Notes under the pieces: model-generated
Databases searched by the model: none
Told to the model about the DNA's origin: nothing
What the model saw: the letters and a program-made list of their open reading frames with translations, nothing else
IMG/VR virus record: IMGVR_UViG_3300045988_177667
Span: 1 to 42,798 of that record
Length of the DNA stretch: 42,798 bases
Direction: 5' to 3' (one strand)
DNA from: a virus
Part shown: positions 1-42,798 of the stretch, in pieces
How positions within the stretch are numbered: position 1 is the first letter of the stretch
How the letters are laid out: every line of letters starts with the position of its first letter
Made by a program: the position numbers and the translations under genes

Positions 1-55
1 TCACATTCGCACTCGCCACCCTCCACCCCAACTACTTCGTCCTCTGGACCGCACA
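1..55. repeat. 55-bp terminal overlap of the window, identical to 42744..42798 (circular-assembly closure)
   Basis: Bases 1-55 (tcacattcgcactcgccaccctcc...ggaccgcaca) recur exactly as the last 55 bases. The overlap lies inside the terL reading frame, which is continuous across it. Confidence 0.95.
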
Positions 56-1250
56 CCGCACACGCACCGCAGACGAAACATTCAACGACATGAAAGGAAT
101 GGCACAAATACCCGACATCGCCCCGTATGTGAATAAAATACGGCAAGCAAACGGACAGCAAGCCATCCTCTTCAACAACGGGTCACGAATCCTGTTCGGA
201 GCCCGCGAAGGAGGATTCGGACGCGGATTCCACGGCGTAGACATGATCCTCTTCGACGAAGCCCAAATCCTCGGCGCAGCCGCACTAGACGACATGATCC
301 CCGCCACAAACACCGCCCCGGATCCGCTCATCATCAAAATTGGGACACCGCCAAAACCAAAAGACCCATCCGAAGCGTTCAGCGAATTCCGCAACCTCGC
401 CCTGCAAGGCGAAATAAAAGACGGCCTCTACCTCGAACTAGCCGCCGACTACGACGCTAACAGCGACGACAGGAAACAATGGGAAAAAGCCAACCCATCA
501 TACCCGCGCCGCACCCCCGAGTCCGCCATTCTAAGAATGCGCCGACAGCTCGGGGAAGAATCATTCCGACGCGAAGGCCTCGGAATATGGGACCGCGCCA
601 ACGACAGACTCGCAATCGACCCTGTCGCCTGGAACACCGCCACAATACGGCCAGAAAACACACCACACGGCATGCGATGGTGCGCCGCGATCAGGTTCGC
701 ACCCGACGGATCAACATGCGCCCTAGCCAGGGCAGGACACAAAGCCAACACGCCCACACACGTCGAACTGTGCACACACCAAGGCGTCCGCCGTATGAGC
801 GAGGGCACGCAATGGATAATCGACTACATTGCGGACACCAAAGACAGGTGGGCGCAAATCATCGTAGACGGAAAATACGGCGCCGGCGACACAATCGAAA
901 GACTCCGTTCGATCGGAGTACGCCCACAAGTCATCATCACCCCCACAATCACGCAAATAATAGACGCCTACAGCATGCTAGACGCCTCACTACGCGAAAA
1001 CACAATCACACACCTAGACGACATGCAACTGAGGACCGAGGCCGCTTCTGCTACTCCACGCCCAATCGGAACATCCGGAGGGTGGGCGTTACAGGCCCCG
1101 CCCGGCGCCACCGTAGCCGGCCTAGAAGCCTGCACGCTCGCAATGTGGGCGGCACGCACAACAAAAAGACGGCCCCGTTACAAGCCTTATGATAAAATCG
1201 AGAACGCCAATAGTAGAAATGATCGTGGCGGCGGAGTATTGTTCCTATGA
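3..1250 (+). CDS. terL: Terminase large subunit, C-terminal continuation of the ORF that starts at 42500
   Basis: The frame of ORF 90..1250 is open back to base 3 and joins in-frame with 42500..42798 through the overlap, for a total of 497 aa. It has a Walker B-like ILFDEAQ and sits directly upstream of the portal with an ATGA overlap. Confidence 0.85.
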   Translation, partial: TFALATLHPNYFVLWTAHRTRTADETFNDMKGMAQIPDIAPYVNKIRQANGQQAILFNNGSRILFGAREGGFGRGFHGVDMILFDEAQILGAAALDDMIPATNTAPDPLIIKIGTPPKPKDPSEAFSEFRNLALQGEIKDGLYLELAADYDANSDDRKQWEKANPSYPRRTPESAILRMRRQLGEESFRREGLGIWDRANDRLAIDPVAWNTATIRPENTPHGMRWCAAIRFAPDGSTCALARAGHKANTPTHVELCTHQGVRRMSEGTQWIIDYIADTKDRWAQIIVDGKYGAGDTIERLRSIGVRPQVIITPTITQIIDAYSMLDASLRENTITHLDDMQLRTEAASATPRPIGTSGGWALQAPPGATVAGLEACTLAMWAARTTKRRPRYKPYDKIENANSRNDRGGGVLFL

Positions 1251-2869
1251 CTGAAATTTATCCTGATGATGGGCGATTCGTTAATGCTACGCCGGCACCG
1301 ACCCGCATTTCCGGACTTCCCGACGACGACCGGGTAACATTTCTGCAACTGTGGCAGAAATGGCAGCAGCATTCGAACAAAAACAAGCTGCTTTCCGTCT
1401 ACTATGACGGCCACCGCGCTTTCCAGGACCTTGGTATCAGTATTCCGCCGCAAATGACGCGCACCAAGGCCGCGTTGGGGTGGCCTCAGAAAGTCGTCAC
1501 CATGCTCGCCAGGAGGCACGTATTCGAGGGCTACTCCCTGAACGGGGCGCCCGACGCTTTCGAAGCAAACGAAATACTCTCCGCGAATAACTATGATCTT
1601 GATCTCGCCCAGGCGATAACGTCCGCGTACAAGCATTCCTTTTCGTTGCTCACAGTGACGCGGGGGGATGAGACCATTGGTGAGCCGCCTGTCGTGGTGC
1701 AGGCCCGTGATGCGGAATGGTCCGCCGCACTATGGGACACTAGACGTCGCATAATCGAAGCCGCCCTCACAATCGATCAGACTGACAAGTACGGTCAGCC
1801 GGCCGGCGCCATCATGCACACACCCACCGCCATTTGGCGAATCGACGCCAAAGAGAACGGCGGCGGCTGGAAAGCAGAGAAGCTCGGAGACACGCCCAAC
1901 CGTATTTTCGTTGAAGCACTCTGCTACGACCCGCAGCTGAACCGGCCGTTGGGGCATTCACGAATCACCCGTGAAGTAAGATATCTCACGGACGCGGCGG
2001 TGAGGACACTGGTCCGCGCAGAAACGTCCGCCGAATTTTTCTCCTCCCCGCAGCGGTACGTGCTCGGTGCGGAAAGAGCAGATTTTGCCGGCCAAGACAG
2101 GTGGTCCGCAATCATGGCACGCGTACAGGTTTTGGAGCCGAATGAGAACGGAGACATTCCCAGCGTTGGGCAATTCTCACAAATGACTATGAGCCCTCAC
2201 CTGGAAATGTACCGTCAGCTGGCGCAAAATTTGTGTGCAGCCACAAACCTCCCTCAATCCGCTATCGGGGTATTCGCGGAGAACCCCGCCTCGGCTGAGG
2301 CGATGCAGGCGGCCGAGGCGGGGCTCGCGGACGAGGCCGAGTATCAGTGGCGCATTTTCACTGCCCCGTTGCGGCGCACACTGCAGAACATCGTTATGGT
2401 TCGGGATAAGCTCGACGAGCCGCCGCAGGAGTCGTGGAAGACCTCAGTGAAGTGGACCCCCGCCCGCTATTCCTCGCCGTCGTCTGCCGCCGATTTCGCA
2501 GTCAAAATGGTCAGTGCTTTCCCGTCATTGCAGGAGTCTCAGACTCTCATGCGGCGTGCTGGACTCACCGAGGACGATCTCGCAGATATCAACGCCGAAA
2601 ATCGTAAAAAGAATGCGATGTCTCTGCTTGATCGTGCTCTCGCCGCCACGAACAACGGGAATACCGTGGATGAGAACGGCGAGAACACCGAAAACAGTGA
2701 CGCGGCCAACAATGATGGCGACGATGGTGCAGACAACGCCGTCAACAATGTCAGCAATAACGGCAACGGTAGCGGCAATAACCTGAACCTTAATAACGCA
2801 CCCAATACAAAAAACAGGGTTAAGCGCAACATTAAACTCCCCGGCGGCACCAAAACACCAATAAACTAA
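1247..2869 (+). CDS. Portal protein (called by position and size), with an Asn/Gly/Asp-rich low-complexity C-terminal tail
   Basis: A 540-aa ORF whose start overlaps the terL stop (ATGA). Its size and its position between terL and the head morphogenesis gene are typical of portals. Confidence 0.7.
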   Translation: MTEIYPDDGRFVNATPAPTRISGLPDDDRVTFLQLWQKWQQHSNKNKLLSVYYDGHRAFQDLGISIPPQMTRTKAALGWPQKVVTMLARRHVFEGYSLNGAPDAFEANEILSANNYDLDLAQAITSAYKHSFSLLTVTRGDETIGEPPVVVQARDAEWSAALWDTRRRIIEAALTIDQTDKYGQPAGAIMHTPTAIWRIDAKENGGGWKAEKLGDTPNRIFVEALCYDPQLNRPLGHSRITREVRYLTDAAVRTLVRAETSAEFFSSPQRYVLGAERADFAGQDRWSAIMARVQVLEPNENGDIPSVGQFSQMTMSPHLEMYRQLAQNLCAATNLPQSAIGVFAENPASAEAMQAAEAGLADEAEYQWRIFTAPLRRTLQNIVMVRDKLDEPPQESWKTSVKWTPARYSSPSSAADFAVKMVSAFPSLQESQTLMRRAGLTEDDLADINAENRKKNAMSLLDRALAATNNGNTVDENGENTENSDAANNDGDDGADNAVNNVSNNGNGSGNNLNLNNAPNTKNRVKRNIKLPGGTKTPIN

Positions 2870-2876
2870 CACCATT

Positions 2877-3602
2877 ATGCTGTCAACCGCAGAAATCGGG
2901 GCATACGGGCGAGCAATAGACTCACTCGTCACGCTCGCCCAAAATGACTTACACACACTCTGGGCGCACGCCGCTAGACAGCGCCCCGAGCAAGCGCGCG
3001 ACCTTCTACTCGAACTCATGCCTGCCCTCGTAGACCAATACGGTAGTGCGGCCGCCGCAATCGCCGACGAATGGTACCGAGACATGCGACTAGACCAGGA
3101 TGTCCCCGGTGACGCCCCCACGGTACAAACGTCACTCACCCCACAGGGCGAAATTGACGACAGTGTCAGATTCAGTGCGGGCGCACTATACGCCGGAACC
3201 CCTGACATCGCCCTATCCTATCTGACCGGGGCGCTCATCCGATACGTCAGCGACGGAGCCCGCTCACAAATCGCAGACATGACATGGTCCGACCCGGAAG
3301 CCATGGGCTGGGAAAGACGAACACGCAACCCACAAGCATGCAATTTCTGCGTCATGCTCACAATGAACGAATGCTACTACCGCAGCCAGGGGACGGCATC
3401 GTTCGGGGCGCACGACAATTGCAAATGTGTCGCCGTCCCAGCATGGGACCCAACCTCACGCGAAGTTCCCGCGAAAGCATACACGCTCGCAGCCAGACAC
3501 AAAACTGAAAAAGGTCGCAAACGCCATCGTGAACTCGTCTCATCGTGGATAGACACACACCAGGAAGAGCTCACAGAATGGCGCACCCGGCCAATTGAAT
3601 GA
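2877..3602 (+). CDS. MuF/SPP1 gp7-like head morphogenesis (minor capsid) protein, putative
   Basis: A 241-aa ORF immediately after the portal. It has a C-terminal Cys cluster (CNFC...CKC). The call rests mainly on position. Confidence 0.5.
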   Translation: MLSTAEIGAYGRAIDSLVTLAQNDLHTLWAHAARQRPEQARDLLLELMPALVDQYGSAAAAIADEWYRDMRLDQDVPGDAPTVQTSLTPQGEIDDSVRFSAGALYAGTPDIALSYLTGALIRYVSDGARSQIADMTWSDPEAMGWERRTRNPQACNFCVMLTMNECYYRSQGTASFGAHDNCKCVAVPAWDPTSREVPAKAYTLAARHKTEKGRKRHRELVSSWIDTHQEELTEWRTRPIE

Positions 3603-3605
3603 TTG

Positions 3606-3614
3606 TGCTACAAT
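3606..3614 (+). promoter_or_regulatory. Candidate extended -10 promoter element (TGcTACAAT) upstream of the scaffold and capsid genes
   Basis: The sequence tgtgctacaat lies in the 110-bp gap between the MuF-like gene and the scaffold gene. No clear -35 element was seen. Confidence 0.3.
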
Positions 3615-3712
3615 GCATAAACAAGGGGCCACTGAAGGACGGCTGCAAAGCCCAAAAGTAGTTGCCTGAAAACATCACAATAACCGCACGGTCAAAATAT
3701 AGGAAACGCCCA

Positions 3713-4195
3713 ATGAGCGACAACGCCGCAAGCGACACGCCAGCCGACAGCAGCGCCACTAACGACGACAACACCCCCAAGAATGGGGACAACGCTGCTA
3801 GTAAGCCTGAAATCGACTGGAAGAGCGAGTCCCGTAAGTGGGAGAGCCGCGCCAAGGAAAATCGGCGCGCCGCCAACGAACGGGATGAGCTTGCCAAGGC
3901 CATCGGCGACAAAGACGCCACAATCGAAGCCCTAAAGTCAAAGGTCGCTGACTTTGAAGCTGCTGCTAAGGTCCGCGAATGGTCCGCTAACGCGGCCGCA
4001 GAGCACGGTATCAGTGCCGATTTGATCCGAGGAACAACCGAGGATGAAATCAACGCTCATGCTGCCGCAATCGCCAAGGCATTGCACGACGCTAAGCCGT
4101 CCGTCGCCCCCGTGGTACCACAGGCCGGAGCCACGCCCGACAATGACGGCGGCAATCTTGCAGAATTCGCTCGGAATGTTTTCACCGGCGACTGA
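3713..4195 (+). CDS. Capsid scaffolding protein (putative)
   Basis: ATG at 3713 with an AGGAAA Shine-Dalgarno 6 nt upstream. The product is a 160-aa acidic, Ala/Lys/Glu-rich, coiled-coil-like protein directly upstream of the major capsid gene. The ORF-track start at 3662 is less likely. Confidence 0.55.
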   Translation: MSDNAASDTPADSSATNDDNTPKNGDNAASKPEIDWKSESRKWESRAKENRRAANERDELAKAIGDKDATIEALKSKVADFEAAAKVREWSANAAAEHGISADLIRGTTEDEINAHAAAIAKALHDAKPSVAPVVPQAGATPDNDGGNLAEFARNVFTGD

Positions 4196-4254
4196 TACAA
4201 GTACAGCCGCTATTCTAAAAGTAAAACACTAGAAAGAAACGGAAACCAACTAAA

Positions 4255-5187
4255 ATGGCCGTGTTTGATTCAGGCAAGGCGAAGGTCCTCATGCCTCGGC
4301 AGATCGCCGACGGGATCATCACTCGCACCCAGACTCTCTCCACCGTCGCCAAGCTCAACGGTGGAATCCCCATGACCTTCGGCGACGTGGACATTATCAC
4401 TTTCGATAATTTCCCGCGCGCTGAGTTCGTTGACGAGGGCGCTGAGAAGGCACCCACCTACGGTGAATTCGGTTACGTAACCGCTAAGCCGCATAAGGCT
4501 CAGGTCACTATGCGTTTCAGCGAGGAGGTTCAGTGGGCCGATGAGGACTATCAGCTGGACGTCCTCAACCGGCTCGCACAGAAGGGTAGTGAGGCGCTTT
4601 CCCGCGCCCTCGACCTCGGCCTTTACCACCGTGTTAACCCGCTGACCGGCGCCGTTATCGACGCGTGGACCAACTACCTTACCTCCACCACCAAGAGCGT
4701 CGAGATCGGCACTACGGAGATGGACCAGGCGATCCGTCAGGCCGCCGGTCTGCTCATTAACGACAATGCCGCGCCGATTACCCCCACTGGTCTCGCCCTG
4801 GCCCCGTCCGCCGTTTGGGCGCTCGGTAGCCTCCAGACCAAGAATGCTGACGGTTCCCCGTCGGGCACGCCGCGTTACCCGCAGATCGGCCTCGGCGTTG
4901 ACATTGACAATTTTATGGGCCTCCAGGCCGCCGCTGGAAACACCGTTGCCGGCAAGCCCGAGGCGACCGCCGCCACCAATGTCGAGGGCATTGTCGGTGA
5001 CTTCGTGGATGGTATTCGGTGGGGAATTCAGCGGTCCCTGCCGCTCGAGATTATCCGTTTCGGTGACCCGGACGGTCAGGGCGACCTGAAGCGACGGAAC
5101 CAGATTGCTCTGCGTCTCGAGATTCTGTACGCTTGGTATGTTTTCCCGGATAAGTTCGCGACGATTAAGACCAAGGCTGGCGCCTGA
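4255..5187 (+). CDS. Major capsid protein (putative HK97-fold)
   Basis: A 310-aa ORF following the scaffold gene. Its position and size are typical. Codon usage clearly favours this frame over the 344-aa antisense ORF. Confidence 0.7.
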   Translation: MAVFDSGKAKVLMPRQIADGIITRTQTLSTVAKLNGGIPMTFGDVDIITFDNFPRAEFVDEGAEKAPTYGEFGYVTAKPHKAQVTMRFSEEVQWADEDYQLDVLNRLAQKGSEALSRALDLGLYHRVNPLTGAVIDAWTNYLTSTTKSVEIGTTEMDQAIRQAAGLLINDNAAPITPTGLALAPSAVWALGSLQTKNADGSPSGTPRYPQIGLGVDIDNFMGLQAAAGNTVAGKPEATAATNVEGIVGDFVDGIRWGIQRSLPLEIIRFGDPDGQGDLKRRNQIALRLEILYAWYVFPDKFATIKTKAGA

Positions 5188-5255
5188 TAAAATCGCCGTA
5201 AAGAAACAAAACACAACCCATCCAAACAAAATTTTTCTTAGAGGCGATTTCGGAA

Positions 5256-5465
5256 ATGCGATATTACAAGCACCGAGACCACGACATTGTGATTCATCTC
5301 GCAAACGACCATAATGTGGCGCTTGGAGACGAATACACTGAAATCGATCCTGAGAATGATGACACTGGCGGGGCAGATGAGCCCACCTCCCCCTCCCCTC
5401 GTACTGCCCCGCCAGTACCCGCCTCTCGTCGAGGACGAGGCCGCCCTAGAAAGACGGCAAAGTGA
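5256..5465 (+). CDS. Small head-module protein with a C-terminal AT-hook-like motif (RRGRGRPRKT)
   Basis: A 69-aa ORF between the capsid and connector genes. Its stop overlaps the next start (GTGA). The N-terminus is acidic and the tail is basic with a GRP core. Confidence 0.45.
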   Translation: MRYYKHRDHDIVIHLANDHNVALGDEYTEIDPENDDTGGADEPTSPSPRTAPPVPASRRGRGRPRKTAK

Positions 5466-5947
5466 TCCCTGACGACATTATCCCGTTCGCCACGGTCGAA
5501 GACCTAGAAGCGCGGTGGCGGGCACTCTCCGACAACGAGCGTATTCGCGCCGACGTACTCCTCGCCGACGCAACCGATCTCATCGTGTCGAAATGCCCCC
5601 GCTGGGAATCCGCTACCCCTCGCACTCGAAAGCGAGTAGCATGTGCTGTAGTGCGACGTGCAATGCAGGGCGGGGATGTTATCGGCGGCGTCACAGACAG
5701 CGGAGGCGGAATCTACTCCGAGCCGCACGGGATTATAGCCTCAGAATCGCACACAACTGGACCATTCTCTGACCAATTTACGTATCAGAATCCCGAGGGC
5801 GGTCTCTACCTGAAACGCGAGGAAAAAGACGCCCTCGGAGGCTCCGGTGGTGCGTTCGAGGTAGACCTCCTGCAAGATTATGATGCGCGATCCGTCACCG
5901 ATCAACTGATCGAAGACATTAACGCGATCAGCGGGCAGGAACCGTAA
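5462..5947 (+). CDS. Head-tail connector/adaptor protein (putative)
   Basis: A 161-aa ORF with a GTG start overlapping the upstream stop. It occupies the first position of the head-tail joining block. Confidence 0.5.
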   Translation: MIPDDIIPFATVEDLEARWRALSDNERIRADVLLADATDLIVSKCPRWESATPRTRKRVACAVVRRAMQGGDVIGGVTDSGGGIYSEPHGIIASESHTTGPFSDQFTYQNPEGGLYLKREEKDALGGSGGAFEVDLLQDYDARSVTDQLIEDINAISGQEP

Positions 5948-6276
5948 TGCTATCCGGATACGTTCCCGTCACGCGACGCAGAAGAGGCCCGGCATCGAAA
6001 GACCAGTACGGTAATCCCGTGCCGGGGCAGTGGGAGAACGTTGCCCTGCCTCCTGCTGTGTTTGCGCCGGCCACGTCCACTGAGCCGATCAGTGCTGGGG
6101 CAATGCCCGTCACCGTGCCCGCCGCCCTTTACTGGCGGAATACCACAATCGACGTGACTTCAGAAGATCATCTCATTGTAGACGGCATAGAATACCGTGT
6201 CGAAGGCCGCCCCTCGCCTTACCCTAAGGGGATGGTTGTGCAGATTCGCGCCAACGAAGACAAGGTGAGCGAATAA
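5947..6276 (+). CDS. Head closure / head-tail joining protein (putative)
   Basis: A 109-aa ORF with a TAATG overlap with the upstream gene. The call is positional. Confidence 0.45.
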   Translation: MLSGYVPVTRRRRGPASKDQYGNPVPGQWENVALPPAVFAPATSTEPISAGAMPVTVPAALYWRNTTIDVTSEDHLIVDGIEYRVEGRPSPYPKGMVVQIRANEDKVSE

Positions 6277-6533
6277 TGCCGAAAGTAAAATTCCAGCTCA
6301 ACCGTGACGGTGTCGCCGATCTTCTGCGCGGCCCTGACGTAGCCCGGACGATTGCACTTGAGACGGGGCGCGTAGCCAACGCCGCCGGCCGCGGGTTCGA
6401 GGGTGAAACGACGCACGGAAATCGTACCCGCGGATACGTCAGAGCGCGCACTATTGCTGCAATGCGCAGACAGATGAGGGAGCATACGCTGGAGCGTGCG
6501 ATCGGCTTCGCAATGGGTGGCGGCGGGAAATGA
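6276..6533 (+). CDS. Neck/tail-completion block protein (putative)
   Basis: An 85-aa ORF, translationally coupled on both sides. Confidence 0.4.
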   Translation: MPKVKFQLNRDGVADLLRGPDVARTIALETGRVANAAGRGFEGETTHGNRTRGYVRARTIAAMRRQMREHTLERAIGFAMGGGGK

Positions 6534-6919
6534 GTCCAACATATGATCGTGCCCCCGTGGTGCCGGACATAAAAAAGAGGCTCATGGACTTCCTGTCCGC
6601 ACACATGAGCGTGCCGGTAGTGGCCCGCAGACCCGAGAACCCGGATCGTCCCGCCGCGTTCATTCGAGTCCTCTCAACAGGAGGCACAGGAGTCACGAAG
6701 AAAGCACTTTGCACCGCACTGGAGACGATCGACGCTTACGCGCAGTCGTCGGGTGAGGCGATGAAAATCGCGTGCGATGCCGTGAATGTGGCGCACACTA
6801 TGCCCAACTATCGGGATGGTATAGTGATGGTACAATCATCTTATCCGATAGAAATGCCCGATCCGGACACGTCTCAGGCGAGGGCGACTGCAATATTAAC
6901 AATTACAGCACACAGGTGA
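6530..6919 (+). CDS. Tail terminator / tail completion protein (putative)
   Basis: A 129-aa ORF with an ATGA overlap, immediately upstream of the major tail gene. Confidence 0.4.
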   Translation: MSPTYDRAPVVPDIKKRLMDFLSAHMSVPVVARRPENPDRPAAFIRVLSTGGTGVTKKALCTALETIDAYAQSSGEAMKIACDAVNVAHTMPNYRDGIVMVQSSYPIEMPDPDTSQARATAILTITAHR

Positions 6920-6926
6920 ACAAATA

Positions 6927-7511
6927 ATGGCTGTTAACGCTGACAATGCACTCATTTTCTCGTCCGACAATGACGCGCTCTGGCTGGGCGACTACGTCGA
7001 GAAGTTCGGTGAGAAGGTCACGTCGCTCACTCAGGACCTTTCCGGCGTGACCGGTCTCACTAATGTTGGGTGGATTAGCGAGGACGGGTTCAAGCTCACG
7101 TCCGATGACTCTGTCACCAAGATCAAGGGGCACCAGGGTCACGGAGTTGTCAAGACTTTCCTCGACTCCTCAGAGACGACTTTCAGTGCCACTCTCCTGG
7201 AGACGATGCTCGCCCCGCTCTCCTGGTATCTTGACGCTACTAGCGAGAAGGTTGAGGATGGCGGCGCCACCAAGGGCGTGAAGATCACCGCTAAGTCGTC
7301 CCGCAAGGTCAAGCTCCTCTGCGGTGTCGCCGATTTCTTCGACGTGTCTGGCGTGGGTGCGCAGATTCGTATCGTTTTCCCGCGCCTGGAGCTCGGCGAG
7401 CGCGGCGAGATCACTTTCCAGCAGGCCGAGATCACCGGCTACGAGTACAACCTCTCCGTGCTGGGCGACTACATTATCTACTCCGACCACAAGGCCCTGC
7501 TCCCCGCCTGA
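6927..7511 (+). CDS. Major tail protein (putative)
   Basis: A 194-aa ORF preceding the chaperone pair and the tape measure. It is followed by a hairpin. Confidence 0.6.
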   Translation: MAVNADNALIFSSDNDALWLGDYVEKFGEKVTSLTQDLSGVTGLTNVGWISEDGFKLTSDDSVTKIKGHQGHGVVKTFLDSSETTFSATLLETMLAPLSWYLDATSEKVEDGGATKGVKITAKSSRKVKLLCGVADFFDVSGVGAQIRIVFPRLELGERGEITFQQAEITGYEYNLSVLGDYIIYSDHKALLPA

Positions 7512-7519
7512 CAACAATA

Positions 7520-7570
7520 CTTCCCCGCTATTCCGTGTTTCGGATGGGTTGTCGCGGGATAGCGGGGAAG
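7520..7570 (+). terminator. Hairpin after the major tail gene (12-bp stem cttccccgctat/atagcggggaag), a possible attenuator
   Basis: Perfect 12-bp inverted repeat with a 27-nt loop. There is no U-tract. Confidence 0.35.
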
Positions 7571-7627
7571 ATCCAAAACAAACACAACCCACCCACTTTA
7601 TTAAACAAATTTTGAGGACAACCCATT

Positions 7628-7954
7628 ATGTCTGACAAGACCACGAAGAGCAAGGCAAAGTCCGCTGGCGCCAAGGCGCCGGCTGACAGGCTGGCTAAGG
7701 CTGAGGCCACGCGCGACCCGATTCACGTGGACTACGAGGGTATCGAGTTTGATATTCCTCCGGAGGCGCTGGAGGACTTCCGCGCATTCGAGGCTCTCGA
7801 CGCCGGCAATCCGTTCCCGCTTTTCCGCCTTATCGTAGGCGACCACAAGGACGAGGTCTACTCTGCTCTGGAGGACGAGAACGGTCGCGTCCCGATCGAC
7901 GCGGTGACCGACTTTATGCAGTCAATCGTGTCCGAGGTGGGCGCGGGAAACTGA
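7628..7954 (+). CDS. Tail assembly chaperone (G-like, zero-frame product)
   Basis: A 108-aa acidic ORF between the major tail protein and the tape measure. It ends 1 nt after a GGGAAAC slippery heptamer. Confidence 0.7.
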   Translation: MSDKTTKSKAKSAGAKAPADRLAKAEATRDPIHVDYEGIEFDIPPEALEDFRAFEALDAGNPFPLFRLIVGDHKDEVYSALEDENGRVPIDAVTDFMQSIVSEVGAGN

Positions 7955-8349
7955 CAATTCTCTCACCACTACTCCGCGAGTATGGGTGGGAGATAGAAGC
8001 CGACCTGCAACGATACTACAACACAGATCTCCTCGATCTATATCGAGGCAGAATAACCCCAAGGCGGGTAATGGCACTCATCGGAGGACTCCCGCCAGGG
8101 TCAACATTCGATAGGGCGCGAGGCGGAGACAGATACTGGTCCGACGAAGTAGCCGCCACAATAATGTCAGCACACAACATTCAGACCACATTGCTTGCCG
8201 TCAATGGTGTCAAGAAAGATAAGTGGCCTGAGGGGCCGAAACCGCCCGCTGAAGGATACCGGGAAACCGGTAACCCCAAGGTATCAAGCAAGCACGCTAA
8301 GGCACAGAAGGCCAAGGGTGAGAAATGGCTTGCCCGATACGGCAGATGA
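7628..8349 (+). CDS. Tail assembly chaperone G-T fusion made by programmed -1 frameshift at 7945..7951
   Basis: The -1 frame is open from the slippery site to 8349. It reads GKLTILSPLLREYGWEIEADLQRYYNTDLLDLYRGRITPRRVMALIGGLPPGS, which is typical of T-parts. Confidence 0.7.
7945..7951 (+). promoter_or_regulatory. -1 ribosomal slippery heptamer G GGA AAC
   Basis: The zero-frame codons are gcG GGA AAC tga, which fits the X XXY YYZ pattern. The -1 frame continues as GGG AAA CTG. Confidence 0.7.
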
Positions 8350-8379
8350 CCCGCGTTTCTATTGGATAGTGTAAAATGG

Positions 8380-8422
8380 TTCACGCCAAGACAAACACGA
8401 AAAACGGTTTGATTGGCGTGAA
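8380..8422 (+). terminator. Hairpin (ttcacgccaa/ttggcgtgaa) followed by tcatttt in the 108-bp gap before the tape measure gene
   Basis: Perfect 10-bp inverted repeat with a 23-nt loop. A T-rich run follows. Confidence 0.3.
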
Positions 8423-8457
8423 TCATTTTCGCTACACATGATTTCGGAGAGGTATCA

Positions 8458-11400
8458 ATGGCCGGATATGATCTCGGGACCGCATGGATTCAGATCAGCC
8501 CGTCCGTGCGAGGCCTCGCTCGGAGTATCAATAGCGAAATCAGTAACGTCGATACTGGGCCGGCCGAGAGAAAGATCACATCCGGGCTTGGTGGTGCGTT
8601 CAAATCGGTAGCGAAAGTCGCCGGCGCCGCGCTCGGAGGACTCGCAATCGGCGGAATCGCAGTTGCGTTCGGCGGTGTCGCAAAAGAGGCATTCAATGCT
8701 GCCGACGCCACAATCAAATTCAAGCAAACGCTCGCGTTCGCCGGTAAAAGTGCGGACGAAATCAACGCGCTCACAAAAAGCACACGCTCCTACGCGGACC
8801 GCACGATTTACGAGCTCGACGATATCCAGTCCATTACCGCGCAGCTTGCATCCAACGGCGTAAAGGGCTACGATAAGCTCGCCGAGGCTGCCGGTAACCT
8901 GAACGCTGTTGCTGGTGGAAATGCGCAGACGTTCAAAACGGTCGGTCTCGTTATGACGCAGACTGCGGGCGCCGGAAAACTTACCACCGAGAACTGGAAT
9001 CAGCTTTCCGACGCCATTCCTGGCGCGTCCGGTAAATTGCAGGAAGCCATGAAAAAGAATGGCGCCTACACTGGCAATTTCCGGGAAGCCATGGAAAAAG
9101 GCGAGATCACCGCCGAGGAATTCAACCAAGCAATCCTCGATCTCGGTATGGAGGACGTGGCCATTGAGGCCGCTACATCCACCAAAACCCTGGAAGGCGC
9201 TTGGGGGAATTTCAAAGCGACCCTTGTGACTGGGGCGCAGGAAATCGCCGAAAAAGCACTACCGTGGATCACCGCATCCCTTGACGCCATGAGCAAAGGG
9301 TTCGAAAAAGTATTCAACTGGGTGAGCAATTCATTCATCCCCAGTATTACGAATGCTTTCAACGTTATCCGCAAGGGTGATTTTACGGGCCCGATCTTCT
9401 CGTTCGAAGAAGACTCTAGTTTCGTTGATTTCCTTTTCCGCATGCGTGACGCTGCCGCCGCTGCCGGGGAATGGATCAACAAGACGCTCGTCCCGTCGTT
9501 GAAGAATCTTAAAGATTTGCTTCTGTCCGGTGATTTCACAGGGACGATTTTTGGATTCGACAAAGATTCCGGAATCATTTCCTACATCACCAATGTTCGT
9601 AACAGTTTTGTCGAGCTAGGTAAATTCATTGTCGGGACGCTCGTCCCTGGTATCGCCACGGCGCTCAGCACCATCGCGAACAGCAGCCTCGTCCAATTCA
9701 TGGAGAATCTCACCGTCGCTATTCTCAATAGTAAAGTGGCGGTTTATAGTATTGCGGCTGCGTTTACGGCATGGAAAGCTGTCATGGTCATGTCCTCAAT
9801 GCAGCAATGGTTGAATGACATGGAGGGCGTAGCCGGGGTTGCGGGGCGTGTCACCACGGCCATTAATGCGATGACCGTGGCGAAAGTCAAAGACGTGGTG
9901 GAGACCGCGCAGCTCAACCTCATGTACGCCGGCGAATTCCTGTCAAATATCGCGCGCGCAACGACGCAGATCACGATGCAGGCGGTTGCTTGGGGTAGGG
10001 CCACGGCAATGATGGTCCTCCACAAAACTGCAACAATCGCCTCGACCGCGGCACAGTGGGCATTCAACGCAGCAATGGACGCCAACCCAATCGGCCTCGT
10101 CGTGATCGCTATCGCAGCATTGGTCGCGGCAATCATTGTGGCATGGCAGAACTCCGAAACATTCCGCAACGTCGTCATTTCCTGTTGGGAAGCAATCAAA
10201 ACAGCCGCCGGGGCCGTGGCCGATTGGTTCGCCGCTAACGTATGGCCTCTCATGCAAGTCGCATGGGATGGAATCGTCGCCGGCGCCCAATGGATGTGGG
10301 GCGTCATGGTATCCGTCTGGCAAGGAATGCAGCCCGTTATTCAGGCGGTCATTGATTGGATCGTCGGCACCGCATGGCCCGCGCTCCAGGCGGCATGGGA
10401 CGGAATCGTCGCCGGCGCCCAATGGGTATGGAACGGCATCGTCAACGTCTGGCAGGGAATACAGCCCGTCATTCAAGCTGTCGTCGATTGGATTGTAAAT
10501 ACCGCCTGGCCCAACCTTCAAGCCGCCTGGGACGGTATTTCCGCGGGCGCAATGATCGTTTGGAACGGAATGGTCGCCGCGTGGCAAGGGATCAGCGACA
10601 TAATCCGACCCGTCGTCGACTGGATCGTCAACGTCGCCGCCTTGTATCTCACCACGGCATGGGATGCCATTAGTTGGGGTGTGAGTGCGCTCTGGTCTAC
10701 GATTCAGTGGGCGTGGGACGCTATTTGGGCGGCAATCATGCCCGTCGCCACACAAATCTACAATGATATTTGGCCCATGGTGGTGGGCGCTTTTAACGCG
10801 ATTAAAGACACCGCCTCCATGATGTGGGCCGATATTCAGATCGCGTGGACTGCTATTCAGACCGCAATTCAGCCCGTTGCGGATTGGATTTACAATACGG
10901 TTTGGCCGTGGGTTGTAGGCGCCTTTAATGCGATTAAGGATACGGCCACTAACATGTGGGGCGATATTCAGTCCGCGTGGGCTGCGATTCAGGCTGCTAT
11001 GCAGCCGGTAGTTGAATGGATCTACTATACAGCGTGGCCTTGGGTCGTAGATACTTTCAACACTATCAAGGACGCGGCGTCCAATCTTTGGGGTACGGTT
11101 CAGGCTGCGTGGACCTCTATTCAGGCGGCTATGCAGCCCGTGGTCGAGTGGATTTACTATACGGCCTGGCCCTGGGTCGTCGACACATTCAACACAATTA
11201 AAGATACCGCCTCCGCACTTTGGGGCACCATATCAGCAGCATGGAACGGCATTTGGGCCACCATTCAGCCCGTCGTTGATTGGATCTACAATATTGCATG
11301 GCCATGGGTGGTCGGCGCGTTCAATGCTATTAAAGACACGGCGTCTATTATGTGGGGCTCCCTATCGGCGACGTGGAACGGCATTTGGGCCGTTATGCAG

Positions 11401-13020
11401 CCGGTGGTGAATTGGATTCAAACCTATGCTGCACCTGTTATTAGTGTGGCCTGGGAAATAATCTCTACGGGTGCGAAAATTCTGGGCGGAATCATTGCGT
11501 TCGTATTCGCGTCCATCATCGCTGCGGTCACCATGGGGGTCGCCGTAATTCAAGGCGCAGCCACCACGATCAGCGCAGCCTGGAACACCGTTGTTTCGTG
11601 GACCAGCTGGCTGAAAAACATGGTCGTCTCCGCATGGAACATCCTGAAAGGCGAAATCCAAATCGTTAAAGATTGGATCGCCAACACGCTCGTCCCCGCA
11701 ATCACGAGCGCCTGGGACAGGGTCGTAGCCGCCGCTAACACCATGAAAGACGGCGTTAGGACGGCGTGGGACAAAATCAAGGAAGCCGCAGCTAAGCCCG
11801 TTAACTTCGTTATCGGCACAGTCTACAACAATGGGCTGCGGAAACTCGTTAACGGTATGATGGAGAAACTTTCTCTCGATCTTCGTCTTCCCGAGGCTCC
11901 CACGATTGGCGGGTACGCGTCCGGTGGTGTCCTGCCCGGATACTCCCCGGGCCGTGACATTTACCATTTCGTATCACCCGATGGCGGTGGCCGGCTCGCC
12001 CTTTCCGGCGGAGAAGCAATCATGCGGCCCGAATGGGTGAAAGCTGTCGGCGGCCCTGCAATGGTTAATGCAATGAATCGTGCCGCCGCGCACGGGGACA
12101 GGATTCCCGGCGGCGATGCCGGCTATGCCGCATTCGCCCCGGGCGGTATTTGGGACCCTGTCAAATCAACGGTAGAAAAGGGCGCGTCTGCTGCCCTTAA
12201 TTGGATCACCGGCGCGGCCGACGCGGTATCCTCGATATTCTCCGACCCAATCGGAGCCGTCGAGACTGTCATCAAGGCTCCGGTTCACAAGCTTCTCGAT
12301 TCGTGGGGCGGCGACGGGGCGAAACCATTCTTTGACGCAGGCAAAGCGGGCGTAGATAAAACCATTGACGCGCTCGGCGATTGGATCAAAGATCACATGC
12401 CTGTGGTCAGTGGATTCGGTGGCGGAATCGGTGCAATCGGTGCGGCCGCCGGCGACCTCGTGAATACGGCGCGACGGGCTATAGGTACACCGTATGTTTG
12501 GGGCGGCGTCTCCCCGGGCGGTGGGCTCGATTGTTCTGGTCTCGTTTATTGGGCGCTCAACGCAATGGGCGTTCATGTGCCGCGTCTCACGGCGGCCGGA
12601 TATCAGGCAATGTCATCGCCCGGTAACCCTATGGTTCCCGGTACGCTTCTGTTCTGGGGTTACCCAGCTCACCACGTTGCTATCGCCTCCGGTAACGGCA
12701 TGATGGTTGAGGCGCCGACTTTTGGTATTCCGGTGCGTGAGGTTCCGATCTATGGTGGGCCGTCCGCGGGTAATCTCCGCTACGATAATGGCGGTTTCCT
12801 GCAGCCCGGCCTCTCAACGATCGAAAATAAAACTGGTCGTCCTGAGCCTGTTTTTACGTCGGCCCAGTGGGAGAAAATGGATAAATTGATCAGCCTCCTG
12901 GAGAATCGTGCGCTCGGCCCTGACGTGCTCGAAATTCGGGACGTTGACAATGATCTTGTGGGGCGTATGCAGGTAGAGGCAACGTCGGCCATAGTAGACT
13001 ATGACCGAATGAACCGATGA
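8458..13020 (+). CDS. Tape measure protein with a Trp-rich 44-aa tandem repeats and a C-terminal NlpC/P60-like peptidase domain
   Basis: A 1520-aa ORF after the chaperones with GGAGAGG as its Shine-Dalgarno. It has hydrophobic and repeat-rich segments. The motif GTPYVWGGVSPGGGLDCSGLVYWAL...HHVAIASG is NlpC/P60-like. Confidence 0.9.
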   Translation: MAGYDLGTAWIQISPSVRGLARSINSEISNVDTGPAERKITSGLGGAFKSVAKVAGAALGGLAIGGIAVAFGGVAKEAFNAADATIKFKQTLAFAGKSADEINALTKSTRSYADRTIYELDDIQSITAQLASNGVKGYDKLAEAAGNLNAVAGGNAQTFKTVGLVMTQTAGAGKLTTENWNQLSDAIPGASGKLQEAMKKNGAYTGNFREAMEKGEITAEEFNQAILDLGMEDVAIEAATSTKTLEGAWGNFKATLVTGAQEIAEKALPWITASLDAMSKGFEKVFNWVSNSFIPSITNAFNVIRKGDFTGPIFSFEEDSSFVDFLFRMRDAAAAAGEWINKTLVPSLKNLKDLLLSGDFTGTIFGFDKDSGIISYITNVRNSFVELGKFIVGTLVPGIATALSTIANSSLVQFMENLTVAILNSKVAVYSIAAAFTAWKAVMVMSSMQQWLNDMEGVAGVAGRVTTAINAMTVAKVKDVVETAQLNLMYAGEFLSNIARATTQITMQAVAWGRATAMMVLHKTATIASTAAQWAFNAAMDANPIGLVVIAIAALVAAIIVAWQNSETFRNVVISCWEAIKTAAGAVADWFAANVWPLMQVAWDGIVAGAQWMWGVMVSVWQGMQPVIQAVIDWIVGTAWPALQAAWDGIVAGAQWVWNGIVNVWQGIQPVIQAVVDWIVNTAWPNLQAAWDGISAGAMIVWNGMVAAWQGISDIIRPVVDWIVNVAALYLTTAWDAISWGVSALWSTIQWAWDAIWAAIMPVATQIYNDIWPMVVGAFNAIKDTASMMWADIQIAWTAIQTAIQPVADWIYNTVWPWVVGAFNAIKDTATNMWGDIQSAWAAIQAAMQPVVEWIYYTAWPWVVDTFNTIKDAASNLWGTVQAAWTSIQAAMQPVVEWIYYTAWPWVVDTFNTIKDTASALWGTISAAWNGIWATIQPVVDWIYNIAWPWVVGAFNAIKDTASIMWGSLSATWNGIWAVMQPVVNWIQTYAAPVISVAWEIISTGAKILGGIIAFVFASIIAAVTMGVAVIQGAATTISAAWNTVVSWTSWLKNMVVSAWNILKGEIQIVKDWIANTLVPAITSAWDRVVAAANTMKDGVRTAWDKIKEAAAKPVNFVIGTVYNNGLRKLVNGMMEKLSLDLRLPEAPTIGGYASGGVLPGYSPGRDIYHFVSPDGGGRLALSGGEAIMRPEWVKAVGGPAMVNAMNRAAAHGDRIPGGDAGYAAFAPGGIWDPVKSTVEKGASAALNWITGAADAVSSIFSDPIGAVETVIKAPVHKLLDSWGGDGAKPFFDAGKAGVDKTIDALGDWIKDHMPVVSGFGGGIGAIGAAAGDLVNTARRAIGTPYVWGGVSPGGGLDCSGLVYWALNAMGVHVPRLTAAGYQAMSSPGNPMVPGTLLFWGYPAHHVAIASGNGMMVEAPTFGIPVREVPIYGGPSAGNLRYDNGGFLQPGLSTIENKTGRPEPVFTSAQWEKMDKLISLLENRALGPDVLEIRDVDNDLVGRMQVEATSAIVDYDRMNR
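10261..11450 (+). repeat. About nine in-frame tandem repeats of 132 bp (44 aa) inside the tape measure gene
   Basis: Units begin at 10261, 10393 and 10525 (AWDGIxAGAxxxW...QPVIQAVxDWIVxTAWP). Further units begin at 10711, 10843, 10975, 11107, 11239 and 11371 (AWxxIQxAxQPVxxWIYxTxWPWVVxxFNxIKDTAS). Confidence 0.85.
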
Positions 13021-13048
13021 AAACCATTGTGACGGAAAGCATATAATA

Positions 13049-13828
13049 ATGCCGATTACGGGATGGATTGCTACACACACAGGGCTGCCGTCAATAATGG
13101 CCACAGGCAAGGAACCCGTCTACGCGGGGGATCGCCTTTTCGCTGTCCCGGGTATGGCTCGAGACAAAAGACCTCTCACTGGGCGTGCGAAAATGATTCG
13201 CGAGCTTGAGGGCCCCAAACTGACTGAGCCTGTGACAATGATCCTCTCGGACGCTTACGCCGTGCCGGGCACCACACTAAAATACACTCAGGGCGACTCC
13301 TCGGTCACGTTGACTCGCCCTGAGGTGGAGTGGTGGCGTGGCATGGTGAGCGGCCTCAACGGGCGCACCGTGCCCGGGCTCATCTGGGAGGAGGCCCAGG
13401 ATAAAAGAGAATGGTCCTCCCCGATTTCGAGATACAACTCACTTATCGCCAGGTGGCCGATGCTCGAAGTAGCCCGCACAGGAGGCGGACAATTCGTCCT
13501 AGACGACCCGTCACACGTTAACAGCGTTTGGGAAATCCTGCAGAAGCGTGAGCCTCTCATTCTTACGCCCGGCGCCCCCGCTGACGTCCTACCATCACGA
13601 TTCATCACCGTAGACAAAGTCGACAGCGCAAGAATCACCGGAGACGGTATTATCCGGTGGAACGTGAAATGGCATGAACTCCCCGAGGACTCACCCATGC
13701 TTGTCGGCCCTCACGCCGGCTGGGGGGCAGCACCATGCGTCACCTGGGGTGAATGGCGCGAAGTCGACAAAGTCTGGAAATCGCGCACATACATTGAGAT
13801 TTGCAAAATGATTGCGGGAATGCCATGA
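13049..13828 (+). CDS. Distal tail protein (Dit position), putative
   Basis: A 259-aa ORF, the first gene after the tape measure. Confidence 0.5.
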   Translation: MPITGWIATHTGLPSIMATGKEPVYAGDRLFAVPGMARDKRPLTGRAKMIRELEGPKLTEPVTMILSDAYAVPGTTLKYTQGDSSVTLTRPEVEWWRGMVSGLNGRTVPGLIWEEAQDKREWSSPISRYNSLIARWPMLEVARTGGGQFVLDDPSHVNSVWEILQKREPLILTPGAPADVLPSRFITVDKVDSARITGDGIIRWNVKWHELPEDSPMLVGPHAGWGAAPCVTWGEWREVDKVWKSRTYIEICKMIAGMP

Positions 13829-14898
13829 GAAACGGCCCCACACTGGCCGCCCTTTCAGACGGCCTCAGCATCGGCGCAAGAATCGACATCATTCGAGGCG
13901 GAGAAGTCCTCAAAACCGGAATACCCGCCTCCGAAGTGAAAGTCGAGTGGTCCTCAACGAACCGCCAGGTCCCGGGCGCCCTATCTTACTCTTGCCCGAT
14001 GTCCTGGGTTCCGGAATGGCCATTGGACGCGCTCAACAATTTCGGGCAGCGTTCCATGGTGACAGCGCTTTACGAGAATCGGCGCGGCGACTACTGGGAA
14101 ATTCCGCTCGGCGAATTCGTCAACATGGAATGGTCCGTGTCGAAAGAGAAGGTGAACGTTTCCTGTAAGGATTTGACGCAGATTCTTGCCGATAATCCGA
14201 GGCCGTGGCCGTCCTCCCCAAGCGCTGGGGCCACTCTGCTCTCCGAAGCCAACGAACTCGCCGAATATGTGCGAGTAAAACTGGAGGACGACGTATGGGA
14301 CGCGCCTATCCCCCGCACCACGCAATGGGGAAACTCACGAATCGAATCAATCTATAAACTCGTCGAATCGCGAGGCTGCGGTATTCGTAGCGGAGCCGAT
14401 GGAATGCTGCATATTTTCAAGCTTCGTGACAAGACGGCGCCTGACGAGATTTATACGTATGAGTCGGGGTTTCTTTTGGAGGCTCCGCGCGCTCCGAGGT
14501 CGGGCGGCCGTCGTCCGAATCGTTGGTACGTTACCGGCAGTAAGCAACAGAAAGCTCAGGGCGAGCAAGAGGAGCGTTGGACCGCGGAACGCGAAATCAC
14601 TGACCCGCCATACGAGCCGGCCGGCTATGGTTGGGTTACTTCGCACAAAGAATTCAGCGCCGCCGGGTCGGCGCGAGAGGTATCCGAGGCCGCAGACACG
14701 TACATGATTCAGGACATCTCTTCTCGCTCTTCCAGGTCTTTGACGATTATTCCGGATGCTCGTATTGAGGTGGGGGATATTGTTGGTGTGATTACTGAGC
14801 AGGGTGAGCATATTGCTGGTCGTGTTTCCGCTTACAGTCTTCCATTGTCTGATCCGTCCGCTACAATGAGGGTAGACATAGAGGTACTGGGAGAATAG
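13825..14898 (+). CDS. Minor tail protein (Tal position), putative
   Basis: ATG at 13825 overlaps the upstream stop (ATGA). The product is 357 aa. The ORF-track start at 13801 is less likely. Confidence 0.5.
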   Translation: MRNGPTLAALSDGLSIGARIDIIRGGEVLKTGIPASEVKVEWSSTNRQVPGALSYSCPMSWVPEWPLDALNNFGQRSMVTALYENRRGDYWEIPLGEFVNMEWSVSKEKVNVSCKDLTQILADNPRPWPSSPSAGATLLSEANELAEYVRVKLEDDVWDAPIPRTTQWGNSRIESIYKLVESRGCGIRSGADGMLHIFKLRDKTAPDEIYTYESGFLLEAPRAPRSGGRRPNRWYVTGSKQQKAQGEQEERWTAEREITDPPYEPAGYGWVTSHKEFSAAGSAREVSEAADTYMIQDISSRSSRSLTIIPDARIEVGDIVGVITEQGEHIAGRVSAYSLPLSDPSATMRVDIEVLGE

Positions 14899-14906
14899 CG
14901 GGCATC

Positions 14907-16823
14907 ATGGTTAGACCGTCACTATTGCTTGATACGGCGCCACGAAATGGCGGCGGCCGCAACAATAACAATGTTATTGTTCAGCAATCCTCAGTATCGT
15001 GGACGTACGGGAAAATCACTGGCACGTCCGCCACGGACTCTACGCTCCCGTCCGGCTGGGTAGAGGTGGGTATCCCTTACAGTAATCCGACCTCTCATGC
15101 CGTTGGCGAATCCGATGGGATTGCCACATGGATAGGCGCCCGCGTACTCGTTATCATTGACTCATCCGGCCGTGTAGTCAAGATCAGTGACCCTATCGCC
15201 GAACCGCCTTCCGGCGCAAAGGTCGAGAACCTCGGGCACACTGGCAAAATGCTCAGTCAGGCCGCGAAAGACGCTGAGCGCGCTTTCAAGGAAGCCGACG
15301 CGATTCGAGACCGAGCCAACAAAGCCGAGGGTGCTGCGAACAAAGCGGCGAAAGACGCGGAGAAAGCTGTCCAGATTGCGGAAGCTAATCGGCCTCCTGT
15401 AGTGGCCCAGACCGCGCCAGAGAATCCTGTCACAGGGTTGATTTGGTATGTCACCGACAATGCGGGGCACATTACTGACGTGCGTATTTGGGATGGCACA
15501 CAGTGGGTGACCAGGACAATGGTCGCCGGCAGTATTCTCGTCCCATCGTCCGTGGGAAACGTTTCACTGGCTGACGGTTCTGTGTCCGCACGTAATATTT
15601 ACGCGTCCGGGGAACTCTGGGCCAAGATCGCGGCGTTCGCGTCCGTCACTACAGAAATGCTGACCGCAGGAAACGCCACATTCAACGCAGCAAAGGTCAC
15701 CGGCGATCTCATCGGTAACAGGCTTATTGGTGGGGAACTTTCGCTCGTTGACACCGAGCCGACGTCAGGTGAGAAGAATATTCGATTCGGGCTCGGCAGC
15801 GAATATGAGTTCTGGGAGTCTATTTGGTCTCCCAAAATCGCGACCGTAGAGGAACTCGAAGGCGGTACGCGGTTCGTTCTGACGGACAGGGATCGTCCTA
15901 ATCGTAACGATGGCGCGCAGATGGCAATCTACGATATTGCTGTTGCGAAACCAAAAACATACGGTATCGCCGGTGAGGGCGTTGGCAAGGTCGAGGGGTA
16001 TATTCTTTTCACTCCGTCGTGGAACGGCCGTGCGATTCTCACAATCAACATTGGCAAGAATAGAATTATTGCTGTTGACGAGCAGGCGACGGCTGGGAAG
16101 AAAATAAGATTCGATTTCACGCTCCCCGACGGTACGTGGATCCAAGACACTGACACGCCTTTCTACATTAGTGCCCGCACGAATGATGTTTTCACGCCGG
16201 GAATGCAGCTCGGGATCATTTATTCCATGTACGTGTCATGGAAAATGAGCCGCTCCTCCGGTCTGCATATTTTCCGCGACGACGAGGGTGTTGCGAAAAT
16301 ACAGATCACCGACCGTCAGGGCGGCGAGCTCATTATGGACACGAATGGTGTGTCCTATGACCCGCCAGGGTCAGCTTCGCCTCACGCGTCGTCGTGGCGT
16401 ACTTTCACAGAGCCGCCTTTCGCCCACATGGCAACAAACAACGCACAATTGTGGACTGTGAAAGACAAGTGGACCAAGGTCCCGGTCGGGTCGCAGGAGA
16501 AGATCGTTCGCGGCGGAATGCAAGTGGATGGTGTCGAAATCATTATCCCGCAGAGCGGGCTCTATCGTCTAGACGGCACAACATGGTACAGGTCATCATG
16601 GGCGGGATATGTTGGCGGCACAAGGGTCGCTCGCAGCAACGATGTCGAATACGGCGTTTACATGTATGCTGCGCTGAACCACGGCCTGTGGACTGCACTG
16701 CAGGTGACAGGTGTTAGGCGCCTGAACGTCGGAGATCGGATCGCGCTTTATACGTATCAGAATATTGACGAGGGTACAATTATGGATTGGGGCGAGATGA
16801 CGGTTAGCTGGCTCACCTACTGA
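14907..16823 (+). CDS. Minor tail / putative receptor-binding protein with a coiled-coil segment
   Basis: A 638-aa ORF with a Lys/Ala/Glu-rich coiled-coil stretch (AKDAERAFKEADAIRDRANKAEGAANKAAKDAEKAVQIAEA). It lies in the tail-tip block. Confidence 0.5.
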   Translation: MVRPSLLLDTAPRNGGGRNNNNVIVQQSSVSWTYGKITGTSATDSTLPSGWVEVGIPYSNPTSHAVGESDGIATWIGARVLVIIDSSGRVVKISDPIAEPPSGAKVENLGHTGKMLSQAAKDAERAFKEADAIRDRANKAEGAANKAAKDAEKAVQIAEANRPPVVAQTAPENPVTGLIWYVTDNAGHITDVRIWDGTQWVTRTMVAGSILVPSSVGNVSLADGSVSARNIYASGELWAKIAAFASVTTEMLTAGNATFNAAKVTGDLIGNRLIGGELSLVDTEPTSGEKNIRFGLGSEYEFWESIWSPKIATVEELEGGTRFVLTDRDRPNRNDGAQMAIYDIAVAKPKTYGIAGEGVGKVEGYILFTPSWNGRAILTINIGKNRIIAVDEQATAGKKIRFDFTLPDGTWIQDTDTPFYISARTNDVFTPGMQLGIIYSMYVSWKMSRSSGLHIFRDDEGVAKIQITDRQGGELIMDTNGVSYDPPGSASPHASSWRTFTEPPFAHMATNNAQLWTVKDKWTKVPVGSQEKIVRGGMQVDGVEIIIPQSGLYRLDGTTWYRSSWAGYVGGTRVARSNDVEYGVYMYAALNHGLWTALQVTGVRRLNVGDRIALYTYQNIDEGTIMDWGEMTVSWLTY

Positions 16824-16857
16824 AGATTGTGTAACAATATTTTTAGGAGAAAACAAT

Positions 16858-17559
16858 ATGCCTAATACTAGGTGGACCGGCGGCATCGTCCCCACGGTAG
16901 ATGATAATCTCATTGAGGCCTGGGATGCGTATGATGATTCCGCCGGCAGAGTTATGCCAGCGGCGTCCGTAGCCGCGGCACGGGTCATGCTTGCGGCCGC
17001 ACCATCCGGGGCGGTATCGAAAGCGCGCCCCGCAGTTTTCATTATTGACGACATTCTGTACACCGCTGACGGCTCCAAGGCTGGCGACGGGTCATTCAAC
17101 ATTAACCCAGCGAATTCGTTCAGCGGTGTACTTTACCGGCACCGTGATAATACGAACGGCCGTGGACGCCCTACCTCGGATCATGCTACTTACACGTGGG
17201 GTGACGGTATTGTTACCCTACCTATTAAGAGTCTCATGGAGTTCTCGCTTGACGTGTGCGTGAGCATTGCGCATGAGGATTATCATTCCGAGGAGGAGAA
17301 GGATAAGGCTGTCGGCTCGTATTTCTTCGGATTCAAGCTCGACAATAGGGGTATTTGGCAGACCGAGATTCAATACAATCGCACGTTTATGACGCACCAT
17401 ATGCAATGGCGCCTTTCCGTGGAAGCCGGCTCACACAGGGTCGCTTACACTACGGCGGGCAGCTATGGTGCCGACCCGTACTGGCATTACGATGGCGGCG
17501 TTTTCCCGGGCACGGTGTTTACGGTGGCTACCCTTGGCGCGACCCGCGTTGACCTGTAA
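16858..17559 (+). CDS. Tail-tip/fibre-associated protein, function unknown
   Basis: A 233-aa ORF with an AGGAGA Shine-Dalgarno 7 nt upstream. Confidence 0.45.
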   Translation: MPNTRWTGGIVPTVDDNLIEAWDAYDDSAGRVMPAASVAAARVMLAAAPSGAVSKARPAVFIIDDILYTADGSKAGDGSFNINPANSFSGVLYRHRDNTNGRGRPTSDHATYTWGDGIVTLPIKSLMEFSLDVCVSIAHEDYHSEEEKDKAVGSYFFGFKLDNRGIWQTEIQYNRTFMTHHMQWRLSVEAGSHRVAYTTAGSYGADPYWHYDGGVFPGTVFTVATLGATRVDL

Positions 17560-17600
17560 TCAACAAATATAGTTCACTATTGGAGATAGGTGATAATAAT

Positions 17601-17993
17601 ATGACTAAAGTCATAGCTACGGTTGTGAATGCGGCCGGCAAGACAGTCAACGCAACAATGAGCGTCCGCCCTGAAACCGTTTACACGTCCGACAATATTA
17701 CGACAGTCCCCGCACCCGTGCGCGGCGACGCCGACGACAAAGGCAGGATCGAGGTGGAAGTAGACGCCAGCCACGGCGGACGATGGGCAATCGTTCTGAA
17801 CGTCGCCGGCGTGTGGGCACGTGAAGTCCGAGGTGCAGAGCTGCCCGCGTCCGGCGACGTGCAGGTGACATCCCTGTCAGCATGGAACGGCGGCACTACC
17901 CCCGATCCTGGCAATCCTGGCGGAGGCGGCCAGAACAACGGTGGCAAGATCACCGTCAGCGACGATGGTCTTACCTGGACCTACGGAGAGTGA
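17601..17993 (+). CDS. Small tail-associated protein with a Gly-rich C-terminal part
   Basis: ATG at 17601 preceded by GGAGATAGG. The product is 130 aa. The ORF-track start at 17580 is less likely. Confidence 0.4.
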   Translation: MTKVIATVVNAAGKTVNATMSVRPETVYTSDNITTVPAPVRGDADDKGRIEVEVDASHGGRWAIVLNVAGVWAREVRGAELPASGDVQVTSLSAWNGGTTPDPGNPGGGGQNNGGKITVSDDGLTWTYGE

Positions 17994-18002
17994 GAAAACA
18001 CA

Positions 18003-18998
18003 ATGGCAAACGTTACTGGGTACACTAAGGCCGGCGTAGATAAGCTGGTCGCCCCGCTGTTCTCTTCAATCTCGCCTTTCGCGGTCGGCGGACACTACTA
18101 CTCCCCCGTCACGTATTTCTGGCCCGATTTCTACAATGAGGGTCAGGCCGGGAAGATTTCGAAGTGGGCCAAGACGCTGGCCTATGGGAATGCGCTCGGC
18201 TATGTGATCATGAATCGTTCCACGGGCGATTGGTCCGCCAAAGACAACGACTTTCTTACGCAGGCGCAGCGTGCCCAGGCGGCCGGGGCAAAGAGGGTTC
18301 TCTGGTATATTCCTACCCGTTATGGTGTCGCGTCGCTCGCTAAGGAGGACGCCGCTAGGAATGGTGTGCCGGACCCGGATAAGTTTACGCGCGAATACAT
18401 TATGCAGCTGTGCGCCAACCTGCGCTCCCAGTACGATGGTCTTTTCCAGGGTGTATTCTTGGACGAGGTAATCAACGGATGGGGCGTCCAGGCGGGACGC
18501 GTTGGTTGGTACGGTGATCTCATCGGCGAAATTCGACACACCTACGGCAAGGATTTCACAATCGCTATCAACCCTGGTAGCAATATTACTGAGGCAGTGT
18601 GCTCGCTCGATTTCGATGTGTGCATGAGCTTTGAGAATACTGCCGCCAAGTATTTGACGGACGACCCTAATAACCCGATTGCGAATGATGTGATGCGGGC
18701 GCAGCCTTCCACCAAGTGGTGGCACGTTATTCATGGGGTTACGAAAGAGAATTTCCGGCAGGTAATCGATCGCGCCGCATCGTTCGGTGTGTCACATTTG
18801 TATGTGACCGACGGCGAGCTGGTGCAGGGCGAGGGCGGCCAGTGGGTTCCTGAGAAGAATCCTTACCAGAATCCTCCGTCGGATTGGATCATGGAGCGCG
18901 TGGTTGCTTGGCATGGCGGCTACCTCGACCTGGCTGAGCGTGTTGCCGCGTTGGAGGCGAAAGCGGCTCCGGCTCCGTCTCCTCAGCCGGGCGCCTGA
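18003..18998 (+). CDS. Spherulation-specific family 4-like protein, a putative glycoside-hydrolase-like polysaccharide depolymerase
   Basis: A 331-aa ORF, the last gene of the tail block. The pattern GYVIMNRSTGDW...RVLWYIPTRYG...GVFLDEV resembles spherulin-4/GH114-like TIM-barrel families as I recall them. Confidence 0.4.
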   Translation: MANVTGYTKAGVDKLVAPLFSSISPFAVGGHYYSPVTYFWPDFYNEGQAGKISKWAKTLAYGNALGYVIMNRSTGDWSAKDNDFLTQAQRAQAAGAKRVLWYIPTRYGVASLAKEDAARNGVPDPDKFTREYIMQLCANLRSQYDGLFQGVFLDEVINGWGVQAGRVGWYGDLIGEIRHTYGKDFTIAINPGSNITEAVCSLDFDVCMSFENTAAKYLTDDPNNPIANDVMRAQPSTKWWHVIHGVTKENFRQVIDRAASFGVSHLYVTDGELVQGEGGQWVPEKNPYQNPPSDWIMERVVAWHGGYLDLAERVAALEAKAAPAPSPQPGA

Positions 18999-18999
18999 G

Positions 19000-19015
19000 T
19001 GTTTCACGTGAAACA
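19000..19015. promoter_or_regulatory. parS: parS-type 16-bp palindrome TGTTTCACGTGAAACA (chromosomal ParB/Spo0J site consensus), copy 1
   Basis: Exact palindrome starting 2 nt after the stop of the last tail gene. Its right half forms the base of the adjacent terminator stem. Confidence 0.8.
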
Positions 19016-19054
19016 TTCCCCCTCACCACAGAAATCGTGGTGAGGGGGAATGTT
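19012..19054. terminator. Terminator hairpin between convergent operons (18-bp stem aacattccccctcaccac/gtggtgagggggaatgtt)
   Basis: Perfect 18-bp inverted repeat with a 7-nt loop. TTTT follows on the + strand. It lies in the 76-bp gap between 18998 (+) and 19075 (-). Confidence 0.7.
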
Positions 19055-19074
19055 TTCGTACCCGACGGAAGAGA

Positions 19075-19542
19075 CTATAGTCCCAGGCGTTGATAGTCTC
19101 CTCCGTGCTCGCGAGCAATATCGTCCAAGACGCCCATGAGGTCGGAGCGTGCATCGTCCTGAACGGTGATAGACGGCGAGTTCAGGATCGAATGAATCGT
19201 ACTGTTGATTTCCCGAAATCGGCGGCCAGCGATTGCGTCACACTCTACACTGTCCCAACGCCGTGCTAGACGGCGCGCAAGATCAGACGTATTCTCTCCG
19301 CTTGTTTCATGGTATACACCTACAACGTTCAATGGCCAACCCCAGACAACCCATTTGCTGAAAGTGCCGCCGTCGTCATTTTCTACGGTGACATCAATCC
19401 CAACGCCCTTATGCTGGTTGTGCCACTTCAGAAGAGCGACCATGTGCGCTTCGTCAATATCACACACGTCGGGCTTCGGAAGCCATAACTGTACAAGGCT
19501 GATCTCTCGCTCGATCTCCAGCATTAGATTATTTGCTGTCAT
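19075..19542 (-). CDS. Hypothetical protein
   Basis: A 155-aa ORF, the last gene of the leftward module. It overlaps the upstream gene by 4 nt. Confidence 0.55.
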   Translation of the reverse strand: MTANNLMLEIEREISLVQLWLPKPDVCDIDEAHMVALLKWHNQHKGVGIDVTVENDDGGTFSKWVVWGWPLNVVGVYHETSGENTSDLARRLARRWDSVECDAIAGRRFREINSTIHSILNSPSITVQDDARSDLMGVLDDIAREHGGDYQRLGL

Positions 19543-19793
19543 GAAACGCTCCGCAGAAGTAGGCTACAACGCATCGCAGAATGCTCCGGGCTGCAGGATT
19601 CCTCGTGAGTCCATCCTGCTGAGACTCCGCGCTTCGTCGTCACCGCAACACCGTTATCGGTGATCTCGATATTCCCTGACGGGGAGTCAATGACGGTAAC
19701 TCCCGTGCGGTCCGAAATGCGGGGCGACGTAATCGTGTTCTGCAATTCCTTAGCAATAGTCAGCGCAATTTCCCGGCGATCAATCTTGTTCAT
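19539..19793 (-). CDS. Hypothetical protein
   Basis: An 84-aa ORF, translationally coupled to its neighbours. Confidence 0.5.
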   Translation of the reverse strand: MNKIDRREIALTIAKELQNTITSPRISDRTGVTVIDSPSGNIEITDNGVAVTTKRGVSAGWTHEESCSPEHSAMRCSLLLRSVS

Positions 19794-20311
19794 TATTTCA
19801 TCTCCATAGCCGATGGCGTGACGCCGGTCTGCCCCTGATAGTGTGATCCGAGACCATTGGTGCCGTATGGCATGCTGGCCGGCCTGTCCAGATCCTCGAA
19901 AGCGATCTGCGCAATCCTATCCCCCGGGAAAAGACGAGCAGCCTTACTGGAGTGTAGATTGGCGATTTCCAGAGTCACGTTTCCCTGGAATCCCGGATCA
20001 ATGTATCCCGCAGACACGTGCACGAGAATTCCTCGGCGCGCCCACGACGACTTACCTTCCACCCTAGCTACTAGGTCGGCTGGCACGCTGACTTTCTCCT
20101 GGGTGGACGCGAGAATAAACTCACCCGGCAACAGCTCATAACCATTCTCGCCGATGGTGACATTCTCGTCGTCGTGACGGTAGGTGATAATGTTCTCGTC
20201 TAGCCGCACTTCTACCGACGCCGGTTGAATAGACAACGGTTTACGCCAGTCGGAGATGAGTTCACCCCAATCGATTCTGCGTCGGAGAGTGAAATCACTC
20301 AGTGTAGCCAT
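19793..20311 (-). CDS. dcd: dCTP deaminase / dUTPase-superfamily enzyme
   Basis: The 172-aa product has VEGKSSWARRGILVHVSAGYIDPGFQGNVTLEIANL. This closely parallels the E. coli Dcd core ([33 protein letters not shown]). Confidence 0.8.
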   Translation of the reverse strand: MATLSDFTLRRRIDWGELISDWRKPLSIQPASVEVRLDENIITYRHDDENVTIGENGYELLPGEFILASTQEKVSVPADLVARVEGKSSWARRGILVHVSAGYIDPGFQGNVTLEIANLHSSKAARLFPGDRIAQIAFEDLDRPASMPYGTNGLGSHYQGQTGVTPSAMEMK

Positions 20312-20765
20312 TCTGGCGACTCCCGTCTTCGTTTTCCTTGATCATATGGACCGTGTAACCTTTATTGCGTAGGATTGCTTCGGCTTCGAGGGCAAGTGCA
20401 GGCTTCTCTCCCGGGATAATTTCTACCATGTCTTTACCGCGTTCCGACAGTACGATCGCGCAGACGTACGCATCGTCGTCCGACGAGTCGCTGTAAGTGA
20501 GCACATACCCGCCTATCTCATCCGAATATGTGCACCTAGTAAAAGTGACCCTTCCTTCCCGCCATGAACGCAAGGTAAGTGTTACTCCCTGAACAAATTG
20601 CACGGTGTGCATAAGCCCACGGATCGCGGCAGGCGGATCGATAGCATAACTCCTGATAGTGAAGTTACAGTCGGTGGCATGCATAAACGCAGCCGCGCCC
20701 CACAGTTCACCACATTTCGCCAAATCAACGAAAACAATGTTGACAATATTTTCCATAACGCTCAT
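20295..20765 (-). CDS. Hypothetical protein
   Basis: A 156-aa ORF that overlaps both neighbours. Confidence 0.5.
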   Translation of the reverse strand: MSVMENIVNIVFVDLAKCGELWGAAAFMHATDCNFTIRSYAIDPPAAIRGLMHTVQFVQGVTLTLRSWREGRVTFTRCTYSDEIGGYVLTYSDSSDDDAYVCAIVLSERGKDMVEIIPGEKPALALEAEAILRNKGYTVHMIKENEDGSRQNGYTE

Positions 20766-21769
20766 CTCTCTTCTGGAATGTAGTTACTGAGGTGATCGTG
20801 TGAAATGGCGGACATGAACTCTGTGAGCCTGTCTCGAACCTCCCTGGCACGCCCCTGTGGGGTGAGCTGTCTATCAATAGTGTCCCAGTAGACGTTTCGC
20901 AGAATTGCAATCACCGACTGGCTTCCATGGTCGTTGACGAGTTCACGAAGATACCACGCCGCCTTTCCCATATCAACATTCTCGTCAGCATCATTCTTGT
21001 GACCCGCCCTGAAAATATACTTCAAAGCACTGCCTGTCAGATAGTCTTTGTCGCGAATGAAAGTGATGGGCTCAGGATCGAGGGCCACATAATGCGATGG
21101 GTGAGACACGGCATTCTCGTGCACATCATCCTTGACATACTCATCATTCTTCATCACGATATGGAGAACATTATCGTTGGTGGTCAACTCATAGAGCTGC
21201 TCGTCGAACGTGAGAAACGCTCCCCCACCATTCTCATCCTCATACCAAATGCACCATTCGCCAGTGAAATACCGACAAACCTTCCTGACAAGCGCGTCAT
21301 AATCGTCGGAGACATGAAAACGAATCGGTTCGCCCACAAACTTCAACTCACAGCCGGGATCAGACTTATATCTGCCAATACGCCACCAATACCAGCCATC
21401 ATGCTTCTGTTCCAGAGAAACGTAGCGGCGGCTCCAACACTCTACCCGCCGTTCACTGAAAGAATTGCGGCGGACGTGCACCTCCCAAAACCCATCATGC
21501 GGCACTACCTTCGAAACATACTCATACACGCCATTCGGATAGTAAATCTTCTCGCACCCATCATCTACGAGTGACACCACATAATCTCCTCTTTCTGTCT
21601 GTGTGATCGAATACTCGTCGTATCTGAAATAGTGTATCCGTTCTACACCGTCATGAATAGAATTGAAACCAATCCCCTTGCTGTTGTCGGTTTGTGCTAT
21701 GATTCTCTCTTTATTGCCGTCTGGCAAGTACAGCCAAACCGGTTTCAAAAACACCTTGTCCACAATCAT
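20762..21769 (-). CDS. Protein with a DUF3310-like C-terminal domain
   Basis: The 335-aa product has a C-terminal HPSHYVALDPEPITFIRDKDYLTGSALKYIFRAGHK...MGKAAWYLRELV. This matches the DUF3310 pattern as I recall it. Confidence 0.55.
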   Translation of the reverse strand: MIVDKVFLKPVWLYLPDGNKERIIAQTDNSKGIGFNSIHDGVERIHYFRYDEYSITQTERGDYVVSLVDDGCEKIYYPNGVYEYVSKVVPHDGFWEVHVRRNSFSERRVECWSRRYVSLEQKHDGWYWWRIGRYKSDPGCELKFVGEPIRFHVSDDYDALVRKVCRYFTGEWCIWYEDENGGGAFLTFDEQLYELTTNDNVLHIVMKNDEYVKDDVHENAVSHPSHYVALDPEPITFIRDKDYLTGSALKYIFRAGHKNDADENVDMGKAAWYLRELVNDHGSQSVIAILRNVYWDTIDRQLTPQGRAREVRDRLTEFMSAISHDHLSNYIPEER

Positions 21770-21779
21770 TCACGCTATT

Positions 21780-22133
21780 TCAGTTGCCGAGAGTGCCGAC
21801 CGTAGCGAAGTAAGCGAAGAATACTTGGAGCCACCAAAATGCGCGCCACGCCAATGACAGTCCAATAACACCTACAATGAGAGCTACCGCACCCATTGCC
21901 ATACCTTCGCCTGTGGACCGCGGCTTGCGGAGCCATGCCATGAAACGATTAGTGGGGCGCGGGGGCGCCATCACGCTGAGCGGCACAGACCATGCGGGCG
22001 GCGCCGGGGCAGGCCGAGGCTGCGGAGGTGGCGGAGGCGGTGGAGGGGTAGGTGCACTAGCCGCGGGCGGAGGCGGCGCGGGAGTCGGCGCCGACGGGGC
22101 ACTCGAAAAAGTAGGCATAATAGTTTTCCTCAC
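21780..22133 (-). CDS. Pro-rich protein with a hydrophobic C-terminal membrane segment
   Basis: The 117-aa product has a PTPAPPPPAASAPTPPPPPPPPQPRPAPAPP tract followed by MAMGAVALIVGVIGLSLAW and FFAYFATVGTL. The start is uncertain. Confidence 0.45.
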   Translation of the reverse strand: MRKTIMPTFSSAPSAPTPAPPPPAASAPTPPPPPPPPQPRPAPAPPAWSVPLSVMAPPRPTNRFMAWLRKPRSTGEGMAMGAVALIVGVIGLSLAWRAFWWLQVFFAYFATVGTLGN

Positions 22134-22318
22134 TTTCCGTTCAGTTCTGCCATGAGACGGTTGGTCCAGCCGTCACTGTAATTGAAATTCGTACGCTTAG
22201 TGTGGCGTGTGCTCTTGATTCTCTTCGCTCGATTCCTCTTGTGTTCTTGAAACTCGATTGTCTTGCGACGAACCTCATCCCCGCGTCCGTCCATACGGCG
22301 AATTGCTGGGTATTTCAT
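22130..22318 (-). CDS. Small basic protein
   Basis: ATG at 22318 overlaps the upstream stop (ATGA). The product is 62 aa and Arg/Lys-rich. Confidence 0.45.
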   Translation of the reverse strand: MKYPAIRRMDGRGDEVRRKTIEFQEHKRNRAKRIKSTRHTKRTNFNYSDGWTNRLMAELNGK

Positions 22319-22710
22319 GATTTGATCCACTCGATTCCGTCGCCGAGAAGCCCGCGCAAATCATTGATCAAGTTGCGCGCGTTCCCGAACTCCTCTTCGC
22401 TGATATCAAAGATTCGGTAGACGTTTCCTTCGGTGCAGACCACAAGGAAGGAATCGTGGGCGTGTTCTGGGATGAAAACATTGCGGACGTTTCCGATGAG
22501 GGCGGGCCGCTGAACCGGGATGGCCTGTACGAGGTCGGCCCCGGTGAGAATTGCGACAGCGGTCACTCGCTCAACGGGGATTCCCCGGAATTCGTTCTCG
22601 CCTTTCTCGTATCCTTTTGCGGGGAAGTGAATTTTAGTGCCCTTCAGGTTAGTGAATACAGCACCTCCTGTAGTTTTGCATGATCCGTATCCTGTGCGAC
22701 GGCGTGCCAT
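22315..22710 (-). CDS. Hypothetical protein
   Basis: A 131-aa ORF with a GAGAAGAGGA Shine-Dalgarno upstream of its ATG. Confidence 0.55.
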   Translation of the reverse strand: MARRRTGYGSCKTTGGAVFTNLKGTKIHFPAKGYEKGENEFRGIPVERVTAVAILTGADLVQAIPVQRPALIGNVRNVFIPEHAHDSFLVVCTEGNVYRIFDISEEEFGNARNLINDLRGLLGDGIEWIKS

Positions 22711-22798
22711 AGTAATCCTCTTCTCAAAATATGTGTGTGATGGTGGTGGGTGGTGGGTGGCCCGTCACGGTCGACGGGTCGCCGCCGTTATGTGTATG

Positions 22799-23095
22799 TC
22801 AGTGCTCCAGCCACCAATCCGCCAGGTAGGCGATGGTCTCGTCAGTCAGAGCAGAAAGCCCCTCGTGGACGACAGTGAATCCATCGGCATCGTACTGCCA
22901 GAGTCCCCAGGAGACGACGTCGTCGCACGCGTGGAGTCCGAGTGCTTTGCCGCCGTCGGTGGTGCGTCGTATGAGGCCGATGGTCTCGCCGGTCTCGTCC
23001 TCCCAGTAGTCCGTGTCGCCCCAGGCGTCGGCAGCGGTGCCGACGGCGTAGGCGATGTCGGTGTCGGTGGTGATGTTCTCAGTGGTGGTGGTCAT
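22799..23095 (-). CDS. Small acidic protein, the first gene of the leftward 4-kb module
   Basis: An internal ATG at 23095 has a GAGAGG Shine-Dalgarno 8-9 nt upstream. The 98-aa product begins MTTTTENITTDTD. The longer ORF-track version extends into the promoter region. Confidence 0.5.
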   Translation of the reverse strand: MTTTTENITTDTDIAYAVGTAADAWGDTDYWEDETGETIGLIRRTTDGGKALGLHACDDVVSWGLWQYDADGFTVVHEGLSALTDETIAYLADWWLEH

Positions 23096-23300
23096 TGTCT
23101 TGTCCTCTCTATCCCTGGCTGGGTGGCTTGTCCTCCCTGCCGATGTCTTAATCATGCTCTCCCGCATGCCGTGAGTCAATCCTACGTGACGGTGACCCAT
23201 CCCACAAAACCAATGTGTGTGAGGTATTGACAGACAGTGGGCGCGTGTGATATACGCGCGCGCACGCACCTATATATATCGAGAAGACACTCAGACGTCC
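23096..23300. promoter_or_regulatory. Divergent intergenic control region between the leftward module and the lysis cassette
   Basis: A perfect TTGACA lies at 23227..23232 (+), with AT-rich -10 candidates 16-18 nt downstream. TTGACT lies on the - strand at 23174..23179. A GCGCGT/ACGCGC inverted repeat and a TATATATAT run are also present. Confidence 0.4.
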
Positions 23301-24809
23301 ATGATAAAATTAAAGCCACCGAAAACCTTTACGAAAGGCGGTGCAAAATTGGCAGATTCCGTCACAGAATATGCTGCGTCGGAAATGAAATATTGGTGCA
23401 CCACAGGCGACTACGGGGGCACCGGTTATGCCCAGGATAACCGGTGGACCTGTTACTGGAATTCCAATGATGCCGGATGGAAAACTGGTCCCGGTGACAT
23501 GGATTGCAGTAGCGGCGTAGCGGGCGCCTACAATATTGCATTCCACAATGTCTGGGGAACCGGCTGGGACGATCCGATCATGTTCCCGCGGACCGGCGAA
23601 ACATGGACAGAAACTCTGAATTCCTTGGCCGCGAATCGCGGTTTCATGGATATCGGGGACACTTGGTACGGGTCTACGCCGTCGGGCGGATTCCATGTCG
23701 GCGACATGGTCCTGAAAACTACCGGAGACGGTGGACATGTCGCAATGTGCGTGCGCGAAGACGATGGCTCATTCAACGCGGGCGACCCTTTGCTCGCTGA
23801 GGCGTGGATTAATGAGAATGGCGAAATTTCTGAAGGGCAGATGGGGGATCAGACCGGCTACGAAACACATGTAGTCCGGTATAGTAGTCACCCGATGACT
23901 GTCGCGAGCTCGTGGTCAACCTGTATCCGTTTCGGAAAGCGAACCGATTCCGATAACGGGCACGAGTCCGCCGGCTCGTACCGCCTTTCTTCAATTCAGG
24001 AGGCCGTTCTCAGGGCCGCCGATGCGGAGAGTTGTCCGTGGTGGGCCGCTCTGGCGTGCCTGTGGATGGAGACCGGCGAGCGTGGCGCAAACATTTACGG
24101 GCACGACGCCGGAGGCGCTGGCCCGCACGGCGAGGAGGTGACCGAGGAGAATTTCCGCGAATTCCTTGCGGCAATTCGAGACGGTGAAAACTCGAACGGT
24201 GTCGGGCCACTGCAGATCACGTATCCGGGCTATTTCTTTGATGATCCGGATCGTGAATGGTGGATGCCTGAAAAGTCGGCTGAGGTCGGCTGCCGTATTC
24301 TTCGTGATCTCATTAACGCGGAGGGCGATTCTTATGAGGCCTTGAAGCGTGTCGGGTCGCGGTATAATTCAGGAAACCCGTATGACGCGTATGAGTCTTA
24401 TGGGATTCTTTTCAGTAATCGTTGCAAGTCTTGGTATGATTATGGCCGCCCGTCTGGGGGTGCCGGAGAGGAATTTTGGGATATGAGCGAGGGCGTTGAT
24501 CTGCTCAGGGAGATTCGCGATCTTTTCCGTAGTGGAAAGGCGGGGGACCACTTTGCGGGCGACATGAATTGGTATGCCAAGGCGACCTACGAGGAGGTTA
24601 AGTCTATTCACGCGTCTGTGGATCAGATTCTGCATTCTGTGACTCCGGGTCAGGAGAATGTTCGTGAGGCGGGCGCGATCTATGGTGCCGTGAACGAGAT
24701 TCGTAAGGCAGTGTCTACGCCGTCGTCTTTGCAGGCGCATGATGGTGTCGCGGAGTCTCCGACTCCGGAGTCTCCCGCCCCGGCTCCGGCTCCGGAGCAG
24801 AATTCCTGA
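23301..24809 (+). CDS. Endolysin with an N-terminal Cys/His peptidase-like domain and a lytic-transglycosylase-like domain
   Basis: The product is 502 aa from the ATG at 23301. DCSSGVAGAY...GHVAMCV looks like a Cys-His peptidase signature. WMETGERGANIYGHD looks like a transglycosylase Glu motif. The domain assignment is from memory of endolysin families. Confidence 0.65.
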   Translation: MIKLKPPKTFTKGGAKLADSVTEYAASEMKYWCTTGDYGGTGYAQDNRWTCYWNSNDAGWKTGPGDMDCSSGVAGAYNIAFHNVWGTGWDDPIMFPRTGETWTETLNSLAANRGFMDIGDTWYGSTPSGGFHVGDMVLKTTGDGGHVAMCVREDDGSFNAGDPLLAEAWINENGEISEGQMGDQTGYETHVVRYSSHPMTVASSWSTCIRFGKRTDSDNGHESAGSYRLSSIQEAVLRAADAESCPWWAALACLWMETGERGANIYGHDAGGAGPHGEEVTEENFREFLAAIRDGENSNGVGPLQITYPGYFFDDPDREWWMPEKSAEVGCRILRDLINAEGDSYEALKRVGSRYNSGNPYDAYESYGILFSNRCKSWYDYGRPSGGAGEEFWDMSEGVDLLREIRDLFRSGKAGDHFAGDMNWYAKATYEEVKSIHASVDQILHSVTPGQENVREAGAIYGAVNEIRKAVSTPSSLQAHDGVAESPTPESPAPAPAPEQNS

Positions 24810-24935
24810 CGCAGCATATTGGCATTTATCGTAGCCTGTTCATTCGCTATTATGCTGAGTGTCGTTCCACGATAGATGTGACATGCGGGGAGCTTCACTC
24901 TCTTCCCTCTCCGCGATCTCCTGTGGTAGTGGTAG

Positions 24936-24987
24936 AGCAAGTCTCCGGACGGTCAATGAAAGATCGTCCGGAGACTTGCTTTTGTTG
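24936..24987 (+). terminator. Intrinsic terminator after the endolysin gene
   Basis: Perfect 16-bp stem agcaagtctccggacg/cgtccggagacttgct followed by TTTGTTG. Confidence 0.75.
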
Positions 24988-25147
24988 TGTGCTATACTTT
25001 CCAGCGTACCGCTTAATGGTTAATACACAAATATTTTCCTACGCGTTCCGACGGTGCAATAAGAGAATACTACCGCCCTCACGATGACTCCTAGAGCTGC
25101 TAAGAGAAATGTAGGAAACGTGAGGGCGGTAGTGTACAATTCATCCA

Positions 25148-25378
25148 ATGAAAGTGAAAATTAAGGTGACTAAGTCGCTTTATGTTGCTACTATTTTTGC
25201 GGCTGTCATGGTGACAGCAAACACTGCGCTCATGGTGCATGAAGATTTCACCAATGGCACTATGAATGTAACTCGCGATTCCTTGTGGTGTGTTGGCGCA
25301 CTCATTCTTTGGGCCAGTGTGCGCACTGTCCGATTCATGCGGACTGTCGGCTACCATCCTGGCTTCCATAGAAAGTGA
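25148..25378 (+). CDS. Small membrane protein in a moron-like cassette
   Basis: The 76-aa product has two hydrophobic segments (LYVATIFAAVMVTANTALMV and LWCVGALILWASV). The DNA is locally AT-richer. The cassette is bracketed by the 24936 terminator, a TGcTATACT element (24993), a 15-bp-stem hairpin (25069..25133) and the 25388 hairpin. No good Shine-Dalgarno was seen. Confidence 0.4.
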   Translation: MKVKIKVTKSLYVATIFAAVMVTANTALMVHEDFTNGTMNVTRDSLWCVGALILWASVRTVRFMRTVGYHPGFHRK

Positions 25379-25387
25379 TCGAATCGT

Positions 25388-25429
25388 AACATTCCCCTCT
25401 AGCAATCATCGTTGCTAGAGGGGAATGTT
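25388..25429 (+). terminator. Hairpin of the AACATT...AATGTT family (18-bp stem aacattcccctctagcaa/ttgctagaggggaatgtt)
   Basis: Perfect 18-bp inverted repeat with a 6-nt loop. TATAAT (25431..25436) follows immediately. Confidence 0.6.
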
Positions 25430-25486
25430 ATATAATATGCGTTAGCAACCCTGCAAAAACAATACGATAAAGAGGACATTAAACAC

Positions 25487-25858
25487 ATGGTGGCCCCTTT
25501 CCTGAGCGATGTTCTCTCTGACGCTACTTTGGTTGCCTTGTCCGCGCTCACGGGCACAATATTCTCAAACGTAACGCAACGCAAGAATGCGCGAGACCAG
25601 GAACAGATCTCAATCCTGGACATTACCGTCCGGTCCCTTTCTGAGAGAGTGACCGCCCTGGAGACCAGTCTTGCGGCCGCCGAAAGAGCGGCGGACCGGG
25701 CAGAAGATGGGCGCAGGCGGGCGGAAGTAAAATGGTGGGAGGCTGTCTCTTTCGCACACACTGTTCTCGATTGGGGACGGTCTCTGAAAATTCTGATACC
25801 ATCTGATAAAGAGGACTCAATCCCTACTGAGCCTCAAATTCCGGAATCTATGAGGTGA
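25487..25858 (+). CDS. Lysis-cassette protein with an N-terminal membrane segment and a coiled coil
   Basis: A 123-aa ORF with an AAAGAGGA Shine-Dalgarno. It has a hydrophobic N-terminus (LVALSALTGTIF) followed by an Ala/Glu/Arg-rich helix. Confidence 0.5.
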   Translation: MVAPFLSDVLSDATLVALSALTGTIFSNVTQRKNARDQEQISILDITVRSLSERVTALETSLAAAERAADRAEDGRRRAEVKWWEAVSFAHTVLDWGRSLKILIPSDKEDSIPTEPQIPESMR

Positions 25859-25867
25859 TTCATAAAC

Positions 25868-26101
25868 ATGTTTACTCCTGAGGTCCGCAAGGCGCTTTAC
25901 GCCCTGCTCACTGCTGTTCTCGGCGTTTTTGCGGCGTTCAATGTTATTTCCGCTGACCAGGCGTCTCAGTACGCTGACGCTGCGACCCAGATTGTCGGTG
26001 CTCTGACTCTGGCTCTGGCCACGTATCACACTCGCCCCGGCGCGGCCGCTGGCCGTCACGCCGCCGGTGAGGGTGAGGCTACTGAGGACAAGGTCGCCTG
26101 A
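25868..26101 (+). CDS. Holin (putative)
   Basis: The 77-aa product has two hydrophobic helices (ALYALLTAVLGVFAAFNVI and IVGALTLALATY) and a charged C-terminal tail. It is the last gene of the lysis cassette. Confidence 0.55.
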   Translation: MFTPEVRKALYALLTAVLGVFAAFNVISADQASQYADAATQIVGALTLALATYHTRPGAAAGRHAAGEGEATEDKVA

Positions 26102-26116
26102 CCTCCGTCATTCATA

Positions 26117-26166
26117 GAAACATTACTGCCCCCTACCGAACAAGTGGTAGGGGGCAGTAATGTTTC
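26117..26166. terminator. Terminator hairpin between convergent operons (21-bp stem gaaacattactgccccctacc/ggtagggggcagtaatgtttc)
   Basis: Perfect inverted repeat with an 8-nt loop. The right arm contains the left half of parS copy 2, and the left arm begins with a GAAACA half-site. Confidence 0.7.
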
Positions 26167-26176
26167 ACGTGAAACA
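26161..26176. promoter_or_regulatory. parS: parS-type palindrome TGTTTCACGTGAAACA, copy 2
   Basis: Exact 16-mer that overlaps the terminator stem. Confidence 0.8.
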
Positions 26177-26183
26177 CGGGGCA

Positions 26184-26199
26184 TGTTTCACGTGAAACA
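26184..26199. promoter_or_regulatory. parS: parS-type palindrome TGTTTCACGTGAAACA, copy 3 (an 18-bp palindrome at 26183..26200)
   Basis: Exact 16-mer 23 bp centre-to-centre from copy 2. It ends 1-2 nt before the stop codon of the RuvC-like gene. Confidence 0.8.
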
Positions 26200-26200
26200 T

Positions 26201-26686
26201 TCACCGTCGCTCCACGTCGTCTCCGACGATGCGTGCGATCACACCCTTGTCGTGACGTTTAGTGACTGCCCACAGGAAAAGATGACGCCCCGCATCGCGC
26301 GCGTCGTCCGCATCGGGCTGACCTACACTGGCTCCTGTGGGCCAAAAACCAAGTAGCTTCAAAACATGGTCGGGCATGGTTGTTTTCGCCATTGCGGGAG
26401 TCTGCCAGACGATATCTCCGATCTCCCATTCCAGTACAGCGTTGATTTTTACTGGGGTGAGGTCTGCAAGAAAATTGTTGCCCGGTCGAAGATCAAACCG
26501 TTCACACACGACAATGTCTGGGGCGAATTCGTTTCGTGTGGCCAGAATGTCATAGACGCTGGCAGTCCAATGCTCATACTTGAACTGTTGAACATGAATG
26601 ATCGAGAGTTCGCGGTCGTCGTGAAAGTCTCCGACGACGATTCCTGTTGATTTGCCGGGATCAACGGCCATCACCCGCTGCATCAT
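26201..26686 (-). CDS. RuvC-like Holliday junction resolvase
   Basis: The 161-aa product has an N-terminal VMAVDPGKSTGIVVG and later acidic residues (VVCERFD, DADDARDA) typical of RuvC-fold resolvases. Confidence 0.65.
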   Translation of the reverse strand: MMQRVMAVDPGKSTGIVVGDFHDDRELSIIHVQQFKYEHWTASVYDILATRNEFAPDIVVCERFDLRPGNNFLADLTPVKINAVLEWEIGDIVWQTPAMAKTTMPDHVLKLLGFWPTGASVGQPDADDARDAGRHLFLWAVTKRHDKGVIARIVGDDVERR

Positions 26687-27744
26687 ATCTTTTCCTCTTT
26701 CCTCTTTCGTAGGCTTCGCCGCGACTTGTTCACGTTGACAATACTTTTCGTAGTGTCTGTGCGCACGCCGTCTACTTCAAGCCACAATGTGTCAGGCGCC
26801 ACCGGCTCCCCGCGACCTTTCTTCAGAGCCCACGGTGTGCCCGGTTCGCTCGGAAAAGGCAGATGTTTGTAGCACCATATTGCGCAATCCTGCGTGGAAT
26901 CAAAACGAAACTCCTCTTTCGGCACGTATCTTTTCATGTCGTAAATGCGTCGCATGAGTTTCGGGATAAGCCATTCCGGTACTTCTCTGTACATGCGAAT
27001 TGACGGGCTGCTGCACGGGCAGACCACAGTCCTACCGCCACTGAAATGCGAGACACGAAGCCACTTGTCTTCCCCGCAATTCACGCAACGCATGTGGAAA
27101 TGCTTATGACCATCTCTCATAATCTTCCATTCGGGGGATACTACTTCCCACTGCTCGAAGCGTCGCCCCACCATTTCCTGCTGCACGCCAGTCGTCGTCT
27201 TATAGGTTTTCTTGCCGTGGAGAATAAGACGATCGTGAGCTTCCCTCCTGCTCTCGGCGCGCACTACTGAAATTTCGCCGGGGCGAAATACGCCGTTCTC
27301 TGTGGCAAATTCCCAATCGAACACAACCGATGGGTTGAATTCGTTGTAGCACCATTCGATAGCCGACGACATGCCGTCGAACTCGAAATTATCTACACCG
27401 TTCCGCTCCCGCCATTTCCAAATCTTAAGACGAATATCATTGTAGGAGCGATACGGCATAAGCGTGCCATTCACCTCACAGTACTGGTTCGAGTACGGTG
27501 CGTCCGATGGACGATTCAGCACTATGTCGAGATTGCAGGGGGCGATCGGTTTAGTAATGTCGGGGCGTGTGAATCGCCACTTATTGTGCTCGGGGACTTC
27601 CAGATACTTGAAACACCATTCAATGGCGGCGTCAATCGAGGGAAATTGGAAGTTCTCGCTACTGGTGCGGTAGCTGAGCTGGGTGAGTCGGTTGGCGACT
27701 ATCCTGTACTGTTCGTATGATGGTTGCGTCATTTGCGTGTTCAT
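26683..27744 (-). CDS. Protein with three AIEWCY-type repeats and a zinc-ribbon-like Cys cluster, function unknown
   Basis: ATG at 27744 follows an intergenic hairpin and a GAGAAGAGAG Shine-Dalgarno. Three repeats are present (ENFQFPSIDAAIEWCFKYL, DNFEFDGMSSAIEWCYNEF, EEFRFDSTQDCAIWCYKHL). A Cys cluster CVNCGEDKW...VVCPCS is also present. Confidence 0.5.
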   Translation of the reverse strand: MNTQMTQPSYEQYRIVANRLTQLSYRTSSENFQFPSIDAAIEWCFKYLEVPEHNKWRFTRPDITKPIAPCNLDIVLNRPSDAPYSNQYCEVNGTLMPYRSYNDIRLKIWKWRERNGVDNFEFDGMSSAIEWCYNEFNPSVVFDWEFATENGVFRPGEISVVRAESRREAHDRLILHGKKTYKTTTGVQQEMVGRRFEQWEVVSPEWKIMRDGHKHFHMRCVNCGEDKWLRVSHFSGGRTVVCPCSSPSIRMYREVPEWLIPKLMRRIYDMKRYVPKEEFRFDSTQDCAIWCYKHLPFPSEPGTPWALKKGRGEPVAPDTLWLEVDGVRTDTTKSIVNVNKSRRSLRKRKEEKI

Positions 27745-27816
27745 CTCTCTTCTCGGTTGAATGGCGGGGGCAACATGATTGCTGCCCCCGCCATTCAAAT
27801 CATGCGACCATGTGTG

Positions 27817-28407
27817 TCAGAAAACTACCGACCACGCGTTCGAAGTATCCTTTTTGGCCTCGAAATCAATGGAAGAAATCTCAGCCCTTGGAGGCCAAAA
27901 TGCGGGCTTCGGGGCGCCATCCTCACCGAGGACTGTGACACCGTTCTCGTCCTGCTCGTATGCGGGGCGTCCGTAATCGTCAAGACGAGGCCTGGGCTTG
28001 CTCATTCGCGTCACCAATGTTGCGTGAGCGCCCTCCAGATTCTCGCACACTTGCTTCACGGTCGCGTCGATCTTCTGCGGCGAGAGAAGACTGGCCCTCT
28101 CTCTAGCATCGGCCGGCCACAGGCCTGCCGCGCTGAAATACTTCGGAATGTTGAAATGGATATAAGTCTTTCCATTCTTGTTGATGGTGAAGACAGTGCG
28201 GTCGGTGAGTGCTTTTCCGGCATCATCGTCGTCGCCGTCGATCATCCAATCGGTGACAAGCATCGGCCTGCCGCTCTTGGACGTGGTCATTTCGGATTTA
28301 GTGATGAATGCGGAATGCTTTCCGGGCTTGGGCGGCTCGAAATTGCCGCCGCCGGTAGCGACTTCCAGGGATGAGAGGTCGGTGCCGAAGTTGAAGCCAG
28401 TTGCCAT
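27817..28407 (-). CDS. DUF669-like putative ssDNA-binding/annealing accessory protein
   Basis: A 196-aa ORF. The N-terminal pattern MATGFNFG...FEPPKPGKHSAFITKSE...TSKSGRPMLVTDWMI resembles DUF669. It is adjacent to the Sak4-like ATPase. Confidence 0.5.
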   Translation of the reverse strand: MATGFNFGTDLSSLEVATGGGNFEPPKPGKHSAFITKSEMTTSKSGRPMLVTDWMIDGDDDDAGKALTDRTVFTINKNGKTYIHFNIPKYFSAAGLWPADARERASLLSPQKIDATVKQVCENLEGAHATLVTRMSKPRPRLDDYGRPAYEQDENGVTVLGEDGAPKPAFWPPRAEISSIDFEAKKDTSNAWSVVF

Positions 28408-28452
28408 AATTATTGTGCTCCTATGGGATGGGGTAAGAGAATTGCGATTGTG

Positions 28453-28566
28453 TCAGTTCTCGCCGTCGGCGGGCTTGCTGCGGAGTGCTTCCCTGATCGC
28501 GTCGGCGGCGATAGCGAGAGTCTCAGCGGAGACGCCACGGTCAGCGGTAACAGTGATCTTAGCCAT
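28453..28566 (-). CDS. Small ORF (37 aa, MAKITVTADRGVSAETLAIAADAIREALRSKPADGEN)
   Basis: It fills the gap between two genes. A GAAGAGAG Shine-Dalgarno-like run lies upstream of its ATG. It is below the ORF-track length cut-off. Confidence 0.35.
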   Translation of the reverse strand: MAKITVTADRGVSAETLAIAADAIREALRSKPADGEN

Positions 28567-28592
28567 AATAGTTTTCTCTCTTCCTGCGGTTG

Positions 28593-29345
28593 TTAGTGGC
28601 TAGTGATGTAATTGTGAATCTTGGTCATGCTCGGGTTCCCCATTGCAGGCGGGAAACCGCGCGTCTGTTGCTTTGTCACAACGTTCGGTTTGCGAGTGTA
28701 CAGGACCGGCACGGTGATCTCTTCCCCGTCCCCATTATCCACGTTCGCCCACTCCATGTAGCCGACGAAATTGAACAGGGCGGGAATGCGTTGCCCGGAC
28801 TTCTGCCCCTCAAAAGAAGGGGCAATGAAAACCTCCCCAGTAACCTCACTGCTCTCGCGTGCGGAATGCGTGATAGCAATGAATGAAATGTCGGGGGCGT
28901 CCAGGAATACGCTGATCGCCTTCAACAGGGAATCGTATACTGCCCGCCATTTCGTCCAAGTGTCATTCGACACGGCCTCATAGTGGGAGAGGATGAGTTC
29001 CTGGCACTTGTCCAACGTGTCAAACACGACAGTCTTGTAGGGGAAGTCCGCAAGATTGCGCGCAATATTGTCGCAAAGGTTGGCGCAATCAACCCACTTG
29101 TCACAATGCACGACAGTAATGTTCTGCAGATTCCCCCAATCCCGTACGGGGAGAGTGCCGGATTCGAAATCAACATACAAGACGGGCGACATGTCGTCCA
29201 CCTGTGATGCCGTGGCCGCGAGCGAAGTTTTGCCGACGCCGCTCACGCCATGAATGAGCATGTTGAAATGGTTGTTCTGCTCGGGGTTCACGACCGTCAT
29301 TCCGAGACGGGTGAGAGTATCCTCGAAAGTCATGATATGTTTCAC
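28593..29345 (-). CDS. RecA-fold AAA ATPase, Sak4-like
   Basis: A 250-aa ORF with a Walker A (HGVSGVGKTS) and a Walker B-like VVFDTLD. Confidence 0.6.
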   Translation of the reverse strand: MKHIMTFEDTLTRLGMTVVNPEQNNHFNMLIHGVSGVGKTSLAATASQVDDMSPVLYVDFESGTLPVRDWGNLQNITVVHCDKWVDCANLCDNIARNLADFPYKTVVFDTLDKCQELILSHYEAVSNDTWTKWRAVYDSLLKAISVFLDAPDISFIAITHSARESSEVTGEVFIAPSFEGQKSGQRIPALFNFVGYMEWANVDNGDGEEITVPVLYTRKPNVVTKQQTRGFPPAMGNPSMTKIHNYITSH

Positions 29346-29348
29346 CTC

Positions 29349-30098
29349 CTAACCGTTGATAGTGTAGTTTTGGAATGCTTCTGTGTGGCGCTCGTGCGAG
29401 CAGTACCAACATAGGGGAGACGATTGGAGACTGTCAACCCTACCGTCATGTGACCTTGCTCTCTTCCAAATGTTTTGGAGTCTCTCTATGGCTGCGAACG
29501 CAACGTCCTGCTGCCACGGGAAGGAGAACTCACTAATACTGTCGGGCACGATTTCTACGCTACAGTCCCTGGGGAGGGCAACAATAGAACAGTGGGCTAC
29601 CTCATGTCCGAGCTGTGTAAGGCCGTACCCGTAGAGCATGATCTGAATATAGTATTTACGGAATTGTGCACCCGCTATCGTGTCGGCGAATCGCGGTAGA
29701 CCGTTGTCCCATTTAATGCTCTTCCGGAATGCGGAAATCTTTTTCCGCGAGAGTAGTTTCCAGTCCAAGACCGTTGCCGCTGCAATATCGAAACGATCCA
29801 CACACCCAGAAATACGCCCATAGTCTTCAAGATCACATACCTCTACTCTCTGCTCCACTAGAACATTCTGTTCGTTTTTTGTGCGTGATTCTGCGAAAGC
29901 GTGAAACGCTGTGCCGAGGAATGGCGCCAACGGGGTGCCCGTATTCTTCGTATCGTGCTGGATTACGAGAAGCTTATCGGCAATGCACCGCTCACAATCG
30001 TCCCCGATCTCGCTCACGCCGATGCGCGTTTGTTTGTCGCGTTCGGTTGGGGCGAAAACATTACTGACCGCTGTTGCGGCGGCCGGGCTCAAATTCAA
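29349..30098 (-). CDS. RecB/Cas4-family PD-(D/E)XK exonuclease
   Basis: The motifs are VDRFD...LDWK (D...DxK), QIMLY (QxxxY), and Cys pairs CERC and CWYC. The likely start is TTG at 30098, after AGGAGG. The ORF is open to 30221 but would then overlap the upstream gene. Confidence 0.55.
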   Translation of the reverse strand: MNLSPAAATAVSNVFAPTERDKQTRIGVSEIGDDCERCIADKLLVIQHDTKNTGTPLAPFLGTAFHAFAESRTKNEQNVLVEQRVEVCDLEDYGRISGCVDRFDIAAATVLDWKLLSRKKISAFRKSIKWDNGLPRFADTIAGAQFRKYYIQIMLYGYGLTQLGHEVAHCSIVALPRDCSVEIVPDSISEFSFPWQQDVAFAAIERLQNIWKRARSHDGRVDSLQSSPLCWYCSHERHTEAFQNYTING

Positions 30099-30327
30099 AT
30101 TTCTCCCCCTCCTGAATTGCAGCGATGGCGGCGAGCCTGACGTCGCGGTGAACCTCAATGTCTCCGCTCGCAATGTCTTCAATGAAGAATAGCCTCGCGT
30201 CACCAGCCGGCATGATCTCATAAACCGTGCCGCCCAGCTCTTCTGCCCGCATTGCGGCCTGTTCGAGATTCGAGTAGACCCGGTAATCGCCTTTCCGAAG
30301 CGATTCCCATACTAGGTAGACACCCAT
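30061..30327 (-). CDS. Hypothetical protein
   Basis: An 88-aa ORF in the leftward operon. Confidence 0.5.
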   Translation of the reverse strand: MGVYLVWESLRKGDYRVYSNLEQAAMRAEELGGTVYEIMPAGDARLFFIEDIASGDIEVHRDVRLAAIAAIQEGEKFEFEPGRRNSGQ

Positions 30328-30372
30328 TAGTGTTTTTACTCTCTCTTCCTAAATGTTGAATGTTGGTGTGTG

Positions 30373-30591
30373 TTATTCAATGATGGTTGCTGTGAGTCCG
30401 GCCCGCTCCTCGATCGCCGTAGAAATGACAGCCGCATAGCATTGGATCCGCCAGATATTTTCTGACCGAATATTGGGCACGTGCAGTTGCATGGTTTTGA
30501 CGCCGAATTGTGTCGGCCACTTCAGAATAATGGTGCGGCCGGCGATTTCGTCAATCGTAGTGCTCTGTGTGATGCGCATAATATTTTTCAC
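30373..30591 (-). CDS. Hypothetical protein
   Basis: A 72-aa ORF that overlaps the upstream stop by 4 nt. Confidence 0.5.
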   Translation of the reverse strand: MKNIMRITQSTTIDEIAGRTIILKWPTQFGVKTMQLHVPNIRSENIWRIQCYAAVISTAIEERAGLTATIIE

Positions 30592-30881
30592 CCCTCCTCT
30601 GTGGTGAGTTCGTAAATGTCGAGGCTGTTATTGGTGGCCATGCCGCGCACAATGTTAATGTTGTCCGCCGTGACATGGATGACATTAATGTCTGAGTGTC
30701 CATCGTCCACAGGGGCAACGATCAGGAAATTCCTGCCAACCAATTCACTGTCATCGGATACGAGAATGTTTCTGATAGTGCCTGTCATGCGACGTCTTAC
30801 TAGGCGAATGGCCGAGTCGTCGTGTGTTTCTGTCTTCATGGCACATACTGTATTCGTGTGATGGTGGTGTACGCAACCCAC
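30588..30881 (-). CDS. Hypothetical protein (start uncertain; an alternative ATG lies at 30839)
   Basis: An ORF of 83-97 aa downstream of the SNF2 gene. Confidence 0.45.
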   Translation of the reverse strand: MGCVHHHHTNTVCAMKTETHDDSAIRLVRRRMTGTIRNILVSDDSELVGRNFLIVAPVDDGHSDINVIHVTADNINIVRGMATNNSLDIYELTTEEG

Positions 30882-30904
30882 TGGAGCGTGGCGTCTATCA
30901 CAGC

Positions 30905-32299
30905 TTATATGAGGCCGCTCTCACGCAGACGCTCGTACCCCGCAGCCAGCCTAGGCTCCACAGCCGTCACGTCAACAGTATTCTCACACTGCAAAAGAAA
31001 ACGATTCACTCTCTTTGTCTGCCCCTTACGATTCAACCTTGCAGACGCCTGCAAATTCAAAATCACACTATTATCCTCACTTAACCAAATCTCATTGTTG
31101 CAAACATTCTGCAAACCATCAATCCCTTCGGCGGCGGCCGCAATGACGGCACAGAGAAACCTCGGCCCATCGGGCTCCAAGAACCGTCGCCACTCATCAT
31201 GGTAGTCACTAGACAACTCAACAGTCCGATAGCCGGCGTCGGCCAATCGCTTCCGTAACGGCGTCATGAATTTACGCGAGTGACACCACAGGACAACCCT
31301 CTCGTCAGGCGGAAGATCGGACAGGATATCGAGAACAGCGTCGATCTTCGAGGATCCTCGCTCCTCGAACTCAACACTATCGCCCACGACCCTCAACGGT
31401 CCGAGAGTGATCTGCCTGAGACGCCCGTCTAGAACGGCGGCGGACGAGGCCACACTGGCCCCACCATCCATAACCGCCAAACGATGCTCCACAAACTCCC
31501 GATACATCCTCCTCTGTTCACGGAACATCCCACAGGCAACGCGTTGAACATTCACGGGAGGTAGATCACCGAAAACCTCACTCCCCCGCATTGCAGACCA
31601 ATTGTCGCCCACAGAATCGCGAAGAGCACCAGGGGCCTTTTCGCCACCATAGATCCTGGCATACGGGGACGCCGCAAAAGGATTGAACTCAGAAACAAAA
31701 AACTCATCCGCAAACCGGTAGAAACTACGGTCGACACTGTCCGGGTTCAAGAATTTAAGAACACCATAAATGTTGACGGGCTTATTACCGGCAGGCGTGC
31801 CCGACAAGCCGAGACGATACTTCGACCTCAATGCTTTCACAGCCCGGAAAGATTGAGTGCGATGATTCGCGATACGGTGAACCTCGTCCACGACCACCAT
31901 GTCGAACGATTTCCTTGAGAAAGAAACGGACGGCCACTTCCCCGTGTCCACCGCCTTTCCCAGAGAAACGAGCAGCTCAAAATTAATGACCCACCAACCA
32001 TCCTCGCCGTTCAACATGTCCTCGATGTTGGCGCGCCCCGCCTTGGTAGTGCGAGACAGCACTCTCGCCTCCTGGCCAGTGATAACCTTGATACTGGCCT
32101 GCCATGACGGAATGACGCGTTTCGGACACACAACAATAACCCGCCTGTCGGCGTTAAGTTTCTGTGTCACCCAGATGGCGCCGTAGGTTTTGCCACAGCC
32201 CGGTTCCCACGCAAGCAAGGCACCGCCACCGCATCGAATCGCACGAACGGTGCGGTTGATTTCTCTTTCCTGCGCCCCAGTGGGCCGAATGTTAATCAT
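30905..32299 (-). CDS. SNF2/DEAD-like superfamily 2 helicase
   Basis: A 464-aa ORF with motif I (EPGCGKTY), motif II (VVDEVHRI), LGLSGTP, and a C-terminal helicase domain. Confidence 0.75.
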   Translation of the reverse strand: MINIRPTGAQEREINRTVRAIRCGGGALLAWEPGCGKTYGAIWVTQKLNADRRVIVVCPKRVIPSWQASIKVITGQEARVLSRTTKAGRANIEDMLNGEDGWWVINFELLVSLGKAVDTGKWPSVSFSRKSFDMVVVDEVHRIANHRTQSFRAVKALRSKYRLGLSGTPAGNKPVNIYGVLKFLNPDSVDRSFYRFADEFFVSEFNPFAASPYARIYGGEKAPGALRDSVGDNWSAMRGSEVFGDLPPVNVQRVACGMFREQRRMYREFVEHRLAVMDGGASVASSAAVLDGRLRQITLGPLRVVGDSVEFEERGSSKIDAVLDILSDLPPDERVVLWCHSRKFMTPLRKRLADAGYRTVELSSDYHDEWRRFLEPDGPRFLCAVIAAAAEGIDGLQNVCNNEIWLSEDNSVILNLQASARLNRKGQTKRVNRFLLQCENTVDVTAVEPRLAAGYERLRESGLI

Positions 32300-32381
32300 T
32301 GAAATTCGTCCAAACGATCACTAGAAGACAAATGGCGAGCATGAACACAAGGCATGTCATCTGCTCTTTCCTTTCTGACAT

Positions 32382-32423
32382 GAGGAACCCCGTCCCGTTG
32401 ACAATGACGGGACGGGGTTCCTC
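32382..32423. terminator. Strong hairpin without a U-tract inside the leftward operon (17-bp stem gaggaaccccgtcccgt/acgggacggggttcctc)
   Basis: Perfect 17-bp inverted repeat with an 8-nt loop, between genes ending at 32431 and starting at 32299. Confidence 0.55.
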
Positions 32424-32430
32424 GTGGTGG

Positions 32431-32643
32431 TCAGTGGGCGATGACGTGACGCGCCACGGCGTCCCAGTAGGCGTCCTCGTCAACGTCCACCACATAGTAG
32501 GGAGTGCCAGTGGAGGAGAAGTACTGTCCGATCACATCATCGGCGATCGCAGCGACATCGTAGTCGTCAATCTGGTCAAGCGTGGGGATGATGTCGAACA
32601 TGATGACGTCATCCCGAGTGCTGCGACGAGCAATGGTATCCAT
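32431..32643 (-). CDS. Small acidic hypothetical protein
   Basis: ATG at 32643 is preceded by a purine-rich Shine-Dalgarno (GAAGAGAAGAGAGAAGAG). The product is 70 aa. The ORF-track version begins at a TTG at 32727. Confidence 0.45.
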   Translation of the reverse strand: MDTIARRSTRDDVIMFDIIPTLDQIDDYDVAAIADDVIGQYFSSTGTPYYVVDVDEDAYWDAVARHVIAH

Positions 32644-32748
32644 AATCTCTTCTCTCTTCTCTTCGAGTCGGTGCCACCGTTCCTCGGTGACGACTCTAAT
32701 ATAGGCAGACCGTGCACGCCTCGTCAACCCAACCGAAAGCGACTCCGA

Positions 32749-33648
32749 TCACATCTCCAGTTGGAGGAGAGACAGCGCCCTACCCACGGCCACACTCACG
32801 TCACCACCGCACTCCAGCAGCCTCATGCAATCGAAAGTCGTGTGCGCCCTCCCGTCCGCGAGCGGATCATCCGCATGATGCGAGAAGACCAGACCACTGT
32901 TCAACATCGTCACACCCGGGGCCGTATCCCCGCCACGCGTATACCGCCACCGCCACCCCACCTGCTCGTAAGGCCAACCGAACAAACCAACAAGATCATT
33001 AAACCCGTATTTTGAATTGAATTCTCCAATCACCCCACCATAGCCACCATCAGGCACAGACGACGAAGAAACATCATCATTTTTCTCCTCGTACCCGATA
33101 TTCTCCAACCATTTATCAACATTCAAGCGGGCGCCGTCAATGAGCCAATGGCGCACCCTCAACCCAAGACGATGTGATGGCAGGAAAAAAGCTCGAGACG
33201 CCTCGGCACACGACCCGTCCCACTGGGACACGGGCCCCAACACACTAAAACACGTCCTACCGATCGCTTCGCACTCTCCCGCGGTCATGCTGCGAGTGCA
33301 CGGCAAAACAACGCGGAAACGCGGAGACGGAAAGGAAGATGACGCTGTCTCCCATACAATGCCGGCGAGATTCGCAGCACGCATACGATCCCCGACAAAA
33401 TCTTTCCGCGACCCATGGTCCGCATCCAAAACAATAGCAGACCGGAACACGAAATTTCTCTTCTGCCGCCTGCCCCCCGCAAGAATGCCAGCGAAAAACG
33501 CGGGGGCGTCATTCTTCTCGCATTTCGAGGGCGCCTCACACAAGGCGGCGAAATCGGTAAGGTTTACGCTAGTGGCACGCCACCCCGTGATGGAGCGAAC
33601 ATTGCCCGCTACCATCACGGGGAAACGCGCCCCGAAAACATCACTCAC
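32749..33648 (-). CDS. Putative primase/polymerase-like replication initiation protein
   Basis: A 299-aa ORF with an acidic IVLDADHG motif. It overlaps, and so is probably coupled to, the following helicase-like gene. The assignment is weak and made from memory. Confidence 0.35.
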   Translation of the reverse strand: MSDVFGARFPVMVAGNVRSITGWRATSVNLTDFAALCEAPSKCEKNDAPAFFAGILAGGRRQKRNFVFRSAIVLDADHGSRKDFVGDRMRAANLAGIVWETASSSFPSPRFRVVLPCTRSMTAGECEAIGRTCFSVLGPVSQWDGSCAEASRAFFLPSHRLGLRVRHWLIDGARLNVDKWLENIGYEEKNDDVSSSSVPDGGYGGVIGEFNSKYGFNDLVGLFGWPYEQVGWRWRYTRGGDTAPGVTMLNSGLVFSHHADDPLADGRAHTTFDCMRLLECGGDVSVAVGRALSLLQLEM

Positions 33649-35212
33649 TGTACGATGGTTCCGCTATCTGATCCCGCAGAATCGCCTCAACGAGATCATT
33701 ATCCACAATAGCCCCTTCCGTCCGAAACTTCACGCCCCGACGAAGAATATACTGCCGATACTCCTCCACACTCCGCGGAGACAAATTCTTCGCCTCCAAA
33801 ACCTGATACAAACGCGTCTCAGTCGGCGGATTACTACTGAAATCATCAACCATACGCGTCAAATCCGGAACAAAAACATAGTCGACCATTTTCAACGCGT
33901 CAGGCAGCCAGAAATCGGCGGCCAGGCTGAAAGCCTTCCTCACCGCGGACGATGACACGCTCATCTGCTGCTCAAAAAGAGACAGAATAGCAGCCACGCG
34001 CATAACATGATTCCCCATACGATCAATGACCGCCTGCACTGCCCGCTGGAAAGGCGACTCGCGGGCCGCCTCCCTACCCCAGGCTCGCACCGTTTCAACC
34101 CAAACATTCCGAGCAGACTCAGTCACAGTCATAGTCATTGGCGTATTGACAGGCCAAAATTCGGTGGCACAAGTGACAGTACCACGGAATTCATGCTGCA
34201 TCATACCCAACATTGTTGAAATGCGCTCGGAAGCATGCTCAACGAAACCATCGCCACCGTGCACGCCCCGGTCATTGTTGGTGACCCATCCGAAAGACGA
34301 CGGATCAGACTGGCGATTCTCCTCGTCCAACGCGAAAAGAATGCGCGGACCCCACCCAGTCTCAAACAAAGACTGTGACATACTATCGACTACGTCGCCG
34401 AGAATCCCAGTGCCGCAGAAAGCAAGAGAATGAGGAACCCTCTCACTATCAGCTCGCCTGACGCCGTCGTCTCCGACCCGCACTGACTCGACCGTTTTGC
34501 CCGAGTAGACGTCGGTCAAGAAACCGATGAGCCCACTACGATAACCCTCACCCTGTGACGCAGAATACATGTTCTGCAATTCGTCCACAAACATGATAGA
34601 CGCCCCGCCAGGACGCTGCGCCATCCGAAGATTCAAACCTTCGGCCGTCACATTCGACCCGAACAAAACATTCGCCATCAAGGAACGCTCGCACGGACTA
34701 TTATCAATAGTGTTCAGCAAATCTTTACGATCAGCCTCGAACCCTGCGATACTATTATTGATATCGTCCCGCTCCGTCCGATACTCATCAATATCGACAC
34801 GCCCACTCCTCTTTTCCAGGGATTCCAGGCGGCGGTACAGCATGCGGAGTGCTGAATCCAGCTCCTGCACGGCCGCCAAAGACCGAGACGAATCCATCCA
34901 GAACGCGCCCACGCAGTCTTCAAAAAAGCTACGCACCAAAGACTGCGCCGTCGTCTTCCTCGACAAAGTAGACGCCCCCAGACAATGCGAATACAGGGTC
35001 AACGGCACCATATTCTGCGCGTTCGCAGACAAATGAGTCCTCGCAGACAACGGGGCGGACACCATCGTCAAGAAAGTCGTCCACAAAAACCTGAGTGGCG
35101 TCTCCGGCGACCTGGACTGCAAATAGTCAATGATCCTGTCAACGAACCAATCATAGTGCACGCCCCCATCCGGGGACGCGAACTCGTAATCCGCAATCCT
35201 CTCAACACTCAA
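33641..35212 (-). CDS. DUF3987-like putative replicative helicase/NTPase
   Basis: A 523-aa ORF with a degenerate P-loop (CLGASTLSRKTT) and a Walker B-like IMFVDEL. It is paired with the primase-like gene. Confidence 0.4.
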   Translation of the reverse strand: MSVERIADYEFASPDGGVHYDWFVDRIIDYLQSRSPETPLRFLWTTFLTMVSAPLSARTHLSANAQNMVPLTLYSHCLGASTLSRKTTAQSLVRSFFEDCVGAFWMDSSRSLAAVQELDSALRMLYRRLESLEKRSGRVDIDEYRTERDDINNSIAGFEADRKDLLNTIDNSPCERSLMANVLFGSNVTAEGLNLRMAQRPGGASIMFVDELQNMYSASQGEGYRSGLIGFLTDVYSGKTVESVRVGDDGVRRADSERVPHSLAFCGTGILGDVVDSMSQSLFETGWGPRILFALDEENRQSDPSSFGWVTNNDRGVHGGDGFVEHASERISTMLGMMQHEFRGTVTCATEFWPVNTPMTMTVTESARNVWVETVRAWGREAARESPFQRAVQAVIDRMGNHVMRVAAILSLFEQQMSVSSSAVRKAFSLAADFWLPDALKMVDYVFVPDLTRMVDDFSSNPPTETRLYQVLEAKNLSPRSVEEYRQYILRRGVKFRTEGAIVDNDLVEAILRDQIAEPSYSE

Positions 35213-35523
35213 TTGTTCTCACCCTCCACGTCGACAAGAAAACTATTGAAAGCGTCAATAATTTCGTCGCCGTCGAAAGTATAGCCAACATCAAACATGG
35301 GGCCCCAATAACGGTTCGTCTGTTCGAAAATCGTCGCCTTGTAGCCGCGCACAGTATCCGCCTCGAAAATAAACCGGTGCCCGGGCGATGCGACGACAAT
35401 GTGGATGCTGTTGTTCCAGGCGCTTACTTCCAGGCCGAGCGAATCATTCCCGCCCTTACTGGCGTAATTCTTGCACGCCTCAGTAACATGCTTCAGGAAT
35501 TCCCAATCGAACAGCTTGATCAT
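35209..35523 (-). CDS. Hypothetical protein
   Basis: ATG at 35523 overlaps the upstream stop (ATGA). The product is 104 aa. Confidence 0.5.
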   Translation of the reverse strand: MIKLFDWEFLKHVTEACKNYASKGGNDSLGLEVSAWNNSIHIVVASPGHRFIFEADTVRGYKATIFEQTNRYWGPMFDVGYTFDGDEIIDAFNSFLVDVEGENN

Positions 35524-35828
35524 TCGTCCTCCCACAGTCTTGTCTTGATTTCGACGAGCAGCTCCCGAAGCCCCCATGCTTCTCTTCCTTTTACTGTTGT
35601 TATTGTTTCGTCCGTGTCACGATCTCGAATGCCCACCGAATACTCGCCACCCACAATATTGAGAGTGCACCCGCACCGTTTCCCGACGACATCCAAGTAG
35701 AGGACGGGCAGGTCACTGTCCAATATGGCGTCCTCGCCCGCGTCCAATAGGATGGACTCGCAACGCGGATCATTAAGCATCTCCACGACGAATTCGGTCA
35801 CGATATGGCGCAGCTCATCGTTAATCAT
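35520..35828 (-). CDS. Hypothetical acidic protein
   Basis: A 102-aa ORF, coupled to its neighbours. Confidence 0.5.
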   Translation of the reverse strand: MINDELRHIVTEFVVEMLNDPRCESILLDAGEDAILDSDLPVLYLDVVGKRCGCTLNIVGGEYSVGIRDRDTDETITTVKGREAWGLRELLVEIKTRLWEDE

Positions 35829-36160
35829 GACTCCTCAGCTTCCTTCATGCCGACCAGCTCTGCGAAACGATTCACAGCATTGACGATAGTTCCCCTCTCA
35901 GCGCCACTCTCGTCCACGAGGACATGATTAGACAGCTGAATAACACGCACCCGCCAATCACCATCCTTCGTCACAATAATCCTGAAGACAGTCCTATCAT
36001 CAGAGTTCACGGCCATCACCTTGAAGAAAACCCTAGAAGGACGACCGCCGTCATTGTGGCCCTGCAAAGCGACGATCGAACACTGAGGCCACTGAGCGAA
36101 ATCGCCGACACAACTAGCAAGAAAAGCAAACACGGCCTTATCGATACTGGAGTCACTCAT
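35825..36160 (-). CDS. Hypothetical protein
   Basis: ATG at 36160 overlaps the upstream stop by 8 nt. The product is 111 aa. Confidence 0.5.
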   Translation of the reverse strand: MSDSSIDKAVFAFLASCVGDFAQWPQCSIVALQGHNDGGRPSRVFFKVMAVNSDDRTVFRIIVTKDGDWRVRVIQLSNHVLVDESGAERGTIVNAVNRFAELVGMKEAEES

Positions 36161-36434
36161 TGCCGGCCGCCTTACCGCGGTTCTCCGCAACAATCAAAGC
36201 GCGATGGACGAACTCGCCTACACTCTCCGGAGGAATCGCGATGCTCTTCCGCTTAACATGCCTTGCCCTCACCGTCTCGCCGGCGACCACGATGCGACAG
36301 GTGCTGCCAATAGTGATGATGCCGCCATCGTAAATCTTACGGGCAGGCGCATGCACATTGAACTCGTGGCGGCGCCCGTCATTATTCCACTCATGGACCG
36401 CCTGAGCGAGAACCGTTCCGAAAACTGTACCCAT
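36153..36434 (-). CDS. Hypothetical protein
   Basis: A 93-aa ORF. Confidence 0.5.
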   Translation of the reverse strand: MGTVFGTVLAQAVHEWNNDGRRHEFNVHAPARKIYDGGIITIGSTCRIVVAGETVRARHVKRKSIAIPPESVGEFVHRALIVAENRGKAAGNE

Positions 36435-36500
36435 AGTAATGCTTCTCTCTTCCCAAATATTGTGATGGATACTACTATTTACTGTTGAAGTGCGTAGGGT

Positions 36501-36992
36501 TTAAATATCGGAGCCGATCACCCACTCGGCCGACACGCCCACTAGATCACACAAATCAACCAACGTGTCCCGCGCATCGGACCGGGCGTACTCCCACATC
36601 GGCGAACCCTTATCACTGCCCAGCATTTCTTCCAGGCAAAGAATGAAATCATTCACCAAACGAGCACTTTCTTCTTTCATCTCTTGGCGCTTGACATGTT
36701 TCCGAATCCACCCAGCCGCAACAGCCGTGTTCTCACCCATAGTGGAAATCTTCCCCCACCATGCATCCGCCGTTGTTTTCTCCACATCTAAATACCAAGC
36801 CGTCGGCCTACCATCGTCGAAAACGTACGCTTCAACAATGCCGACCTTAGTATCCCAAATAATGACAGTAAAACCATCATCGTCGTGATAGTAGGACATG
36901 GCAGGCGGCATATTCTCCCGAATAAACCCCATCTCAACGTCCCGATCAGTCACCCCTTCATCGTTGGGGCCACCATATTCAAACCATAACAT
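36501..36992 (-). CDS. Hypothetical protein
   Basis: ATG at 36992 follows a GGAGAAGAGA Shine-Dalgarno. The product is 163 aa. Confidence 0.5.
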   Translation of the reverse strand: MLWFEYGGPNDEGVTDRDVEMGFIRENMPPAMSYYHDDDGFTVIIWDTKVGIVEAYVFDDGRPTAWYLDVEKTTADAWWGKISTMGENTAVAAGWIRKHVKRQEMKEESARLVNDFILCLEEMLGSDKGSPMWEYARSDARDTLVDLCDLVGVSAEWVIGSDI

Positions 36993-37575
36993 TATTCTCT
37001 TCTCCTCTCTTTTTTCCTGAAACGGCCTCACCGGAAACAAACATCATCCCACCCATCGGCTTCGTGTAAATGTGGAAGCGCGTTGAATGCGTGAGCGGCG
37101 TCGCCGGCTTCCACTGGGCAGCACCCTCAACGGGGGTGCGGGAACGCGAAACAACAGGATCATGGGTGAGGTCATCCACAAAGCGGTCCCAGATGGGACG
37201 CTTCGACACATCCTCCCTAATGAGCTGATCAATGTCCAGCTCGACGCCGCTTCGCCTCATAGCGACCATCATGGTGCCGATCGTCGCCCCACCGGACGAC
37301 ACTACCAGGGTCGAATAGTCGTCCTCGTCAACATGGAGACCATGCTCATCGGCCAGGGTGAGAATGCGGTCATAAATTTTCGCCACGCCCACCATGGAAG
37401 CCAGCGCCTCGCTAGCGGAACGACGATCGCCCGACCGAAACTCGGGCAGATGGGCGGGTACGAGGCGATCGGACAGAAGAATGTCTTCCCCGTCCATTAT
37501 CCGTGTTGTGCCGTCCAACCAAATGCCCCGCGACCAATTCGTGACGTCGACGGTGAAATGCGCGTCATAAAACAT
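36979..37575 (-). CDS. Hypothetical protein
   Basis: ATG at 37575 follows a GAGGAAGAGGA Shine-Dalgarno. The product is 198 aa. Confidence 0.5.
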   Translation of the reverse strand: MFYDAHFTVDVTNWSRGIWLDGTTRIMDGEDILLSDRLVPAHLPEFRSGDRRSASEALASMVGVAKIYDRILTLADEHGLHVDEDDYSTLVVSSGGATIGTMMVAMRRSGVELDIDQLIREDVSKRPIWDRFVDDLTHDPVVSRSRTPVEGAAQWKPATPLTHSTRFHIYTKPMGGMMFVSGEAVSGKKRGEENNVMV

Positions 37576-37622
37576 GATGTCCTCTTCCTCTAGTGTTTGT
37601 GCCGTTCGGAATCGGGGGGGGG

Positions 37623-37805
37623 TTACCGCACCCCCACCGTCCCCCAGATGGCCCAAATAGCTGCCACGACACCGAGCGTCCCGATCACAGCGAGACACGA
37701 TGCGGTCAGGTAGATGACGGCGGCGAGGATGATTTCACTGCTCCTCTTCAAAGGGCGGCGGGTAGCAACGTTGGTGCGCTTCGGTGCCGCGTGCCTCATG
37801 CTCAT
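37623..37805 (-). CDS. Small single-pass membrane protein
   Basis: ATG at 37805 follows GGAAAGAGGAGA. The 60-aa product has a basic N-terminus and a hydrophobic IILAAVIYLTASCLAVIGTLGVVAAIWAIW. Confidence 0.45.
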   Translation of the reverse strand: MSMRHAAPKRTNVATRRPLKRSSEIILAAVIYLTASCLAVIGTLGVVAAIWAIWGTVGVR

Positions 37806-38137
37806 GGTGTCTCCTCTTTCCACGTGATGGTCTTGGTTGTGTTGCGGGGCGTCTGCCCCGTCTGACGGAGCCGTTGTCTTGCTCCCGATGGTCTTAACTC
37901 TAGGGTCACGATGGCGGTCTGTCCACCCCACCTGAGTGAGACGTCTGTCACGCTCTGGGGTGTTGGTTCCAGACACACACGGCCCATCACCCCCAAAACA
38001 TCGGGTGATGGGCCGCATATGGTTGCATCCTCCATCCCGTGCGATCACGAAACGGAGGACGCGACACCAGTCCAGGTGCAGGAACCTCTCAGGGCCTCGA
38101 AGATTAGTATGTCATTGTTAACCCCTGTTGCACCGTC

Positions 38138-38575
38138 TCATATGAGGTCAATGCCCTTCTTCTCCAGTACGCGCTCAATCGCCTCAACATTCTCCACATC
38201 CTCACCAGTGACACTAATGTTGCACTCGATCTCGCCGTCACTGTTCTCAAGAATTTCGAGCTCGAGCGCAATACGGTCCAAACCGAAAATTATATGCCTG
38301 CCCGATAGTGCGATAGGCCGCACGTCCACGTATCCAATTGCACGGAGAGCGTCGAGGGCGCGGATCATCATGTCAGCGCCGCGTGTGACAGCGGCGAGCA
38401 GCGCCGTCAAATATTCGGGCGTCTCCCACTTGTCGGCGACGTGCAACGTGTAGTCCGTGCCGTCCATGTGCTCGATCAGAATTGCGAGGCGCGCGCCACG
38501 ATCGTCTGACAGCTTCGCTTCTCTATGCAGGTCTATACGTCGAATGAGCATTCCCTCACGTGTTGTGTTATTCAT
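38138..38575 (-). CDS. Hypothetical protein, the first gene of the leftward early operon
   Basis: ATG at 38575 follows GAAGGAAGAGAGGA. The product is 145 aa. The ORF-track start at 38608 is a TTG. Confidence 0.5.
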   Translation of the reverse strand: MNNTTREGMLIRRIDLHREAKLSDDRGARLAILIEHMDGTDYTLHVADKWETPEYLTALLAAVTRGADMMIRALDALRAIGYVDVRPIALSGRHIIFGLDRIALELEILENSDGEIECNISVTGEDVENVEAIERVLEKKGIDLI

Positions 38576-38625
38576 TCGCGTTCCGTCCTCTCTTCCTTCG
38601 TGCACCAACCTTCGTTAGCGTGTCT

Positions 38626-38656
38626 ACTATAGAAGAGCGGTGTGTGATGCTGTCAA
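38626..38656 (-). promoter_or_regulatory. Candidate leftward early promoter (TTGACA-N19-TATAGT on the - strand)
   Basis: The - strand reads ggTTGACAgcatcacacaccgctcttcTATAGTag, about 45 nt upstream of the first early gene. The spacer is longer than ideal. Confidence 0.4.
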
Positions 38657-38851
38657 CCCCCCAGTGTGTGTGACTCGTGTCTCAGTGGGCTATGGGAGCT
38701 CCCACGGGCTTGCGCCGCCGCTCCGCCCGTCCCACACCCCTCTACACACAATGTGACAGAGAACACTCCTCCTGGGCCTTGGGCAACACAAGACCCAGGA
38801 GGCATTCTTATATCAACGAAACAGCAACGACCCGAGAGGAAGGCCACGAAA

Positions 38852-39196
38852 GTGAGCAACACCATCCACCGTACTGACGACCCCGCCCTCGAGACCATCG
38901 AGCTCGGCGCCATCTACCGGGTTCATGCTCCTCGCACCGGCGAGCCCTGGACCCTCTACACGACGGGTGACGATTGCGGCGTCGACTCGATCGCCCCGCT
39001 GGAGGTGCCCGACGGATGGGACGACTCCTACGAGTACGCGATGGTCGACGAGAACATTTGGTCTCGTCTCGCTCGCCTCGCCCATGACGCTTTCCTCGCC
39101 AACGCGATCCTTGAGGTCGCCATCGTTCCCGTCGTCGACGAGGAGGCGGACGCCGACTCGCACGCTCTGCTGCACCGTCACTCCTGGCCCTACTGA
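38852..39196 (+). CDS. Acidic hypothetical protein
   Basis: GTG at 38852 follows GAGAGGAAGG. The product is 114 aa. The upstream part of ORF 38666..39196 looks non-coding. Confidence 0.45.
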   Translation: MSNTIHRTDDPALETIELGAIYRVHAPRTGEPWTLYTTGDDCGVDSIAPLEVPDGWDDSYEYAMVDENIWSRLARLAHDAFLANAILEVAIVPVVDEEADADSHALLHRHSWPY

Positions 39197-39217
39197 TCTG
39201 ACTGTCCCGAGGACGAC

Positions 39218-39250
39218 GAGGCCCCATCTCCGACGAGGAGGTGGGGCCTC
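39218..39250 (+). terminator. Hairpin after 38852..39196 (gaggcccca/tggggcctc)
   Basis: A 9-bp GC-rich stem with inner CTCC/GGAG pairing. There is no clear U-tract. Confidence 0.4.
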
Positions 39251-39595
39251 AGTGCGTCTTAGATGGAGGAAAGGCGGTGTGTGATGGGTGTGTGATGTCG
39301 ACCACCGCACAGTGTCGATCTCTCACAGTTTCCGTTAACCTTCTGTTTACTTTGTTCACCTCCCGTTCACTTTCTACGCATGTGGGTTGTTTGCTAGCAA
39401 CTGGTTTTCTAGGACAAAAACACCCGTTTGTGTTACTACAATGTTGGTGCGTGTCGTCACACTTTCTGCCTTTGTAGCAAGGTTTTGCGCCAGAGAGTTC
39501 CTTGTGATTGCAACGTTTAGTCCCCGTTTGTGATTGTTTTGTTGGCAGTGTTTGTTGCTGGGACTTTAGTCTATATGCTACACTCGAGTAGACGA

Positions 39596-39675
39596 ATCGT
39601 CGAAGACGATCGGCGGCGCAGCCGCTGAGGAGCCCTAGCGACGCAAGCGAGCGTCAGCGCCGCCGGGTGTTTTCG
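39596..39675 (+). other. GC-rich compound hairpin followed by TTTT (orphan terminator or small structured RNA candidate)
   Basis: It contains atcgtc-gaa-gacgat. A 9-bp stem cggcggcgc/gcgccgccg then encloses a 37-nt GC-rich interior. ggtgTTTTcg follows. Confidence 0.35.
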
Positions 39676-39726
39676 AAGAGCTCGCCACTGTGTTGGGCCC
39701 AACCTATACTCTTAAAAGAGTACTAG

Positions 39727-39765
39727 AATTAGACACTGTCTAGCTGTGTTAGACAGTGTCTAATT
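39727..39765. promoter_or_regulatory. Paired palindromic operator-like sites AATTAGACAcTGTCTA / TAGACAgTGTCTAATT
   Basis: Two 13-bp palindromes (TAGACAnTGTCTA) lie 20 bp centre-to-centre. Together they form a 16-bp inverted repeat with a 7-bp spacer. Confidence 0.5.
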
Positions 39766-39910
39766 AGGGAATATGTGTTGTAACGTAATTAGTGTTCAAT
39801 GGTGAACATGGTGATCGTTAACAGTGAACAGTGTGTGGTGAGGACAACAATGCTGCTGTAGTGGTACACAACATACACACCTATTAAGTACACAAACCCA
39901 GAAACAATAA

Positions 39911-39970
39911 GGCGCGTGTTGTGTTACGTGCGTGCTCGCAGAGCTGCGCGCGCACTACACAACACACGCC
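39911..39970. repeat. Structured hairpin element, copy A (conserved 35-nt core, 14-bp outer stem)
   Basis: The sequence is ggcgcgtgttgtgt-tacgtgcgtgctcgcagagctgcgcgcgcact-acacaacacacgcc. The core matches copy B at 33 of 35 positions. Confidence 0.6.
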
Positions 39971-40047
39971 AACCCACAAACAAAGAGAAGAAGAAAAGCG
40001 AGGAGAGGAGGAAGAAGAAGGAAGAGGAGGAAGCAACAGAGAGAGTA

Positions 40048-40105
40048 GTGTTAGACGGTGGAGGCGCTCGTCTCGCTGACGCTGCGACGCGCCACCACCT
40101 AACAC
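40048..40105. repeat. Third imperfect GTGTT...AACAC hairpin
   Basis: gtgttag/ctaacac, ggtgg/ccacc and ggcgc/gcgcc are paired segments separated by bulges. Confidence 0.4.
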
Positions 40106-40139
40106 GACACAAAAAGAAGAGCAAAGAAGAAGAAACACG

Positions 40140-40484
40140 GTGAGCAGAACAAGCACAAAAGAACACAAACAATTCAGAAAACAAGTACTCGCCAGAGCAC
40201 AACAAATGGGCATCACACACTGCCCAGCATGCGGAACCAAACTCCAATACAACAACAACGGACAACGCAAACCCAACAGTGCCGAAGCCGACCACATAAT
40301 CCCAGCCTCGTTAGGCGGAACCAACCACCCAGACAACGGGCGAGTCCTCTGCGCCAAATGCAACAGCAGACGCGGCAACGGACGAGGAGGAAAAGGAAGA
40401 GCACGCCACTACCAGAAAAACGAAAACGAACGAGACAGACTACCCGTAGCCGTCATGCCCACCGAACACACCAACACATGGTGA
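40140..40484 (+). CDS. HNH endonuclease (terminase-associated type, judged by position)
   Basis: The 114-aa product reads HCPACGTKL...EADHIIPASLGGTNHPDNGRVLCAKCNSRRGN, the classic HNH with Cys pairs. It has a GTG start. It is located upstream of terS/terL, as in HK97-like cos phages. Confidence 0.8.
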   Translation: MSRTSTKEHKQFRKQVLARAQQMGITHCPACGTKLQYNNNGQRKPNSAEADHIIPASLGGTNHPDNGRVLCAKCNSRRGNGRGGKGRARHYQKNENERDRLPVAVMPTEHTNTW

Positions 40485-40580
40485 ATCACCCACCGCCATT
40501 CCAGCAGCAGAAGAAAGACGGGACACAGAGAAAGCGAGGAGAAGAAGAGACAGAGAAGAAGAAACAAAGGAAGACGCAAT

Positions 40581-40637
40581 GGTGTTCGGGGATAACGTGC
40601 GTGCTCGCAGGGCTGCGCGCGCACTACCCCGAACACC
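40581..40637. repeat. Structured hairpin element, copy B
   Basis: The sequence is ggtgttcgggg-ataacgtgcgtgctcgcagggctgcgcgcgcacta-ccccgaacacc. The perfect 11-bp outer stem differs in sequence from copy A but keeps complementarity. Confidence 0.6.
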
Positions 40638-41532
40638 AACACACAAAGGAAGAAGAAGAGGAAGAAGAAGAGAATACGGGAACAGTGAACTAAGACAAGA
40701 CACCACACACCCACCACCACCACCATTCCACAATACGCAACACAATGCGACACGACATGCACCACTACCACCGCACACGTTACAACATGACTGATGTGCA
40801 GACAGTAAACACCGCACGCCCTTCCACCCAACACAAACCATCACCGCCATCCCACAATGACACACCCCCTGACACAAAGACACCACCCTAAACCAACAAT
40901 GCTGTGACAGCAAACACACAGATGGGGAGAAGGGAAGAGGAAAGAGAAGAATGAGACACAGTCTCACCACAATGCCGCCCCCGCACCACCGCACTTCCTC
41001 CACCCCGCAACACAAGAGGAACAAGACAACACAAGAGAGACGGGAACAACATGAAGGGGATGACCCAACCCAACACAGGACACCACAGCACACACCACCC
41101 CCCGCCATTCAACGCGGCCACCACACAAACAGGAGAGGGACACCGATACAAATGGGAGGGGACACCAACATCAGACAGGGAGGTCAGTACTGCAACACCC
41201 GCCCTTCACTCACCATGCCACCCCCATCCACCATGCCACCCCACCATCCACACTGCCCCCACCCACCACCAATGCGAGGGGGGAGCAGACAGAGGATACC
41301 CCACCACAGACGAACACACACCCACACACACACACCGCACACCCGGCAAGACACAGCACACGACACGACCGCAGTACCGATGAGTACTGCACCGGGATAG
41401 GCGGGGCACGGGCCACACGCACTGACCGGGCAGGACAGCAGCAGCACACACCACCGCCATTCCACACACCACACACCAACGAGGATGGACACCATCCACT
41501 GTCTCACCTCACACTGTTCGCGTTCATACAAC

Positions 41533-41650
41533 CAACGAACGATCATGATCAACGACGATCAATGATCATCGTTCAATGATTGATCAACGAACAATGAACG
41601 ATGAACATGATGATGATCAATGATGATCAACAACGAACATGATCAACATG
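41533..41650. repeat. Iteron-like array rich in GATC (TGATCAAYRA and CAACGAAC words)
   Basis: Eight GATC sites lie at 41541, 41547, 41557, 41564, 41582, 41615, 41625 and 41641. (T/C)GATCAA occurs six times and CAACGAAC three times. Confidence 0.6.
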
Positions 41651-41766
41651 ATGATGAACACACGACGATGATGTGATGCATGACATGCATACCAATACCA
41701 TGCACCATGCATGGTGCCAACGCACGCCACAAGGCAATCGCATAACGCACAAACGCACAAACGCAT

Positions 41767-41811
41767 AAAAATGCATAAAAACAAAAGAAATGTTACAAAA
41801 ACATGCAAAAA
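41767..41811. other. Phased A-tracts (predicted intrinsically bent DNA)
   Basis: A5 runs begin at 41767, 41777, 41797 and 41807, with A4/A3 runs at 41783 and 41788. This gives a 10-bp phasing. Confidence 0.5.
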
Positions 41812-42044
41812 CATTCAAGGCACAATCCAACGATGGCGTTCAAAAAAACCATGGCAACAAAACGAGACGAACAAAAAGGGGGCCCCAAACCCGTAAGGGA
41901 TCCCTTAAAGTAGGACCCGCATCACAAAACAAGACAGGGAACGGAACAAACGAGACGCACACCACACAATTTATGTGATGGGGGCCACTCCCCCTCCCCC
42001 ATCCGGCCGCGAACACCCCGAAGGTCTGCCCATCCCTCCCTGCT

Positions 42045-42171
42045 TGTGGAAAACCCTGTGGATAACTCCAGTAACCCATGCCACAATGTGATCGCCATCA
42101 TGTGGAAAACTCCCAAACCTGTGGAAAACCCTGTGGATAACTTTCTAGCTTGTGGATAACCCTGTGGAAAA
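42045..42171 (-). promoter_or_regulatory. Cluster of seven co-oriented DnaA-box-like 9-mers (TTATCCACA x3 and TTTTCCACA x4 on the - strand)
   Basis: TGTGGATAA occurs at 42057, 42132 and 42151. TGTGGAAAA occurs at 42045, 42101, 42120 and 42163. Six of these form three 22-bp units with 12-bp box spacing. Confidence 0.6.
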
Positions 42172-42201
42172 CTCTTGCCGGACGTGACCAGTATCACCAC
42201 A

Positions 42202-42207
42202 TATAAT
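42202..42207 (+). promoter_or_regulatory. TATAAT -10 hexamer 7 nt upstream of the 42215 ATG (possible leaderless late transcript)
   Basis: The sequence is cacaTATAATaggaaacATG. No convincing -35 was found. The last DnaA box lies about 31 bp upstream. Confidence 0.35.
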
Positions 42208-42214
42208 AGGAAAC

Positions 42215-42496
42215 ATGACAACCCACACAAACACCACAATCACCATATACGAACCCAACAGCCCCGCACCCATCACAGACGCCACAAACACAGGCAACCC
42301 AACACTCATACGCCAAGCACTCGCACACAAAATCGCCACCGTCATAGACGACCCCAGAACAGGCGACACAGCACTCACAAAACTCACCGCACAACTCATA
42401 CAAATCACAGACCAACTCGCCACCACACAAAACGAAAACACACAAACACACACCCCCGACATTCCAAACGAAACACAAACCTGGGACGGCATCTAA
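42215..42496 (+). CDS. Candidate small terminase subunit (called by position only)
   Basis: A 93-aa Thr/Gln-rich ORF that ends 4 nt before the terL ATG. Confidence 0.35.
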   Translation: MTTHTNTTITIYEPNSPAPITDATNTGNPTLIRQALAHKIATVIDDPRTGDTALTKLTAQLIQITDQLATTQNENTQTHTPDIPNETQTWDGI

Positions 42497-42499
42497 AAA

Positions 42500-42798
42500 A
42501 TGAGCGAAAAACACCTAAGCGAAATCGCCGCCCACCTCACCCTCCCAGAAAACATCACACACACCGCCTGGCCACCAGTCCAACGCCGCCTCCAAGAAAT
42601 GCAATACCCCCTCGACATATGGCAGCAAGACTGGCTCAAAGCAATCCTCGCAAAAAGAAAAGACGGCCACTACGCCGCCAGCATCGACGGAATCCAAGCC
42701 AGCATCCCCAGACAGGTCGGCAAAACATACACAATCGGCGGCCTCACATTCGCACTCGCCACCCTCCACCCCAACTACTTCGTCCTCTGGACCGCACA
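42500..42798 (+). CDS. terL: Terminase large subunit, N-terminal part (continues at base 3 across the circular junction)
   Basis: ATG at 42500. The product reads MSEKHLSEIAAHL...ASIPRQVGKTYTIGG with a P-loop. The frame is open to the window end and is in phase with 3..1250 through the 55-bp overlap. Confidence 0.85.
   Translation, partial: MSEKHLSEIAAHLTLPENITHTAWPPVQRRLQEMQYPLDIWQQDWLKAILAKRKDGHYAASIDGIQASIPRQVGKTYTIGGLTFALATLHPNYFVLWTA
42744..42798. repeat. Second copy of the 55-bp terminal overlap
   Basis: Identical to bases 1..55. Confidence 0.95.

What the first reader, a model, noticed from the sequence alone, without database searches (positions are those of the whole stretch)
1..42798. 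Host-origin-like cis elements (parS x3 and a DnaA-box cluster) in a phage with no recognisable integrase, repressor or partition genes
Reading all ORFs by eye, I see no tyrosine or serine recombinase. I see no CI/Cro-like pair, no deviant Walker A (KGGxGK) ParA and no ParB (GERRxRA-like) protein. Yet the genome carries the two signature cis elements of a bacterial chromosome origin region.

One coherent hypothesis is a non-integrating persistence or carrier state. In it, host DnaA and host ParAB(-SMC) replicate and segregate the phage DNA like a plasmid.

Alternative hypotheses are decoy sites that titrate ParB and DnaA to derail host segregation and initiation, or ParB-mediated compaction or silencing of phage DNA.
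Basis: inference. Interest (0 to 1): 0.85.

Follow-up and report, generated by a model that had tools for sequence, protein, structure and literature searches.

The report
Oral phage carrying host parS and DnaA sites
A non-integrating phage from human mouth bacteria has no partition, integrase or repressor genes, yet keeps conserved binding sites for the host chromosome-segregation protein ParB and probably the replication initiator DnaA, extending to non-sporulating hosts a trick so far documented only for Bacillus phage phi29.

Summary
The window is a complete circular assembly (true length 42,743 bp) of a siphovirus found in human oral metagenomes. It carries three perfect parS sites (19000, 26161, 26184). 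It also carries seven same-strand DnaA boxes at 42045-42171.

Pfam, PHROGs and motif scans find no integrase, HTH repressor, ParA or ParB.

Both motif sets recur in about 60-110 relatives and look selected. The parS sites diverge 1-5%, against 16-39% for the DNA beside them. The DnaA boxes vary almost only at position 3.

No relative was seen integrated, in an isolate genome or as a plasmid.

The idea is not new in kind. Virulent phage phi29 carries host-type parS sites, and one sits right after its last late gene and before a bidirectional terminator, as here. Tandem perfect parS pairs occur in at least 37 unrelated viral-contig clusters, including phi29-like phages.

The DnaA boxes begin 18 nt inside the probable cos left end and just upstream of the small-terminase-like gene. 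That is a lambda cosB-like position, next to iteron-like repeats and an AT-rich block. They could belong to an origin, act as a regulatory or titration array, or be terminase sites.

A ParB-mediated carrier state is plausible but unproven.

The parts
19000..19015 (.). parS1. A perfect host-type ParB site, starting 2 nt after the stop codon of the last late gene (18003-18998).
   Evidence: Divergence among about 61 relatives is 0.9%, against 16.5% in the adjoining intergenic DNA. A site within 1 mismatch (perfect in 53) is present at this position in all 61 relatives fetched.
19006..19059 (.). Bidirectional terminator-like hairpin. The base of its stem is formed by the right half of parS1 and by a decayed second parS (TGTTTTCGTACCCGAC, 19051-19066).
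   Evidence: -39.5 kcal/mol, z = -8.4, and it folds on both strands. In relative L191 the module is a perfect palindrome of parS, stem, loop, stem, parS (-63 kcal/mol). L191 and L227 keep a perfect second parS here, and L234 keeps one with 1 mismatch.
26117..26166 (.). Terminator-like hairpin after the lysis cassette. Its 3' arm runs into the left half of parS2, and its 5' arm carries a parS half-site remnant (GAAACATT).
   Evidence: -58.8 kcal/mol on the + strand and -60 on the - strand, z about -10.
26161..26176 (.). parS2, a perfect site.
   Evidence: Divergence is 4.7%, against 18% for the upstream intergenic DNA.
26184..26199 (.). parS3, a perfect site. It ends 2 nt before the stop codon of the RuvC-like gene (26201-26686, - strand).
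   Evidence: Divergence is 4.1%. The 7-nt spacer between parS2 and parS3 diverges 39%, and its length varies from 6 to 10 nt among relatives.
42045..42171 (-). Array of seven DnaA-box matches, all in one orientation, mostly as pairs with 12-bp spacing (TGTGGAAAACCCTGTGGATAAC).
   Evidence: repeat family D3. Box divergence is 6.8%, against 15% for the spacers. In 156 box instances from 24 variants of the array, only position 3 varies appreciably (T 118, A 36, G 2). The G at -1 is invariant and the G two bases after the box is nearly so (152 of 156).
41985..42044 (.). Nearly invariant GC-rich block that contains the probable physical genome end (cos). Three contigs (from two ENA assemblies and IMG/VR) start exactly at 42027.
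   Evidence: Conservation. Contig ends. L180, L183 and L273 start at TGCCCATCCC. At least 8 contigs in the reverse orientation end between 41999 and 42056. L033 carries a Nextera mosaic-end remnant at the junction.
41720..41880 (.). AT-rich block (32-40% GC against a 55% genome mean). It is highly conserved and contains short repeats (AACGCACA x3, CAAAAACATG x2). It is a candidate DNA-unwinding region.
41545..41660 (+). Iteron-like cluster. Nine of the window's 20 matches to ATGATCAAYR (<=1 mismatch) fall in these 116 bp.
   Evidence: About 0.03 matches would be expected in 116 bp. Tandem structure is shown.
40485..42214 (+). A 1.7-kb non-coding stretch that is very poor in T and rich in C and A. 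It lies between the HNH gene and the TerS-like gene and contains the three elements listed above.
   Evidence: Substitutions among relatives show no codon periodicity here, and indels are frequent. Composition. The ORFs in this stretch translate to low-complexity sequence.
42215..42496 (+). 93-aa gene in the small-terminase position. It is followed by the large terminase, which runs from 42500 across the assembly junction to 1250.
   Evidence: Codon-phase periodicity. Gene order HNH, TerS-like, TerL (Terminase_6N), portal. The 93-aa protein itself has no family hit.
32749..35212 (-). The phage's own replication proteins: a prim-pol-like primase (32749-33648) and a DUF3987 helicase (33641-35212). 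No DNA polymerase is encoded.
   Evidence: PF13148; phrog_256, phrog_10514, phrog_9765.

Best explanation
What is shown: the three parS palindromes and the seven-box array are real cis elements under purifying selection. They sit in a non-integrating cos-type siphovirus of about 42.7 kb that circulates in human oral metagenomes. Its host is probably an oral member of the Actinomycetota. The phage encodes no detectable ParA, ParB, integrase or repressor.

What is inferred for parS: host ParB loads at parS on the incoming or replicating phage DNA, as host Spo0J does on virulent phage phi29. The phage genome is then positioned, retained and partitioned by the host chromosome-segregation machinery whenever lytic development is slow or stalled. 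This would be a carrier or pseudolysogeny-like state rather than a stable plasmid prophage. The parS sites are built into the bases of the two bidirectional terminator hairpins at the convergent ends of the transcription units. ParB clamps loaded there would meet converging RNA polymerases and would disturb phage gene expression least.

What is inferred for the box array: it most likely binds host DnaA. It lies at the cos-proximal left end. After circularisation it is joined to an AT-rich block and an iteron-like repeat cluster. I read the whole 41.5-42.2 kb region as a composite control region. There, host DnaA assists or gates phage replication, or read-through into the packaging and late operon, and so couples the phage to the host's growth state. 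In phi29 the Spo0A boxes play that role.
For: Sites are real and beyond chance.

Selection on parS. The three sites diverge 0.9-4.7%, against 16-18% for flanking intergenic DNA, 39% for the inter-site spacer and 13.4% for the genome as a whole. A parS (perfect or one mismatch) is kept at the first junction in all 61 relatives that cover it, and at the second junction wherever the fetched stretch reaches it, although the spacing and the number of copies vary from 2 to 4.

Selection on the boxes. In 156 DnaA-box instances only position 3 varies appreciably.

No par, integrase or repressor genes.

Never seen integrated. Helicase homologues comprise more than 1,600 member sequences, and the longest contig is always 43.8 kb or less. 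All IMG/VR relatives are contigs of at most about 43 kb.

Precedent in phi29. According to PMC2731898, phi29 has five parS sites, Spo0J takes part in moving its genome into the prespore, and Spo0A boxes repress its lytic cycle. I re-found the phi29 sites. One lies at 17243-17258, directly after the stop of gene 16 and before terminator TD1. That is the same layout as parS1 here.

The same 16-mer occurs as tandem pairs in at least 37 unrelated viral clusters with 26-73% GC. Only 1 of 34 representatives has a ParB motif nearby, and one group has a phi29-type DNA polymerase. A host protein is therefore the common binding partner.

Origin-like ingredients sit next to the boxes. The combination of iterons, DnaA boxes and an unwinding element matches iteron-plasmid origins (PMC4980987).
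Against: There is no direct evidence of a carrier state. No relative occurs in any isolate genome, plasmid record or NCBI source.

The host has not been identified, so its parS and DnaA-box preferences are assumed from the general bacterial consensus.

The nearest characterised relatives carry no parS: Actinomyces phage LC001, Brevibacterium phage Rousseau, and prophages of Timonella and Propionimicrobium. The trait is therefore lineage-specific and dispensable for this kind of phage.

The relatives are close (helicase 85-95% identical), so part of the conservation is simply shared descent.

The phage has its own primase and helicase and does not obviously need DnaA.

The position of the boxes between the probable cos end and the TerS-like gene fits terminase recognition sites equally well.

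The phi29 mechanism depends on sporulation, which oral Actinomycetota are not known to do (my own background knowledge; the host was not identified here).
Confidence: 0.4

Rival explanations
1. Decoy or titration. During lytic replication, hundreds of genome copies present about 3 parS sites and 7 high-affinity DnaA boxes each. They soak up host ParB and DnaA. This dissolves the host partition complexes and blocks new rounds of host replication and division, to the benefit of the burst. No segregation of phage DNA is involved.
For: The sites match the strongest consensus forms and occur as multiples or tandem pairs. The gene content is that of a lytic phage, with no immunity or integration genes. 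No carriage in isolates has been seen. Tandem and even quadruple parS arrays occur in unrelated phages, some placed inside coding regions.
Against: ParB loads as sliding clamps, so one site can load many dimers and extra copies add little. The copy number is kept low and positionally fixed, with at least one site at each of the two terminator junctions in all relatives. It is not amplified. For phi29 the documented role is handling of the phage genome in cis, not titration.
Confidence: 0.2
2. A cis-acting architectural role within a purely lytic cycle. ParB bound at the parS-terminator modules acts as a roadblock or insulator that reinforces bidirectional termination between convergent operons. 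Alternatively it recruits SMC or forms a ParB condensate that organises replicating phage DNA.
For: parS half-sites form the base of both terminator hairpins. The ancestral module is a perfect palindrome of parS, stem-loop and parS. Both loci sit exactly at convergent transcription junctions. phi29 has a parS 3 nt from its bidirectional terminator TD1.
Against: In most unrelated parS-bearing viral contigs the sites lie between co-directional genes or inside ORFs, not at convergent junctions. The GC-rich hairpins are already very stable terminator-like structures. Convergent junctions are also simply among the few intergenic spaces available.
Confidence: 0.15
3. The 'DnaA boxes' are packaging signals. 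They would be a cosB-like array of binding sites for the small terminase, possibly with DnaA as an IHF-like helper, and not replication or titration elements.
For: Three contigs (two ENA assemblies and one IMG/VR entry) start at exactly 42027, and many others end within about 30 nt of it. This places a probable cos end 18 nt from the first box. The array fills the roughly 190 bp between that end and the TerS-like start codon at 42215. An HNH endonuclease gene lies upstream, as is typical of HNH-dependent cos phages. The conserved motif is longer than the 9-mer: the G at -1 is invariant and the G at -3 and two bases after the box are nearly so (144 and 152 of 156). Two of 10 other viral DnaA-box arrays that I examined also lie near terminase genes.
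Against: All 156 instances fit TT[A/T/G]TCCACA, with variation confined to the known degenerate position. A chance match of an unrelated protein's site to this motif is of order 1 in 100,000. The same genome mimics a second host origin-region motif, parS. The extended flanks resemble those of E. coli R boxes, but that is from my memory and untested.
Confidence: 0.25
4. A true plasmid prophage or mini-chromosome, which is the strongest form of the first reader's idea. Host DnaA would initiate replication at the box array and host ParABS would partition the circle stably, with lytic genes silenced by an unrecognised repressor.
For: Box array, AT-rich block and parS are present on one circle. Two operator-like dyads (TAGACA-N-TGTCTA, 39730-39762) lie just downstream of a promoter-like match in the early/late intergenic region, which hints at a DNA-binding regulator. 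Actinobacteriophages are known that persist extrachromosomally, with their own parABS systems (PMC7157519).
Against: No repressor, antirepressor or Rep protein was detected. No relative appears among 72,556 plasmid records, 185,579 species genomes or any NCBI-sourced protein. No DnaA-trio-like repeats flank the boxes by eye. The parS sites are far from the boxes. The known extrachromosomal actinophages carry their own parAB.
Confidence: 0.08
5. No function. The motifs are chance matches or passengers picked up from host DNA.
For: The nearest characterised relatives lack them.
Against: The chance expectation is far below one. The motifs diverge much less than flanking DNA. Motif-specific constraint is seen. 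parS has been acquired independently in dozens of viral lineages, including inside coding sequence.
Confidence: 0.03

Closest known systems
Bacillus phage phi29 (and Nf): host Spo0J/ParB-binding parS sites plus Spo0A boxes in a virulent phage
   Same: Both are virulent-type phages with no par genes of their own. Both carry several matches to the host chromosomal parS consensus. phi29 has four perfect TGTTCCACGTGAAACA sites and one weaker site in 19.3 kb. In both phages one parS sits immediately after the last late gene and next to the bidirectional terminator at a convergent junction (searches compared with 8, 90). Both also carry binding sites for a second host master DNA-binding protein near control regions: Spo0A in phi29 and DnaA-type boxes here (PMC2731898).
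   Different: phi29 is a 19-kb podovirus of a spore-former that replicates by protein priming. Its strategy ends in entrapment of the genome in the spore. The present phage is a 42.7-kb cos siphovirus with a primase-helicase module. It comes from the oral cavity, and its relatives infect non-sporulating Actinomycetota. Its second motif is the DnaA box, not the 0A box. Its parS sites are fused into the terminator stems.
Extrachromosomal (plasmid) prophages with their own partition systems: P1, N15 and actinobacteriophage parABS phages
   Same: These phage genomes do not integrate and rely on ParB-parS for inheritance. Several infect Actinomycetota. Some replicate from small origin segments without a RepA protein (PMC7157519, abstract seen).
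   Different: From my own knowledge of those systems, they encode their own ParA and ParB with cognate, phage-specific parS sites, and they have repressors and immunity. None of these genes is detectable here. Here the parS is the universal chromosomal consensus.
Iteron-plasmid and P1 oriR-type origins that use host DnaA (RK2 oriV, F, pSC101, P1)
   Same: They combine an array of DnaA boxes, directly repeated iteron-like sequences and an AT-rich unwinding region in a few hundred bp (PMC4980987, compared).
   Different: No Rep (winged-helix) initiator gene is detectable. The order of elements differs: iterons, AT-rich block, GC-rich block with cos, then boxes. The region is split by the probable cos end, so it exists only on circular or concatemeric DNA.
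Lambda cosB (terminase R sites plus a host IHF site between cosN and Nu1); this comparison rests on my general knowledge
   Same: An array of short direct repeats fills the roughly 190 bp between the probable cohesive end and the small-terminase gene. Lambda gives a precedent for a host DNA-binding protein taking part at such a site.
   Different: The repeat sequence is the DnaA box, not a terminase-specific motif. Binding by the TerS-like protein has not been tested, and the cos site is inferred only from contig ends.
Chromosomal origin region (oriC with origin-proximal parS) and the datA-type DnaA titration locus; this comparison rests on my general knowledge
   Same: Identical consensus motifs for ParB and DnaA, and closely spaced boxes in one orientation suited to cooperative DnaA binding.
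   Different: On the phage the two motif sets are 16-20 kb apart on a 42.7-kb circle. No dnaA, dnaN or parAB genes are present. No DnaA-trio-like unwinding module is evident next to the boxes.

Membership tests
phi29-type exploitation of host ParB by a virulent phage | The phage lacks its own ParA/ParB and lacks integrase and repressor genes | tested here: met
   Pfam and PHROGs scans of all non-structural ORFs, a Pfam scan of the tail genes and precomputed Pfam hits on the structural genes gave no hit. No Walker A' or GERRxRA motif occurs in the six frames.
phi29-type exploitation of host ParB by a virulent phage | Several genome sites match the host chromosomal parS consensus far beyond chance | tested here: met
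   Three perfect 16-mers against 0.11 expected at <=2 mismatches. As a control, phi29 gave 4 perfect sites and 1 weaker site. The host's own parS could not be read because the host is unidentified.
phi29-type exploitation of host ParB by a virulent phage | Host ParB/Spo0J binds the sites and is needed for segregation or retention of the phage genome | not testable with these tools
   This needs ChIP, EMSA and host parB mutants. The only indirect support is purifying selection on the sites.
phi29-type exploitation of host ParB by a virulent phage | The lytic cycle is suppressed by a host regulator (Spo0A boxes), with entrapment of the genome in spores | tested here: not met
   No Spo0A-box role can apply, because the relatives point to non-sporulating Actinomycetota. 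The second motif present is the DnaA box. The Spo0A-box motif (TGTCGAA) itself was not scanned. The analogy is functional and does not amount to membership.
Plasmid prophage / phage-plasmid | Encodes a partition system and/or a plasmid replication initiator | tested here: not met
   No ParA, ParB or Rep family hit.
Plasmid prophage / phage-plasmid | Recovered as an extrachromosomal replicon in bacterial isolates | tested here: not met
   No near match in PLSDB. The only plasmid record with a related portal is an ordinary integrase-bearing temperate phage without parS. No close relative occurs in 185,579 species genomes. No record is NCBI-sourced.
Plasmid prophage / phage-plasmid | Immunity repressor that maintains lysogeny | tested here: inconclusive
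   No HTH or repressor family hit. However, a unique pair of operator-like dyads lies at 39730-39762, and several small early proteins have no detectable family.
DnaA-dependent replication origin (oriC-like or iteron-plasmid-like) | Cluster of consensus DnaA boxes | tested here: met
   Seven boxes in 127 bp on one strand. The constraint pattern TT[T/A]TCCACA holds across 156 instances.
DnaA-dependent replication origin (oriC-like or iteron-plasmid-like) | Adjacent AT-rich unwinding element and, for plasmid-type origins, iterons | tested here: inconclusive
   An AT-rich block lies at 41720-41880 and an ATGATCAAYR cluster at 41545-41660. Both exist and are conserved. They are 165-500 bp from the boxes and separated from them by a GC-rich block and the probable cos end. 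No DnaA-trio-like repeats were seen by eye.
DnaA-dependent replication origin (oriC-like or iteron-plasmid-like) | Supports DnaA-dependent autonomous replication | not testable with these tools
   This needs cloning of the 41.5-42.2 kb region in the host.
cosB-type terminase recognition array | Repeats lie between the cohesive end and the small-terminase gene | tested here: inconclusive
   The position fits if cos lies at about 42027, as inferred from identical or clustered contig ends. The termini have not been determined experimentally, and the 93-aa 'TerS' has no family hit.
cosB-type terminase recognition array | Repeats are bound by the small terminase | not testable with these tools
   This needs protein-DNA binding assays.

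The most novel reading that the evidence does not exclude
Mimicry of host-chromosome cis elements may be a widespread and largely unrecognised third lifestyle device of 'virulent' phages in non-sporulating bacteria. By carrying the universal parS, and here also a DnaA-box array joined to an origin-like region only after cos circularisation, the phage genome would behave as a conditional mini-chromosome. Host ParABS/SMC would partition it and DnaA would gate it. This would allow heritable, non-integrated persistence in slow-growing oral biofilm cells without any phage-encoded immunity, integration or partition gene.
Probability: 0.22. Interest if true: 0.85.

Novelty: new variant of a known kind. 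Interest (0 to 1): 0.62.

Why it matters
If host ParB and DnaA really act on this phage, the strategy described for phi29 would not be a curiosity of sporulating Bacillus. It would be a general way for phages classed as lytic to persist without lysogeny genes. In phi29 a virulent genome is handled by the host segregation machinery.

That bears on a standing question: how apparently virulent phages stay abundant for months in human-associated communities.

It would also affect how lifestyle is predicted from genomes. Such phages are scored as virulent and might be considered safe for therapy.

The scan done here found tandem perfect parS pairs in at least 37 unrelated viral-contig clusters with 26-73% GC. 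This makes the question directly testable in several hosts.

Separately, a DnaA-box array sits 18 nt from a probable cos end. This suggests a link, not described as far as I know, between the host initiator and either phage packaging or an origin assembled by genome circularisation.

Tried and rejected
- **Hidden integrase.** The only unannotated proteins of integrase size are the 348-aa product of 26683-27744 (- strand) and the 335-aa DUF3310 protein. The 348-aa protein has only close relatives and no Pfam domain. It has no PDB sequence match. Its AlphaFold model is poor (pLDDT 48.6) and gave no fold match. The result is uninformative, but its secondary structure is rich in beta strands, unlike a tyrosine recombinase.
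- **ORFs in 40.5-42.2 kb.** Automatic gene callers place 222-aa and 120-aa genes there. I rejected them because substitutions show no codon periodicity, indels are frequent and the translations are low-complexity.
- **RNA genes.** Rfam at gathering thresholds and a tRNA scan found nothing.
- **Carriage in isolates.** The genome-contig scan found only distant prophages in Timonella and Bifidobacterium. PLSDB gave no near match. The Propionimicrobium 40.5-kb 'plasmid' looked promising but is a normal temperate phage with an integrase and HTH genes and no parS.
- **Deeper relatives carrying the motifs.** LC001, Rousseau and the Timonella, Bifidobacterium and Propionimicrobium elements have neither parS nor box clusters. 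Conservation could therefore be measured only within one tight clade.
- **Co-occurrence of the two motifs elsewhere.** Unrelated parS-bearing loci lack box clusters. Only 1 of about 112 unrelated box-array loci has a parS. The combination is therefore specific to this lineage.
- **A general rule for parS placement.** A rule that parS sits at convergent junctions does not hold across unrelated phages.
- **Host identification.** This failed because no tool available here names the host. It is inferred only from portal similarity (55% to a Schaalia phage, 57% to prophages of Actinomycetota) and from the oral origin of the samples.
- **Literature.** My searches found no paper describing host-type parS in phages of non-sporulating bacteria. 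The library is incomplete, so this is not proof that none exists.

Full report
**What the window is.** The first and last 55 nt of the window are identical, which is a k-mer overlap from assembly. The sequence is therefore a complete circular assembly of 42,743 bp, and the large terminase gene runs across the junction, from 42500 to 1250.

The gene order is typical of a cos-type siphovirus. It runs HNH endonuclease (40140-40484), a 93-aa gene in the small-terminase position (42215-42496), TerL, an SPP1-type portal, an HK97-type capsid protein, a 1,520-aa tape-measure protein and tail genes ending at 18998.

A leftward block (23269 to 19075) encodes a dCTP deaminase and a DUF3310 protein. A rightward lysis cassette follows (23247-26101). 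A long leftward early block (about 39000 to 26201) encodes a RuvC-like protein, DUF669, a Sak4-type ATPase, a Cas4-like exonuclease, an SNF2 helicase, a prim-pol primase and a DUF3987 helicase. No DNA polymerase is encoded.

Proteins identical to those of the window occur in human oral metagenome assemblies. The closest isolate by portal similarity is lytic Actinomyces phage LC001 of Schaalia odontolytica, at 55%. The next closest are prophages of Timonella and Propionimicrobium, at 57%. The host is therefore probably an oral member of the Actinomycetota, but I could not identify it.

**Checking the observation.** The 16-mer TGTTTCACGTGAAACA occurs perfectly at 19000, 26161 and 26184, and nowhere else even at three mismatches. 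The expectation is 0.11 sites at two mismatches or fewer.

Seven DnaA-box matches lie on one strand within 42045-42171. Three are TTATCCACA and four are TTTTCCACA. Most form pairs with 12-bp spacing. About 0.02 matches would be expected in a stretch of that length.

Pfam and PHROGs scans of every plausible ORF from 19075 to 42496 found no recombinase, HTH repressor, ParA, ParB or Rep protein. Both strands were included wherever the coding strand was unclear. A further Pfam scan of the tail genes and the precomputed Pfam hits on the structural genes agree. A six-frame scan for the ParA and ParB signature motifs found nothing. The factual part of the finding is therefore confirmed.

One qualification applies. 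The two motif sets are not clustered as they are at a chromosomal origin. They lie 16-20 kb apart, on roughly opposite sides of the circle.

**Are the sites selected?** Two scans of IMG/VR returned 56 and 61 loci from relatives, with helicase identity of 87-95%. All come from contigs of at most about 43 kb.

All 61 loci that cover the first junction keep a parS there (perfect in 53, one mismatch in 8). Loci that reach the second junction keep at least one. The spacer within the pair varies from 6 to 10 nt. A few genomes have one site instead of two at junction 2, and three genomes have two sites at junction 1.

I measured divergence over all aligned relatives:

| Region | Divergence |
|---|---|
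| parS1 | 0.9% |
| parS2 | 4.7% |
| parS3 | 4.1% |
| Adjacent intergenic DNA | 16-18% |
| 7-nt spacer between parS2 and parS3 | 39% |
| Genome mean | 13.4% |
| DnaA boxes | 6.8% |
| Spacers between the boxes | 15% |

In 156 box instances from 24 distinct versions of the array, every position of the 9-mer is essentially invariant except position 3 (T 118, A 36, G 2). That is the position at which DnaA-box consensus sequences differ among bacteria. The G before the box is invariant and the G two bases after it is nearly so (152 of 156).

The relatives form one tight clade, so part of this conservation reflects shared descent. The contrast between the motifs and the DNA touching them is nevertheless the signature of constraint.

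**Anatomy of the parS loci.** Both loci sit at the two convergent junctions of the transcription map. The first is between the late operon and the leftward 23-19 kb block. The second is between the lysis cassette and the early block.

Each locus is fused to a very stable GC-rich hairpin that folds on both strands (-39 and -59 kcal/mol, z about -8 to -10). The parS half-sites form the base of the stems. In relative L191 the first module is a perfect 31-bp-stem palindrome of parS, TT, CCCCCTCACCAC, loop, GTGGTGAGGGGG, AA and parS. In the window the distal copy has decayed. The second module has the same design.

**Lifestyle evidence.** Homologues of the helicase in a 5.8-billion-protein collection are all at least 85% identical. 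They stand for more than 1,600 member sequences. They never occur on a contig longer than 43.8 kb, and none comes from an NCBI record. A scan of one genome for each of 185,579 species found no close relative. PLSDB has no near match.

The phage is therefore not seen integrated, which agrees with the lack of an integrase. It has also not been caught as an episome in any cultured isolate. This neither proves strict virulence nor supports stable plasmid carriage.

**The known precedent.** Virulent phage phi29 carries five binding sites for host Spo0J (ParB), and Spo0J takes part in moving the infecting genome into the prespore. Host Spo0A boxes near the promoters and genome ends suppress the lytic cycle (PMC2731898).

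I re-derived the phi29 sites from NC_011048. There are four perfect TGTTCCACGTGAAACA sites and one weaker one. One lies at 17243-17258, immediately after the stop of gene 16 (17242) and 3 nt before the bidirectional terminator TD1. That is the same placement as parS1 here, where the gene stops at 18998, parS spans 19000-19015 and the hairpin follows.

So 'host parS on a phage with no par genes' is a known kind of thing. What differs here is the virus type, the replication mode, the probable non-sporulating host, the fusion of parS to the terminators, and the second motif.

Of the 118 loci I could read, 93 are unrelated to the window. They span 26-73% GC and fall into about 36 further sequence clusters. 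Only 1 of 34 representatives has a ParB signature motif in the fetched DNA.

One group of 11 loci encodes a phi29-type protein-primed DNA polymerase. Another is a siphovirus group of about 40 kb with 52% GC. It has three parS copies written into the C-terminal coding region of its portal gene, as repeated 'VSRET' peptides. A third group shares a 64%-identical tape-measure lysin domain with the window phage, so it may share its host.

Because the identical 16-mer recurs in lineages that share nothing else, the common binding partner is most simply host ParB. My literature searches found no description of this outside the phi29 family, but the library is incomplete.

**The DnaA-box region.** Substitution periodicity shows that 39250-40139 and 40485-42214 are non-coding. 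The ORFs that automatic callers place there are artefacts of an extreme composition.

The second stretch contains, in order:
- a cluster of nine ATGATCAAYR repeats at 41545-41660, where 0.03 would be expected;
- a conserved AT-rich block at 41720-41880, with 32-40% GC;
- a nearly invariant GC-rich block at 41985-42044;
- the seven boxes;
- a TATAAT at 42203-42208 (read directly from the sequence);
- the TerS-like start codon at 42215.

Contig ends give a further clue. Three contigs (from two ENA assemblies and IMG/VR) start at exactly 42027. At least eight others end between 41999 and 42056, and one of these carries a Nextera adapter remnant at the junction. This points to the physical cohesive end.

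If that is right, the boxes occupy nt 19-145 of the packaged genome. That is the position of cosB in lambda. The iteron-like and AT-rich elements would then lie at the other end of the linear DNA and would be joined to the boxes only after circularisation.

Three readings remain open:
- The boxes are a DnaA-assisted origin of the iteron-plasmid type (RK2, P1; PMC4980987), but without a recognisable Rep protein.
- They are a DnaA-dependent gate or roadblock in front of the packaging and late genes, or a titration array.
- They are small-terminase recognition sites that happen to look like DnaA boxes, or that use DnaA as an accessory.

The exact fit of 156 instances to TT[T/A/G]TCCACA, together with the presence of a second host-origin motif in the same genome, makes DnaA binding likely. 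I put it at about 0.75-0.8. The function stays unresolved.

They occur in varied contexts, including beside O-like replication initiators, integrases and terminases. They almost never occur together with parS.

**Most likely mechanism and its status.** It is shown that the sites exist, that they are constrained, that the phage lacks its own partition, integration and immunity genes, and that it is never found integrated.

It is inferred from established ParB biology and from the phi29 precedent that host ParB loads at parS, and that the phage genome is handled by the host segregation machinery. The benefit would be retention and partition of the genome when lytic growth is delayed. Placement at convergent junctions may limit interference between ParB clamps and transcription.

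I give this carrier or retention reading about 0.4. I give a decoy or titration role about 0.2. I give a purely architectural or terminator-reinforcing role about 0.15. I give a true DnaA-driven plasmid prophage about 0.08. For the box array alone, the terminase-site reading gets about 0.25. None of these can be separated by sequence analysis. The experiments that would separate them are listed under next steps.

**Verdict.** The finding is real and well observed. Its central idea has a direct precedent in phi29, so it is a new variant of a known kind and not a new category.

Three things raise its interest:
- It extends the phenomenon to a common oral siphovirus of probably non-sporulating hosts.
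- The same device is widespread among unrelated uncultured phages.
- The parS-terminator fusion and the DnaA-box array next to the probable cos end are unusual.

Noticed in passing
window 39900-42798 and 1-1250 (+ strand): Thymine is extremely depleted on the + strand: T 10.5%, A 36.8%, C 32% over 39900-42743. The depletion spans the non-coding DNA and the synonymous sites of TerL, where third codon positions are T 6% and A 32%. The capsid gene, by contrast, has A 3% and T 23% at third positions. An untranslated 1.7-kb RNA with C exceeding G would be a good Rho-loading substrate, so the late operon may be controlled by antitermination. The cause is unknown.
   Followed up: partly
window 39727-39765: Two 13-bp dyads, TAGACA(C/G)TGTCTA, lie 20 bp apart. 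Together they form a perfect inverted repeat with 16-nt arms. The perfect motif occurs nowhere else in the genome (the only other matches have 2 mismatches). They sit just downstream of a -35/-10 match (39682-39710) in the AT-rich region between the early and late genes. They look like operators, yet no HTH protein was detected in the phage.
   Followed up: partly
window 39926-39967 and 40595-40636: A 42-nt repeat that forms a hairpin (88% identical copies, arms of about 25 nt) flanks the HNH endonuclease gene on both sides. It could be an RNA element (antitermination or processing) or the boundary of a mobile HNH cassette.
   Followed up: no
window 41999-42056, especially 42027: This is the probable physical genome end (cos). 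Three contigs (two ENA assemblies and IMG/VR) start at exactly 42027. At least eight others end within about 30 nt of it, and one has a Nextera mosaic-end remnant fused at the junction. The surrounding GC-rich block (41985-42044) is nearly invariant among relatives.
   Followed up: partly
window 26683-27744 (- strand): A 348-aa protein two genes away from the parS pair has internal repeats (F-x-F...AIEWC) and a Cys-rich motif (CVNCG...CPC). Only close relatives exist and no family matches. The AlphaFold model is of low confidence and gave no fold match. It is the largest protein of unknown function in the replication module.
   Followed up: yes
L090 577-2103 and related loci L060, L070, L095, L111 (IMG/VR contigs of about 40 kb, 52% GC): An unrelated oral siphovirus group encodes three parS copies inside the C-terminal extension of its portal protein, as repeated (N/D)VSRET peptides. 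The next gene starts with MFHVKH, which is parS read in another frame. This shows that parS is retained even at a cost to coding sequence.
   Followed up: partly
L121 (15.7-kb contig) and 10 related loci; L062 group (28 loci, 38% GC): Small picovirus-like genomes carry 2-4 perfect parS sites (L121, for example, has three). The L121 polymerase matches phi29-type DNA_pol_B_2 (E = 7e-54), but the L062 polymerase-like ORF gave no Pfam hit. The phi29 parS strategy therefore seems common among uncultured phi29-like phages, some from human-derived samples.
   Followed up: partly
window 21780-22133 (- strand): This gene encodes a proline-rich membrane protein of low complexity (PTPAPPPP...). Thirteen independent contigs of relatives break within it (21855-22134), so it is a recurrent assembly breakpoint and not a biological end.
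   Followed up: no
window 18003-18998 and 8458-13020: The last late gene is a Spherulin4-like protein (PF12138, E = 1e-14), possibly a glycan-degrading tail accessory. The tape-measure protein carries an NlpC/P60 peptidase domain. That domain is 64% identical to one in an otherwise unrelated parS-bearing phage group (L135, L136).
   Followed up: no
window 38666-39196 (+ strand): A lone rightward gene encodes an acidic protein of about 113 aa, probably starting at an internal GTG. It is embedded among leftward early genes, lies in a region missing from about a third of relatives, and is bracketed by strong hairpins (38768-38802 and 39218-39250). This is a moron-like or immunity-like position, and the function is unknown.
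   Followed up: partly

What the first reader, a model, noticed from the sequence alone, without database searches (positions are those of the whole stretch)
19000..19015. Perfect chromosomal-type parS site placed 2 nt after the last tail gene
TGTTTCACGTGAAACA is the consensus ParB/Spo0J centromere site of bacterial chromosomes. It is found in Bacillus, Streptomyces, Mycobacterium, Corynebacterium and many others. It is the reason tiny ORFs reading MFHVKH are often mis-annotated, and such an ORF appears here at 18792..19016. A given 16-mer palindrome is expected about 1e-5 times by chance in 43 kb, yet this genome has three exact copies. A phage that carries host-type parS but no recognisable parA or parB suggests it engages the host ParB-CTP clamp.
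Basis: partly seen in the sequence, partly recalled or inferred. Interest (0 to 1): 0.85.

Follow-up and report, generated by a model that had tools for sequence, protein, structure and literature searches.

The report
Host-type parS centromere sites on phage
A virus of mouth bacteria carries three perfectly conserved copies of the DNA "handle" that bacteria use to pull their own chromosomes apart, but none of the proteins that grip it, so it most likely borrows the host's chromosome-segregation protein, a trick so far shown only for phage phi29 of spore-forming Bacillus.

Summary
TGTTTCACGTGAAACA occurs exactly at 19000, 26161 and 26184; no shuffle of the window gives three matches.

The window is a complete 42.7-kb siphovirus genome from human oral metagenomes. 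Its nearest relatives are Actinomyces/Schaalia phages and prophages. The sites lie in the genome's only two convergent gene junctions, each against a strong bidirectional terminator hairpin.

About 60 relatives share 86-88% nucleotide identity. In them the 14-nt core at the first junction never varies, while 64% of flanking columns do. The hairpin stems show compensatory changes and the palindrome shows none. Selection therefore acts on a DNA-binding site, not on an RNA structure.

Pfam finds no ParA, ParB, integrase or CI-type repressor among 68 ORFs.

The idea is not new. Virulent phage phi29 carries five host-type parS sites that host Spo0J uses to move the phage genome into the prespore. 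One phi29 site has the same placement: just after the last late gene and just before the bidirectional terminator.

This is a new member of that kind, in a different phage family and host phylum, and probably in a host that does not sporulate.

ParB binding and its benefit remain untested. The most likely benefit is inheritance or positioning of the unintegrated phage genome.

The parts
19000..19015 (.). parS-1 at junction J1. Exact 16-bp palindrome TGTTTCACGTGAAACA, 1 nt after the stop codon of the last rightward late gene.
   Evidence: Exact match. The 14-nt core is present at this position in 61 of 61 related IMG/VR loci. It has 0 of 14 variable columns against 119 of 187 in the flanks, Fisher p=1.7e-6.
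19010..19056 (.). J1 bidirectional terminator-type hairpin. 20-bp stem GAAACATTCCCCCTCACCAC / GTGGTGAGGGGGAATGTTTT with a 7-nt loop. The stem takes in the right arm of parS-1.
   Evidence: RNA folds of both strands give -41.5 and -44.4 kcal/mol, z -5.4 and -6.3. Three stem pairs carry compensatory double changes across 62 sequences and the loop varies freely.
19051..19059 (.). Decayed parS remnant TGTTTTCGT on the far side of the J1 hairpin.
   Evidence: In relatives L126, L162 and L169 this position holds a full parS core; it is the exact 16-mer in L126 and L162 and GTTTCACGTGAAAC followed by G in L169.
26117..26166 (.). J2 bidirectional terminator-type hairpin. 22-bp stem and 6-nt loop. Its 3' arm overlaps the first 6 nt of parS-2.
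   Evidence: RNA folds give -59.5 and -62.4 kcal/mol, z -8.8. Relatives show compensatory changes in the stem base: ACAT/ATGT, ACAC/GTGT, ACGT/ACGT, ATAT/ATAT.
26161..26176 (.). parS-2 at junction J2, hairpin-proximal. Exact 16-mer.
   Evidence: It is conserved in relatives.
26184..26199 (.). parS-3 at J2, 7 nt from parS-2. It ends 1 nt before the stop codon of the last leftward replication-block gene.
   Evidence: Of 55 relatives, 44 keep two intact cores, 8 keep one and 3 keep none exact; one of those three has the accepted variant GTTCCACGTGAAAC. The spacer between cores varies from 8 to 12 nt and in sequence.
18003..18998 (+). Last gene of the rightward late (structural) block. 331-aa Spherulin4-family protein.
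   Evidence: Pfam PF12138, E 1e-14. Called as a gene in assemblies that encode the identical protein.
19075..19542 (-). Last gene of the leftward block B (22710 to 19075). It converges on J1. 155 aa, no family match.
25868..26101 (+). Holin-like last gene of the rightward lysis block. It converges on J2.
   Evidence: Pfam Phage_holin_9. PHROG holin families.
26201..26686 (-). Last gene of the leftward replication block. 161 aa, phrog_1981, weak RuvC-like match.

Best explanation
The three 16-mers are working centromere-like sites for the host's own ParB protein, carried by a non-integrating, apparently virulent siphovirus that has no partition genes.

Proposed mechanism:
1. After injection and circularisation, host ParB dimers recognise the sites (inferred).
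2. ParB binds CTP, closes as a clamp and slides onto neighbouring DNA. This builds a partition complex over the central roughly 19-26 kb of the phage genome (inferred from established ParB biochemistry).
3. The complex couples the phage DNA to the host ParA and pole-anchoring machinery and/or to SMC. The phage genome is then positioned and inherited like a chromosomal origin region when lytic growth is delayed, for example in slow-growing plaque biofilm (inferred by analogy with phi29).

The placement has a plain rationale. The sites sit between convergent operons against bidirectional terminators, which keeps them out of coding and promoter DNA. The TGTTTC/GAAACA arms also double as extensions of the terminator stems and as their U-rich flanks (shown anatomically; the function is inferred).
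For: Shown directly:
- Three exact matches to the consensus, far beyond chance.
- The sites occupy the only two convergent junctions of the genome.
- The 14-nt core at J1 is invariant in 61 of 61 relatives, although those genomes are only 86-88% identical to the window.
- At J2 the tandem pair is kept in 44 of 55 relatives while the spacer changes in length and sequence.
- The adjacent hairpins covary, but the palindrome never changes. Its outermost base varies without compensation, as expected for a protein-binding site with a 14-nt core.
- Three relatives carry a fourth parS core on the far side of the J1 hairpin.
- No ParB, ParA, integrase or repressor family is found among 68 ORFs.
- Every near-full-length related contig is 41-43.4 kb with no host flanks, and many start at the same base. 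No copy was found in 185,579 representative genomes.

From the literature:
- Actinobacterial ParB sites have this same sequence, and a chromosomal par operon together with a single parS from the same genome stabilises otherwise unstable plasmids (PMC7022226).
- phi29 has five parS sites, and Spo0J helps segregate its genome into the prespore (PMC2731898).

Verified here in phi29:
- Four exact and one one-mismatch site are present.
- The site at 17243 lies 1 nt after the gene 16 stop and 3 nt before the annotated bidirectional terminator.

Survey of IMG/VR:
- A control palindrome of the same composition occurs in 39 contigs, all single-copy.
Against: - No binding data exist and the host is not identified.
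- The host assignment rests on 49-59% protein identity to Actinomyces/Schaalia phage and prophage proteins, on 55% GC and on the oral source.
- Conservation is seen only within one genus-level cluster. The next relatives have no parS: LC001, L243-L245 and the Actinomycetaceae prophages.
- A minority of relatives have lost or mutated one or both J2 copies, so each copy is dispensable to some degree.
- The phi29 benefit, spore entrapment, cannot apply if the host does not sporulate. The proposed benefit here has no direct support.
- phi29-like phages of non-sporulating hosts (Cp-1, P68) lack parS.
- A lytic phage that makes hundreds of genome copies does not obviously need partition.
Confidence: 0.68

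Rival explanations
1. The same binding happens but for a different purpose: host takeover. Replicating phage genomes, each with three or four high-affinity sites, draw ParB (and through it SMC or ParA) away from the host origin. This disturbs chromosome segregation and division, or recruits SMC to organise or resolve phage replication products. Inheritance of a quiescent genome is not the point.
For: - Host chromosomes carry only a few sites, 3 to 21 in the actinobacteria listed in PMC7022226. About 100 phage copies would outnumber them many-fold.
- The phage looks purely lytic, with no integrase or repressor.
- Sites are clustered in tandem.
Against: - ParB is non-essential in the actinobacteria listed, and parB deletion gives only partial segregation defects (PMC7022226). 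Titration would therefore give the phage little obvious gain.
- The only tested precedent, phi29, uses the sites for segregation of the phage genome.
- Nothing in the sequence tells this apart from the main explanation.
Confidence: 0.15
2. The palindrome is the operator of a phage-encoded DNA-binding protein that is not a recognisable ParB. A candidate is the 353-aa ORFan one gene away from J2. That protein has three FxF(x)S..AIxWC-type repeats and a CxxC...CxC zinc ribbon. On this reading the identity with parS is coincidental, or reflects a phage protein that also targets host parS.
For: - An uncharacterised and probably nucleic-acid-binding protein sits at 26683-27741, next to the tandem sites.
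- Many phage ORFs here have no family assignment.
Against: - A 14-16-nt exact match to a near-universal host site, present in 3-4 copies, is very unlikely unless the binder is a ParB. No ParB-like N-terminal domain is found.
- That ORFan is one of the more variable genes, only 69% identical in L323, whose tandem parS pair is intact.
- The structure model is poor (pLDDT 50) and has no Foldseek match, so there is no positive evidence that it binds DNA.
- The sites lie at terminators, not promoters, which is an odd place for an operator.
Confidence: 0.08
3. The palindromes act only at the RNA or transcription level. They would be small extra hairpins or U-rich flanks that are part of the bidirectional terminators or of mRNA 3'-end stabilisers, with no protein partner.
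For: - The outer arm of each hairpin-proximal site is part of the long terminator stem.
- All four 3' flanks of the two hairpins read AATGTTT(C/T).
Against: - On its own the 16-mer folds weakly: -3.9 kcal/mol, z -1.9, and 17 of 200 shuffles fold as well.
- The central CACGTG and the whole 14-mer are invariant, with no compensatory variation. The true stems beside them covary.
- parS-3 is not adjacent to a hairpin.
- A terminator has no need to match the ParB consensus at every position.
Confidence: 0.05

Closest known systems
parS sites of Bacillus phage phi29 used by host Spo0J (Meijer et al. 2005, as summarised in PMC2731898)
   Same: - A virulent phage with no parA, parB or integrase.
- Several copies of the host chromosomal parS consensus; phi29 has 4 exact and 1 near-exact.
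- The host ParB homologue acts on the phage genome.
- One site lies directly after the stop codon of the last late gene and directly before the bidirectional terminator at the convergent junction: phi29 17243 against the terminator at 17262-17301, and here 19000 against the hairpin at 19010-19056.
   Different: - phi29 is a 19-kb protein-primed podovirus of a sporulating Bacillota host. Its parS role is tied to trapping the genome in the prespore, together with Spo0A boxes.
- This phage is a 42.7-kb cos-type siphovirus with Actinomycetaceae-like structural genes from the human mouth, where hosts are not expected to sporulate.
- All sites here are intergenic, whereas three of the phi29 sites lie inside genes.
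- One locus here is a tandem pair.
- The half-site variant differs: TTTC here, TTCC in phi29.
Phage- and plasmid-encoded ParABS partition cassettes (P1, N15, extrachromosomal mycobacteriophage prophages; PMC7157519 and my own knowledge of Dedrick et al. 2016)
   Same: Centromere-like repeats on a non-integrating phage genome. They lie near the middle of the genome, after the structural genes, and presumably serve inheritance of an episome.
   Different: Those elements encode their own ParA and ParB and use private, element-specific parS sequences. Here no par genes exist and the site is the host chromosomal consensus.
SGI1 hijacking the ParABS system of its IncC helper plasmid (PMC10954446, seen)
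   Same: A mobile element carries only the cis-acting centromere and parasitises partition proteins encoded elsewhere in the cell.
   Different: The hijacked proteins belong to another mobile element, not to the chromosome. The element is an integrative island, not a phage.
Chromosomal parS clusters near oriC, and plasmid stabilisation by chromosomal par systems (reviewed in PMC7022226)
   Same: Identical sequence. [quoted passage not shown]
   Different: The sites here are on a viral genome rather than near a chromosomal origin. The plasmid result was obtained with the par operon supplied alongside the site, whereas here the proteins would have to come from the host chromosome.

Membership tests
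Chromosomal-type parS (ParB/Spo0J binding site) | Matches the 16-bp palindromic consensus tGTTNCACGTGAAACa | tested here: met
   Three exact copies of TGTTTCACGTGAAACA. The consensus is taken from PMC7022226.
Chromosomal-type parS (ParB/Spo0J binding site) | Sequence-specific binding by ParB and CTP-dependent clamp loading | not testable with these tools
   This needs EMSA or ChIP with the host protein, and the host is not identified.
Chromosomal-type parS (ParB/Spo0J binding site) | Kept by selection as a DNA sequence rather than drifting like its flanks | tested here: met
   At J1, 0 of 14 columns vary against 119 of 187 in the flanks, in 60 unique sequences at about 87% ANI. At J2, 44 of 55 relatives keep both copies.
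Chromosomal-type parS (ParB/Spo0J binding site) | Lies on the replicon that encodes the cognate ParB, near its origin | tested here: not met
   No ParBc or ParA family in the window. The sites are on a phage genome.
phi29-type host-ParB-exploiting parS on a virulent phage | The phage lacks integrase, repressor and its own parAB | tested here: met
   Pfam scan of 68 ORFs. All related full-length contigs are unit length with no host flanks. No copy was found in representative genomes.
phi29-type host-ParB-exploiting parS on a virulent phage | Multiple copies of the host's own chromosomal parS consensus | tested here: inconclusive
   Three to four copies of the general consensus are present. The host's own parS could not be read because the host is unidentified. 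Actinobacterial examples in the literature are identical.
phi29-type host-ParB-exploiting parS on a virulent phage | Host forms endospores and the sites serve prespore entrapment of the phage genome | tested here: inconclusive
   The nearest portal and capsid relatives are Actinomyces/Schaalia phage and prophages, and the source is the human mouth. This points to a non-sporulating actinobacterium, but only by inference.
phi29-type host-ParB-exploiting parS on a virulent phage | Companion sites for a second host regulator (Spo0A boxes in phi29) | tested here: inconclusive
   No Spo0A-box search was made. A conserved cluster of seven DnaA-box-consensus 9-mers lies at 42045-42171. These could equally be terminase-binding repeats next to the cos end.
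Self-encoded phage or plasmid ParABS cassette | parA and parB genes adjacent to the centromere repeats | tested here: not met
   The neighbours of the sites are a Spherulin4-family gene, a 155-aa ORFan, a holin and a 161-aa phrog_1981 protein.

The most novel reading that the evidence does not exclude
Carrying host-type parS would be a general strategy of virulent phages that is independent of sporulation. By mimicking the origin region of the host chromosome, an unintegrated phage genome would be actively positioned and inherited by the host ParABS/SMC machinery during a carrier or pseudolysogenic state in slowly growing biofilm hosts. In this phage the mimicry would be two-fold: parS for ParB, plus a conserved array of DnaA boxes next to the genome end and the late promoter. 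That would parallel phi29's pairing of parS with Spo0A boxes.
Probability: 0.3. Interest if true: 0.75.

Novelty: new member of a known kind. Interest (0 to 1): 0.55.

Why it matters
If host ParB does load on this phage, the phi29 strategy is not a peculiarity of spore-formers. It would be a way for lytic phages to persist and be inherited in dividing cells without integrating. That bears on how "virulent" phages survive in dense, slow-growing communities such as dental plaque, and on why lytic phage genomes turn up in bacterial cultures and assemblies.

The system is also easy to test. The sites are intergenic and can be scrambled without touching any gene. The phage cluster is abundant in public oral metagenomes.

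For annotation, the finding explains the spurious MFHVKH-type ORFs. It also offers a simple sequence marker for this behaviour in viral contigs.

Tried and rejected
1. Looked for a phage-encoded ParB or ParA.
- Pfam on 68 ORFs gave nothing. NCBIfam and PHROGs gave nothing either.
The probe was never validated, so this counts for little.

2. Tried to characterise the 353-aa ORFan beside J2 as a possible site binder.
- Only close homologues were found among 5.8 billion proteins.
- There are few distant homologues and they have no Pfam domains.
- No PDB sequence hit.
- The AlphaFold model is poor, with pLDDT 50, and Foldseek found nothing at E<=0.001.
- The protein remains unresolved.

3. Host identification.
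- No megablast hit in INPHARED.
- A genome-contig scan with the Spherulin4 gene found nothing.
- A portal-profile scan found only 49-57% identical prophage portals in Actinomyces, Schaalia, Timonella and a Cutibacterium MAG.
- The endolysin has no informative phage relatives.
- No CRISPR-spacer search was possible.

4. Looked for deeper conservation. The next relatives lack parS: L243-L247, LC001 and the Actinomycetaceae prophages. The trait cannot be traced beyond this cluster.

5. The simple terminator scanner does not flag the two hairpins. I rely instead on folding and covariation.

6. CACGTG itself is not unusual in the genome: 10 observed against about 12 expected. A restriction-site explanation was therefore dropped.

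7. Livny et al. 2007 could not be read.

8. Literature searches found no report of host-type parS on actinobacteriophages.

Full report
**1. Observation.**
TGTTTCACGTGAAACA occurs exactly three times, at 19000-19015, 26161-26176 and 26184-26199. There is no further match even at three mismatches. Dinucleotide-preserving shuffles give a mean of 0.22 matches at that tolerance, and none of 100 reaches three. The first site begins one base after the TGA (18996-18998) of a 331-aa Spherulin4-family gene. It is an artefact of the palindrome.

**2. What the window is.**
The two ends of the window repeat 55 nt, so the unit genome is 42,743 bp. GC content is about 55%.

The gene content is that of a siphovirus:
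- HNH endonuclease
- small and large terminase
- SPP1-type portal
- HK97-fold capsid
- 1520-aa tape measure protein
- tail genes
- ELLD endolysin and holins
- a replication block with a DUF3987 primase-helicase, SNF2 helicase, exonuclease, AAA_24 and DUF669

Assemblies that encode the identical protein come from human oral metagenomes, project PRJEB6997. Nothing in the INPHARED collection is close at the DNA level. The nearest portal and capsid proteins (55-59% identity) belong to Actinomyces phage LC001, which infects Schaalia odontolytica. Portals 49-57% identical occur in prophages of Actinomyces, Schaalia and Timonella. The host is therefore probably an oral member of the Actinomycetales. 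This is an inference.

**3. Anatomy.**
The genome has four transcription blocks:
- rightward from about 40 kb, through the window end, to 18998 (packaging and structure)
- leftward from 22710 to 19075 (dCTP deaminase, a DUF3310 protein and ORFans)
- rightward from about 22.7 kb to 26101 (lysis)
- leftward from about 39.3 kb to 26201 (replication)

Only two junctions are convergent, and the parS sites lie exactly there.

Each junction holds a very stable hairpin. Stems are 20 and 22 bp, and z-scores run from -5.4 to -8.8 on both strands. At J1 the order is stop codon, parS, hairpin, decayed half-site. At J2 it is stop codon, hairpin, parS, 7 nt, parS, stop codon of the opposing gene.

The arm of the parS next to each hairpin forms the base of the stem (GAAACAUU...AAUGUUUC). 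All four 3' flanks of the two hairpins read AATGTTT(C/T). The sites are therefore physically interlocked with what look like bidirectional terminators.

**4. Conservation.**
Scans of IMG/VR with the two flanking genes returned about 60 relatives each. Most are 41-43.4-kb contigs. They are only 86-88% identical to the window in DNA over the central 20 kb.

At J1 the 14-nt core GTTTCACGTGAAAC is present at the same place in 61 of 61 loci. In 60 unique sequences none of its 14 columns varies, against 119 of 187 flanking columns (Fisher p=1.7e-6). The first base of the 16-mer does vary (T, C or G) without a matching change at the last base.

The hairpin loop varies freely, and three stem pairs show compensatory double changes. 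Three relatives have a second full parS core on the far side of the J1 hairpin.

At J2, 44 of 55 relatives keep two intact cores, 8 keep one and 3 keep none exact. One of those three carries GTTCCACGTGAAAC, an accepted parS variant. The spacer between the two cores ranges from 8 to 12 nt and differs in sequence.

This pattern means selection for a specific double-stranded DNA sequence, not for RNA pairing. More distant relatives have no parS: L243-L247, LC001 and the Actinomycetaceae prophages. The trait is confined to this cluster.

**5. No partner in the phage.**
Pfam scans of 68 ORFs find no ParB N-terminal domain, no ParA-type ATPase, no integrase or recombinase and no CI-type repressor (partial scans). 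The phage was not found in one genome for each of 185,579 species. No related contig carries host flanks. At least eleven independent contigs begin at the same base, window 42027, which points to defined virion DNA ends. Everything fits a non-integrating phage that is probably virulent.

**6. Known precedent.**
A control palindrome with the centre swapped (TGTTTCAGCTGAAACA) occurs in 39 contigs, never twice in one.

Pfam and tblastn showed that 25 of the 120 parS contigs are phi29-like podoviruses. That led to the literature. [quoted passage not shown]

I verified this in the phi29 sequence. Four sites read TGTTTCACGTGGAACA and a fifth has one mismatch. The site at 17243 starts one base after the stop codon of gene 16 and ends three bases before the annotated bidirectional rho-independent terminator. 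That is the same arrangement as J1 here. The phi29-like phages Cp-1 (Streptococcus), P68 (Staphylococcus) and GA-1 have none.

**7. Interpretation.**
The best-supported reading is that these are functional host-ParB loading sites on a phage that has no partition genes of its own, a second and independent instance of the phi29 strategy.

What is shown:
- sequence identity with the consensus
- copy number far beyond chance
- placement at the two convergent junctions
- purifying selection on the DNA sequence
- absence of par genes
- the phi29 parallel, including the placement

What is inferred:
- that the host ParB binds
- that CTP-dependent clamps spread over the central part of the genome
- that this couples the phage DNA to the ParA, pole-anchoring or SMC machinery
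- that the benefit is positioning or inheritance of an unintegrated genome when lysis is delayed

The main rival keeps the binding but makes the benefit host takeover by ParB titration or SMC recruitment. Weaker rivals are an operator for an unknown phage protein and a purely RNA-level terminator element. The covariation contrast and the exact match to the consensus argue against both.

**8. Novelty and score.**
The concept has been published for phi29 since 2005, so this is a new member of a known kind, not a new kind. Three things are new:
- the phage family (cos-type siphovirus) and the host phylum (Actinomycetota)
- the probable absence of sporulation, which removes the only known rationale
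- the strength of the population-level evidence

I score interest at 0.55.

**9. Side observations.**
The most notable is a conserved array of seven exact DnaA-box-consensus 9-mers (TTWTCCACA) at 42045-42171. It starts 18 nt inside the inferred left genome end and lies upstream of the small-terminase gene. The boxes could be host DnaA sites or terminase-binding repeats.

Noticed in passing
window 42045-42171: Seven exact matches to the DnaA-box consensus TTWTCCACA lie within 130 nt. All have the same orientation and most are in pairs 12 nt apart. Only one other exact match exists in the rest of the genome. Most relatives with a complete upstream region keep 5-8 boxes. The boxes could be host DnaA sites (origin, late-promoter control or DnaA titration) or cosB-like terminase-binding repeats.
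   Followed up: partly
window about 42026/42027: At least eleven independent IMG/VR contigs start at or within 4 nt of window coordinate 42027. This indicates a fixed physical genome end (cos) about 190 nt upstream of the small-terminase gene (42215-42496, phrog_1459) and just left of the DnaA-box-like array. An HNH endonuclease lies at 40140-40484.
   Followed up: partly
window 39500-42000 (+ strand): This stretch is strongly A+C-rich and T-poor (AT skew 0.59 at 40-42 kb). It has purine-rich GAAGAA repeats, a CCACCGCCATTCCA motif repeated six times, and an AT-rich TGATCA-repeat stretch at 41530-41670. Few convincing ORFs are present. Its function is unknown.
   Followed up: no
window 39727-39765: A perfect 16-nt inverted repeat, AATTAGACACTGTCTA / TAGACAGTGTCTAATT, with a 7-nt spacer. 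It sits in the divergent region between the replication block and the packaging block and is a candidate operator.
   Followed up: no
L126 7909, L162 11043, L169 11049: Three relatives carry a fourth parS core directly after the J1 hairpin, at the position where the window has only the decayed TGTTTTCGT. It is the exact 16-mer in L126 and L162. In those genomes the terminator is flanked by parS on both sides.
   Followed up: yes
window 26683-27741 (-): A 353-aa ORFan one gene from the tandem parS. It contains three FxF(x)S..AIxWC(F/Y)-type repeats and a CxxC...CxC zinc ribbon. Only close homologues exist in public data, and it is 69% identical in one otherwise 86.5%-identical relative. No fold could be assigned.
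   Followed up: partly
L001-L120 (IMG/VR), e.g. L006, L013, L047, L065, L070, L106: At least 25 of the 120 viral contigs that hold the exact parS 16-mer are phi29-like podoviruses. Many have 2-4 copies, including tandem pairs 24-34 nt apart. The phi29 trait therefore appears widespread among uncultured picoviruses.
   Followed up: partly
L021, L061, L073, L023, L042: Contigs that are not phi29-like, with about 50-54% GC, carry 2-5 exact parS copies. L021 and L061 have five copies each within about 0.8-0.9 kb of apparently non-coding DNA. L023, from an HMP sample, has four exact copies plus an adjacent TGTTCCACGTGAAACT. Their nature (phage, phage-plasmid or contaminating chromosome) was not determined.
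   Followed up: no
window 10255-11417: Tandem 132-nt (44-aa) repeats inside the tape measure gene, in two arrays of about 2.6 and 3.2 copies at 73-77% identity.
   Followed up: no
window 24935-24981 (+): A 20-bp perfect-stem hairpin followed by a T-rich tail. It lies about 125 nt after the endolysin gene (stop codon at 24809) and inside the lysis block. It looks like an internal terminator or attenuator.
   Followed up: no

What the first reader, a model, noticed from the sequence alone, without database searches (positions are those of the whole stretch)
19012..26166. Family of AACATT...AATGTT terminator hairpins whose arms are parS half-sites
Three long perfect hairpins share the closing sequence AACATT/AATGTT but have different GC-rich interiors. 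They lie at 19012..19054, 25388..25429 and 26117..26166.

In two of them the arms continue into GAAACA and TGTTTC, so the terminator stem is physically fused to a full parS site. The layouts are parS1-hairpin-AATGTTTT, and GAAACATT-hairpin-parS2-parS3. The third (25388) has GTAACATT...AATGTTA, which looks like a degenerate relative.

This points to a modular parS-plus-terminator unit that has been duplicated and diverged. RNA or DNA hairpin formation and ParB binding could be mutually exclusive.
Basis: seen in the sequence. Interest (0 to 1): 0.7.

Follow-up and report, generated by a model that had tools for sequence, protein, structure and literature searches.

The report
Phage terminator hairpins abutting host centromere sites
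An oral actinobacterial phage with no partition genes of its own carries three exact copies of the bacterial chromosome centromere sequence (parS), each beside an ordinary terminator hairpin, probably to borrow the host's DNA-segregation protein as phage phi29 does.

Summary
Three perfect 19-21 bp hairpins closed by AACATT/AATGTT and three perfect 16-bp parS sites sit where stated. Both are conserved in about 50-60 related oral-metagenome phage genomes.

The hairpins behave as ordinary RNA terminators. Two lie at the only two convergent operon junctions and look bidirectional. One lies inside the lysis cassette and looks unidirectional. Stems keep pairing through double changes, loops vary freely and even flip orientation, and wobble pairs in the unidirectional hairpin favour the transcribed strand.

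The "arms are parS half-sites" reading is only partly right. Four to six stem bases double as the outer bases of an abutting parS. The opposite arm is just their complement. The third hairpin never has a parS. Hairpin and parS also vary independently in natural variants. No evidence supports a ParB-versus-hairpin switch.

The more interesting fact is the parS trio itself. It is invariant while adjacent spacers vary, and the phage has no detectable ParA, ParB or integrase. The closest precedent is virulent phage phi29, which has five host-type parS sites used through host Spo0J. One phi29 site likewise follows a stop codon and abuts the bidirectional terminator TD1. I rate this a new member of a known kind, of moderate interest.

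The parts
19000..19015 (.). parS1, a perfect host-chromosome-type centromere TGTTTCACGTGAAACA. It starts 1 nt after the TGA stop of the last structural-operon gene.
   Evidence: perfect match; perfect in 38 of 41 relatives; the other 3 differ only at base 1.
19011..19055 (.). Hairpin B: a 19-bp perfect stem with a 7-nt loop at the convergent junction. The + strand gene ends at 18998 and the - strand gene ends at 19075. Probable bidirectional intrinsic terminator. Its left arm shares AAACA with parS1.
   Evidence: -39.9 and -40.2 kcal/mol on the two strands; 97.6% of cells paired across 41 genomes, 3 pairs with double changes; loop present in both orientations.
25387..25430 (+). Hairpin C: a 19-bp perfect stem 8 nt after the stop of a 76-aa membrane-protein ORF (25148-25378). 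A conserved TATAAT and the next + strand gene (25487) follow. Probable unidirectional terminator. No parS in any genome.
   Evidence: non-Watson-Crick pairs are G-U in the + sense 43 times against 10 A-C.
26117..26166 (.). Hairpin A: a 21-bp perfect stem with an 8-nt loop at the second convergent junction. The + strand holin-like gene ends at 26101 and the - strand RuvC-like gene ends at 26201. Probable bidirectional terminator. Its right arm shares TGTTTC with parS2.
   Evidence: 96.7% of cells paired across 49 genomes, 8 pairs with double changes (0 of 500 shuffles reach this), 4 of them inside AACATT/AATGTT.
26161..26176 (.). parS2, a perfect parS whose first 6 bases lie in the stem of hairpin A.
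   Evidence: perfect in 40 of 49 relatives; in five relatives base 1 (four) or base 2 (one) changed together with its partner in the stem.
26177..26183 (.). Variable 7-10 nt spacer between parS2 and parS3.
   Evidence: 32 distinct spacer sequences among 49 genomes, in contrast with the invariant parS.
26184..26199 (.). parS3, a perfect parS that ends 1 nt before the stop codon of the - strand RuvC-like gene.
   Evidence: perfect in 47 of 49 relatives.
24936..24980 (+). Comparison element: a canonical terminator after the endolysin gene, with an 18-19 bp stem followed by TTTTGTTGTG. It has no AACATT closure.

Best explanation
Two separate functional elements happen to share a few bases.

(1) The three hairpins are RNA-level intrinsic transcription terminators. 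A and B serve both converging operons at the only two convergent junctions of the genome. C ends a short + strand unit inside the lysis cassette. AACATT/AATGTT is the A/U-rich base of these stems. Read outward from the G-run it gives the transcript ...GGGGG-AAUGUUU on either strand.

(2) At junctions A and B the remaining non-coding bases hold perfect copies of the chromosomal centromere parS (2 and 1 copies). The phage has no detectable ParA or ParB. The sites therefore most likely load the host's own ParB, so that phage DNA is handled by the host segregation machinery. This could mean partition to daughter cells, or positioning during a delayed or carrier infection. Virulent phage phi29 does the same with host Spo0J.

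The overlap arises because parS is wedged directly against the stem in a very short gap between a stop codon and the terminator. Its outer bases TGTT(TC) serve as both the last stem pairs (or U-rich tail) and as part of parS.

What is shown: the sites, their conservation, stem covariation, strand-biased wobble, the absence of detectable partition genes, and the phi29 parallel. What is inferred: ParB binding, termination itself, and the biological purpose.
For: Position:
- The hairpins start 8-15 nt after stop codons, at operon ends.

Structure:
- Strong folds on both strands.
- Stems conserved with double changes, while loops are free (29 loop variants).
- G-U against A-C counts are 43:10 in the co-directional hairpin C, but mixed (14:22 and 14:10) in the convergent hairpins A and B.

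parS:
- Three perfect matches against 0.22 expected.
- parS3, parS2 and parS1 are perfect in 47/49, 40/49 and 38/41 relatives. The spacer between parS2 and parS3 has 32 variants.
- About 58 of 66 related loci keep the sites at both positions, about 7.1 kb apart.

No partition or lysogeny genes:
- No ParA, ParB, integrase or repressor hit in Pfam or PHROGs scans, or in precomputed Pfam hits on the called genes.

Precedent:
- phi29 has five parS sites and uses host Spo0J (PMC2731898).
- Its site at 17243-17258 starts right after the gene 16 stop and lies 3 nt before the annotated bidirectional terminator at 17262-17301.
- Host-type parS also occurs in phi29-like metagenomic podoviruses (L128 and L156, four perfect sites each) and in 340 deposited phage records.
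Against: - There are no binding, transcript-end or infection data.
- The host is unidentified, so its ParB and its own parS are assumed, not seen.
- The U-tract is weak. The consensus terminator scan flagged the 24935-24981 hairpin but none of the three AACATT hairpins.
- Each parS locus is shielded by its hairpin from one direction only, so it is transcribed as a 3' UTR from the other side.
- Some lineages have decayed or fewer parS sites (L038, L045, L021), so the sites are not indispensable.
- Loops flip orientation often. The arms therefore recombine or template-switch at the DNA level, and this could create "compensatory" changes without selection on RNA pairing.
- Many small phage proteins have no detectable family, so a divergent DNA-binding protein cannot be excluded.
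Confidence: 0.6

Rival explanations
1. A modular parS-plus-terminator unit works as a switch. Extrusion of the hairpin (DNA cruciform or RNA) and ParB binding exclude each other because the stem consumes a parS half-site.
For: The stem and parS share 4-6 bp. The composite is conserved, and three relatives have parS on both sides of hairpin B. Loop flip-flop shows that the arms do interact at the DNA level at some frequency.
Against: Only the outermost 4-6 of 16 parS bases overlap. parS3 and parS1 in most genomes are largely free of the stem. Wobble bias indicates an RNA hairpin, and an RNA hairpin cannot compete with duplex parS. Hairpin and parS occur without each other (L038, L044, hairpin C). 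Where the two conflict, base pairing is kept and the parS base is sacrificed.
Confidence: 0.1
2. Decoy or take-over. The parS sites on a replicating phage genome (three per copy, many copies per cell) soak up host ParB. This derails host chromosome segregation, condensin loading or division control, to the phage's benefit, rather than partitioning phage DNA.
For: The same sequence evidence for host-type parS and the absence of phage ParAB applies. No lysogeny module was detected, which fits a purely lytic phage.
Against: No evidence separates this from hitch-hiking. phi29, the only studied case, uses the sites to move phage DNA (PMC2731898). Three sites is a small number for a titration device.
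Confidence: 0.15
3. The palindromes are bound by an unrecognised phage protein, or act only as extra RNA/DNA secondary structure. Their identity to host parS would then be coincidental.
For: Most early genes have no family assignment. The parS palindrome folds as a small RNA hairpin next to the terminator.
Against: There are three 16/16 matches to the chromosomal consensus. They are invariant rather than co-varying, while true structural stems nearby co-vary. The same 16-mer recurs in unrelated phages of many hosts. A structural role alone would not hold every base fixed.
Confidence: 0.08
4. The hairpins are DNA-level elements, such as mobile palindromes or replication or recombination sites, and not terminators.
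For: The arms are long and perfect. Loop inversion is frequent (19 against 30 for hairpin A and 17 against 23 for hairpin B). The U-tracts are weak.
Against: The positions are fixed directly after stop codons at operon ends in all relatives. There are only three copies and no insertion polymorphism. Strand-biased G-U in hairpin C points to RNA. Rfam and repeat searches show no dispersed family.
Confidence: 0.07

Closest known systems
Host-type parS (Spo0J/ParB binding) sites of virulent Bacillus phage phi29 and its relatives Nf and B103
   Same: A phage without its own ParAB carries several copies of the host chromosomal parS. In phi29 one copy starts directly after a stop codon (gene 16) and sits 3 nt from the bidirectional terminator TD1 at the convergent late/early junction. 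This is the same layout as parS1 with hairpin B here.
   Different: phi29 is a 19-kb protein-primed podovirus of a spore-former, and its sites serve spore entrapment. Four of its five sites carry one mismatch and the fifth three, and four of the five lie inside genes. Here the phage is a 42.7-kb siphovirus-type genome from the human mouth with actinobacteriophage affinities. All three sites are perfect, intergenic and base-sharing with the terminator stems. The purpose in a probably non-sporulating host is unknown.
Bidirectional intrinsic (Rho-independent) terminators at convergent genes
   Same: GC-rich stem-loop between converging stop codons, with mutually complementary A-rich and U-rich flanks that lengthen the stem. 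The structure is equally stable on both strands.
   Different: The flanks are AACATT/AATGTT rather than clean A/T runs, so the U-tract is poor. Part of the flank is also part of a parS.
Plasmid-prophage parABS systems (P1, N15, mycobacteriophage RedRock type)
   Same: Centromere-like sites on a phage genome, presumed to act in DNA partition.
   Different: Those phages encode their own ParA and ParB and use their own specific repeats. Here no ParA or ParB was found, and the site is the host chromosomal consensus.
Tandem or palindrome-embedded host-type parS in deposited actinobacteriophages (Glutamicibacter phage Voltaire, Gordonia phage Woes, Microbacterium phage Kozie)
   Same: The same perfect 16-mer occurs in phages of Actinobacteria. 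Voltaire has two copies 3 nt apart right after the endolysin stop, much like parS2 and parS3 after the lysis cassette here.
   Different: These are unrelated genomes. There is no AACATT hairpin. In Woes the parS itself is the centre of a 28-bp palindrome. I found no paper in the held library that describes these sites.

Membership tests
Chromosomal-type parS centromere | 16-bp palindrome matching TGTTTCACGTGAAACA | tested here: met
   Three 16/16 matches, 0.22 expected even with 3 mismatches allowed.
Chromosomal-type parS centromere | Sequence held by purifying selection, not merely by palindromy | tested here: met
   Perfect in 47/49, 40/49 and 38/41 relatives, while the adjacent spacer has 32 variants and the loops 29.
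Chromosomal-type parS centromere | Bound by ParB, with CTP-dependent loading | not testable with these tools
   Needs ChIP-seq or in vitro binding. The host is unidentified.
Intrinsic terminator (bidirectional for A and B) | Stable GC-rich stem-loop just downstream of stop codons, at convergent gene ends | tested here: met
Intrinsic terminator (bidirectional for A and B) | U-rich tract directly 3' of the stem | tested here: inconclusive
   The consensus scan did not list these hairpins. Counted from the G-run, the tail is AAUGUUUU or AAUGUUUC, which has 4-5 U in 8.
Intrinsic terminator (bidirectional for A and B) | Pairing maintained in evolution at the RNA level | tested here: met
   8 and 3 pairs with double changes. 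G-U against A-C is 43:10 in the unidirectional hairpin C. Caveat: loop flip-flop implies arm-to-arm conversion.
Intrinsic terminator (bidirectional for A and B) | Transcript 3' ends at the hairpin | not testable with these tools
   No transcript data are available.
phi29-type hitch-hiking on host ParB/Spo0J | Phage lacks its own ParA and ParB | tested here: met
   No hit in Pfam or PHROGs or in precomputed Pfam hits on the called genes of the parts of the genome those look-ups covered. This is negative evidence only.
phi29-type hitch-hiking on host ParB/Spo0J | Several host-type parS sites on a phage with no lysogeny module | tested here: met
   No integrase or repressor found. No close prophage in 185,579 species genomes.
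phi29-type hitch-hiking on host ParB/Spo0J | Use in spore entrapment, with Spo0A boxes | not tested
   The host is unknown. The phage's actinobacteriophage affinities make a sporulating Bacillus-type host unlikely.
Plasmid-prophage parABS | Phage-encoded ParA and ParB with cognate phage-specific repeats | tested here: not met
   No ParA or ParB found. The sites are the host consensus.
Dispersed mobile palindromes (REP/MITE-like) | Many copies, with presence/absence polymorphism between genomes | tested here: not met
   Three copies at fixed positions in all relatives examined.

The most novel reading that the evidence does not exclude
The parS-terminator composite could be a transcription-gated centromere. 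Host ParB would load on the phage only while the converging operons are quiet, in a dormant or carrier infection. It would then partition or tether the genome, and might dampen the 7-kb island bracketed by the two parS loci, which holds the lysis cassette. Once late and early operons fire, polymerases running into the terminators would strip ParB and release genomes for replication and packaging. On this reading the recurring order of stop codon, parS, then bidirectional terminator, seen here and at one phi29 site, would be a designed coupling and not just a shortage of space.
Probability: 0.1. Interest if true: 0.75.

Novelty: new member of a known kind. Interest (0 to 1): 0.5.

Why it matters
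If host ParB really loads on these sites, a whole family of abundant human-oral phages with no partition or lysogeny genes would be using the bacterial chromosome's own centromere. That would extend the phi29/Spo0J trick beyond spore-formers.

It would also offer a concrete, testable mechanism for how phages with no lysogeny genes persist in dividing cells, the carrier state proposed for lytic phages found in bacterial isolate assemblies (PMC12768965).

The same 16-mer turns up in 340 deposited phage records, including cultivable Microbacterium, Gordonia, Arthrobacter and Clostridium phages. The idea could therefore be tested in tractable systems.

The hairpin closure on its own is ordinary terminator anatomy.

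Tried and rejected
1. Decayed-parS test. I asked whether the outer flanks of hairpins A, B and C are decayed parS sites, using an anchored gapped alignment against all genome windows. The result was not significant: P = 0.07 for the window's hairpin A flank and 0.41 or more for the others. I make no relic claim.

2. Host identification. A portal search of species genomes gave only distant prophages, the best being Timonella at 57%. An endolysin search gave nothing. Megablast of 9 kb against deposited phages gave nothing.

3. Generic-terminator test. None of the 120 lies next to a parS, and 53 are true hairpins. This shows the closure needs no parS, but I ran no control decamers, so enrichment cannot be judged. 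It also gave no clue to the host.

4. General parS-hairpin adjacency. In unrelated viral contigs, 13 of 166 parS sites (8%) have an adjacent hairpin, against 2% of random positions. This is a modest excess that intergenic location could explain.

5. Rfam and tRNA scans found nothing.

6. Literature. The held library has no paper on host-type parS in actinobacteriophages or oral phages. Only the phi29 family is described. Livny et al. 2007 was not available.

7. The closest isolate, Actinomyces phage LC001, and more distant relatives (L062-L064) have neither parS nor AACATT hairpins. Both features are therefore specific to this clade.


Full report
**What is in the sequence**

The window is a complete, circularly permuted phage genome of about 42.7 kb. 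Its first 55 bases repeat at the end, and GC is 55%.

Three perfect inverted repeats lie at 19011-19055 (19 bp arms), 25387-25430 (19 bp) and 26117-26166 (21 bp). All three are closed by AACATT...AATGTT, followed inward by a C-run and G-run.

That pattern occurs four times against 0.05 expected. The fourth match, at 38186, is not a hairpin.

Perfect TGTTTCACGTGAAACA occurs at 19000, 26161 and 26184. Nothing else matches even with three mismatches allowed (0.22 expected).

The window has six hairpins with 18 or more paired bases in the 19-33 kb region and a seventh, with 17, at 39727-39765. Only these three carry the AACATT closure. The one after the endolysin gene (24936-24980) has a classical TTTTGTTGTG tail instead.

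**Context**

- Structural genes run on the + strand up to 18998.
- A block of - strand genes (dCTP deaminase-like, DUF3310 and others) ends at 19075.
- An endolysin and holin cassette runs on the + strand from about 23250 to 26101.
- The replication arm (RuvC-like, AAA_24, exonuclease, SNF2 helicase, DUF3987 primase-helicase) runs on the - strand and ends at 26201.

Hairpins B (19011) and A (26117) therefore occupy the only two convergent junctions of the genome.

Hairpin C (25387) follows the stop of a 76-aa membrane-protein ORF by 8 nt. It precedes a conserved TATAAT and the next + strand gene.

parS1 begins 1 nt after a TGA stop. parS3 ends 1 nt before the stop of the RuvC-like gene.

The contig comes from human oral metagenomes. 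The portal protein is 55% identical to Actinomyces phage LC001, 57% to a Timonella prophage, and 34-39% to other actinobacteriophages. An oral actinobacterial host is inferred, not shown.

**Relatives**

A search with the RuvC-like protein returned 66 related viral contigs. About 58 keep parS directly after that gene. Wherever the contig reaches far enough, a further parS lies about 7.1 kb away.

- In alignments of 49 (locus A) and 41 (locus B) genomes, parS3 is perfect in 47, parS2 in 40 and parS1 in 38.
- The 7-10 nt spacer between parS2 and parS3 has 32 different sequences, and the hairpin A loop has 29.
- The parS bases are therefore held as sequence. A palindrome that only needed to pair would not be held this way.

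The stems behave differently.

- Hairpin A is 96.7% paired, with 8 pairs showing changes on both sides (0 of 500 shuffles reach this).
- Four of those pairs lie inside AACATT/AATGTT. The variants are AACGTT/AACGTT, AACACT/AGTGTT, AACACC/GGTGTT and AATATT/AATATT.
- In five genomes such a double change removes base 1 or 2 of parS2.
- Hairpin B is 97.6% paired, with 3 such pairs.

**RNA or DNA?**

Almost all non-Watson-Crick cells are transitions.

| Hairpin | Setting | G-U in the + sense | A-C |
|---|---|---|---|
| C | Between co-directional + strand genes | 43 | 10 |
| A | Convergent junction | 14 | 22 |
| B | Convergent junction | 14 | 10 |

These counts are what RNA hairpins would give if C is read from one strand and A and B from both. 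The cells are not independent events, so this is suggestive and not proof.

Folding energies are -32 to -60 kcal/mol on either strand, with z from -6.4 to -10.3.

The loops of A and B exist in both orientations among relatives: 19 against 30 for A, and 17 against 23 for B. An example is GCAGAAATCGT against its exact reverse complement ACGATTTCTGC. The arms therefore exchange at the DNA level. This is neutral for a bidirectional terminator. It also means that some "compensatory" changes may be arm-to-arm conversion and not selection on each pair.

**Are the arms parS half-sites?**

Only in a limited sense. Where parS abuts the stem, its outer four to six bases are also the last stem pairs. The other arm is simply their complement.

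- The full GAAACA left of hairpin A is unique to this genome. The other 48 have GAACATT with a bulge.
- The flanks are not recognisable decayed parS sites (P = 0.07 to 0.41).
- Hairpin C never has a parS.
- L038 keeps hairpin A with both parS decayed.
- L044 keeps a parS with no hairpin.
- L021, L023, L037 and L046 have one parS at locus A.
- L007, L018 and L022 have parS on both sides of hairpin B.

The two elements are thus independent modules that gain and lose each other.

Hairpins with the arms AACATTCCCC/GGGGAATGTT exist in at least 120 diverse bacterial genomes. Their most common outer flanks are AA and TT, and none lies beside a parS.

Within this phage lineage, distant relatives without parS also lack the closure. 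A and B share CCCCCT.ACC inside the stem, and B and C share AACATTCCCC. Common descent of the three hairpins is therefore plausible but unproven.

**What the parS sites are for**

No ParA, ParB, integrase or repressor was detected in this genome. No close prophage exists in 185,579 species genomes.

The published precedent is phi29. It is a virulent phage with five host-type parS sites, and its genome is moved into the prespore with the help of host Spo0J (PMC2731898).

Reading phi29 itself, the site at 17243-17258 starts immediately after the gene 16 stop. It lies 3 nt from the annotated bidirectional terminator at 17262-17301. This is the same order of parts as parS1 with hairpin B.

Host-type parS is also common elsewhere.

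- At least 120 IMG/VR contigs carry the 18-mer.
- These include phi29-like podoviruses with four perfect sites each.
- 340 deposited phage records carry it, from Clostridium, Microbacterium, Bacillus, Gordonia, Arthrobacter and even Microviridae.
- Glutamicibacter phage Voltaire has a tandem pair right after its endolysin stop.
- Direct adjacency to a hairpin is only modestly enriched in general, 8% against 2%.

**Verdict**

The most likely account is ordinary terminators that share a few bases with host-type centromeres squeezed into the same short gaps. The centromeres would recruit host ParB to a phage that has no partition genes.

ParB binding, termination and the purpose remain inferred. 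The candidate purposes are carrier-state partition, ParB titration, and a transcription-gated switch.

This is a new member of the phi29-type phenomenon, in an actinobacteriophage-like family from the human mouth. Interest is moderate.

Noticed in passing
window 25067-25135: A fourth long hairpin lies in the 170-nt gap between the endolysin terminator and the 76-aa ORF. It has 17-bp arms (ACTACCGCCCTCACG... / ...CGTGAGGGCGGTAGT) around a 35-nt interior. The interior is in the opposite orientation to all 44 relatives where it could be found. The same inverted form appears in independent assemblies drawn from at least three sequencing data sets, so it is a real lineage-specific inversion. A TACAAT box follows. 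Whether the flip affects expression of the downstream genes is unknown.
   Followed up: partly
window 19030-19036 and 26138-26145; alignments A1 and A2: The loops of hairpins A and B occur in both orientations among relatives (19 against 30, and 17 against 23), often as exact reverse complements. This flip-flop inversion implies frequent arm-to-arm recombination or template switching.
   Followed up: yes
L192 (phage phi29) 17243-17301: One of phi29's parS sites (TGTTTCACGTGGAACA) starts on the base after the gene 16 stop codon. It lies 3 nt before the annotated bidirectional terminator. This is the same order of parts as in the window.
   Followed up: yes
L128 (3050, 5687, 5721, 11241) and L156 (5635, 11379, 12899, 13616): Two unrelated 14-kb metagenomic phi29-like podoviruses each carry four perfect host-type parS sites. 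PHROGs hits support the assignment: a major head protein in both, a collar connector and neck-appendage protein in L128, and a DNA polymerase of the family shared with phi29-like phages in L156. In L128 a hairpin (ACATATGCAG...CTGCATATGT) followed by TTT runs straight into a tandem parS pair.
   Followed up: partly
Deposited phage records; L317, L318, L319: 340 deposited phage records hold 17-20 nt parS matches. They include about 50 Microbacterium, 23 Gordonia and 20 Arthrobacter phages, Clostridium perfringens podoviruses and small Microviridae with several sites. Glutamicibacter phage Voltaire has two perfect parS sites 3 nt apart right after its amidase gene. In Gordonia phage Woes the parS is the centre of a 28-bp palindrome. 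I found no paper describing these.
   Followed up: partly
window 39727-39765, within the gene-poor stretch of about 39200-40440: A perfect 16-bp inverted repeat (AATTAGACACTGTCTA / TAGACAGTGTCTAATT, 7 nt apart) sits in a 1.2-kb stretch with no called gene. Next to it is a lone + strand gene (38852-39196, 114 aa, no family) among - strand genes. This could be an operator or origin region.
   Followed up: no
window 27757-27798 and 32379-32426: Two more 18-19 bp hairpins lie inside the - strand replication arm: TTGAATGGCGGGGGCAACA... between two genes, and CATGAGGAACCCCGTCCCGT.... They are probably internal terminators or attenuators. Neither has the AACATT closure.
   Followed up: no
L038 about 3980-4060; L045 about 10484-10540: These natural variants have degraded parS sites at locus A (a deletion and several substitutions) while hairpin A stays intact. 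They could serve as ready-made controls for any functional test.
   Followed up: partly

What the first reader, a model, noticed from the sequence alone, without database searches (positions are those of the whole stretch)
26161..26200. Tandem pair of perfect parS sites in the gap between the holin and RuvC-like genes
Two further exact TGTTTCACGTGAAACA copies lie at 26161 and 26184, 23 bp centre-to-centre. The second extends to an 18-bp palindrome. They fill the 99-bp gap between the convergent lysis and early operons. The last copy ends 1-2 nt before the RuvC-like stop codon. All three parS copies sit in the only two convergent, presumably transcriptionally quiet, junctions of the genome. There, ParB loading would not be swept off by RNA polymerase. 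The roughly 7.2 kb between the two loci holds the lysis cassette and the dCTP-deaminase module.
Basis: partly seen in the sequence, partly recalled or inferred. Interest (0 to 1): 0.9.

Follow-up and report, generated by a model that had tools for sequence, protein, structure and literature searches.

The report
Host-type parS centromere sites on a phage
An uncultured human-oral phage with no partition genes of its own carries three perfect, strongly conserved copies of the bacterial chromosome "centromere" sequence parS, so it most likely borrows the host's ParB segregation protein, a trick documented so far only for Bacillus phage phi29.

Summary
Exact TGTTTCACGTGAAACA lies at 26161-26176 and 26184-26199, with a third copy at 19000-19015. 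Only 0.22 matches are expected by chance even when 3 mismatches are allowed.

The window is a circularly assembled siphovirus genome of about 42.7 kb, 55% G+C, from human oral metagenomes, with actinophage-like genes. About 60 related IMG/VR genomes keep the sites at the same two junctions. The parS1 core never varies in 41 distinct sequences, whereas third codon positions have diversity (pi) of 0.18-0.26 and the spacer 0.48.

Binding itself is inferred, not shown.

Each locus is fused to a G+C-rich hairpin whose stem runs into a parS half-site, and the two modules are paralogous. The sites lie between the stop codon and the hairpin, so they are transcribed and are shielded only from the opposing operon.

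The closest precedent is phi29, which has five parS sites bound by host Spo0J and used for spore entrapment. One phi29 site has the same stop-parS-terminator layout.

I rate this a new variant of a known kind, interest about 0.6. In passing, the same lineage gained an array of seven DnaA-box consensus sites 18 nt from the physical genome end.

The parts
26184..26199 (.). parS3: exact 16-bp chromosomal-type parS, 1 nt from the RuvC-like stop codon; 18-bp palindrome when 26183 and 26200 are included
   Evidence: Exact in 48 of 52 distinct family sequences, pi = 0.026. Sits at the fixed locus coordinate 10488 in relatives.
26177..26183 (.). Spacer between the tandem parS copies; hypervariable in sequence and length (6-10 nt) and found in flipped orientation in relatives
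   Evidence: pi = 0.48 with 35 different spacer variants. CGGGGCA versus TGCCCCG in the alignment.
26161..26176 (.). parS2: exact 16-bp parS. Its first bases (TGTTTC) form the outer end of the adjacent hairpin stem. This copy is dispensable in some relatives.
   Evidence: Exact in 38 of 52 sequences and deleted together with the spacer in 4 (pi = 0.17). Its first base covaries with the opposite arm of the stem.
26117..26166 (.). J2 hairpin (putative bidirectional terminator): GAAACATTACTGCCCCCTACC / loop 26138-26145 / GGTAGGGGGCAGTAATGTTTC. The left arm keeps a parS half-site (GAAACA).
   Evidence: The RNA fold of 26095-26205 is -58.8 kcal/mol, z = -9.5. The stem is conserved with paired changes and the loop is hypervariable. 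The simple terminator scan does not call it because it has no T-run.
19000..19015 (.). parS1: exact 16-bp parS starting 1 nt after the stop codon of tail gene 18003-18998
   Evidence: The 14-bp core is invariant in 41 distinct family sequences (pi = 0.000); only the first base varies (T to C in 3).
19010..19056 (.). J1 hairpin: GAAACATTCCCCCTCACCAC / loop 19030-19036 / GTGGTGAGGGGGAATGTTTT. The stem extends into the right half of parS1.
   Evidence: Fold -43.9 kcal/mol, z = -6.1. 795 of 817 cells are paired, 4 of 20 pairs show compensatory double changes plus paired C/G indels, and the loop occurs in both orientations.
19051..19066 (.). Decayed second parS on the far side of the J1 hairpin (TGTTTTCGTACCCGAC); a full parS in three relatives
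   Evidence: pi = 0.25. L018, L022 and L007 have TGTTTCACGTGAAAC(A/G) here, 51 bp from parS1.
26201..26686 (-). RuvC-like resolvase gene, the last gene of the early/replication operon, which ends at the tandem parS
   Evidence: phrog_1981 (2.9e-24) and phrog_159 RuvC-like. 83-95% identical in 61 IMG/VR loci.
25868..26101 (+). Holin-like gene, the last gene of the lysis cassette, convergent with the RuvC-like gene
   Evidence: Phage_holin_9 at 1.7e-5, below the curated cut-off; also marked weak in the gene calls.
18003..18998 (+). Last gene of the structural operon (Spherulin4-like domain), which ends 1 nt before parS1
19075..19542 (-). Last gene of the minus-strand dCTP-deaminase block, convergent with the tail gene
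   Evidence: Third-codon-position pi is 0.23 against 0.11 overall, which supports coding.

Best explanation
The three 16-mers are cis-acting loading sites for the host cell's chromosomal ParB protein. The phage lineage acquired and maintains them although it has no partition genes of its own.

Proposed mechanism:
1. After injection the cos-ended genome circularises.
2. Host ParB dimers recognise parS, close as CTP-dependent clamps and slide outwards. They form a partition complex that can cover much or all of a 42.7-kb molecule.
3. The phage DNA then behaves like a host origin region. Host ParA moves and positions it, and possibly SMC is loaded onto it.
4. As a result, unintegrated phage genomes are positioned and passed to both daughter cells when lysis is delayed (carrier state or pseudolysogeny). 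This is the non-sporulating counterpart of phi29, which uses Spo0J-parS to ride into the forespore.

What is shown:
- Sequence identity to parS.
- Strong purifying selection on the 16-mers, in contrast with adjoining non-coding DNA.
- Gain restricted to this lineage.
- Absence of a phage ParB, ParA or integrase.

What is inferred:
- ParB binding, from the known specificity of chromosomal ParB.
- Spreading over the whole genome, from a 32-kb ParB zone around a single parS in Corynebacterium glutamicum.
- The biological pay-off (segregation and inheritance), by analogy with phi29.

Of the 0.6 confidence, about 0.8 applies to 'host ParB binds here' and about 0.4 to 'the purpose is partition or positioning of the phage episome'.
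For: Match to parS: three exact matches to TGTTTCACGTGAAACA against 0.22 expected at up to 3 mismatches.

Conservation in the family:
- 61 related IMG/VR loci keep the sites at the same positions.
- Every locus that reaches J1 has a site there with an intact 14-bp core.
- Diversity: parS1 core pi = 0.000 and parS3 pi = 0.026. Third codon positions give 0.18-0.26, the spacer 0.48, the hairpin loops 0.48-0.56 and the decayed copy 0.25.
- The hairpin stems tolerate compensatory changes but the parS palindrome shows none. This points to sequence-specific protein recognition rather than RNA or DNA pairing.

No phage-encoded reader:
- Pfam and PHROGs scans of the ORFs found no ParB.
- No GERR motif occurs in a real reading frame.
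- phmmer with a Pfam-validated Spo0J against all 642 six-frame segments gave a best E-value of 4.

Lineage-specific gain: relatives with 31-50% identical RuvC-like genes keep the convergent junction and its hairpin but have no parS within 10 kb.

Precedent and wider occurrence:
- phi29 has five parS sites bound by host Spo0J and used to segregate the phage genome into the prespore (PMC2731898). The scan finds five sites in phi29, one directly between the gene 16 stop and the bidirectional terminator.
- In the actinobacterium C. glutamicum all ten parS are this B. subtilis-like 16-mer. Nine of the ten are intergenic, and two pairs (parS5/6 and parS9/10) lie <100 bp apart. One site supports ParB over 32 kb and loads SMC (PMC7083940).
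- Orphan parS is widespread. At least 120 other viral contigs carry the 16-mer, and only 1 has a ParB-like ORF in the fetched stretch.
Against: - No binding, localisation or phenotype data exist, and the host is not identified. No relative was found in 185,579 species genomes, and all protein relatives are metagenomic. The host's ParB and its specificity are therefore assumed.
- There is no independent evidence for a carrier state: no repressor, no plasmid-type replication gene, and no isolate assembly that carries the phage.
- The sites are transcribed as 3' UTR, which is not an obviously favourable place for stable ParB loading.
- In the best-studied chromosomal systems a strictly lytic phage would gain nothing from partition.
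- parS2 is dispensable in several relatives.
Confidence: 0.6

Rival explanations
1. Host ParB binds, but the purpose is manipulation of the host or of phage DNA organisation, not inheritance. Hundreds of replicated parS copies could titrate ParB (and SMC) away from the host origin and derail chromosome segregation or division. Alternatively, ParB/SMC could compact and individualise replicating phage genomes before packaging.
For: It rests on the same sequence evidence as the main explanation. The phage looks lytic: no integrase or repressor was found. A single parS recruits ParB over 32 kb and loads SMC in an actinobacterium (PMC7083940). Three sites per genome, multiplied by genome copy number, would outnumber a host's few parS sites.
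Against: No sequence feature separates this from the partition model. In many bacteria loss of ParB is only mildly deleterious over the time scale of one infection, so the benefit to the phage is unclear. phi29, the only studied case, uses the sites for inheritance.
Confidence: 0.2
2. The ParB-parS complexes act in transcription at the convergent junctions. They would serve as protein roadblocks that reinforce the weak, U-tract-poor hairpin terminators, or as nucleation points whose spreading or bridging insulates or silences the 7.1-kb segment holding the lysis cassette.
For: All sites lie directly next to hairpins at the only two convergent junctions, and the hairpins lack T-runs. The two modules bracket the lysis and dCTP-deaminase blocks in inverted orientation. 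One phi29 site also abuts the bidirectional terminator TD1.
Against: There is no general link between parS and adjacent strong hairpins in 166 sites of 120 other viral loci (p = 0.84). The other phi29 sites lie inside genes. From general knowledge, chromosomal ParB spreading has little effect on transcription in most species studied. The GC-65% relatives L062-L064 manage with the hairpin alone.
Confidence: 0.12
3. The palindromes work without ParB. They could be RNA or DNA hairpins, since the tandem pair can fold into a 16-bp stem, acting as terminator or mRNA-stabilising elements. Or they could be operators for an unrecognised phage DNA-binding protein. In either case the identity to parS is coincidental.
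For: The minus-strand fold pairs parS3 with parS2. The sites are transcribed as 3' UTR. TGTTTC supplies the only U-rich stretch after each G+C stem. Many small early ORFs have no recognisable family.
Against: A 16/16 match to one particular 16-mer, three times, is not plausible as coincidence. parS1 is single and cannot form the long stem. The parS columns show zero compensatory variation while the true stems covary. Four relatives delete one copy, which destroys the long stem, yet keep the other exact. The same 16-mer recurs in unrelated phages.
Confidence: 0.06
4. The sites are neutral passengers: a fragment of host origin-proximal DNA picked up by chance and not yet lost.
For: The gain is lineage-specific and lies in non-coding DNA.
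Against: The core is invariant across 41-52 distinct genomes while adjoining non-coding columns and synonymous sites vary freely. Two paralogous loci are maintained, and a second copy at J1 is intact in three genomes.
Confidence: 0.02

Closest known systems
parS sites of Bacillus phage phi29 (and relatives such as Nf), bound by host Spo0J/ParB (Meijer et al. 2005 as cited in PMC2731898)
   Same: - A phage classified as lytic (here inferred from the absence of an integrase or repressor) with no parA or parB carries several copies of the host chromosomal parS sequence.
- In phi29 one site (17243-17258) lies 1 nt after the last late-gene stop codon and just before the bidirectional terminator at the convergent junction. 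That is the same layout as J1 and J2 here.
- Tandem pairs and junction sites also occur in metagenomic phi29-like contigs, for example L079.
   Different: - The phage is unrelated: a 42.7-kb cos siphovirus with actinophage-like portal, capsid and tape-measure genes, against a 19-kb protein-primed podovirus.
- The sites here are perfect 16/16 matches and all intergenic. phi29 has four sites with one mismatch (TGTTTCACGTGGAACA) and one weak site, and four of the five lie inside genes.
- The sites here are fused to hairpin stems as two paralogous modules.
- There is no enrichment of Spo0A boxes (11 against 7.7 expected).
- The presumed host is an oral actinobacterium, and no oral actinobacterium is known to form endospores (my own knowledge). 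The only demonstrated use, spore entrapment, would then not apply.
Chromosomal ParABS centromeres (parS near oriC; B. subtilis, C. glutamicum, Streptomyces, Mycobacterium)
   Same: The 16-bp sequence is identical. The sites are intergenic and closely spaced in a pair, as in C. glutamicum, where nine of ten sites are intergenic and two pairs lie <100 bp apart (PMC7083940).
   Different: The replicon has no cognate parAB operon. It is a virus, not a chromosome. The sites lie about 16-20 kb from the putative origin-like region, which is far in relative terms on a 42.7-kb genome.
Plasmid-prophage partition systems (P1 parABS, N15 sopAB, parABS of cluster A mycobacteriophages)
   Same: A phage genome that is thought to be segregated as an episome through a ParB-parS complex.
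   Different: Those phages encode their own ParA and ParB and use private parS sequences. This phage encodes neither and uses the host's own sequence.

Membership tests
Chromosomal-type parS (ParB/Spo0J binding site) | 16-bp palindrome matching the consensus tGTTNCACGTGAAACa | tested here: met
   Three exact 16/16 matches against 0.22 expected even at up to 3 mismatches.
Chromosomal-type parS (ParB/Spo0J binding site) | Specifically bound by ParB, nucleating CTP-dependent clamping and spreading | not testable with these tools
   This needs EMSA, ChIP-seq or imaging. It is inferred only from sequence identity and from strong purifying selection on the 16-mer.
Chromosomal-type parS (ParB/Spo0J binding site) | Cognate parA-parB genes on the same replicon | tested here: not met
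   No ParB_N, HTH_ParB or ParA hit in any ORF. phmmer with Spo0J against all six-frame segments gave a best E-value of 4. The sites are orphans and depend on a trans-acting host protein.
Chromosomal-type parS (ParB/Spo0J binding site) | Sequence constrained as a protein site rather than as a pairing element | tested here: met
   0 of 8 palindrome pairs show compensatory change and the core is invariant. The adjacent stems show compensatory changes and paired indels.
phi29-type host-parS hijack by a phage | Multiple host-type parS copies on a phage genome that lacks parAB | tested here: met
   phi29 was re-scanned for comparison and has 5 sites.
phi29-type host-parS hijack by a phage | Host ParB (Spo0J) required for segregating the phage genome into the spore or daughter cell | not testable with these tools
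   The host is unknown and uncultured.
phi29-type host-parS hijack by a phage | Coupled to a host developmental regulator's sites (Spo0A boxes) that suppress the lytic cycle | tested here: not met
   TGTCGAA occurs 11 times against 7.7 expected, and 18 of 100 shuffles reach 11. A different host-factor array, DnaA-box pairs, is present instead.
Plasmid-prophage ParABS (P1, N15, mycobacteriophage cluster A) | Phage-encoded ParA ATPase and ParB with a private centromere | tested here: not met
   No such genes were found.
Intrinsic (bidirectional) transcription terminator, for the adjoining hairpins | G+C-rich stem-loop followed by a U-tract on the transcribed strand | tested here: inconclusive
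   The stems are very stable and conserved with covariation. There is no T-run, only UGUUUC on both sides, and the consensus scan does not call them. From general knowledge, U-tract-poor terminators are common in Actinobacteria.

The most novel reading that the evidence does not exclude
This phage lineage has assembled a mimic of the host origin region from borrowed binding sites. It carries host-type centromeres (parS) and an array of paired DnaA boxes identical to a 22-mer conserved in bacterial chromosomes. With these it would be replicated, timed and segregated by the host's own DnaA and ParABS machinery as an unintegrated mini-chromosome. This would be a form of lysogeny-free persistence needing no integrase, repressor-integrase module or partition genes. 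More broadly, orphan host-type parS would be a widespread and unrecognised strategy of phages well beyond the phi29 group, given at least 94 non-phi29-like IMG/VR contigs in a truncated scan.
Probability: 0.25. Interest if true: 0.8.

Novelty: new variant of a known kind. Interest (0 to 1): 0.6.

Why it matters
Only one phage group, phi29 and its relatives, is documented to exploit the host's chromosomal ParB-parS system, and only for spore entrapment.

This report adds a second, unrelated and abundant oral phage family that has independently acquired perfect parS sites and holds them invariant. That shows hijacking of the host centromere is a recurrent viral strategy. Here the host very probably does not sporulate.

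It offers a natural system for several questions:
- What does ParB loading do for a virus: inheritance in a carrier state, sub-cellular positioning, SMC recruitment, or host takeover?
- How do ParB clamps cope with transcription? The sites sit in 3' UTRs next to terminators.
- Is 'lytic' a safe label for metagenomic phages that lack integrases?

It also gives a simple sequence marker, orphan parS, for finding such phages in viromes.

Tried and rejected
- Host identification failed.
  - There is no near DNA match in GenBank phages.
  - No relative of the RuvC-like protein occurs in 185,579 species genomes.
  - Homologues of the endolysin and tail protein are all metagenomic and unnamed. The one NCBI hit is an unnamed MAG contig.
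  - tblastn places the phage only broadly among actinophages. The portal is 55% identical to Actinomyces/Schaalia phage LC001, which has no parS. There are weak tail-protein hits to a Rothia and a Streptococcus phage.
- Phage-encoded ParB was rejected.
- An Rfam family in the junctions: none found. tRNAs: none.
- A general rule that 'parS sits next to a terminator hairpin' in phages was rejected. 166 sites in 120 other viral loci show no excess of stable flanking structure.
- Inversion of the 7.1-kb segment between the inverted paralogous modules was not seen in 50 relatives.
- Enrichment of Spo0A boxes, as in phi29, was not seen.
- Half-site enrichment outside the three sites was not seen. 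There are 4 extra 7-mers, against roughly 10 expected on my own estimate.
- The restriction-site idea (CACGTG) was rejected. The hexamer occurs 10 times, 7 of them outside parS.
- A BLAST survey of GenBank phages for the 16-mer is not feasible, because matches fall below reportable E-values.

Full report
OBSERVATION

The sequence is as described. Exact TGTTTCACGTGAAACA occurs at 26161-26176 and 26184-26199, 23 bp start to start, and at 19000-19015. No further match exists in the window even with three mismatches. Dinucleotide-preserving shuffles give 0.22 matches on average and never three.

The second copy of the pair is an 18-bp palindrome (26183-26200). The holin-like ORF ends at 26101, and the stop codon of the RuvC-like ORF occupies 26201-26203 on the minus strand. 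The gap is therefore 99 bp, and the last parS ends 1 nt before that stop codon.

WHAT THE WINDOW IS

The first and last 55 nt are identical, so the window is a circular assembly of a genome of about 42,743 bp. It has about 55% G+C.

Gene content:
- Portal (SPP1 type), major capsid protein and a 1,520-aa tape measure.
- An endolysin with an ELLD domain.
- A replication module with an AAA_24 ATPase, an exonuclease, an SNF2 helicase, a primase/DUF3987 helicase and a RuvC-like resolvase.
- A dCTP deaminase and a DUF3310/nucleotide-kinase-like protein.
- No integrase, repressor, ParA or ParB in any ORF scanned.

The strand blocks are:
- plus strand (structural genes) up to 18998;
- minus strand 19075-22710;
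- plus strand (lysis cassette) up to 26101;
- minus strand (early genes) from 26201 onward.

The three sites therefore occupy the only two convergent junctions, which I call J1 (18998/19075) and J2 (26101/26201).

There is no near DNA match in GenBank phages. The portal is closest to Actinomyces/Schaalia phage LC001 (55% amino-acid identity), followed by Arthrobacter, Brevibacterium, Bifidobacterium, Mycobacterium, Propionibacterium and Rothia phages. An identical RuvC-like protein is encoded on contigs from a human oral metagenome, PRJEB6997. I conclude that this is an uncultured siphovirus of an oral, most probably actinobacterial, host. I could not identify the host species.

CONSERVATION

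A scan of IMG/VR with the RuvC-like protein returned 61 close relatives (83-95% identical, genomes of 41-43 kb, many independent samples) and five distant ones.
- In the close family a parS sits 4 nt after the RuvC-like ORF in essentially every genome.
- A second copy lies 22-26 bp further on in most genomes.
- A third lies about 7.1-7.2 kb away in every locus long enough to reach it.

Column statistics on 41 (J1) and 52 (J2) distinct sequences:

| Region | Diversity (pi) |
|---|---|
| parS1 14-bp core | 0.000 |
| parS3 | 0.026 |
| parS2 (deleted with its spacer in four genomes) | 0.17 |
| Third codon positions of the four flanking genes | 0.18-0.26 |
| Spacer between the tandem copies | 0.48 |
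| Hairpin loops | 0.48-0.56 |
| Decayed copy beyond the J1 hairpin | 0.25 |

The hairpin stems keep pairing through compensatory substitutions and paired C/G insertions. The parS palindrome shows no compensatory change at all. The 16-mers are therefore constrained base by base, as a protein recognition site would be, and not merely as a pairing element.

The distant relatives fetched keep the convergent junction and a hairpin but have no parS within 10 kb: L062-L064 (49-50% identical RuvC-like, G+C 65%) and L065 (34%). The sites are thus a gain of this one lineage.

Each locus is a composite.
- At J2 the 21-bp stem GAAACATTACTGCCCCCTACC / GGTAGGGGGCAGTAATGTTTC ends in the first six bases of parS2, and its left arm keeps a GAAACA half-site.
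- At J1 the stem GAAACATTCCCCCTCACCAC / GTGGTGAGGGGGAATGTTTT begins in the right half of parS1 and ends in a decayed parS. That decayed copy is a complete parS in three relatives.

The folds are very stable: -58.8 and -43.9 kcal/mol, with z-scores of -9.5 and -6.1. J1 read on the plus strand and J2 read on the minus strand align beyond the 16-mer, scoring 20 against at most 13 in 500 shuffles. The two loci are therefore paralogous modules in inverted orientation. No relative shows inversion of the segment between them.

The loops and the inter-parS spacer occur in both orientations among relatives, for example CGGGGCA and TGCCCCG. This is the signature of template switching or recombination at palindromes.

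In both loci the intact parS lies between the stop codon and the hairpin. The sites are therefore transcribed as the 3' end of the late (J1) or early (J2) operon, and the hairpin can shield them only from the opposing operon.

WHO READS THE SITES

The phage has no ParB.
- Pfam found no ParB domain in any ORF.
- The ParB box motif GERR occurs only in non-coding frames.
- I searched with a B. subtilis Spo0J sequence written from memory. Pfam confirmed it as a full ParB_N/HTH_ParB/ParB_C protein. phmmer against all 642 six-frame segments found nothing better than E = 4.

The 16-mer is the chromosomal consensus. In the actinobacterium C. glutamicum all ten parS are this B. subtilis-like 16-mer and identical to each other. 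Nine of the ten are intergenic and two pairs lie <100 bp apart. A single site supports ParB over 32 kb and loads SMC (PMC7083940).

The most economical reading is that host ParB loads on the phage DNA. This is an inference; no tool here can test binding.

PRECEDENT

phi29 carries five parS sites bound by host Spo0J, and there is evidence that they serve to segregate the infecting genome into the prespore (PMC2731898).

I re-scanned the phi29 genome and found five sites: four are TGTTTCACGTGGAACA and one is weaker, against 0.14 expected. One site (17243-17258) lies 1 nt after the gene 16 stop codon and directly before the annotated bidirectional terminator (17262-17301). That is the same layout as here.

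A truncated scan of IMG/VR for the exact 16-mer returned 120 further contigs with G+C from 27% to 72%.
- 26 are phi29-like.
- Only one has a ParB-like ORF in the fetched stretch.
- About half of the sites are intergenic.

Orphan host-type parS is therefore recurrent in viral sequence, and the present family is an independent, non-phi29 instance. Across those loci there is no general association of parS with a neighbouring strong hairpin.

MECHANISM AND RIVALS

Best explanation: host ParB clamps load at J1 and J2 and assemble a partition complex on the circularised phage genome. The genome is then positioned and segregated by host ParA, and possibly acted on by SMC. This favours inheritance of unintegrated genomes when lysis is delayed.

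Rivals:
- ParB or SMC titration, or organisation of phage DNA, as the purpose.
- A transcriptional roadblock or insulator role at the junctions.
- A ParB-independent hairpin or phage-protein operator. The exact triple match, the lack of covariation and the single-copy variants disfavour this.
- Neutral passenger DNA. The conservation contrast excludes this.

Confidences are given in the structured fields.

SIDE FINDING THAT BEARS ON THE INTERPRETATION

- Seven exact DnaA-box consensus 9-mers (TTWTCCACA, all on the minus strand) lie in 42045-42171. The whole window has eight, against 0.55 expected.
- They are arranged largely as pairs 12 nt apart.
- The array, with 5-9 boxes, is present in all family members fetched whose stretch reaches far enough upstream of TerL. 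It is absent from a sister family with 66% G+C.
- The 22-mer of one pair, TGTGGAWAACCCTGTGGAWAAC, occurs in at least 120 bacterial genomes of many phyla, against about 0.3 expected. In a Thermus genome it lies in the dnaA-dnaN spacer.
- The array begins 18 nt from the physical left end of the virion DNA, at 42027. At least eight independent contigs start at TGCCCATCC, and one has an Illumina adapter remnant fused to it.
- It lies just upstream of a small ORF and the large terminase gene. This is the position of a cosB-type terminase-binding region.

Whether DnaA, the small terminase or both bind there is open. Gain of a second host-origin-type motif in the same lineage that gained parS makes deliberate use of host chromosome-maintenance proteins more likely.

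VERDICT

The host-ParB interpretation is well founded but unproven.

The concept has a clear precedent in phi29. I therefore rate this a new variant of a known kind, because of the new phage lineage, a probably non-sporulating host, perfect and tandem sites fused to terminator hairpins, and association with a DnaA-box array. Interest is about 0.6.

Noticed in passing
window 42045-42171: Seven exact DnaA-box consensus 9-mers (3 TTATCCACA, 4 TTTTCCACA, all on the minus strand, mostly as pairs 12 nt apart) lie within 127 bp. The whole window has 8 against 0.55 expected. The array (5-9 boxes) is conserved in family members and absent from the 66%-G+C sister family. The 22-mer TGTGGAWAACCCTGTGGAWAAC occurs in at least 120 bacterial genomes of many phyla and lies in the dnaA-dnaN spacer in a Thermus genome. 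It could be a host-DnaA site (origin or regulation), a cosB-like terminase site, or both.
   Followed up: partly
window 42026/42027: Physical left end of the virion DNA. At least eight independent IMG/VR contigs start at exactly TGCCCATCCCTCCC. One of them (L240) has an Illumina adapter remnant fused to that base. The phage therefore has defined (cos-type) ends 188 nt upstream of the small ORF that precedes the large terminase gene.
   Followed up: partly
window 1-55 and 42744-42798: The first and last 55 nt are identical. This is an assembly overlap of a circular contig, so the true length is 42,743 bp. The large terminase gene starts at 42500 and continues across the window start to 1250.
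   Followed up: yes
window ~39900-42798 and 1-4000: The plus strand is extremely A/C-rich and T-poor across the genome ends (AT skew 0.5-0.7, GC skew down to -0.55). The stretch includes low-complexity CA-rich sequence and Thr/His/Asn/Pro/Gln-rich ORFs. The cause is unknown.
   Followed up: no
window 41530-41660 and 41760-41880: An array of GATCAATGATGATCA-like direct and inverted repeats is followed by an A-rich, 42%-G+C tract, in the non-coding right end of the genome. These are candidate origin, promoter or packaging elements.
   Followed up: no
L007, L018, L022 (locus ~17600-17670); L021, L023, L037, L046 (locus ~10488-10530): Copy-number polymorphism of the sites. Three relatives have a full second parS on the far side of the J1 hairpin. 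Four relatives lack one unit (parS plus spacer) of the J2 tandem. Hairpin loops and the inter-parS spacer occur in flipped orientation among relatives, which suggests template switching or recombination at the palindromes.
   Followed up: partly
26 are phi29-like podoviruses (e.g. L072, L079, L095, L113, L131, L136, L160, L172), some with tandem pairs. Only L179 has a ParB-like ORF in the stretch fetched. About half of the 166 sites are intergenic. The other 94 contigs were not characterised.
   Followed up: partly
L190 (phi29, NC_011048) 17243-17258: One of the five phi29 parS sites lies 1 nt after the gene 16 stop codon and immediately before the annotated bidirectional terminator TD1 (17262-17301), at the convergent junction. 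This is the same arrangement as in the window.
   Followed up: yes
window 8458-13020 and 18003-18998: The tape-measure protein carries a C-terminal NlpC/P60 peptidase domain. The last tail gene has a Spherulin4-like domain, with distant relatives in Rothia phage Spartoi and a Streptococcus thermophilus phage. Neither was studied further.
   Followed up: no
L253-L270 (IMG/VR): A sister family has a large-terminase N-terminus 53-61% identical, 66-72% G+C and mostly 36-43 kb contigs. One member examined (L254) has an HNH-endonuclease-like ORF end upstream of the terminase genes. Several of its contigs start about 360 nt upstream of TerL, and it has no DnaA-box array. Whether this family has parS elsewhere was not checked.
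   Followed up: no

What the first reader, a model, noticed from the sequence alone, without database searches (positions are those of the whole stretch)
39911..40637. Two hairpin elements with a conserved core and compensatory outer stems flank the HNH gene
Copy A (39911..39970) and copy B (40581..40637) share a 35-nt core, t(t/a)acgtgcgtgctcgcag(a/g)gctgcgcgcgcactac, matching at 33 of 35 positions. The core itself folds through gtgcg/cgcac and cgcag/ctgcg pairings.

The outer stems are completely different in sequence but complementary in both copies. They are ggcgcgtgttgtgt/acacaacacacgcc in copy A and ggtgttcgggg/ccccgaacacc in copy B. This covariation argues that the structure itself is selected.

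Both copies are preceded by agaaacaa and followed by aac(c/a)cacaaa plus a polypurine tract. They bracket the HNH endonuclease gene like the ends of a cassette. Possible roles are a structured RNA, a DNA cruciform used in cos recognition or cleavage, or the footprint of a mobile HNH cassette.
Basis: seen in the sequence. Interest (0 to 1): 0.7.

Follow-up and report, generated by a model that had tools for sequence, protein, structure and literature searches.

The report
Paired conserved hairpins flanking phage HNH gene
Two copies of one strongly conserved, base-paired hairpin (with a third, looser relative) sit either side of the packaging-nuclease gene of an abundant oral phage; they are most likely RNA signals in the leader of the late operon, not the ends of a mobile cassette or the DNA-packaging cut site.

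Summary
Hairpins A (39911-39970) and B (40580-40638) share an exact 33-nt core (0 expected by chance). Each folds at about -39 kcal/mol (z about -5).

About 60 related contigs in IMG/VR carry both copies flanking HNH. The core is about 10 times less diverse than HNH synonymous sites; essentially only two loop bases vary. The lower stem of A varies with compensatory changes, whereas the lower stem of B is invariant. The loops of A and B co-vary within genomes, which indicates gene conversion.

The cassette and cos readings fail.
- An orthologous HNH sits at the same place in phages with about 60% TerL identity that lack the hairpins.
- No genome lacks HNH.
- The physical genome end maps to about 42027, which is 1.4 to 2.1 kb away from the hairpins.
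- A coding reading also fails: spacer lengths break the frame, and the loop changes are non-synonymous.

The best reading is a pair of cis-acting structured modules in the T-poor, untranslated leader of the rightward late operon (promoter/operators, then A, H3, HNH, B, cos, terS). They would be recognised by a specific factor, most likely as RNase III-type processing or stabilising sites. Processive antitermination is the main RNA rival. The strand, and whether the active form is RNA or single-stranded DNA, is unresolved. There is no Rfam match.

The parts
39911..39970 (+). Hairpin A. The lower stem is 39911-39924 paired with 39957-39970 and is free in sequence but compensated. The internal loop is UAC/U. 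The invariant core is 39925-39958: an 8-bp stem with a fixed U.G, a UC bulge, a 3-4 bp apical stem and an NNGC loop.
40580..40638 (+). Hairpin B. It has the same core (40594-40627) on an unrelated 11-12 bp lower stem that is invariant in 32 distinct variants. The internal loop is AUAAC/UA.
40047..40105 (+). Hairpin H3. It is nearly invariant in all relatives (pi 0.024). It shares GCTCG...GCTGCG(A)CGCGC with the A/B core, so it may be a distant paralogue.
   Evidence: the R1 model gives only 13.7 bits, E 0.096
40140..40484 (+). HNH endonuclease gene. This is the resident, terminase-associated type. Its start codon alternates GTG/ATG among relatives.
   Evidence: Pfam HNH/HNH_5
39971..40039 (+). 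Hypervariable polypurine spacer after A. Similar spacers lie at 40108-40139, 40485-40579 and 40639-40700. They are non-coding, because their lengths take all three values modulo 3.
39682..39765 (+). Invariant promoter-like TCGCCA-17-TATACT (39682-39710), followed by 2-3 palindromic operators TTAGACAnTGTCTAA. This is the presumed start of the rightward unit that contains A, H3, HNH and B.
   Evidence: inferred; no transcript data
42016..42030 (.). Physical genome end (cos cut region). The left end reads TGCCCATCCCTCC... from 42027.

Best explanation
A and B are two paralogous copies of a cis-acting structured module, with H3 as a looser third. They lie in the untranslated, T-poor leader of the rightward late transcription unit. 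The proposed order of that unit is: regulated promoter near 39.7 kb, A, H3, HNH, B, about 1.4 kb of non-coding DNA, cos at about 42027, then terS, terL and the structural genes.

**Proposed mechanism.** The elements act in the + strand RNA. The sequence-invariant upper part is the recognition surface for a trans-acting factor: an 8-bp helix with a fixed U.G, a 2-nt bulge and a short apical helix. The lower helix only has to exist, bringing each element to about 22-26 bp and about -39 kcal/mol. The most likely activity is double-strand-specific endonucleolytic processing of the RNase III type, cutting at the asymmetric internal loop. That would excise the HNH cistron from the long leader and leave protective terminal hairpins. 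HNH dosage and stability would then be set separately from the downstream late genes.

**Shown here**
- The duplication.
- Base-pairing maintained by compensation.
- Strong purifying selection on the core.
- Concerted evolution of the two copies.
- A non-coding context.
- The position relative to HNH and cos.

**Inferred, not shown**
- That the + strand is transcribed from the 39.7-kb promoter.
- That RNA is the active form.
- That the factor is RNase III-like.
For: **Reality and structure**
- Exact two-copy core and stable folds.
- Covariation.
- A and B have equal overall stability despite unrelated lower stems: -40.0 +/- 2.8 and -39.1 +/- 1.1 kcal/mol. Chimeric arms give -35.

**Selection**
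- Core diversity is pi 0.018-0.021, against 0.196 at HNH third codon positions and 0.37-0.48 in the spacers.
- Two loop bases vary freely; single-base changes outside the loop occur in only a few contigs. One core pair changed C-G to T-A on both sides.
- The U.G in the inner helix is invariant in all 62 distinct copies. A T-to-C change there would fit the local base-composition bias, yet it is never seen.

**Context**
- Both copies have the same orientation as HNH, and only two copies exist in the genome.
- They lie downstream of an invariant promoter-like site with operators.
- The flanking spacers are non-coding.
- In actinobacteriophages, late transcription is known to start near the right end and run through cos (PMC11373665).
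- Helix length of 22-26 bp with an asymmetric internal loop about 11 bp below the loop matches what I recall of T7 R1.1-type RNase III sites. This resemblance is from memory, not tested.
Against: - There are no transcript data of any kind.
- RNase III does not normally need this much sequence conservation, so the invariant core points to a more specific partner.
- The lower stem of B is invariant, which the model does not explain.
- In the lower stem of A, 22 of 27 non-Watson-Crick cells are C.A/A.C on the + strand. These would be G.U wobbles on the - strand. That helix is 97.1% paired on - and 89.9% on +. This partly follows from the T-poor base-composition bias, but it leans towards the - strand or DNA.
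- The elements are confined to one tight phage cluster, so the depth of covariation is shallow.
- There is no Rfam family match.
Confidence: 0.4

Rival explanations
1. Processive antitermination or anti-Rho RNA elements, working like HK022 put or lambda nut. The nascent hairpin, alone or with a phage or host protein, would modify RNA polymerase. The polymerase could then cross the roughly 1.4-kb untranslated C/A-rich tract and cos and read the 20-kb late operon.
For: - The sequence-invariant core on a structure-only lower stem fits a specific binding surface.
- A lies 200-250 nt downstream of the promoter-like site. B lies just before a long untranslated, C-rich and G-poor stretch that should invite Rho.
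- Having two copies on one unit would allow re-loading.
Against: - The element is a single extended hairpin, not the two-stem put fold, and no boxA/boxB pair is evident.
- Rfam gives no hit.
- No convincing + strand terminators were found in the late operon.
- No candidate N- or Q-like protein was identified.
Confidence: 0.15
2. The active form is the - strand or single-stranded/cruciform DNA. One option is hairpins acting as terminators or attenuators of leftward antisense transcription. Another is strand-specific replication signals (priming or unwinding) at the edge of an origin-like non-coding region near the right genome end.
For: - The lower stem of A pairs better on the - strand: 97.1% against 89.9%, with 13 against 6 additional pair types.
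- On the - strand, A is followed by UUAUUGUUU.
- The adjoining 1.5 kb is non-coding. It contains iterons, a GATC cluster, repeated motifs and a conserved block at 41600-42142.
- The phage encodes its own primase and helicase.
- P. acnes phages have a comparable non-coding region at the right end that has been proposed as an origin (PMC3448167).
Against: - The core has an invariant C.A mismatch on the - strand, where the + strand has U.G.
- The U-rich tails on the - strand are a by-product of base composition and are weak for B and H3.
- No conserved - strand gene or strong - strand promoter was shown to the right of B.
- The excess of C.A cells is roughly what the T-poor bias predicts. My estimate is about 3:1 expected against about 11:1 observed events, which is not significant.
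Confidence: 0.2
3. Ends or footprint of a mobile HNH cassette (homing endonuclease, IS200/IS605-like or attC-like element).
For: Direct repeats bracket a small nuclease gene.
Against: - HNH is present in every one of the 29 distinct genomes in which both copies could be paired.
- Orthologous HNH (40-44% identity over the full length) occupies the same slot before terS in relatives that lack the hairpins.
- The same right-end position is seen in P. acnes and Arthrobacter phages.
- There is no transposase or HUH gene.
- The conserved-centre, variable-flank layout is the opposite of attC.
- The core gave no hit in 185,579 genomes.
Confidence: 0.03
4. cos recognition or cleavage structure for the HNH-terminase complex.
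For: The hairpins are close to HNH and lie within the right-terminal 2.1 kb of the genome.
Against: - The physical end maps to about 42027, which is 1.4 kb from B and 2.1 kb from A.
- The repeats next to that end, TGTGGA(A/T)AAC x7, are the natural candidates for TerS binding sites.
Confidence: 0.03
5. The core is conserved because it encodes a peptide (VRARRAARAL), or the pair is a recent neutral duplication.
For: - The same reading frame is open through both cores. B begins with ATG in most genomes.
Against: - T-poor DNA has open frames by default.
- The A-to-H3 and H3-to-HNH spacer lengths take all three values modulo 3.
- No start codon is conserved in A.
- The two variable bases give R/K/M/T/G at one codon.
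- Both copies are present in all cluster members while their flanks have fully diverged. The core is 10 times less diverse than synonymous sites.
Confidence: 0.03

Closest known systems
RNase III processing hairpins of phage polycistronic mRNAs (T7 R0.3-R18.5; B. subtilis phage SP82 early-mRNA sites)
   Same: - Several paralogous hairpins of about two helical turns, with an internal loop, sit between or around cistrons of one long transcript.
- The copies resemble each other in sequence.
- The expected effect is to define mRNA ends and protect them.
(Recalled knowledge; not tested here.)
   Different: - Cleavage is not shown.
- The upper 28-33 nt are far more strictly conserved than RNase III needs.
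- The lower stem of one copy is also sequence-fixed.
- The host is an actinobacterium, and the surrounding sequence is a T-less polypurine leader.
HK022 putL/putR and lambda nutL/nutR antitermination RNA sites
   Same: - Two related copies of a structured RNA lie downstream of promoters.
- Structure is kept by compensatory change.
- They act in cis on long operons.
   Different: - Here there is one extended hairpin, not two stem-loops, and no boxA/boxB.
- Both copies are on the same transcription unit.
- Rfam gives no match.
- The function is untested.
Right-end non-coding region of Cutibacterium (P.) acnes phages (PMC3448167), and late transcription through cos in actinobacteriophages (PMC11373665)
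   Same: - The genome plan is the same: leftward replication genes, then a non-coding region of unusual composition and high variability with conserved islands, then a rightward HNH next to cos.
- Late transcripts start near the right end.
   Different: - The P. acnes region is AT-rich and shows no similarity to A, B or H3.
- In the present phage most of the non-coding DNA lies between HNH and cos.
Intrinsic terminators
   Same: A G+C-rich hairpin.
   Different: - There is no U tract on the + strand.
- The stem is much longer than is typical for terminators.
- The core is sequence-conserved.

Membership tests
RNase III processing site | About 20 bp or more of near-continuous double-stranded RNA | tested here: met
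   Predicted helices of 22-26 bp (lower 11-14, then 8, then 3-4), interrupted by one internal loop and one bulge.
RNase III processing site | Lies in a leader or intercistronic part of a transcribed polycistronic unit | tested here: inconclusive
   The position fits: a promoter-like site is upstream, HNH lies between the copies, and the flanks are non-coding. No transcript evidence exists.
RNase III processing site | Cleaved by RNase III | not testable with these tools
   Needs an in vitro cleavage assay or in vivo end mapping.
Intrinsic (Rho-independent) terminator | Hairpin immediately followed by a U tract on the transcribed strand | tested here: not met
   On the + strand the tails are AACCCACAAA and AACACACAAA, and the scan reports no + strand site. 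On the - strand, A has UUAUUGUUU but B has UUGCGUCUU. The whole - strand is T-rich here, so this is uninformative.
put / nut antitermination RNAs and any Rfam family | Match to the family covariance model or its defining fold | tested here: not met
   No hit on A, B or H3 at E up to 5. No match at gathering score anywhere in the window.
Mobile HNH cassette (homing, IS200/IS605-like, integron attC) | Presence/absence polymorphism or occurrence at other loci; an associated transposase or integrase; for attC, conserved outer boxes with a variable centre | tested here: not met
   HNH and both hairpins are present in every genome examined. Orthologous HNH is at the same site in relatives without the hairpins. 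The core is absent from genome contigs. The layout is conserved centre with variable flanks.
cos site | Coincides with the physical ends of virion DNA | tested here: not met
   At least 10 contigs start at 42027, one with an adapter fused there. A contig end reads through ...GAAGGTC|TGC(C/T)CATCC.
Protein-coding sequence | Reading frame kept across relatives and substitutions biased towards synonymous | tested here: not met
   Spacer lengths take values 0, 1 and 2 modulo 3. The loop codon reads R/K/M/T/G.

The most novel reading that the evidence does not exclude
The invariant core is the docking site of a dedicated factor that makes late transcription processive. That factor could be a phage protein or RNA polymerase itself. 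A, B and perhaps H3 would then be the first put/nut-like antitermination RNAs described for an actinobacterial phage. They would operate in a start-codon-free and stop-codon-free, T-less leader that must be crossed, through cos, to express the virion genes. An equally unusual alternative is that they are strand-specific single-stranded-DNA signals of a right-end replication origin.
Probability: 0.15. Interest if true: 0.75.

Novelty: new variant of a known kind. Interest (0 to 1): 0.45.

Why it matters
This phage group is very abundant in public metagenome data: its TerL 90%-identity cluster has 1,765 member sequences. It probably infects Actinomyces/Schaalia-like bacteria. Nothing is known about gene regulation in such phages.

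The element is well defined and has several useful properties:
- A fixed recognition core on a stem that only has to pair.
- Concerted evolution between the two copies.
- A position at the entry to the late operon.

This gives a concrete handle for finding the factor that controls late expression or replication. It is also a clean candidate for a new RNA family. If it proves to be only a processing or stability hairpin, it is a routine addition to phage mRNA biology.

Tried and rejected
- **Rfam scans.** The region at E up to 5 and the whole window at gathering score gave nothing on the hairpins.
- **Megablast and blastn against cultured phages.** Only weak matches to the HNH gene were found.
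- **Exact core search in 185,579 genomes.** No hit, so no prophage or host copy exists there.
- **Covariance model R1 on the whole window and on distant relatives.** There are only two true copies per genome, and none in the phages with 41-63% TerL identity or in LC001.
- **Search for intermediate relatives.** TerL homologues drop from 97% to 63% identity with nothing in between. The metagenome scan was therefore not spent.
- **Deciding the folding strand from wobble versus mismatch counts.** Both strands give 94.3% pairing overall. The lower stem favours the - strand and the core favours the + strand. The asymmetry is confounded by the T-poor base composition.
- **Terminators in the late operon, to support antitermination.** None was convincing on the + strand.
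- **Literature search for HNH, cos and stem-loop together.** Nothing was found.
- **The apparent B/A chimera in L042.** It is a contig-end artefact that runs through the shared core.
- **The P. acnes phage right-end region.** It is not similar to this region.

Full report
**Setting.** The window is a circularised phage contig: bases 1-55 repeat 42744-42798. TerL spans the junction, from ATG 42500 to 1250. The portal gene is 1247-2869, and structural genes follow on the + strand. Replication and recombination genes lie on the - strand between about 19 and 39.5 kb: primase/helicase, helicase, exonuclease and a Sak4-like annealase. HNH is 40140-40484 on the + strand. The closest cultured phage by portal is Actinomyces phage LC001, at 55% amino-acid identity. 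TerL relatives at 57-63% identity are found in Actinomyces and Schaalia genomes, so the host is probably an oral actinomycete.

The 33-nt core is present exactly twice, both times on the + strand, with none in shuffles. Each element folds into one extended hairpin of about -39 kcal/mol, z about -5. From the base upward the anatomy is:
- a lower stem (14 bp in A, 11-12 bp in B);
- an asymmetric internal loop (UAC/U in A, AUAAC/UA in B);
- an 8-bp helix containing a U.G;
- a UC bulge;
- a 3-4 bp apical helix;
- a four-base loop.

A covariance model built from copy A finds only these two copies in the genome. Other hits are generic hairpins.

**Relatives.** An exact-core scan of IMG/VR gave 27 loci, and a TerL scan gave 63. 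Nearly all come from one tight cluster with TerL identity of 94-100%. Every genome that could be checked has A and B 630-690 nt apart with HNH between them. The patterns of variation are informative:
- Nucleotide diversity is 0.196 at HNH third codon positions and 0.37-0.48 in the polypurine spacers.
- Diversity is only 0.018-0.021 in the two cores, about 0 in the lower stem of B, and 0.024 in a third hairpin, H3 (40040-40107).
- Within the core, two loop bases change freely (GG, GA, AA, AG, TG, CA). A few contigs carry single-base changes elsewhere. One contig carries a C-G to T-A change on both sides of an inner pair, and the U.G is invariant.
- The lower stem of A evolves at about the neutral rate but stays paired. 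Four pairs have changes on both sides in 17-18 cells (0 of 500 shuffles).
- With B included there are 7 such pairs, 97.5% of cells pair, and the covariation score is 0.197 against 0.066. This alignment was fitted to the model.
- Swapping arms between genomes costs about 5 kcal/mol. A and B have the same total stability despite unrelated lower stems.

So the structure is selected, and the upper part is also selected for its sequence.

**Concerted evolution.** In 29 distinct genomes the loop variant of A equals that of B in 19 cases, against 8.6 expected (permutation p = 5e-5, ignoring phylogeny). Two private variants, TG in L063 and CA in L069, occur in both copies of a single genome. Gene conversion between the two 33-nt repeats is the simplest explanation. 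It accounts for identity within a genome but not for conservation between genomes.

**Not coding.**
- The distances from the A core to H3 and from H3 to the HNH start take all three values modulo 3.
- The polypurine spacers are riddled with indels.
- The variable loop bases would change one codon to R, K, M, T or G.
- Long open frames here are a trivial consequence of the lack of T.

**Not a mobile cassette.** Phages with about 60% TerL identity (L092, L094) have an orthologous full-length HNH (40-44% identity, with the same N- and C-terminal motifs) at the same place just upstream of terS and TerL. They have no A/B-like element. HNH next to the right end is also seen in P. acnes and Arthrobacter phages. 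No member of the cluster lacks HNH, and the core is absent from 185,579 reference genomes.

**Not cos.** At least ten independent contigs begin at the homologue of window 42027 (TGCCCATCCCTCC...). One has an Illumina adapter fused at that base and one shows a snap-back artefact there. One full-length contig ends by reading through ...CCCCGAAGGTC|TGC(C/T)CATCC. The virion end is therefore 1.4 kb to the right of B. It is immediately followed by seven same-orientation TGTGGA(A/T)AAC repeats found nowhere else in the genome, which are probably TerS sites.

**Context.**
- Upstream of A is an invariant block with a promoter-like TCGCCA-17-TATACT (39682-39710), followed by 2-3 palindromic operators.
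- From about 39.9 kb onward the + strand is strikingly T-poor, with AT skew 0.54-0.64.
- Between the conserved hairpins lie polypurine tracts of variable length. These contain neither start nor stop codons.
- In actinobacteriophages late transcription is known to start near the right end and run through cos into the virion genes (PMC11373665).
- The relatives with 60% TerL identity also have a strong G+C hairpin followed by a T-less stretch upstream of HNH. The layout may therefore be general even though the A/B sequence is not.

**Interpretation.** The most economical reading is that A, B and possibly H3 are cis-acting modules in the + strand leader RNA of the late operon. The fixed upper part would be recognised by a trans-acting factor, and the lower helix would provide length and stability. 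I favour RNase III-type processing and stabilisation that sets the boundaries of the HNH message (confidence about 0.4 for this RNA processing/stability reading). Processive antitermination is the main RNA-level rival (0.15), because the degree of sequence conservation suggests a more specific partner than RNase III.

A role for the - strand or for DNA (0.2) cannot be dismissed. The lower stem of A pairs better on the - strand, 97.1% against 89.9%. Twenty-two of 27 non-Watson-Crick cells are C.A on the + strand. The neighbouring 1.5 kb looks like a replication or packaging control region, and P. acnes phages offer a precedent (PMC3448167). Against this, the core carries an invariant C.A on the - strand where the + strand has U.G, and the excess of C.A is what the T-poor composition predicts. 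The strand and molecule type are therefore unresolved.

**Novelty and score.** No Rfam family matches. The element is restricted to one very abundant phage cluster. It is a genuine, well-supported structured element of a familiar general kind, with unusual features: an invariant core, one fixed and one free lower stem, gene conversion between the copies, and a T-less leader. Its function is not established. Interest is 0.45.

Noticed in passing
window 40040-40107: A third hairpin (H3) lies between A and HNH. It is essentially invariant in all relatives (pi 0.024) while both flanking spacers are hypervariable. It shares GCTCG...GCTGCG(A)CGCGC with the A/B core but scores only 13.7 bits with the A model.
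   Followed up: partly
window 39590-39700: A highly conserved (pi 0.044) branched hairpin (-52.7 kcal/mol) with compensatory changes among relatives is followed by GTGTTTTCG. It sits between the leftward operon and the TATACT promoter-like site. It could be a terminator or a small structured RNA.
   Followed up: partly
window 39727-39765: Palindromic operators TTAGACAnTGTCTAA occur twice here and three times in L001, L007, L024 and L026. TAGAC half-sites recur just upstream of hairpin A in relatives and inside the 5' arm of H3.
   Followed up: no
window 42016-42175: The physical genome end (cos) is at about 42027. It is followed by seven same-orientation TGTGGA(A/T)AAC repeats (DnaA-box-like) that occur nowhere else in the genome. 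They are probably cosB/TerS binding sites.
   Followed up: partly
window 39900-42798 and 1-4000: There is extreme strand asymmetry: the + strand is T-poor, with AT skew up to 0.64. This covers 1.5 kb of non-coding DNA and the terS/terL genes. The polypurine (GAA/GAG-like) tracts are hypervariable in length and lack start and stop codons. A similar T-less stretch precedes HNH in relatives with 60% TerL identity.
   Followed up: partly
window 40490-42466: The motif CCACCGCCATTCCA occurs six times, all in the same orientation. In many relatives a copy directly abuts the 3' arm of hairpin A (...CCGCCATTCCACAA).
   Followed up: no
window 41530-42142: There are TGATCA/ATGATGA iterons with 8 GATC sites in 100 nt, after a 1.7-kb stretch with no GATC. 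A 540-nt conserved block runs up to and across cos and contains a possible - strand promoter (TTGAAT-17-TAACAT, about 41816-41788). This may be an origin or packaging control region.
   Followed up: partly
hairpins A and B in 29 related genomes: The loop variants of A and B match within genomes far more often than expected (19 of 29 against 8.6). They include private variants present in both copies of a single genome, which indicates gene conversion between the two 33-nt repeats.
   Followed up: yes
L074, L084, L042 (IMG/VR contigs): Three assembly artefacts were seen. An Illumina adapter is retained at a contig start. A snap-back inverted duplication sits at the genome end. A chimeric contig end jumps between B and A through the shared core.
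   Followed up: yes
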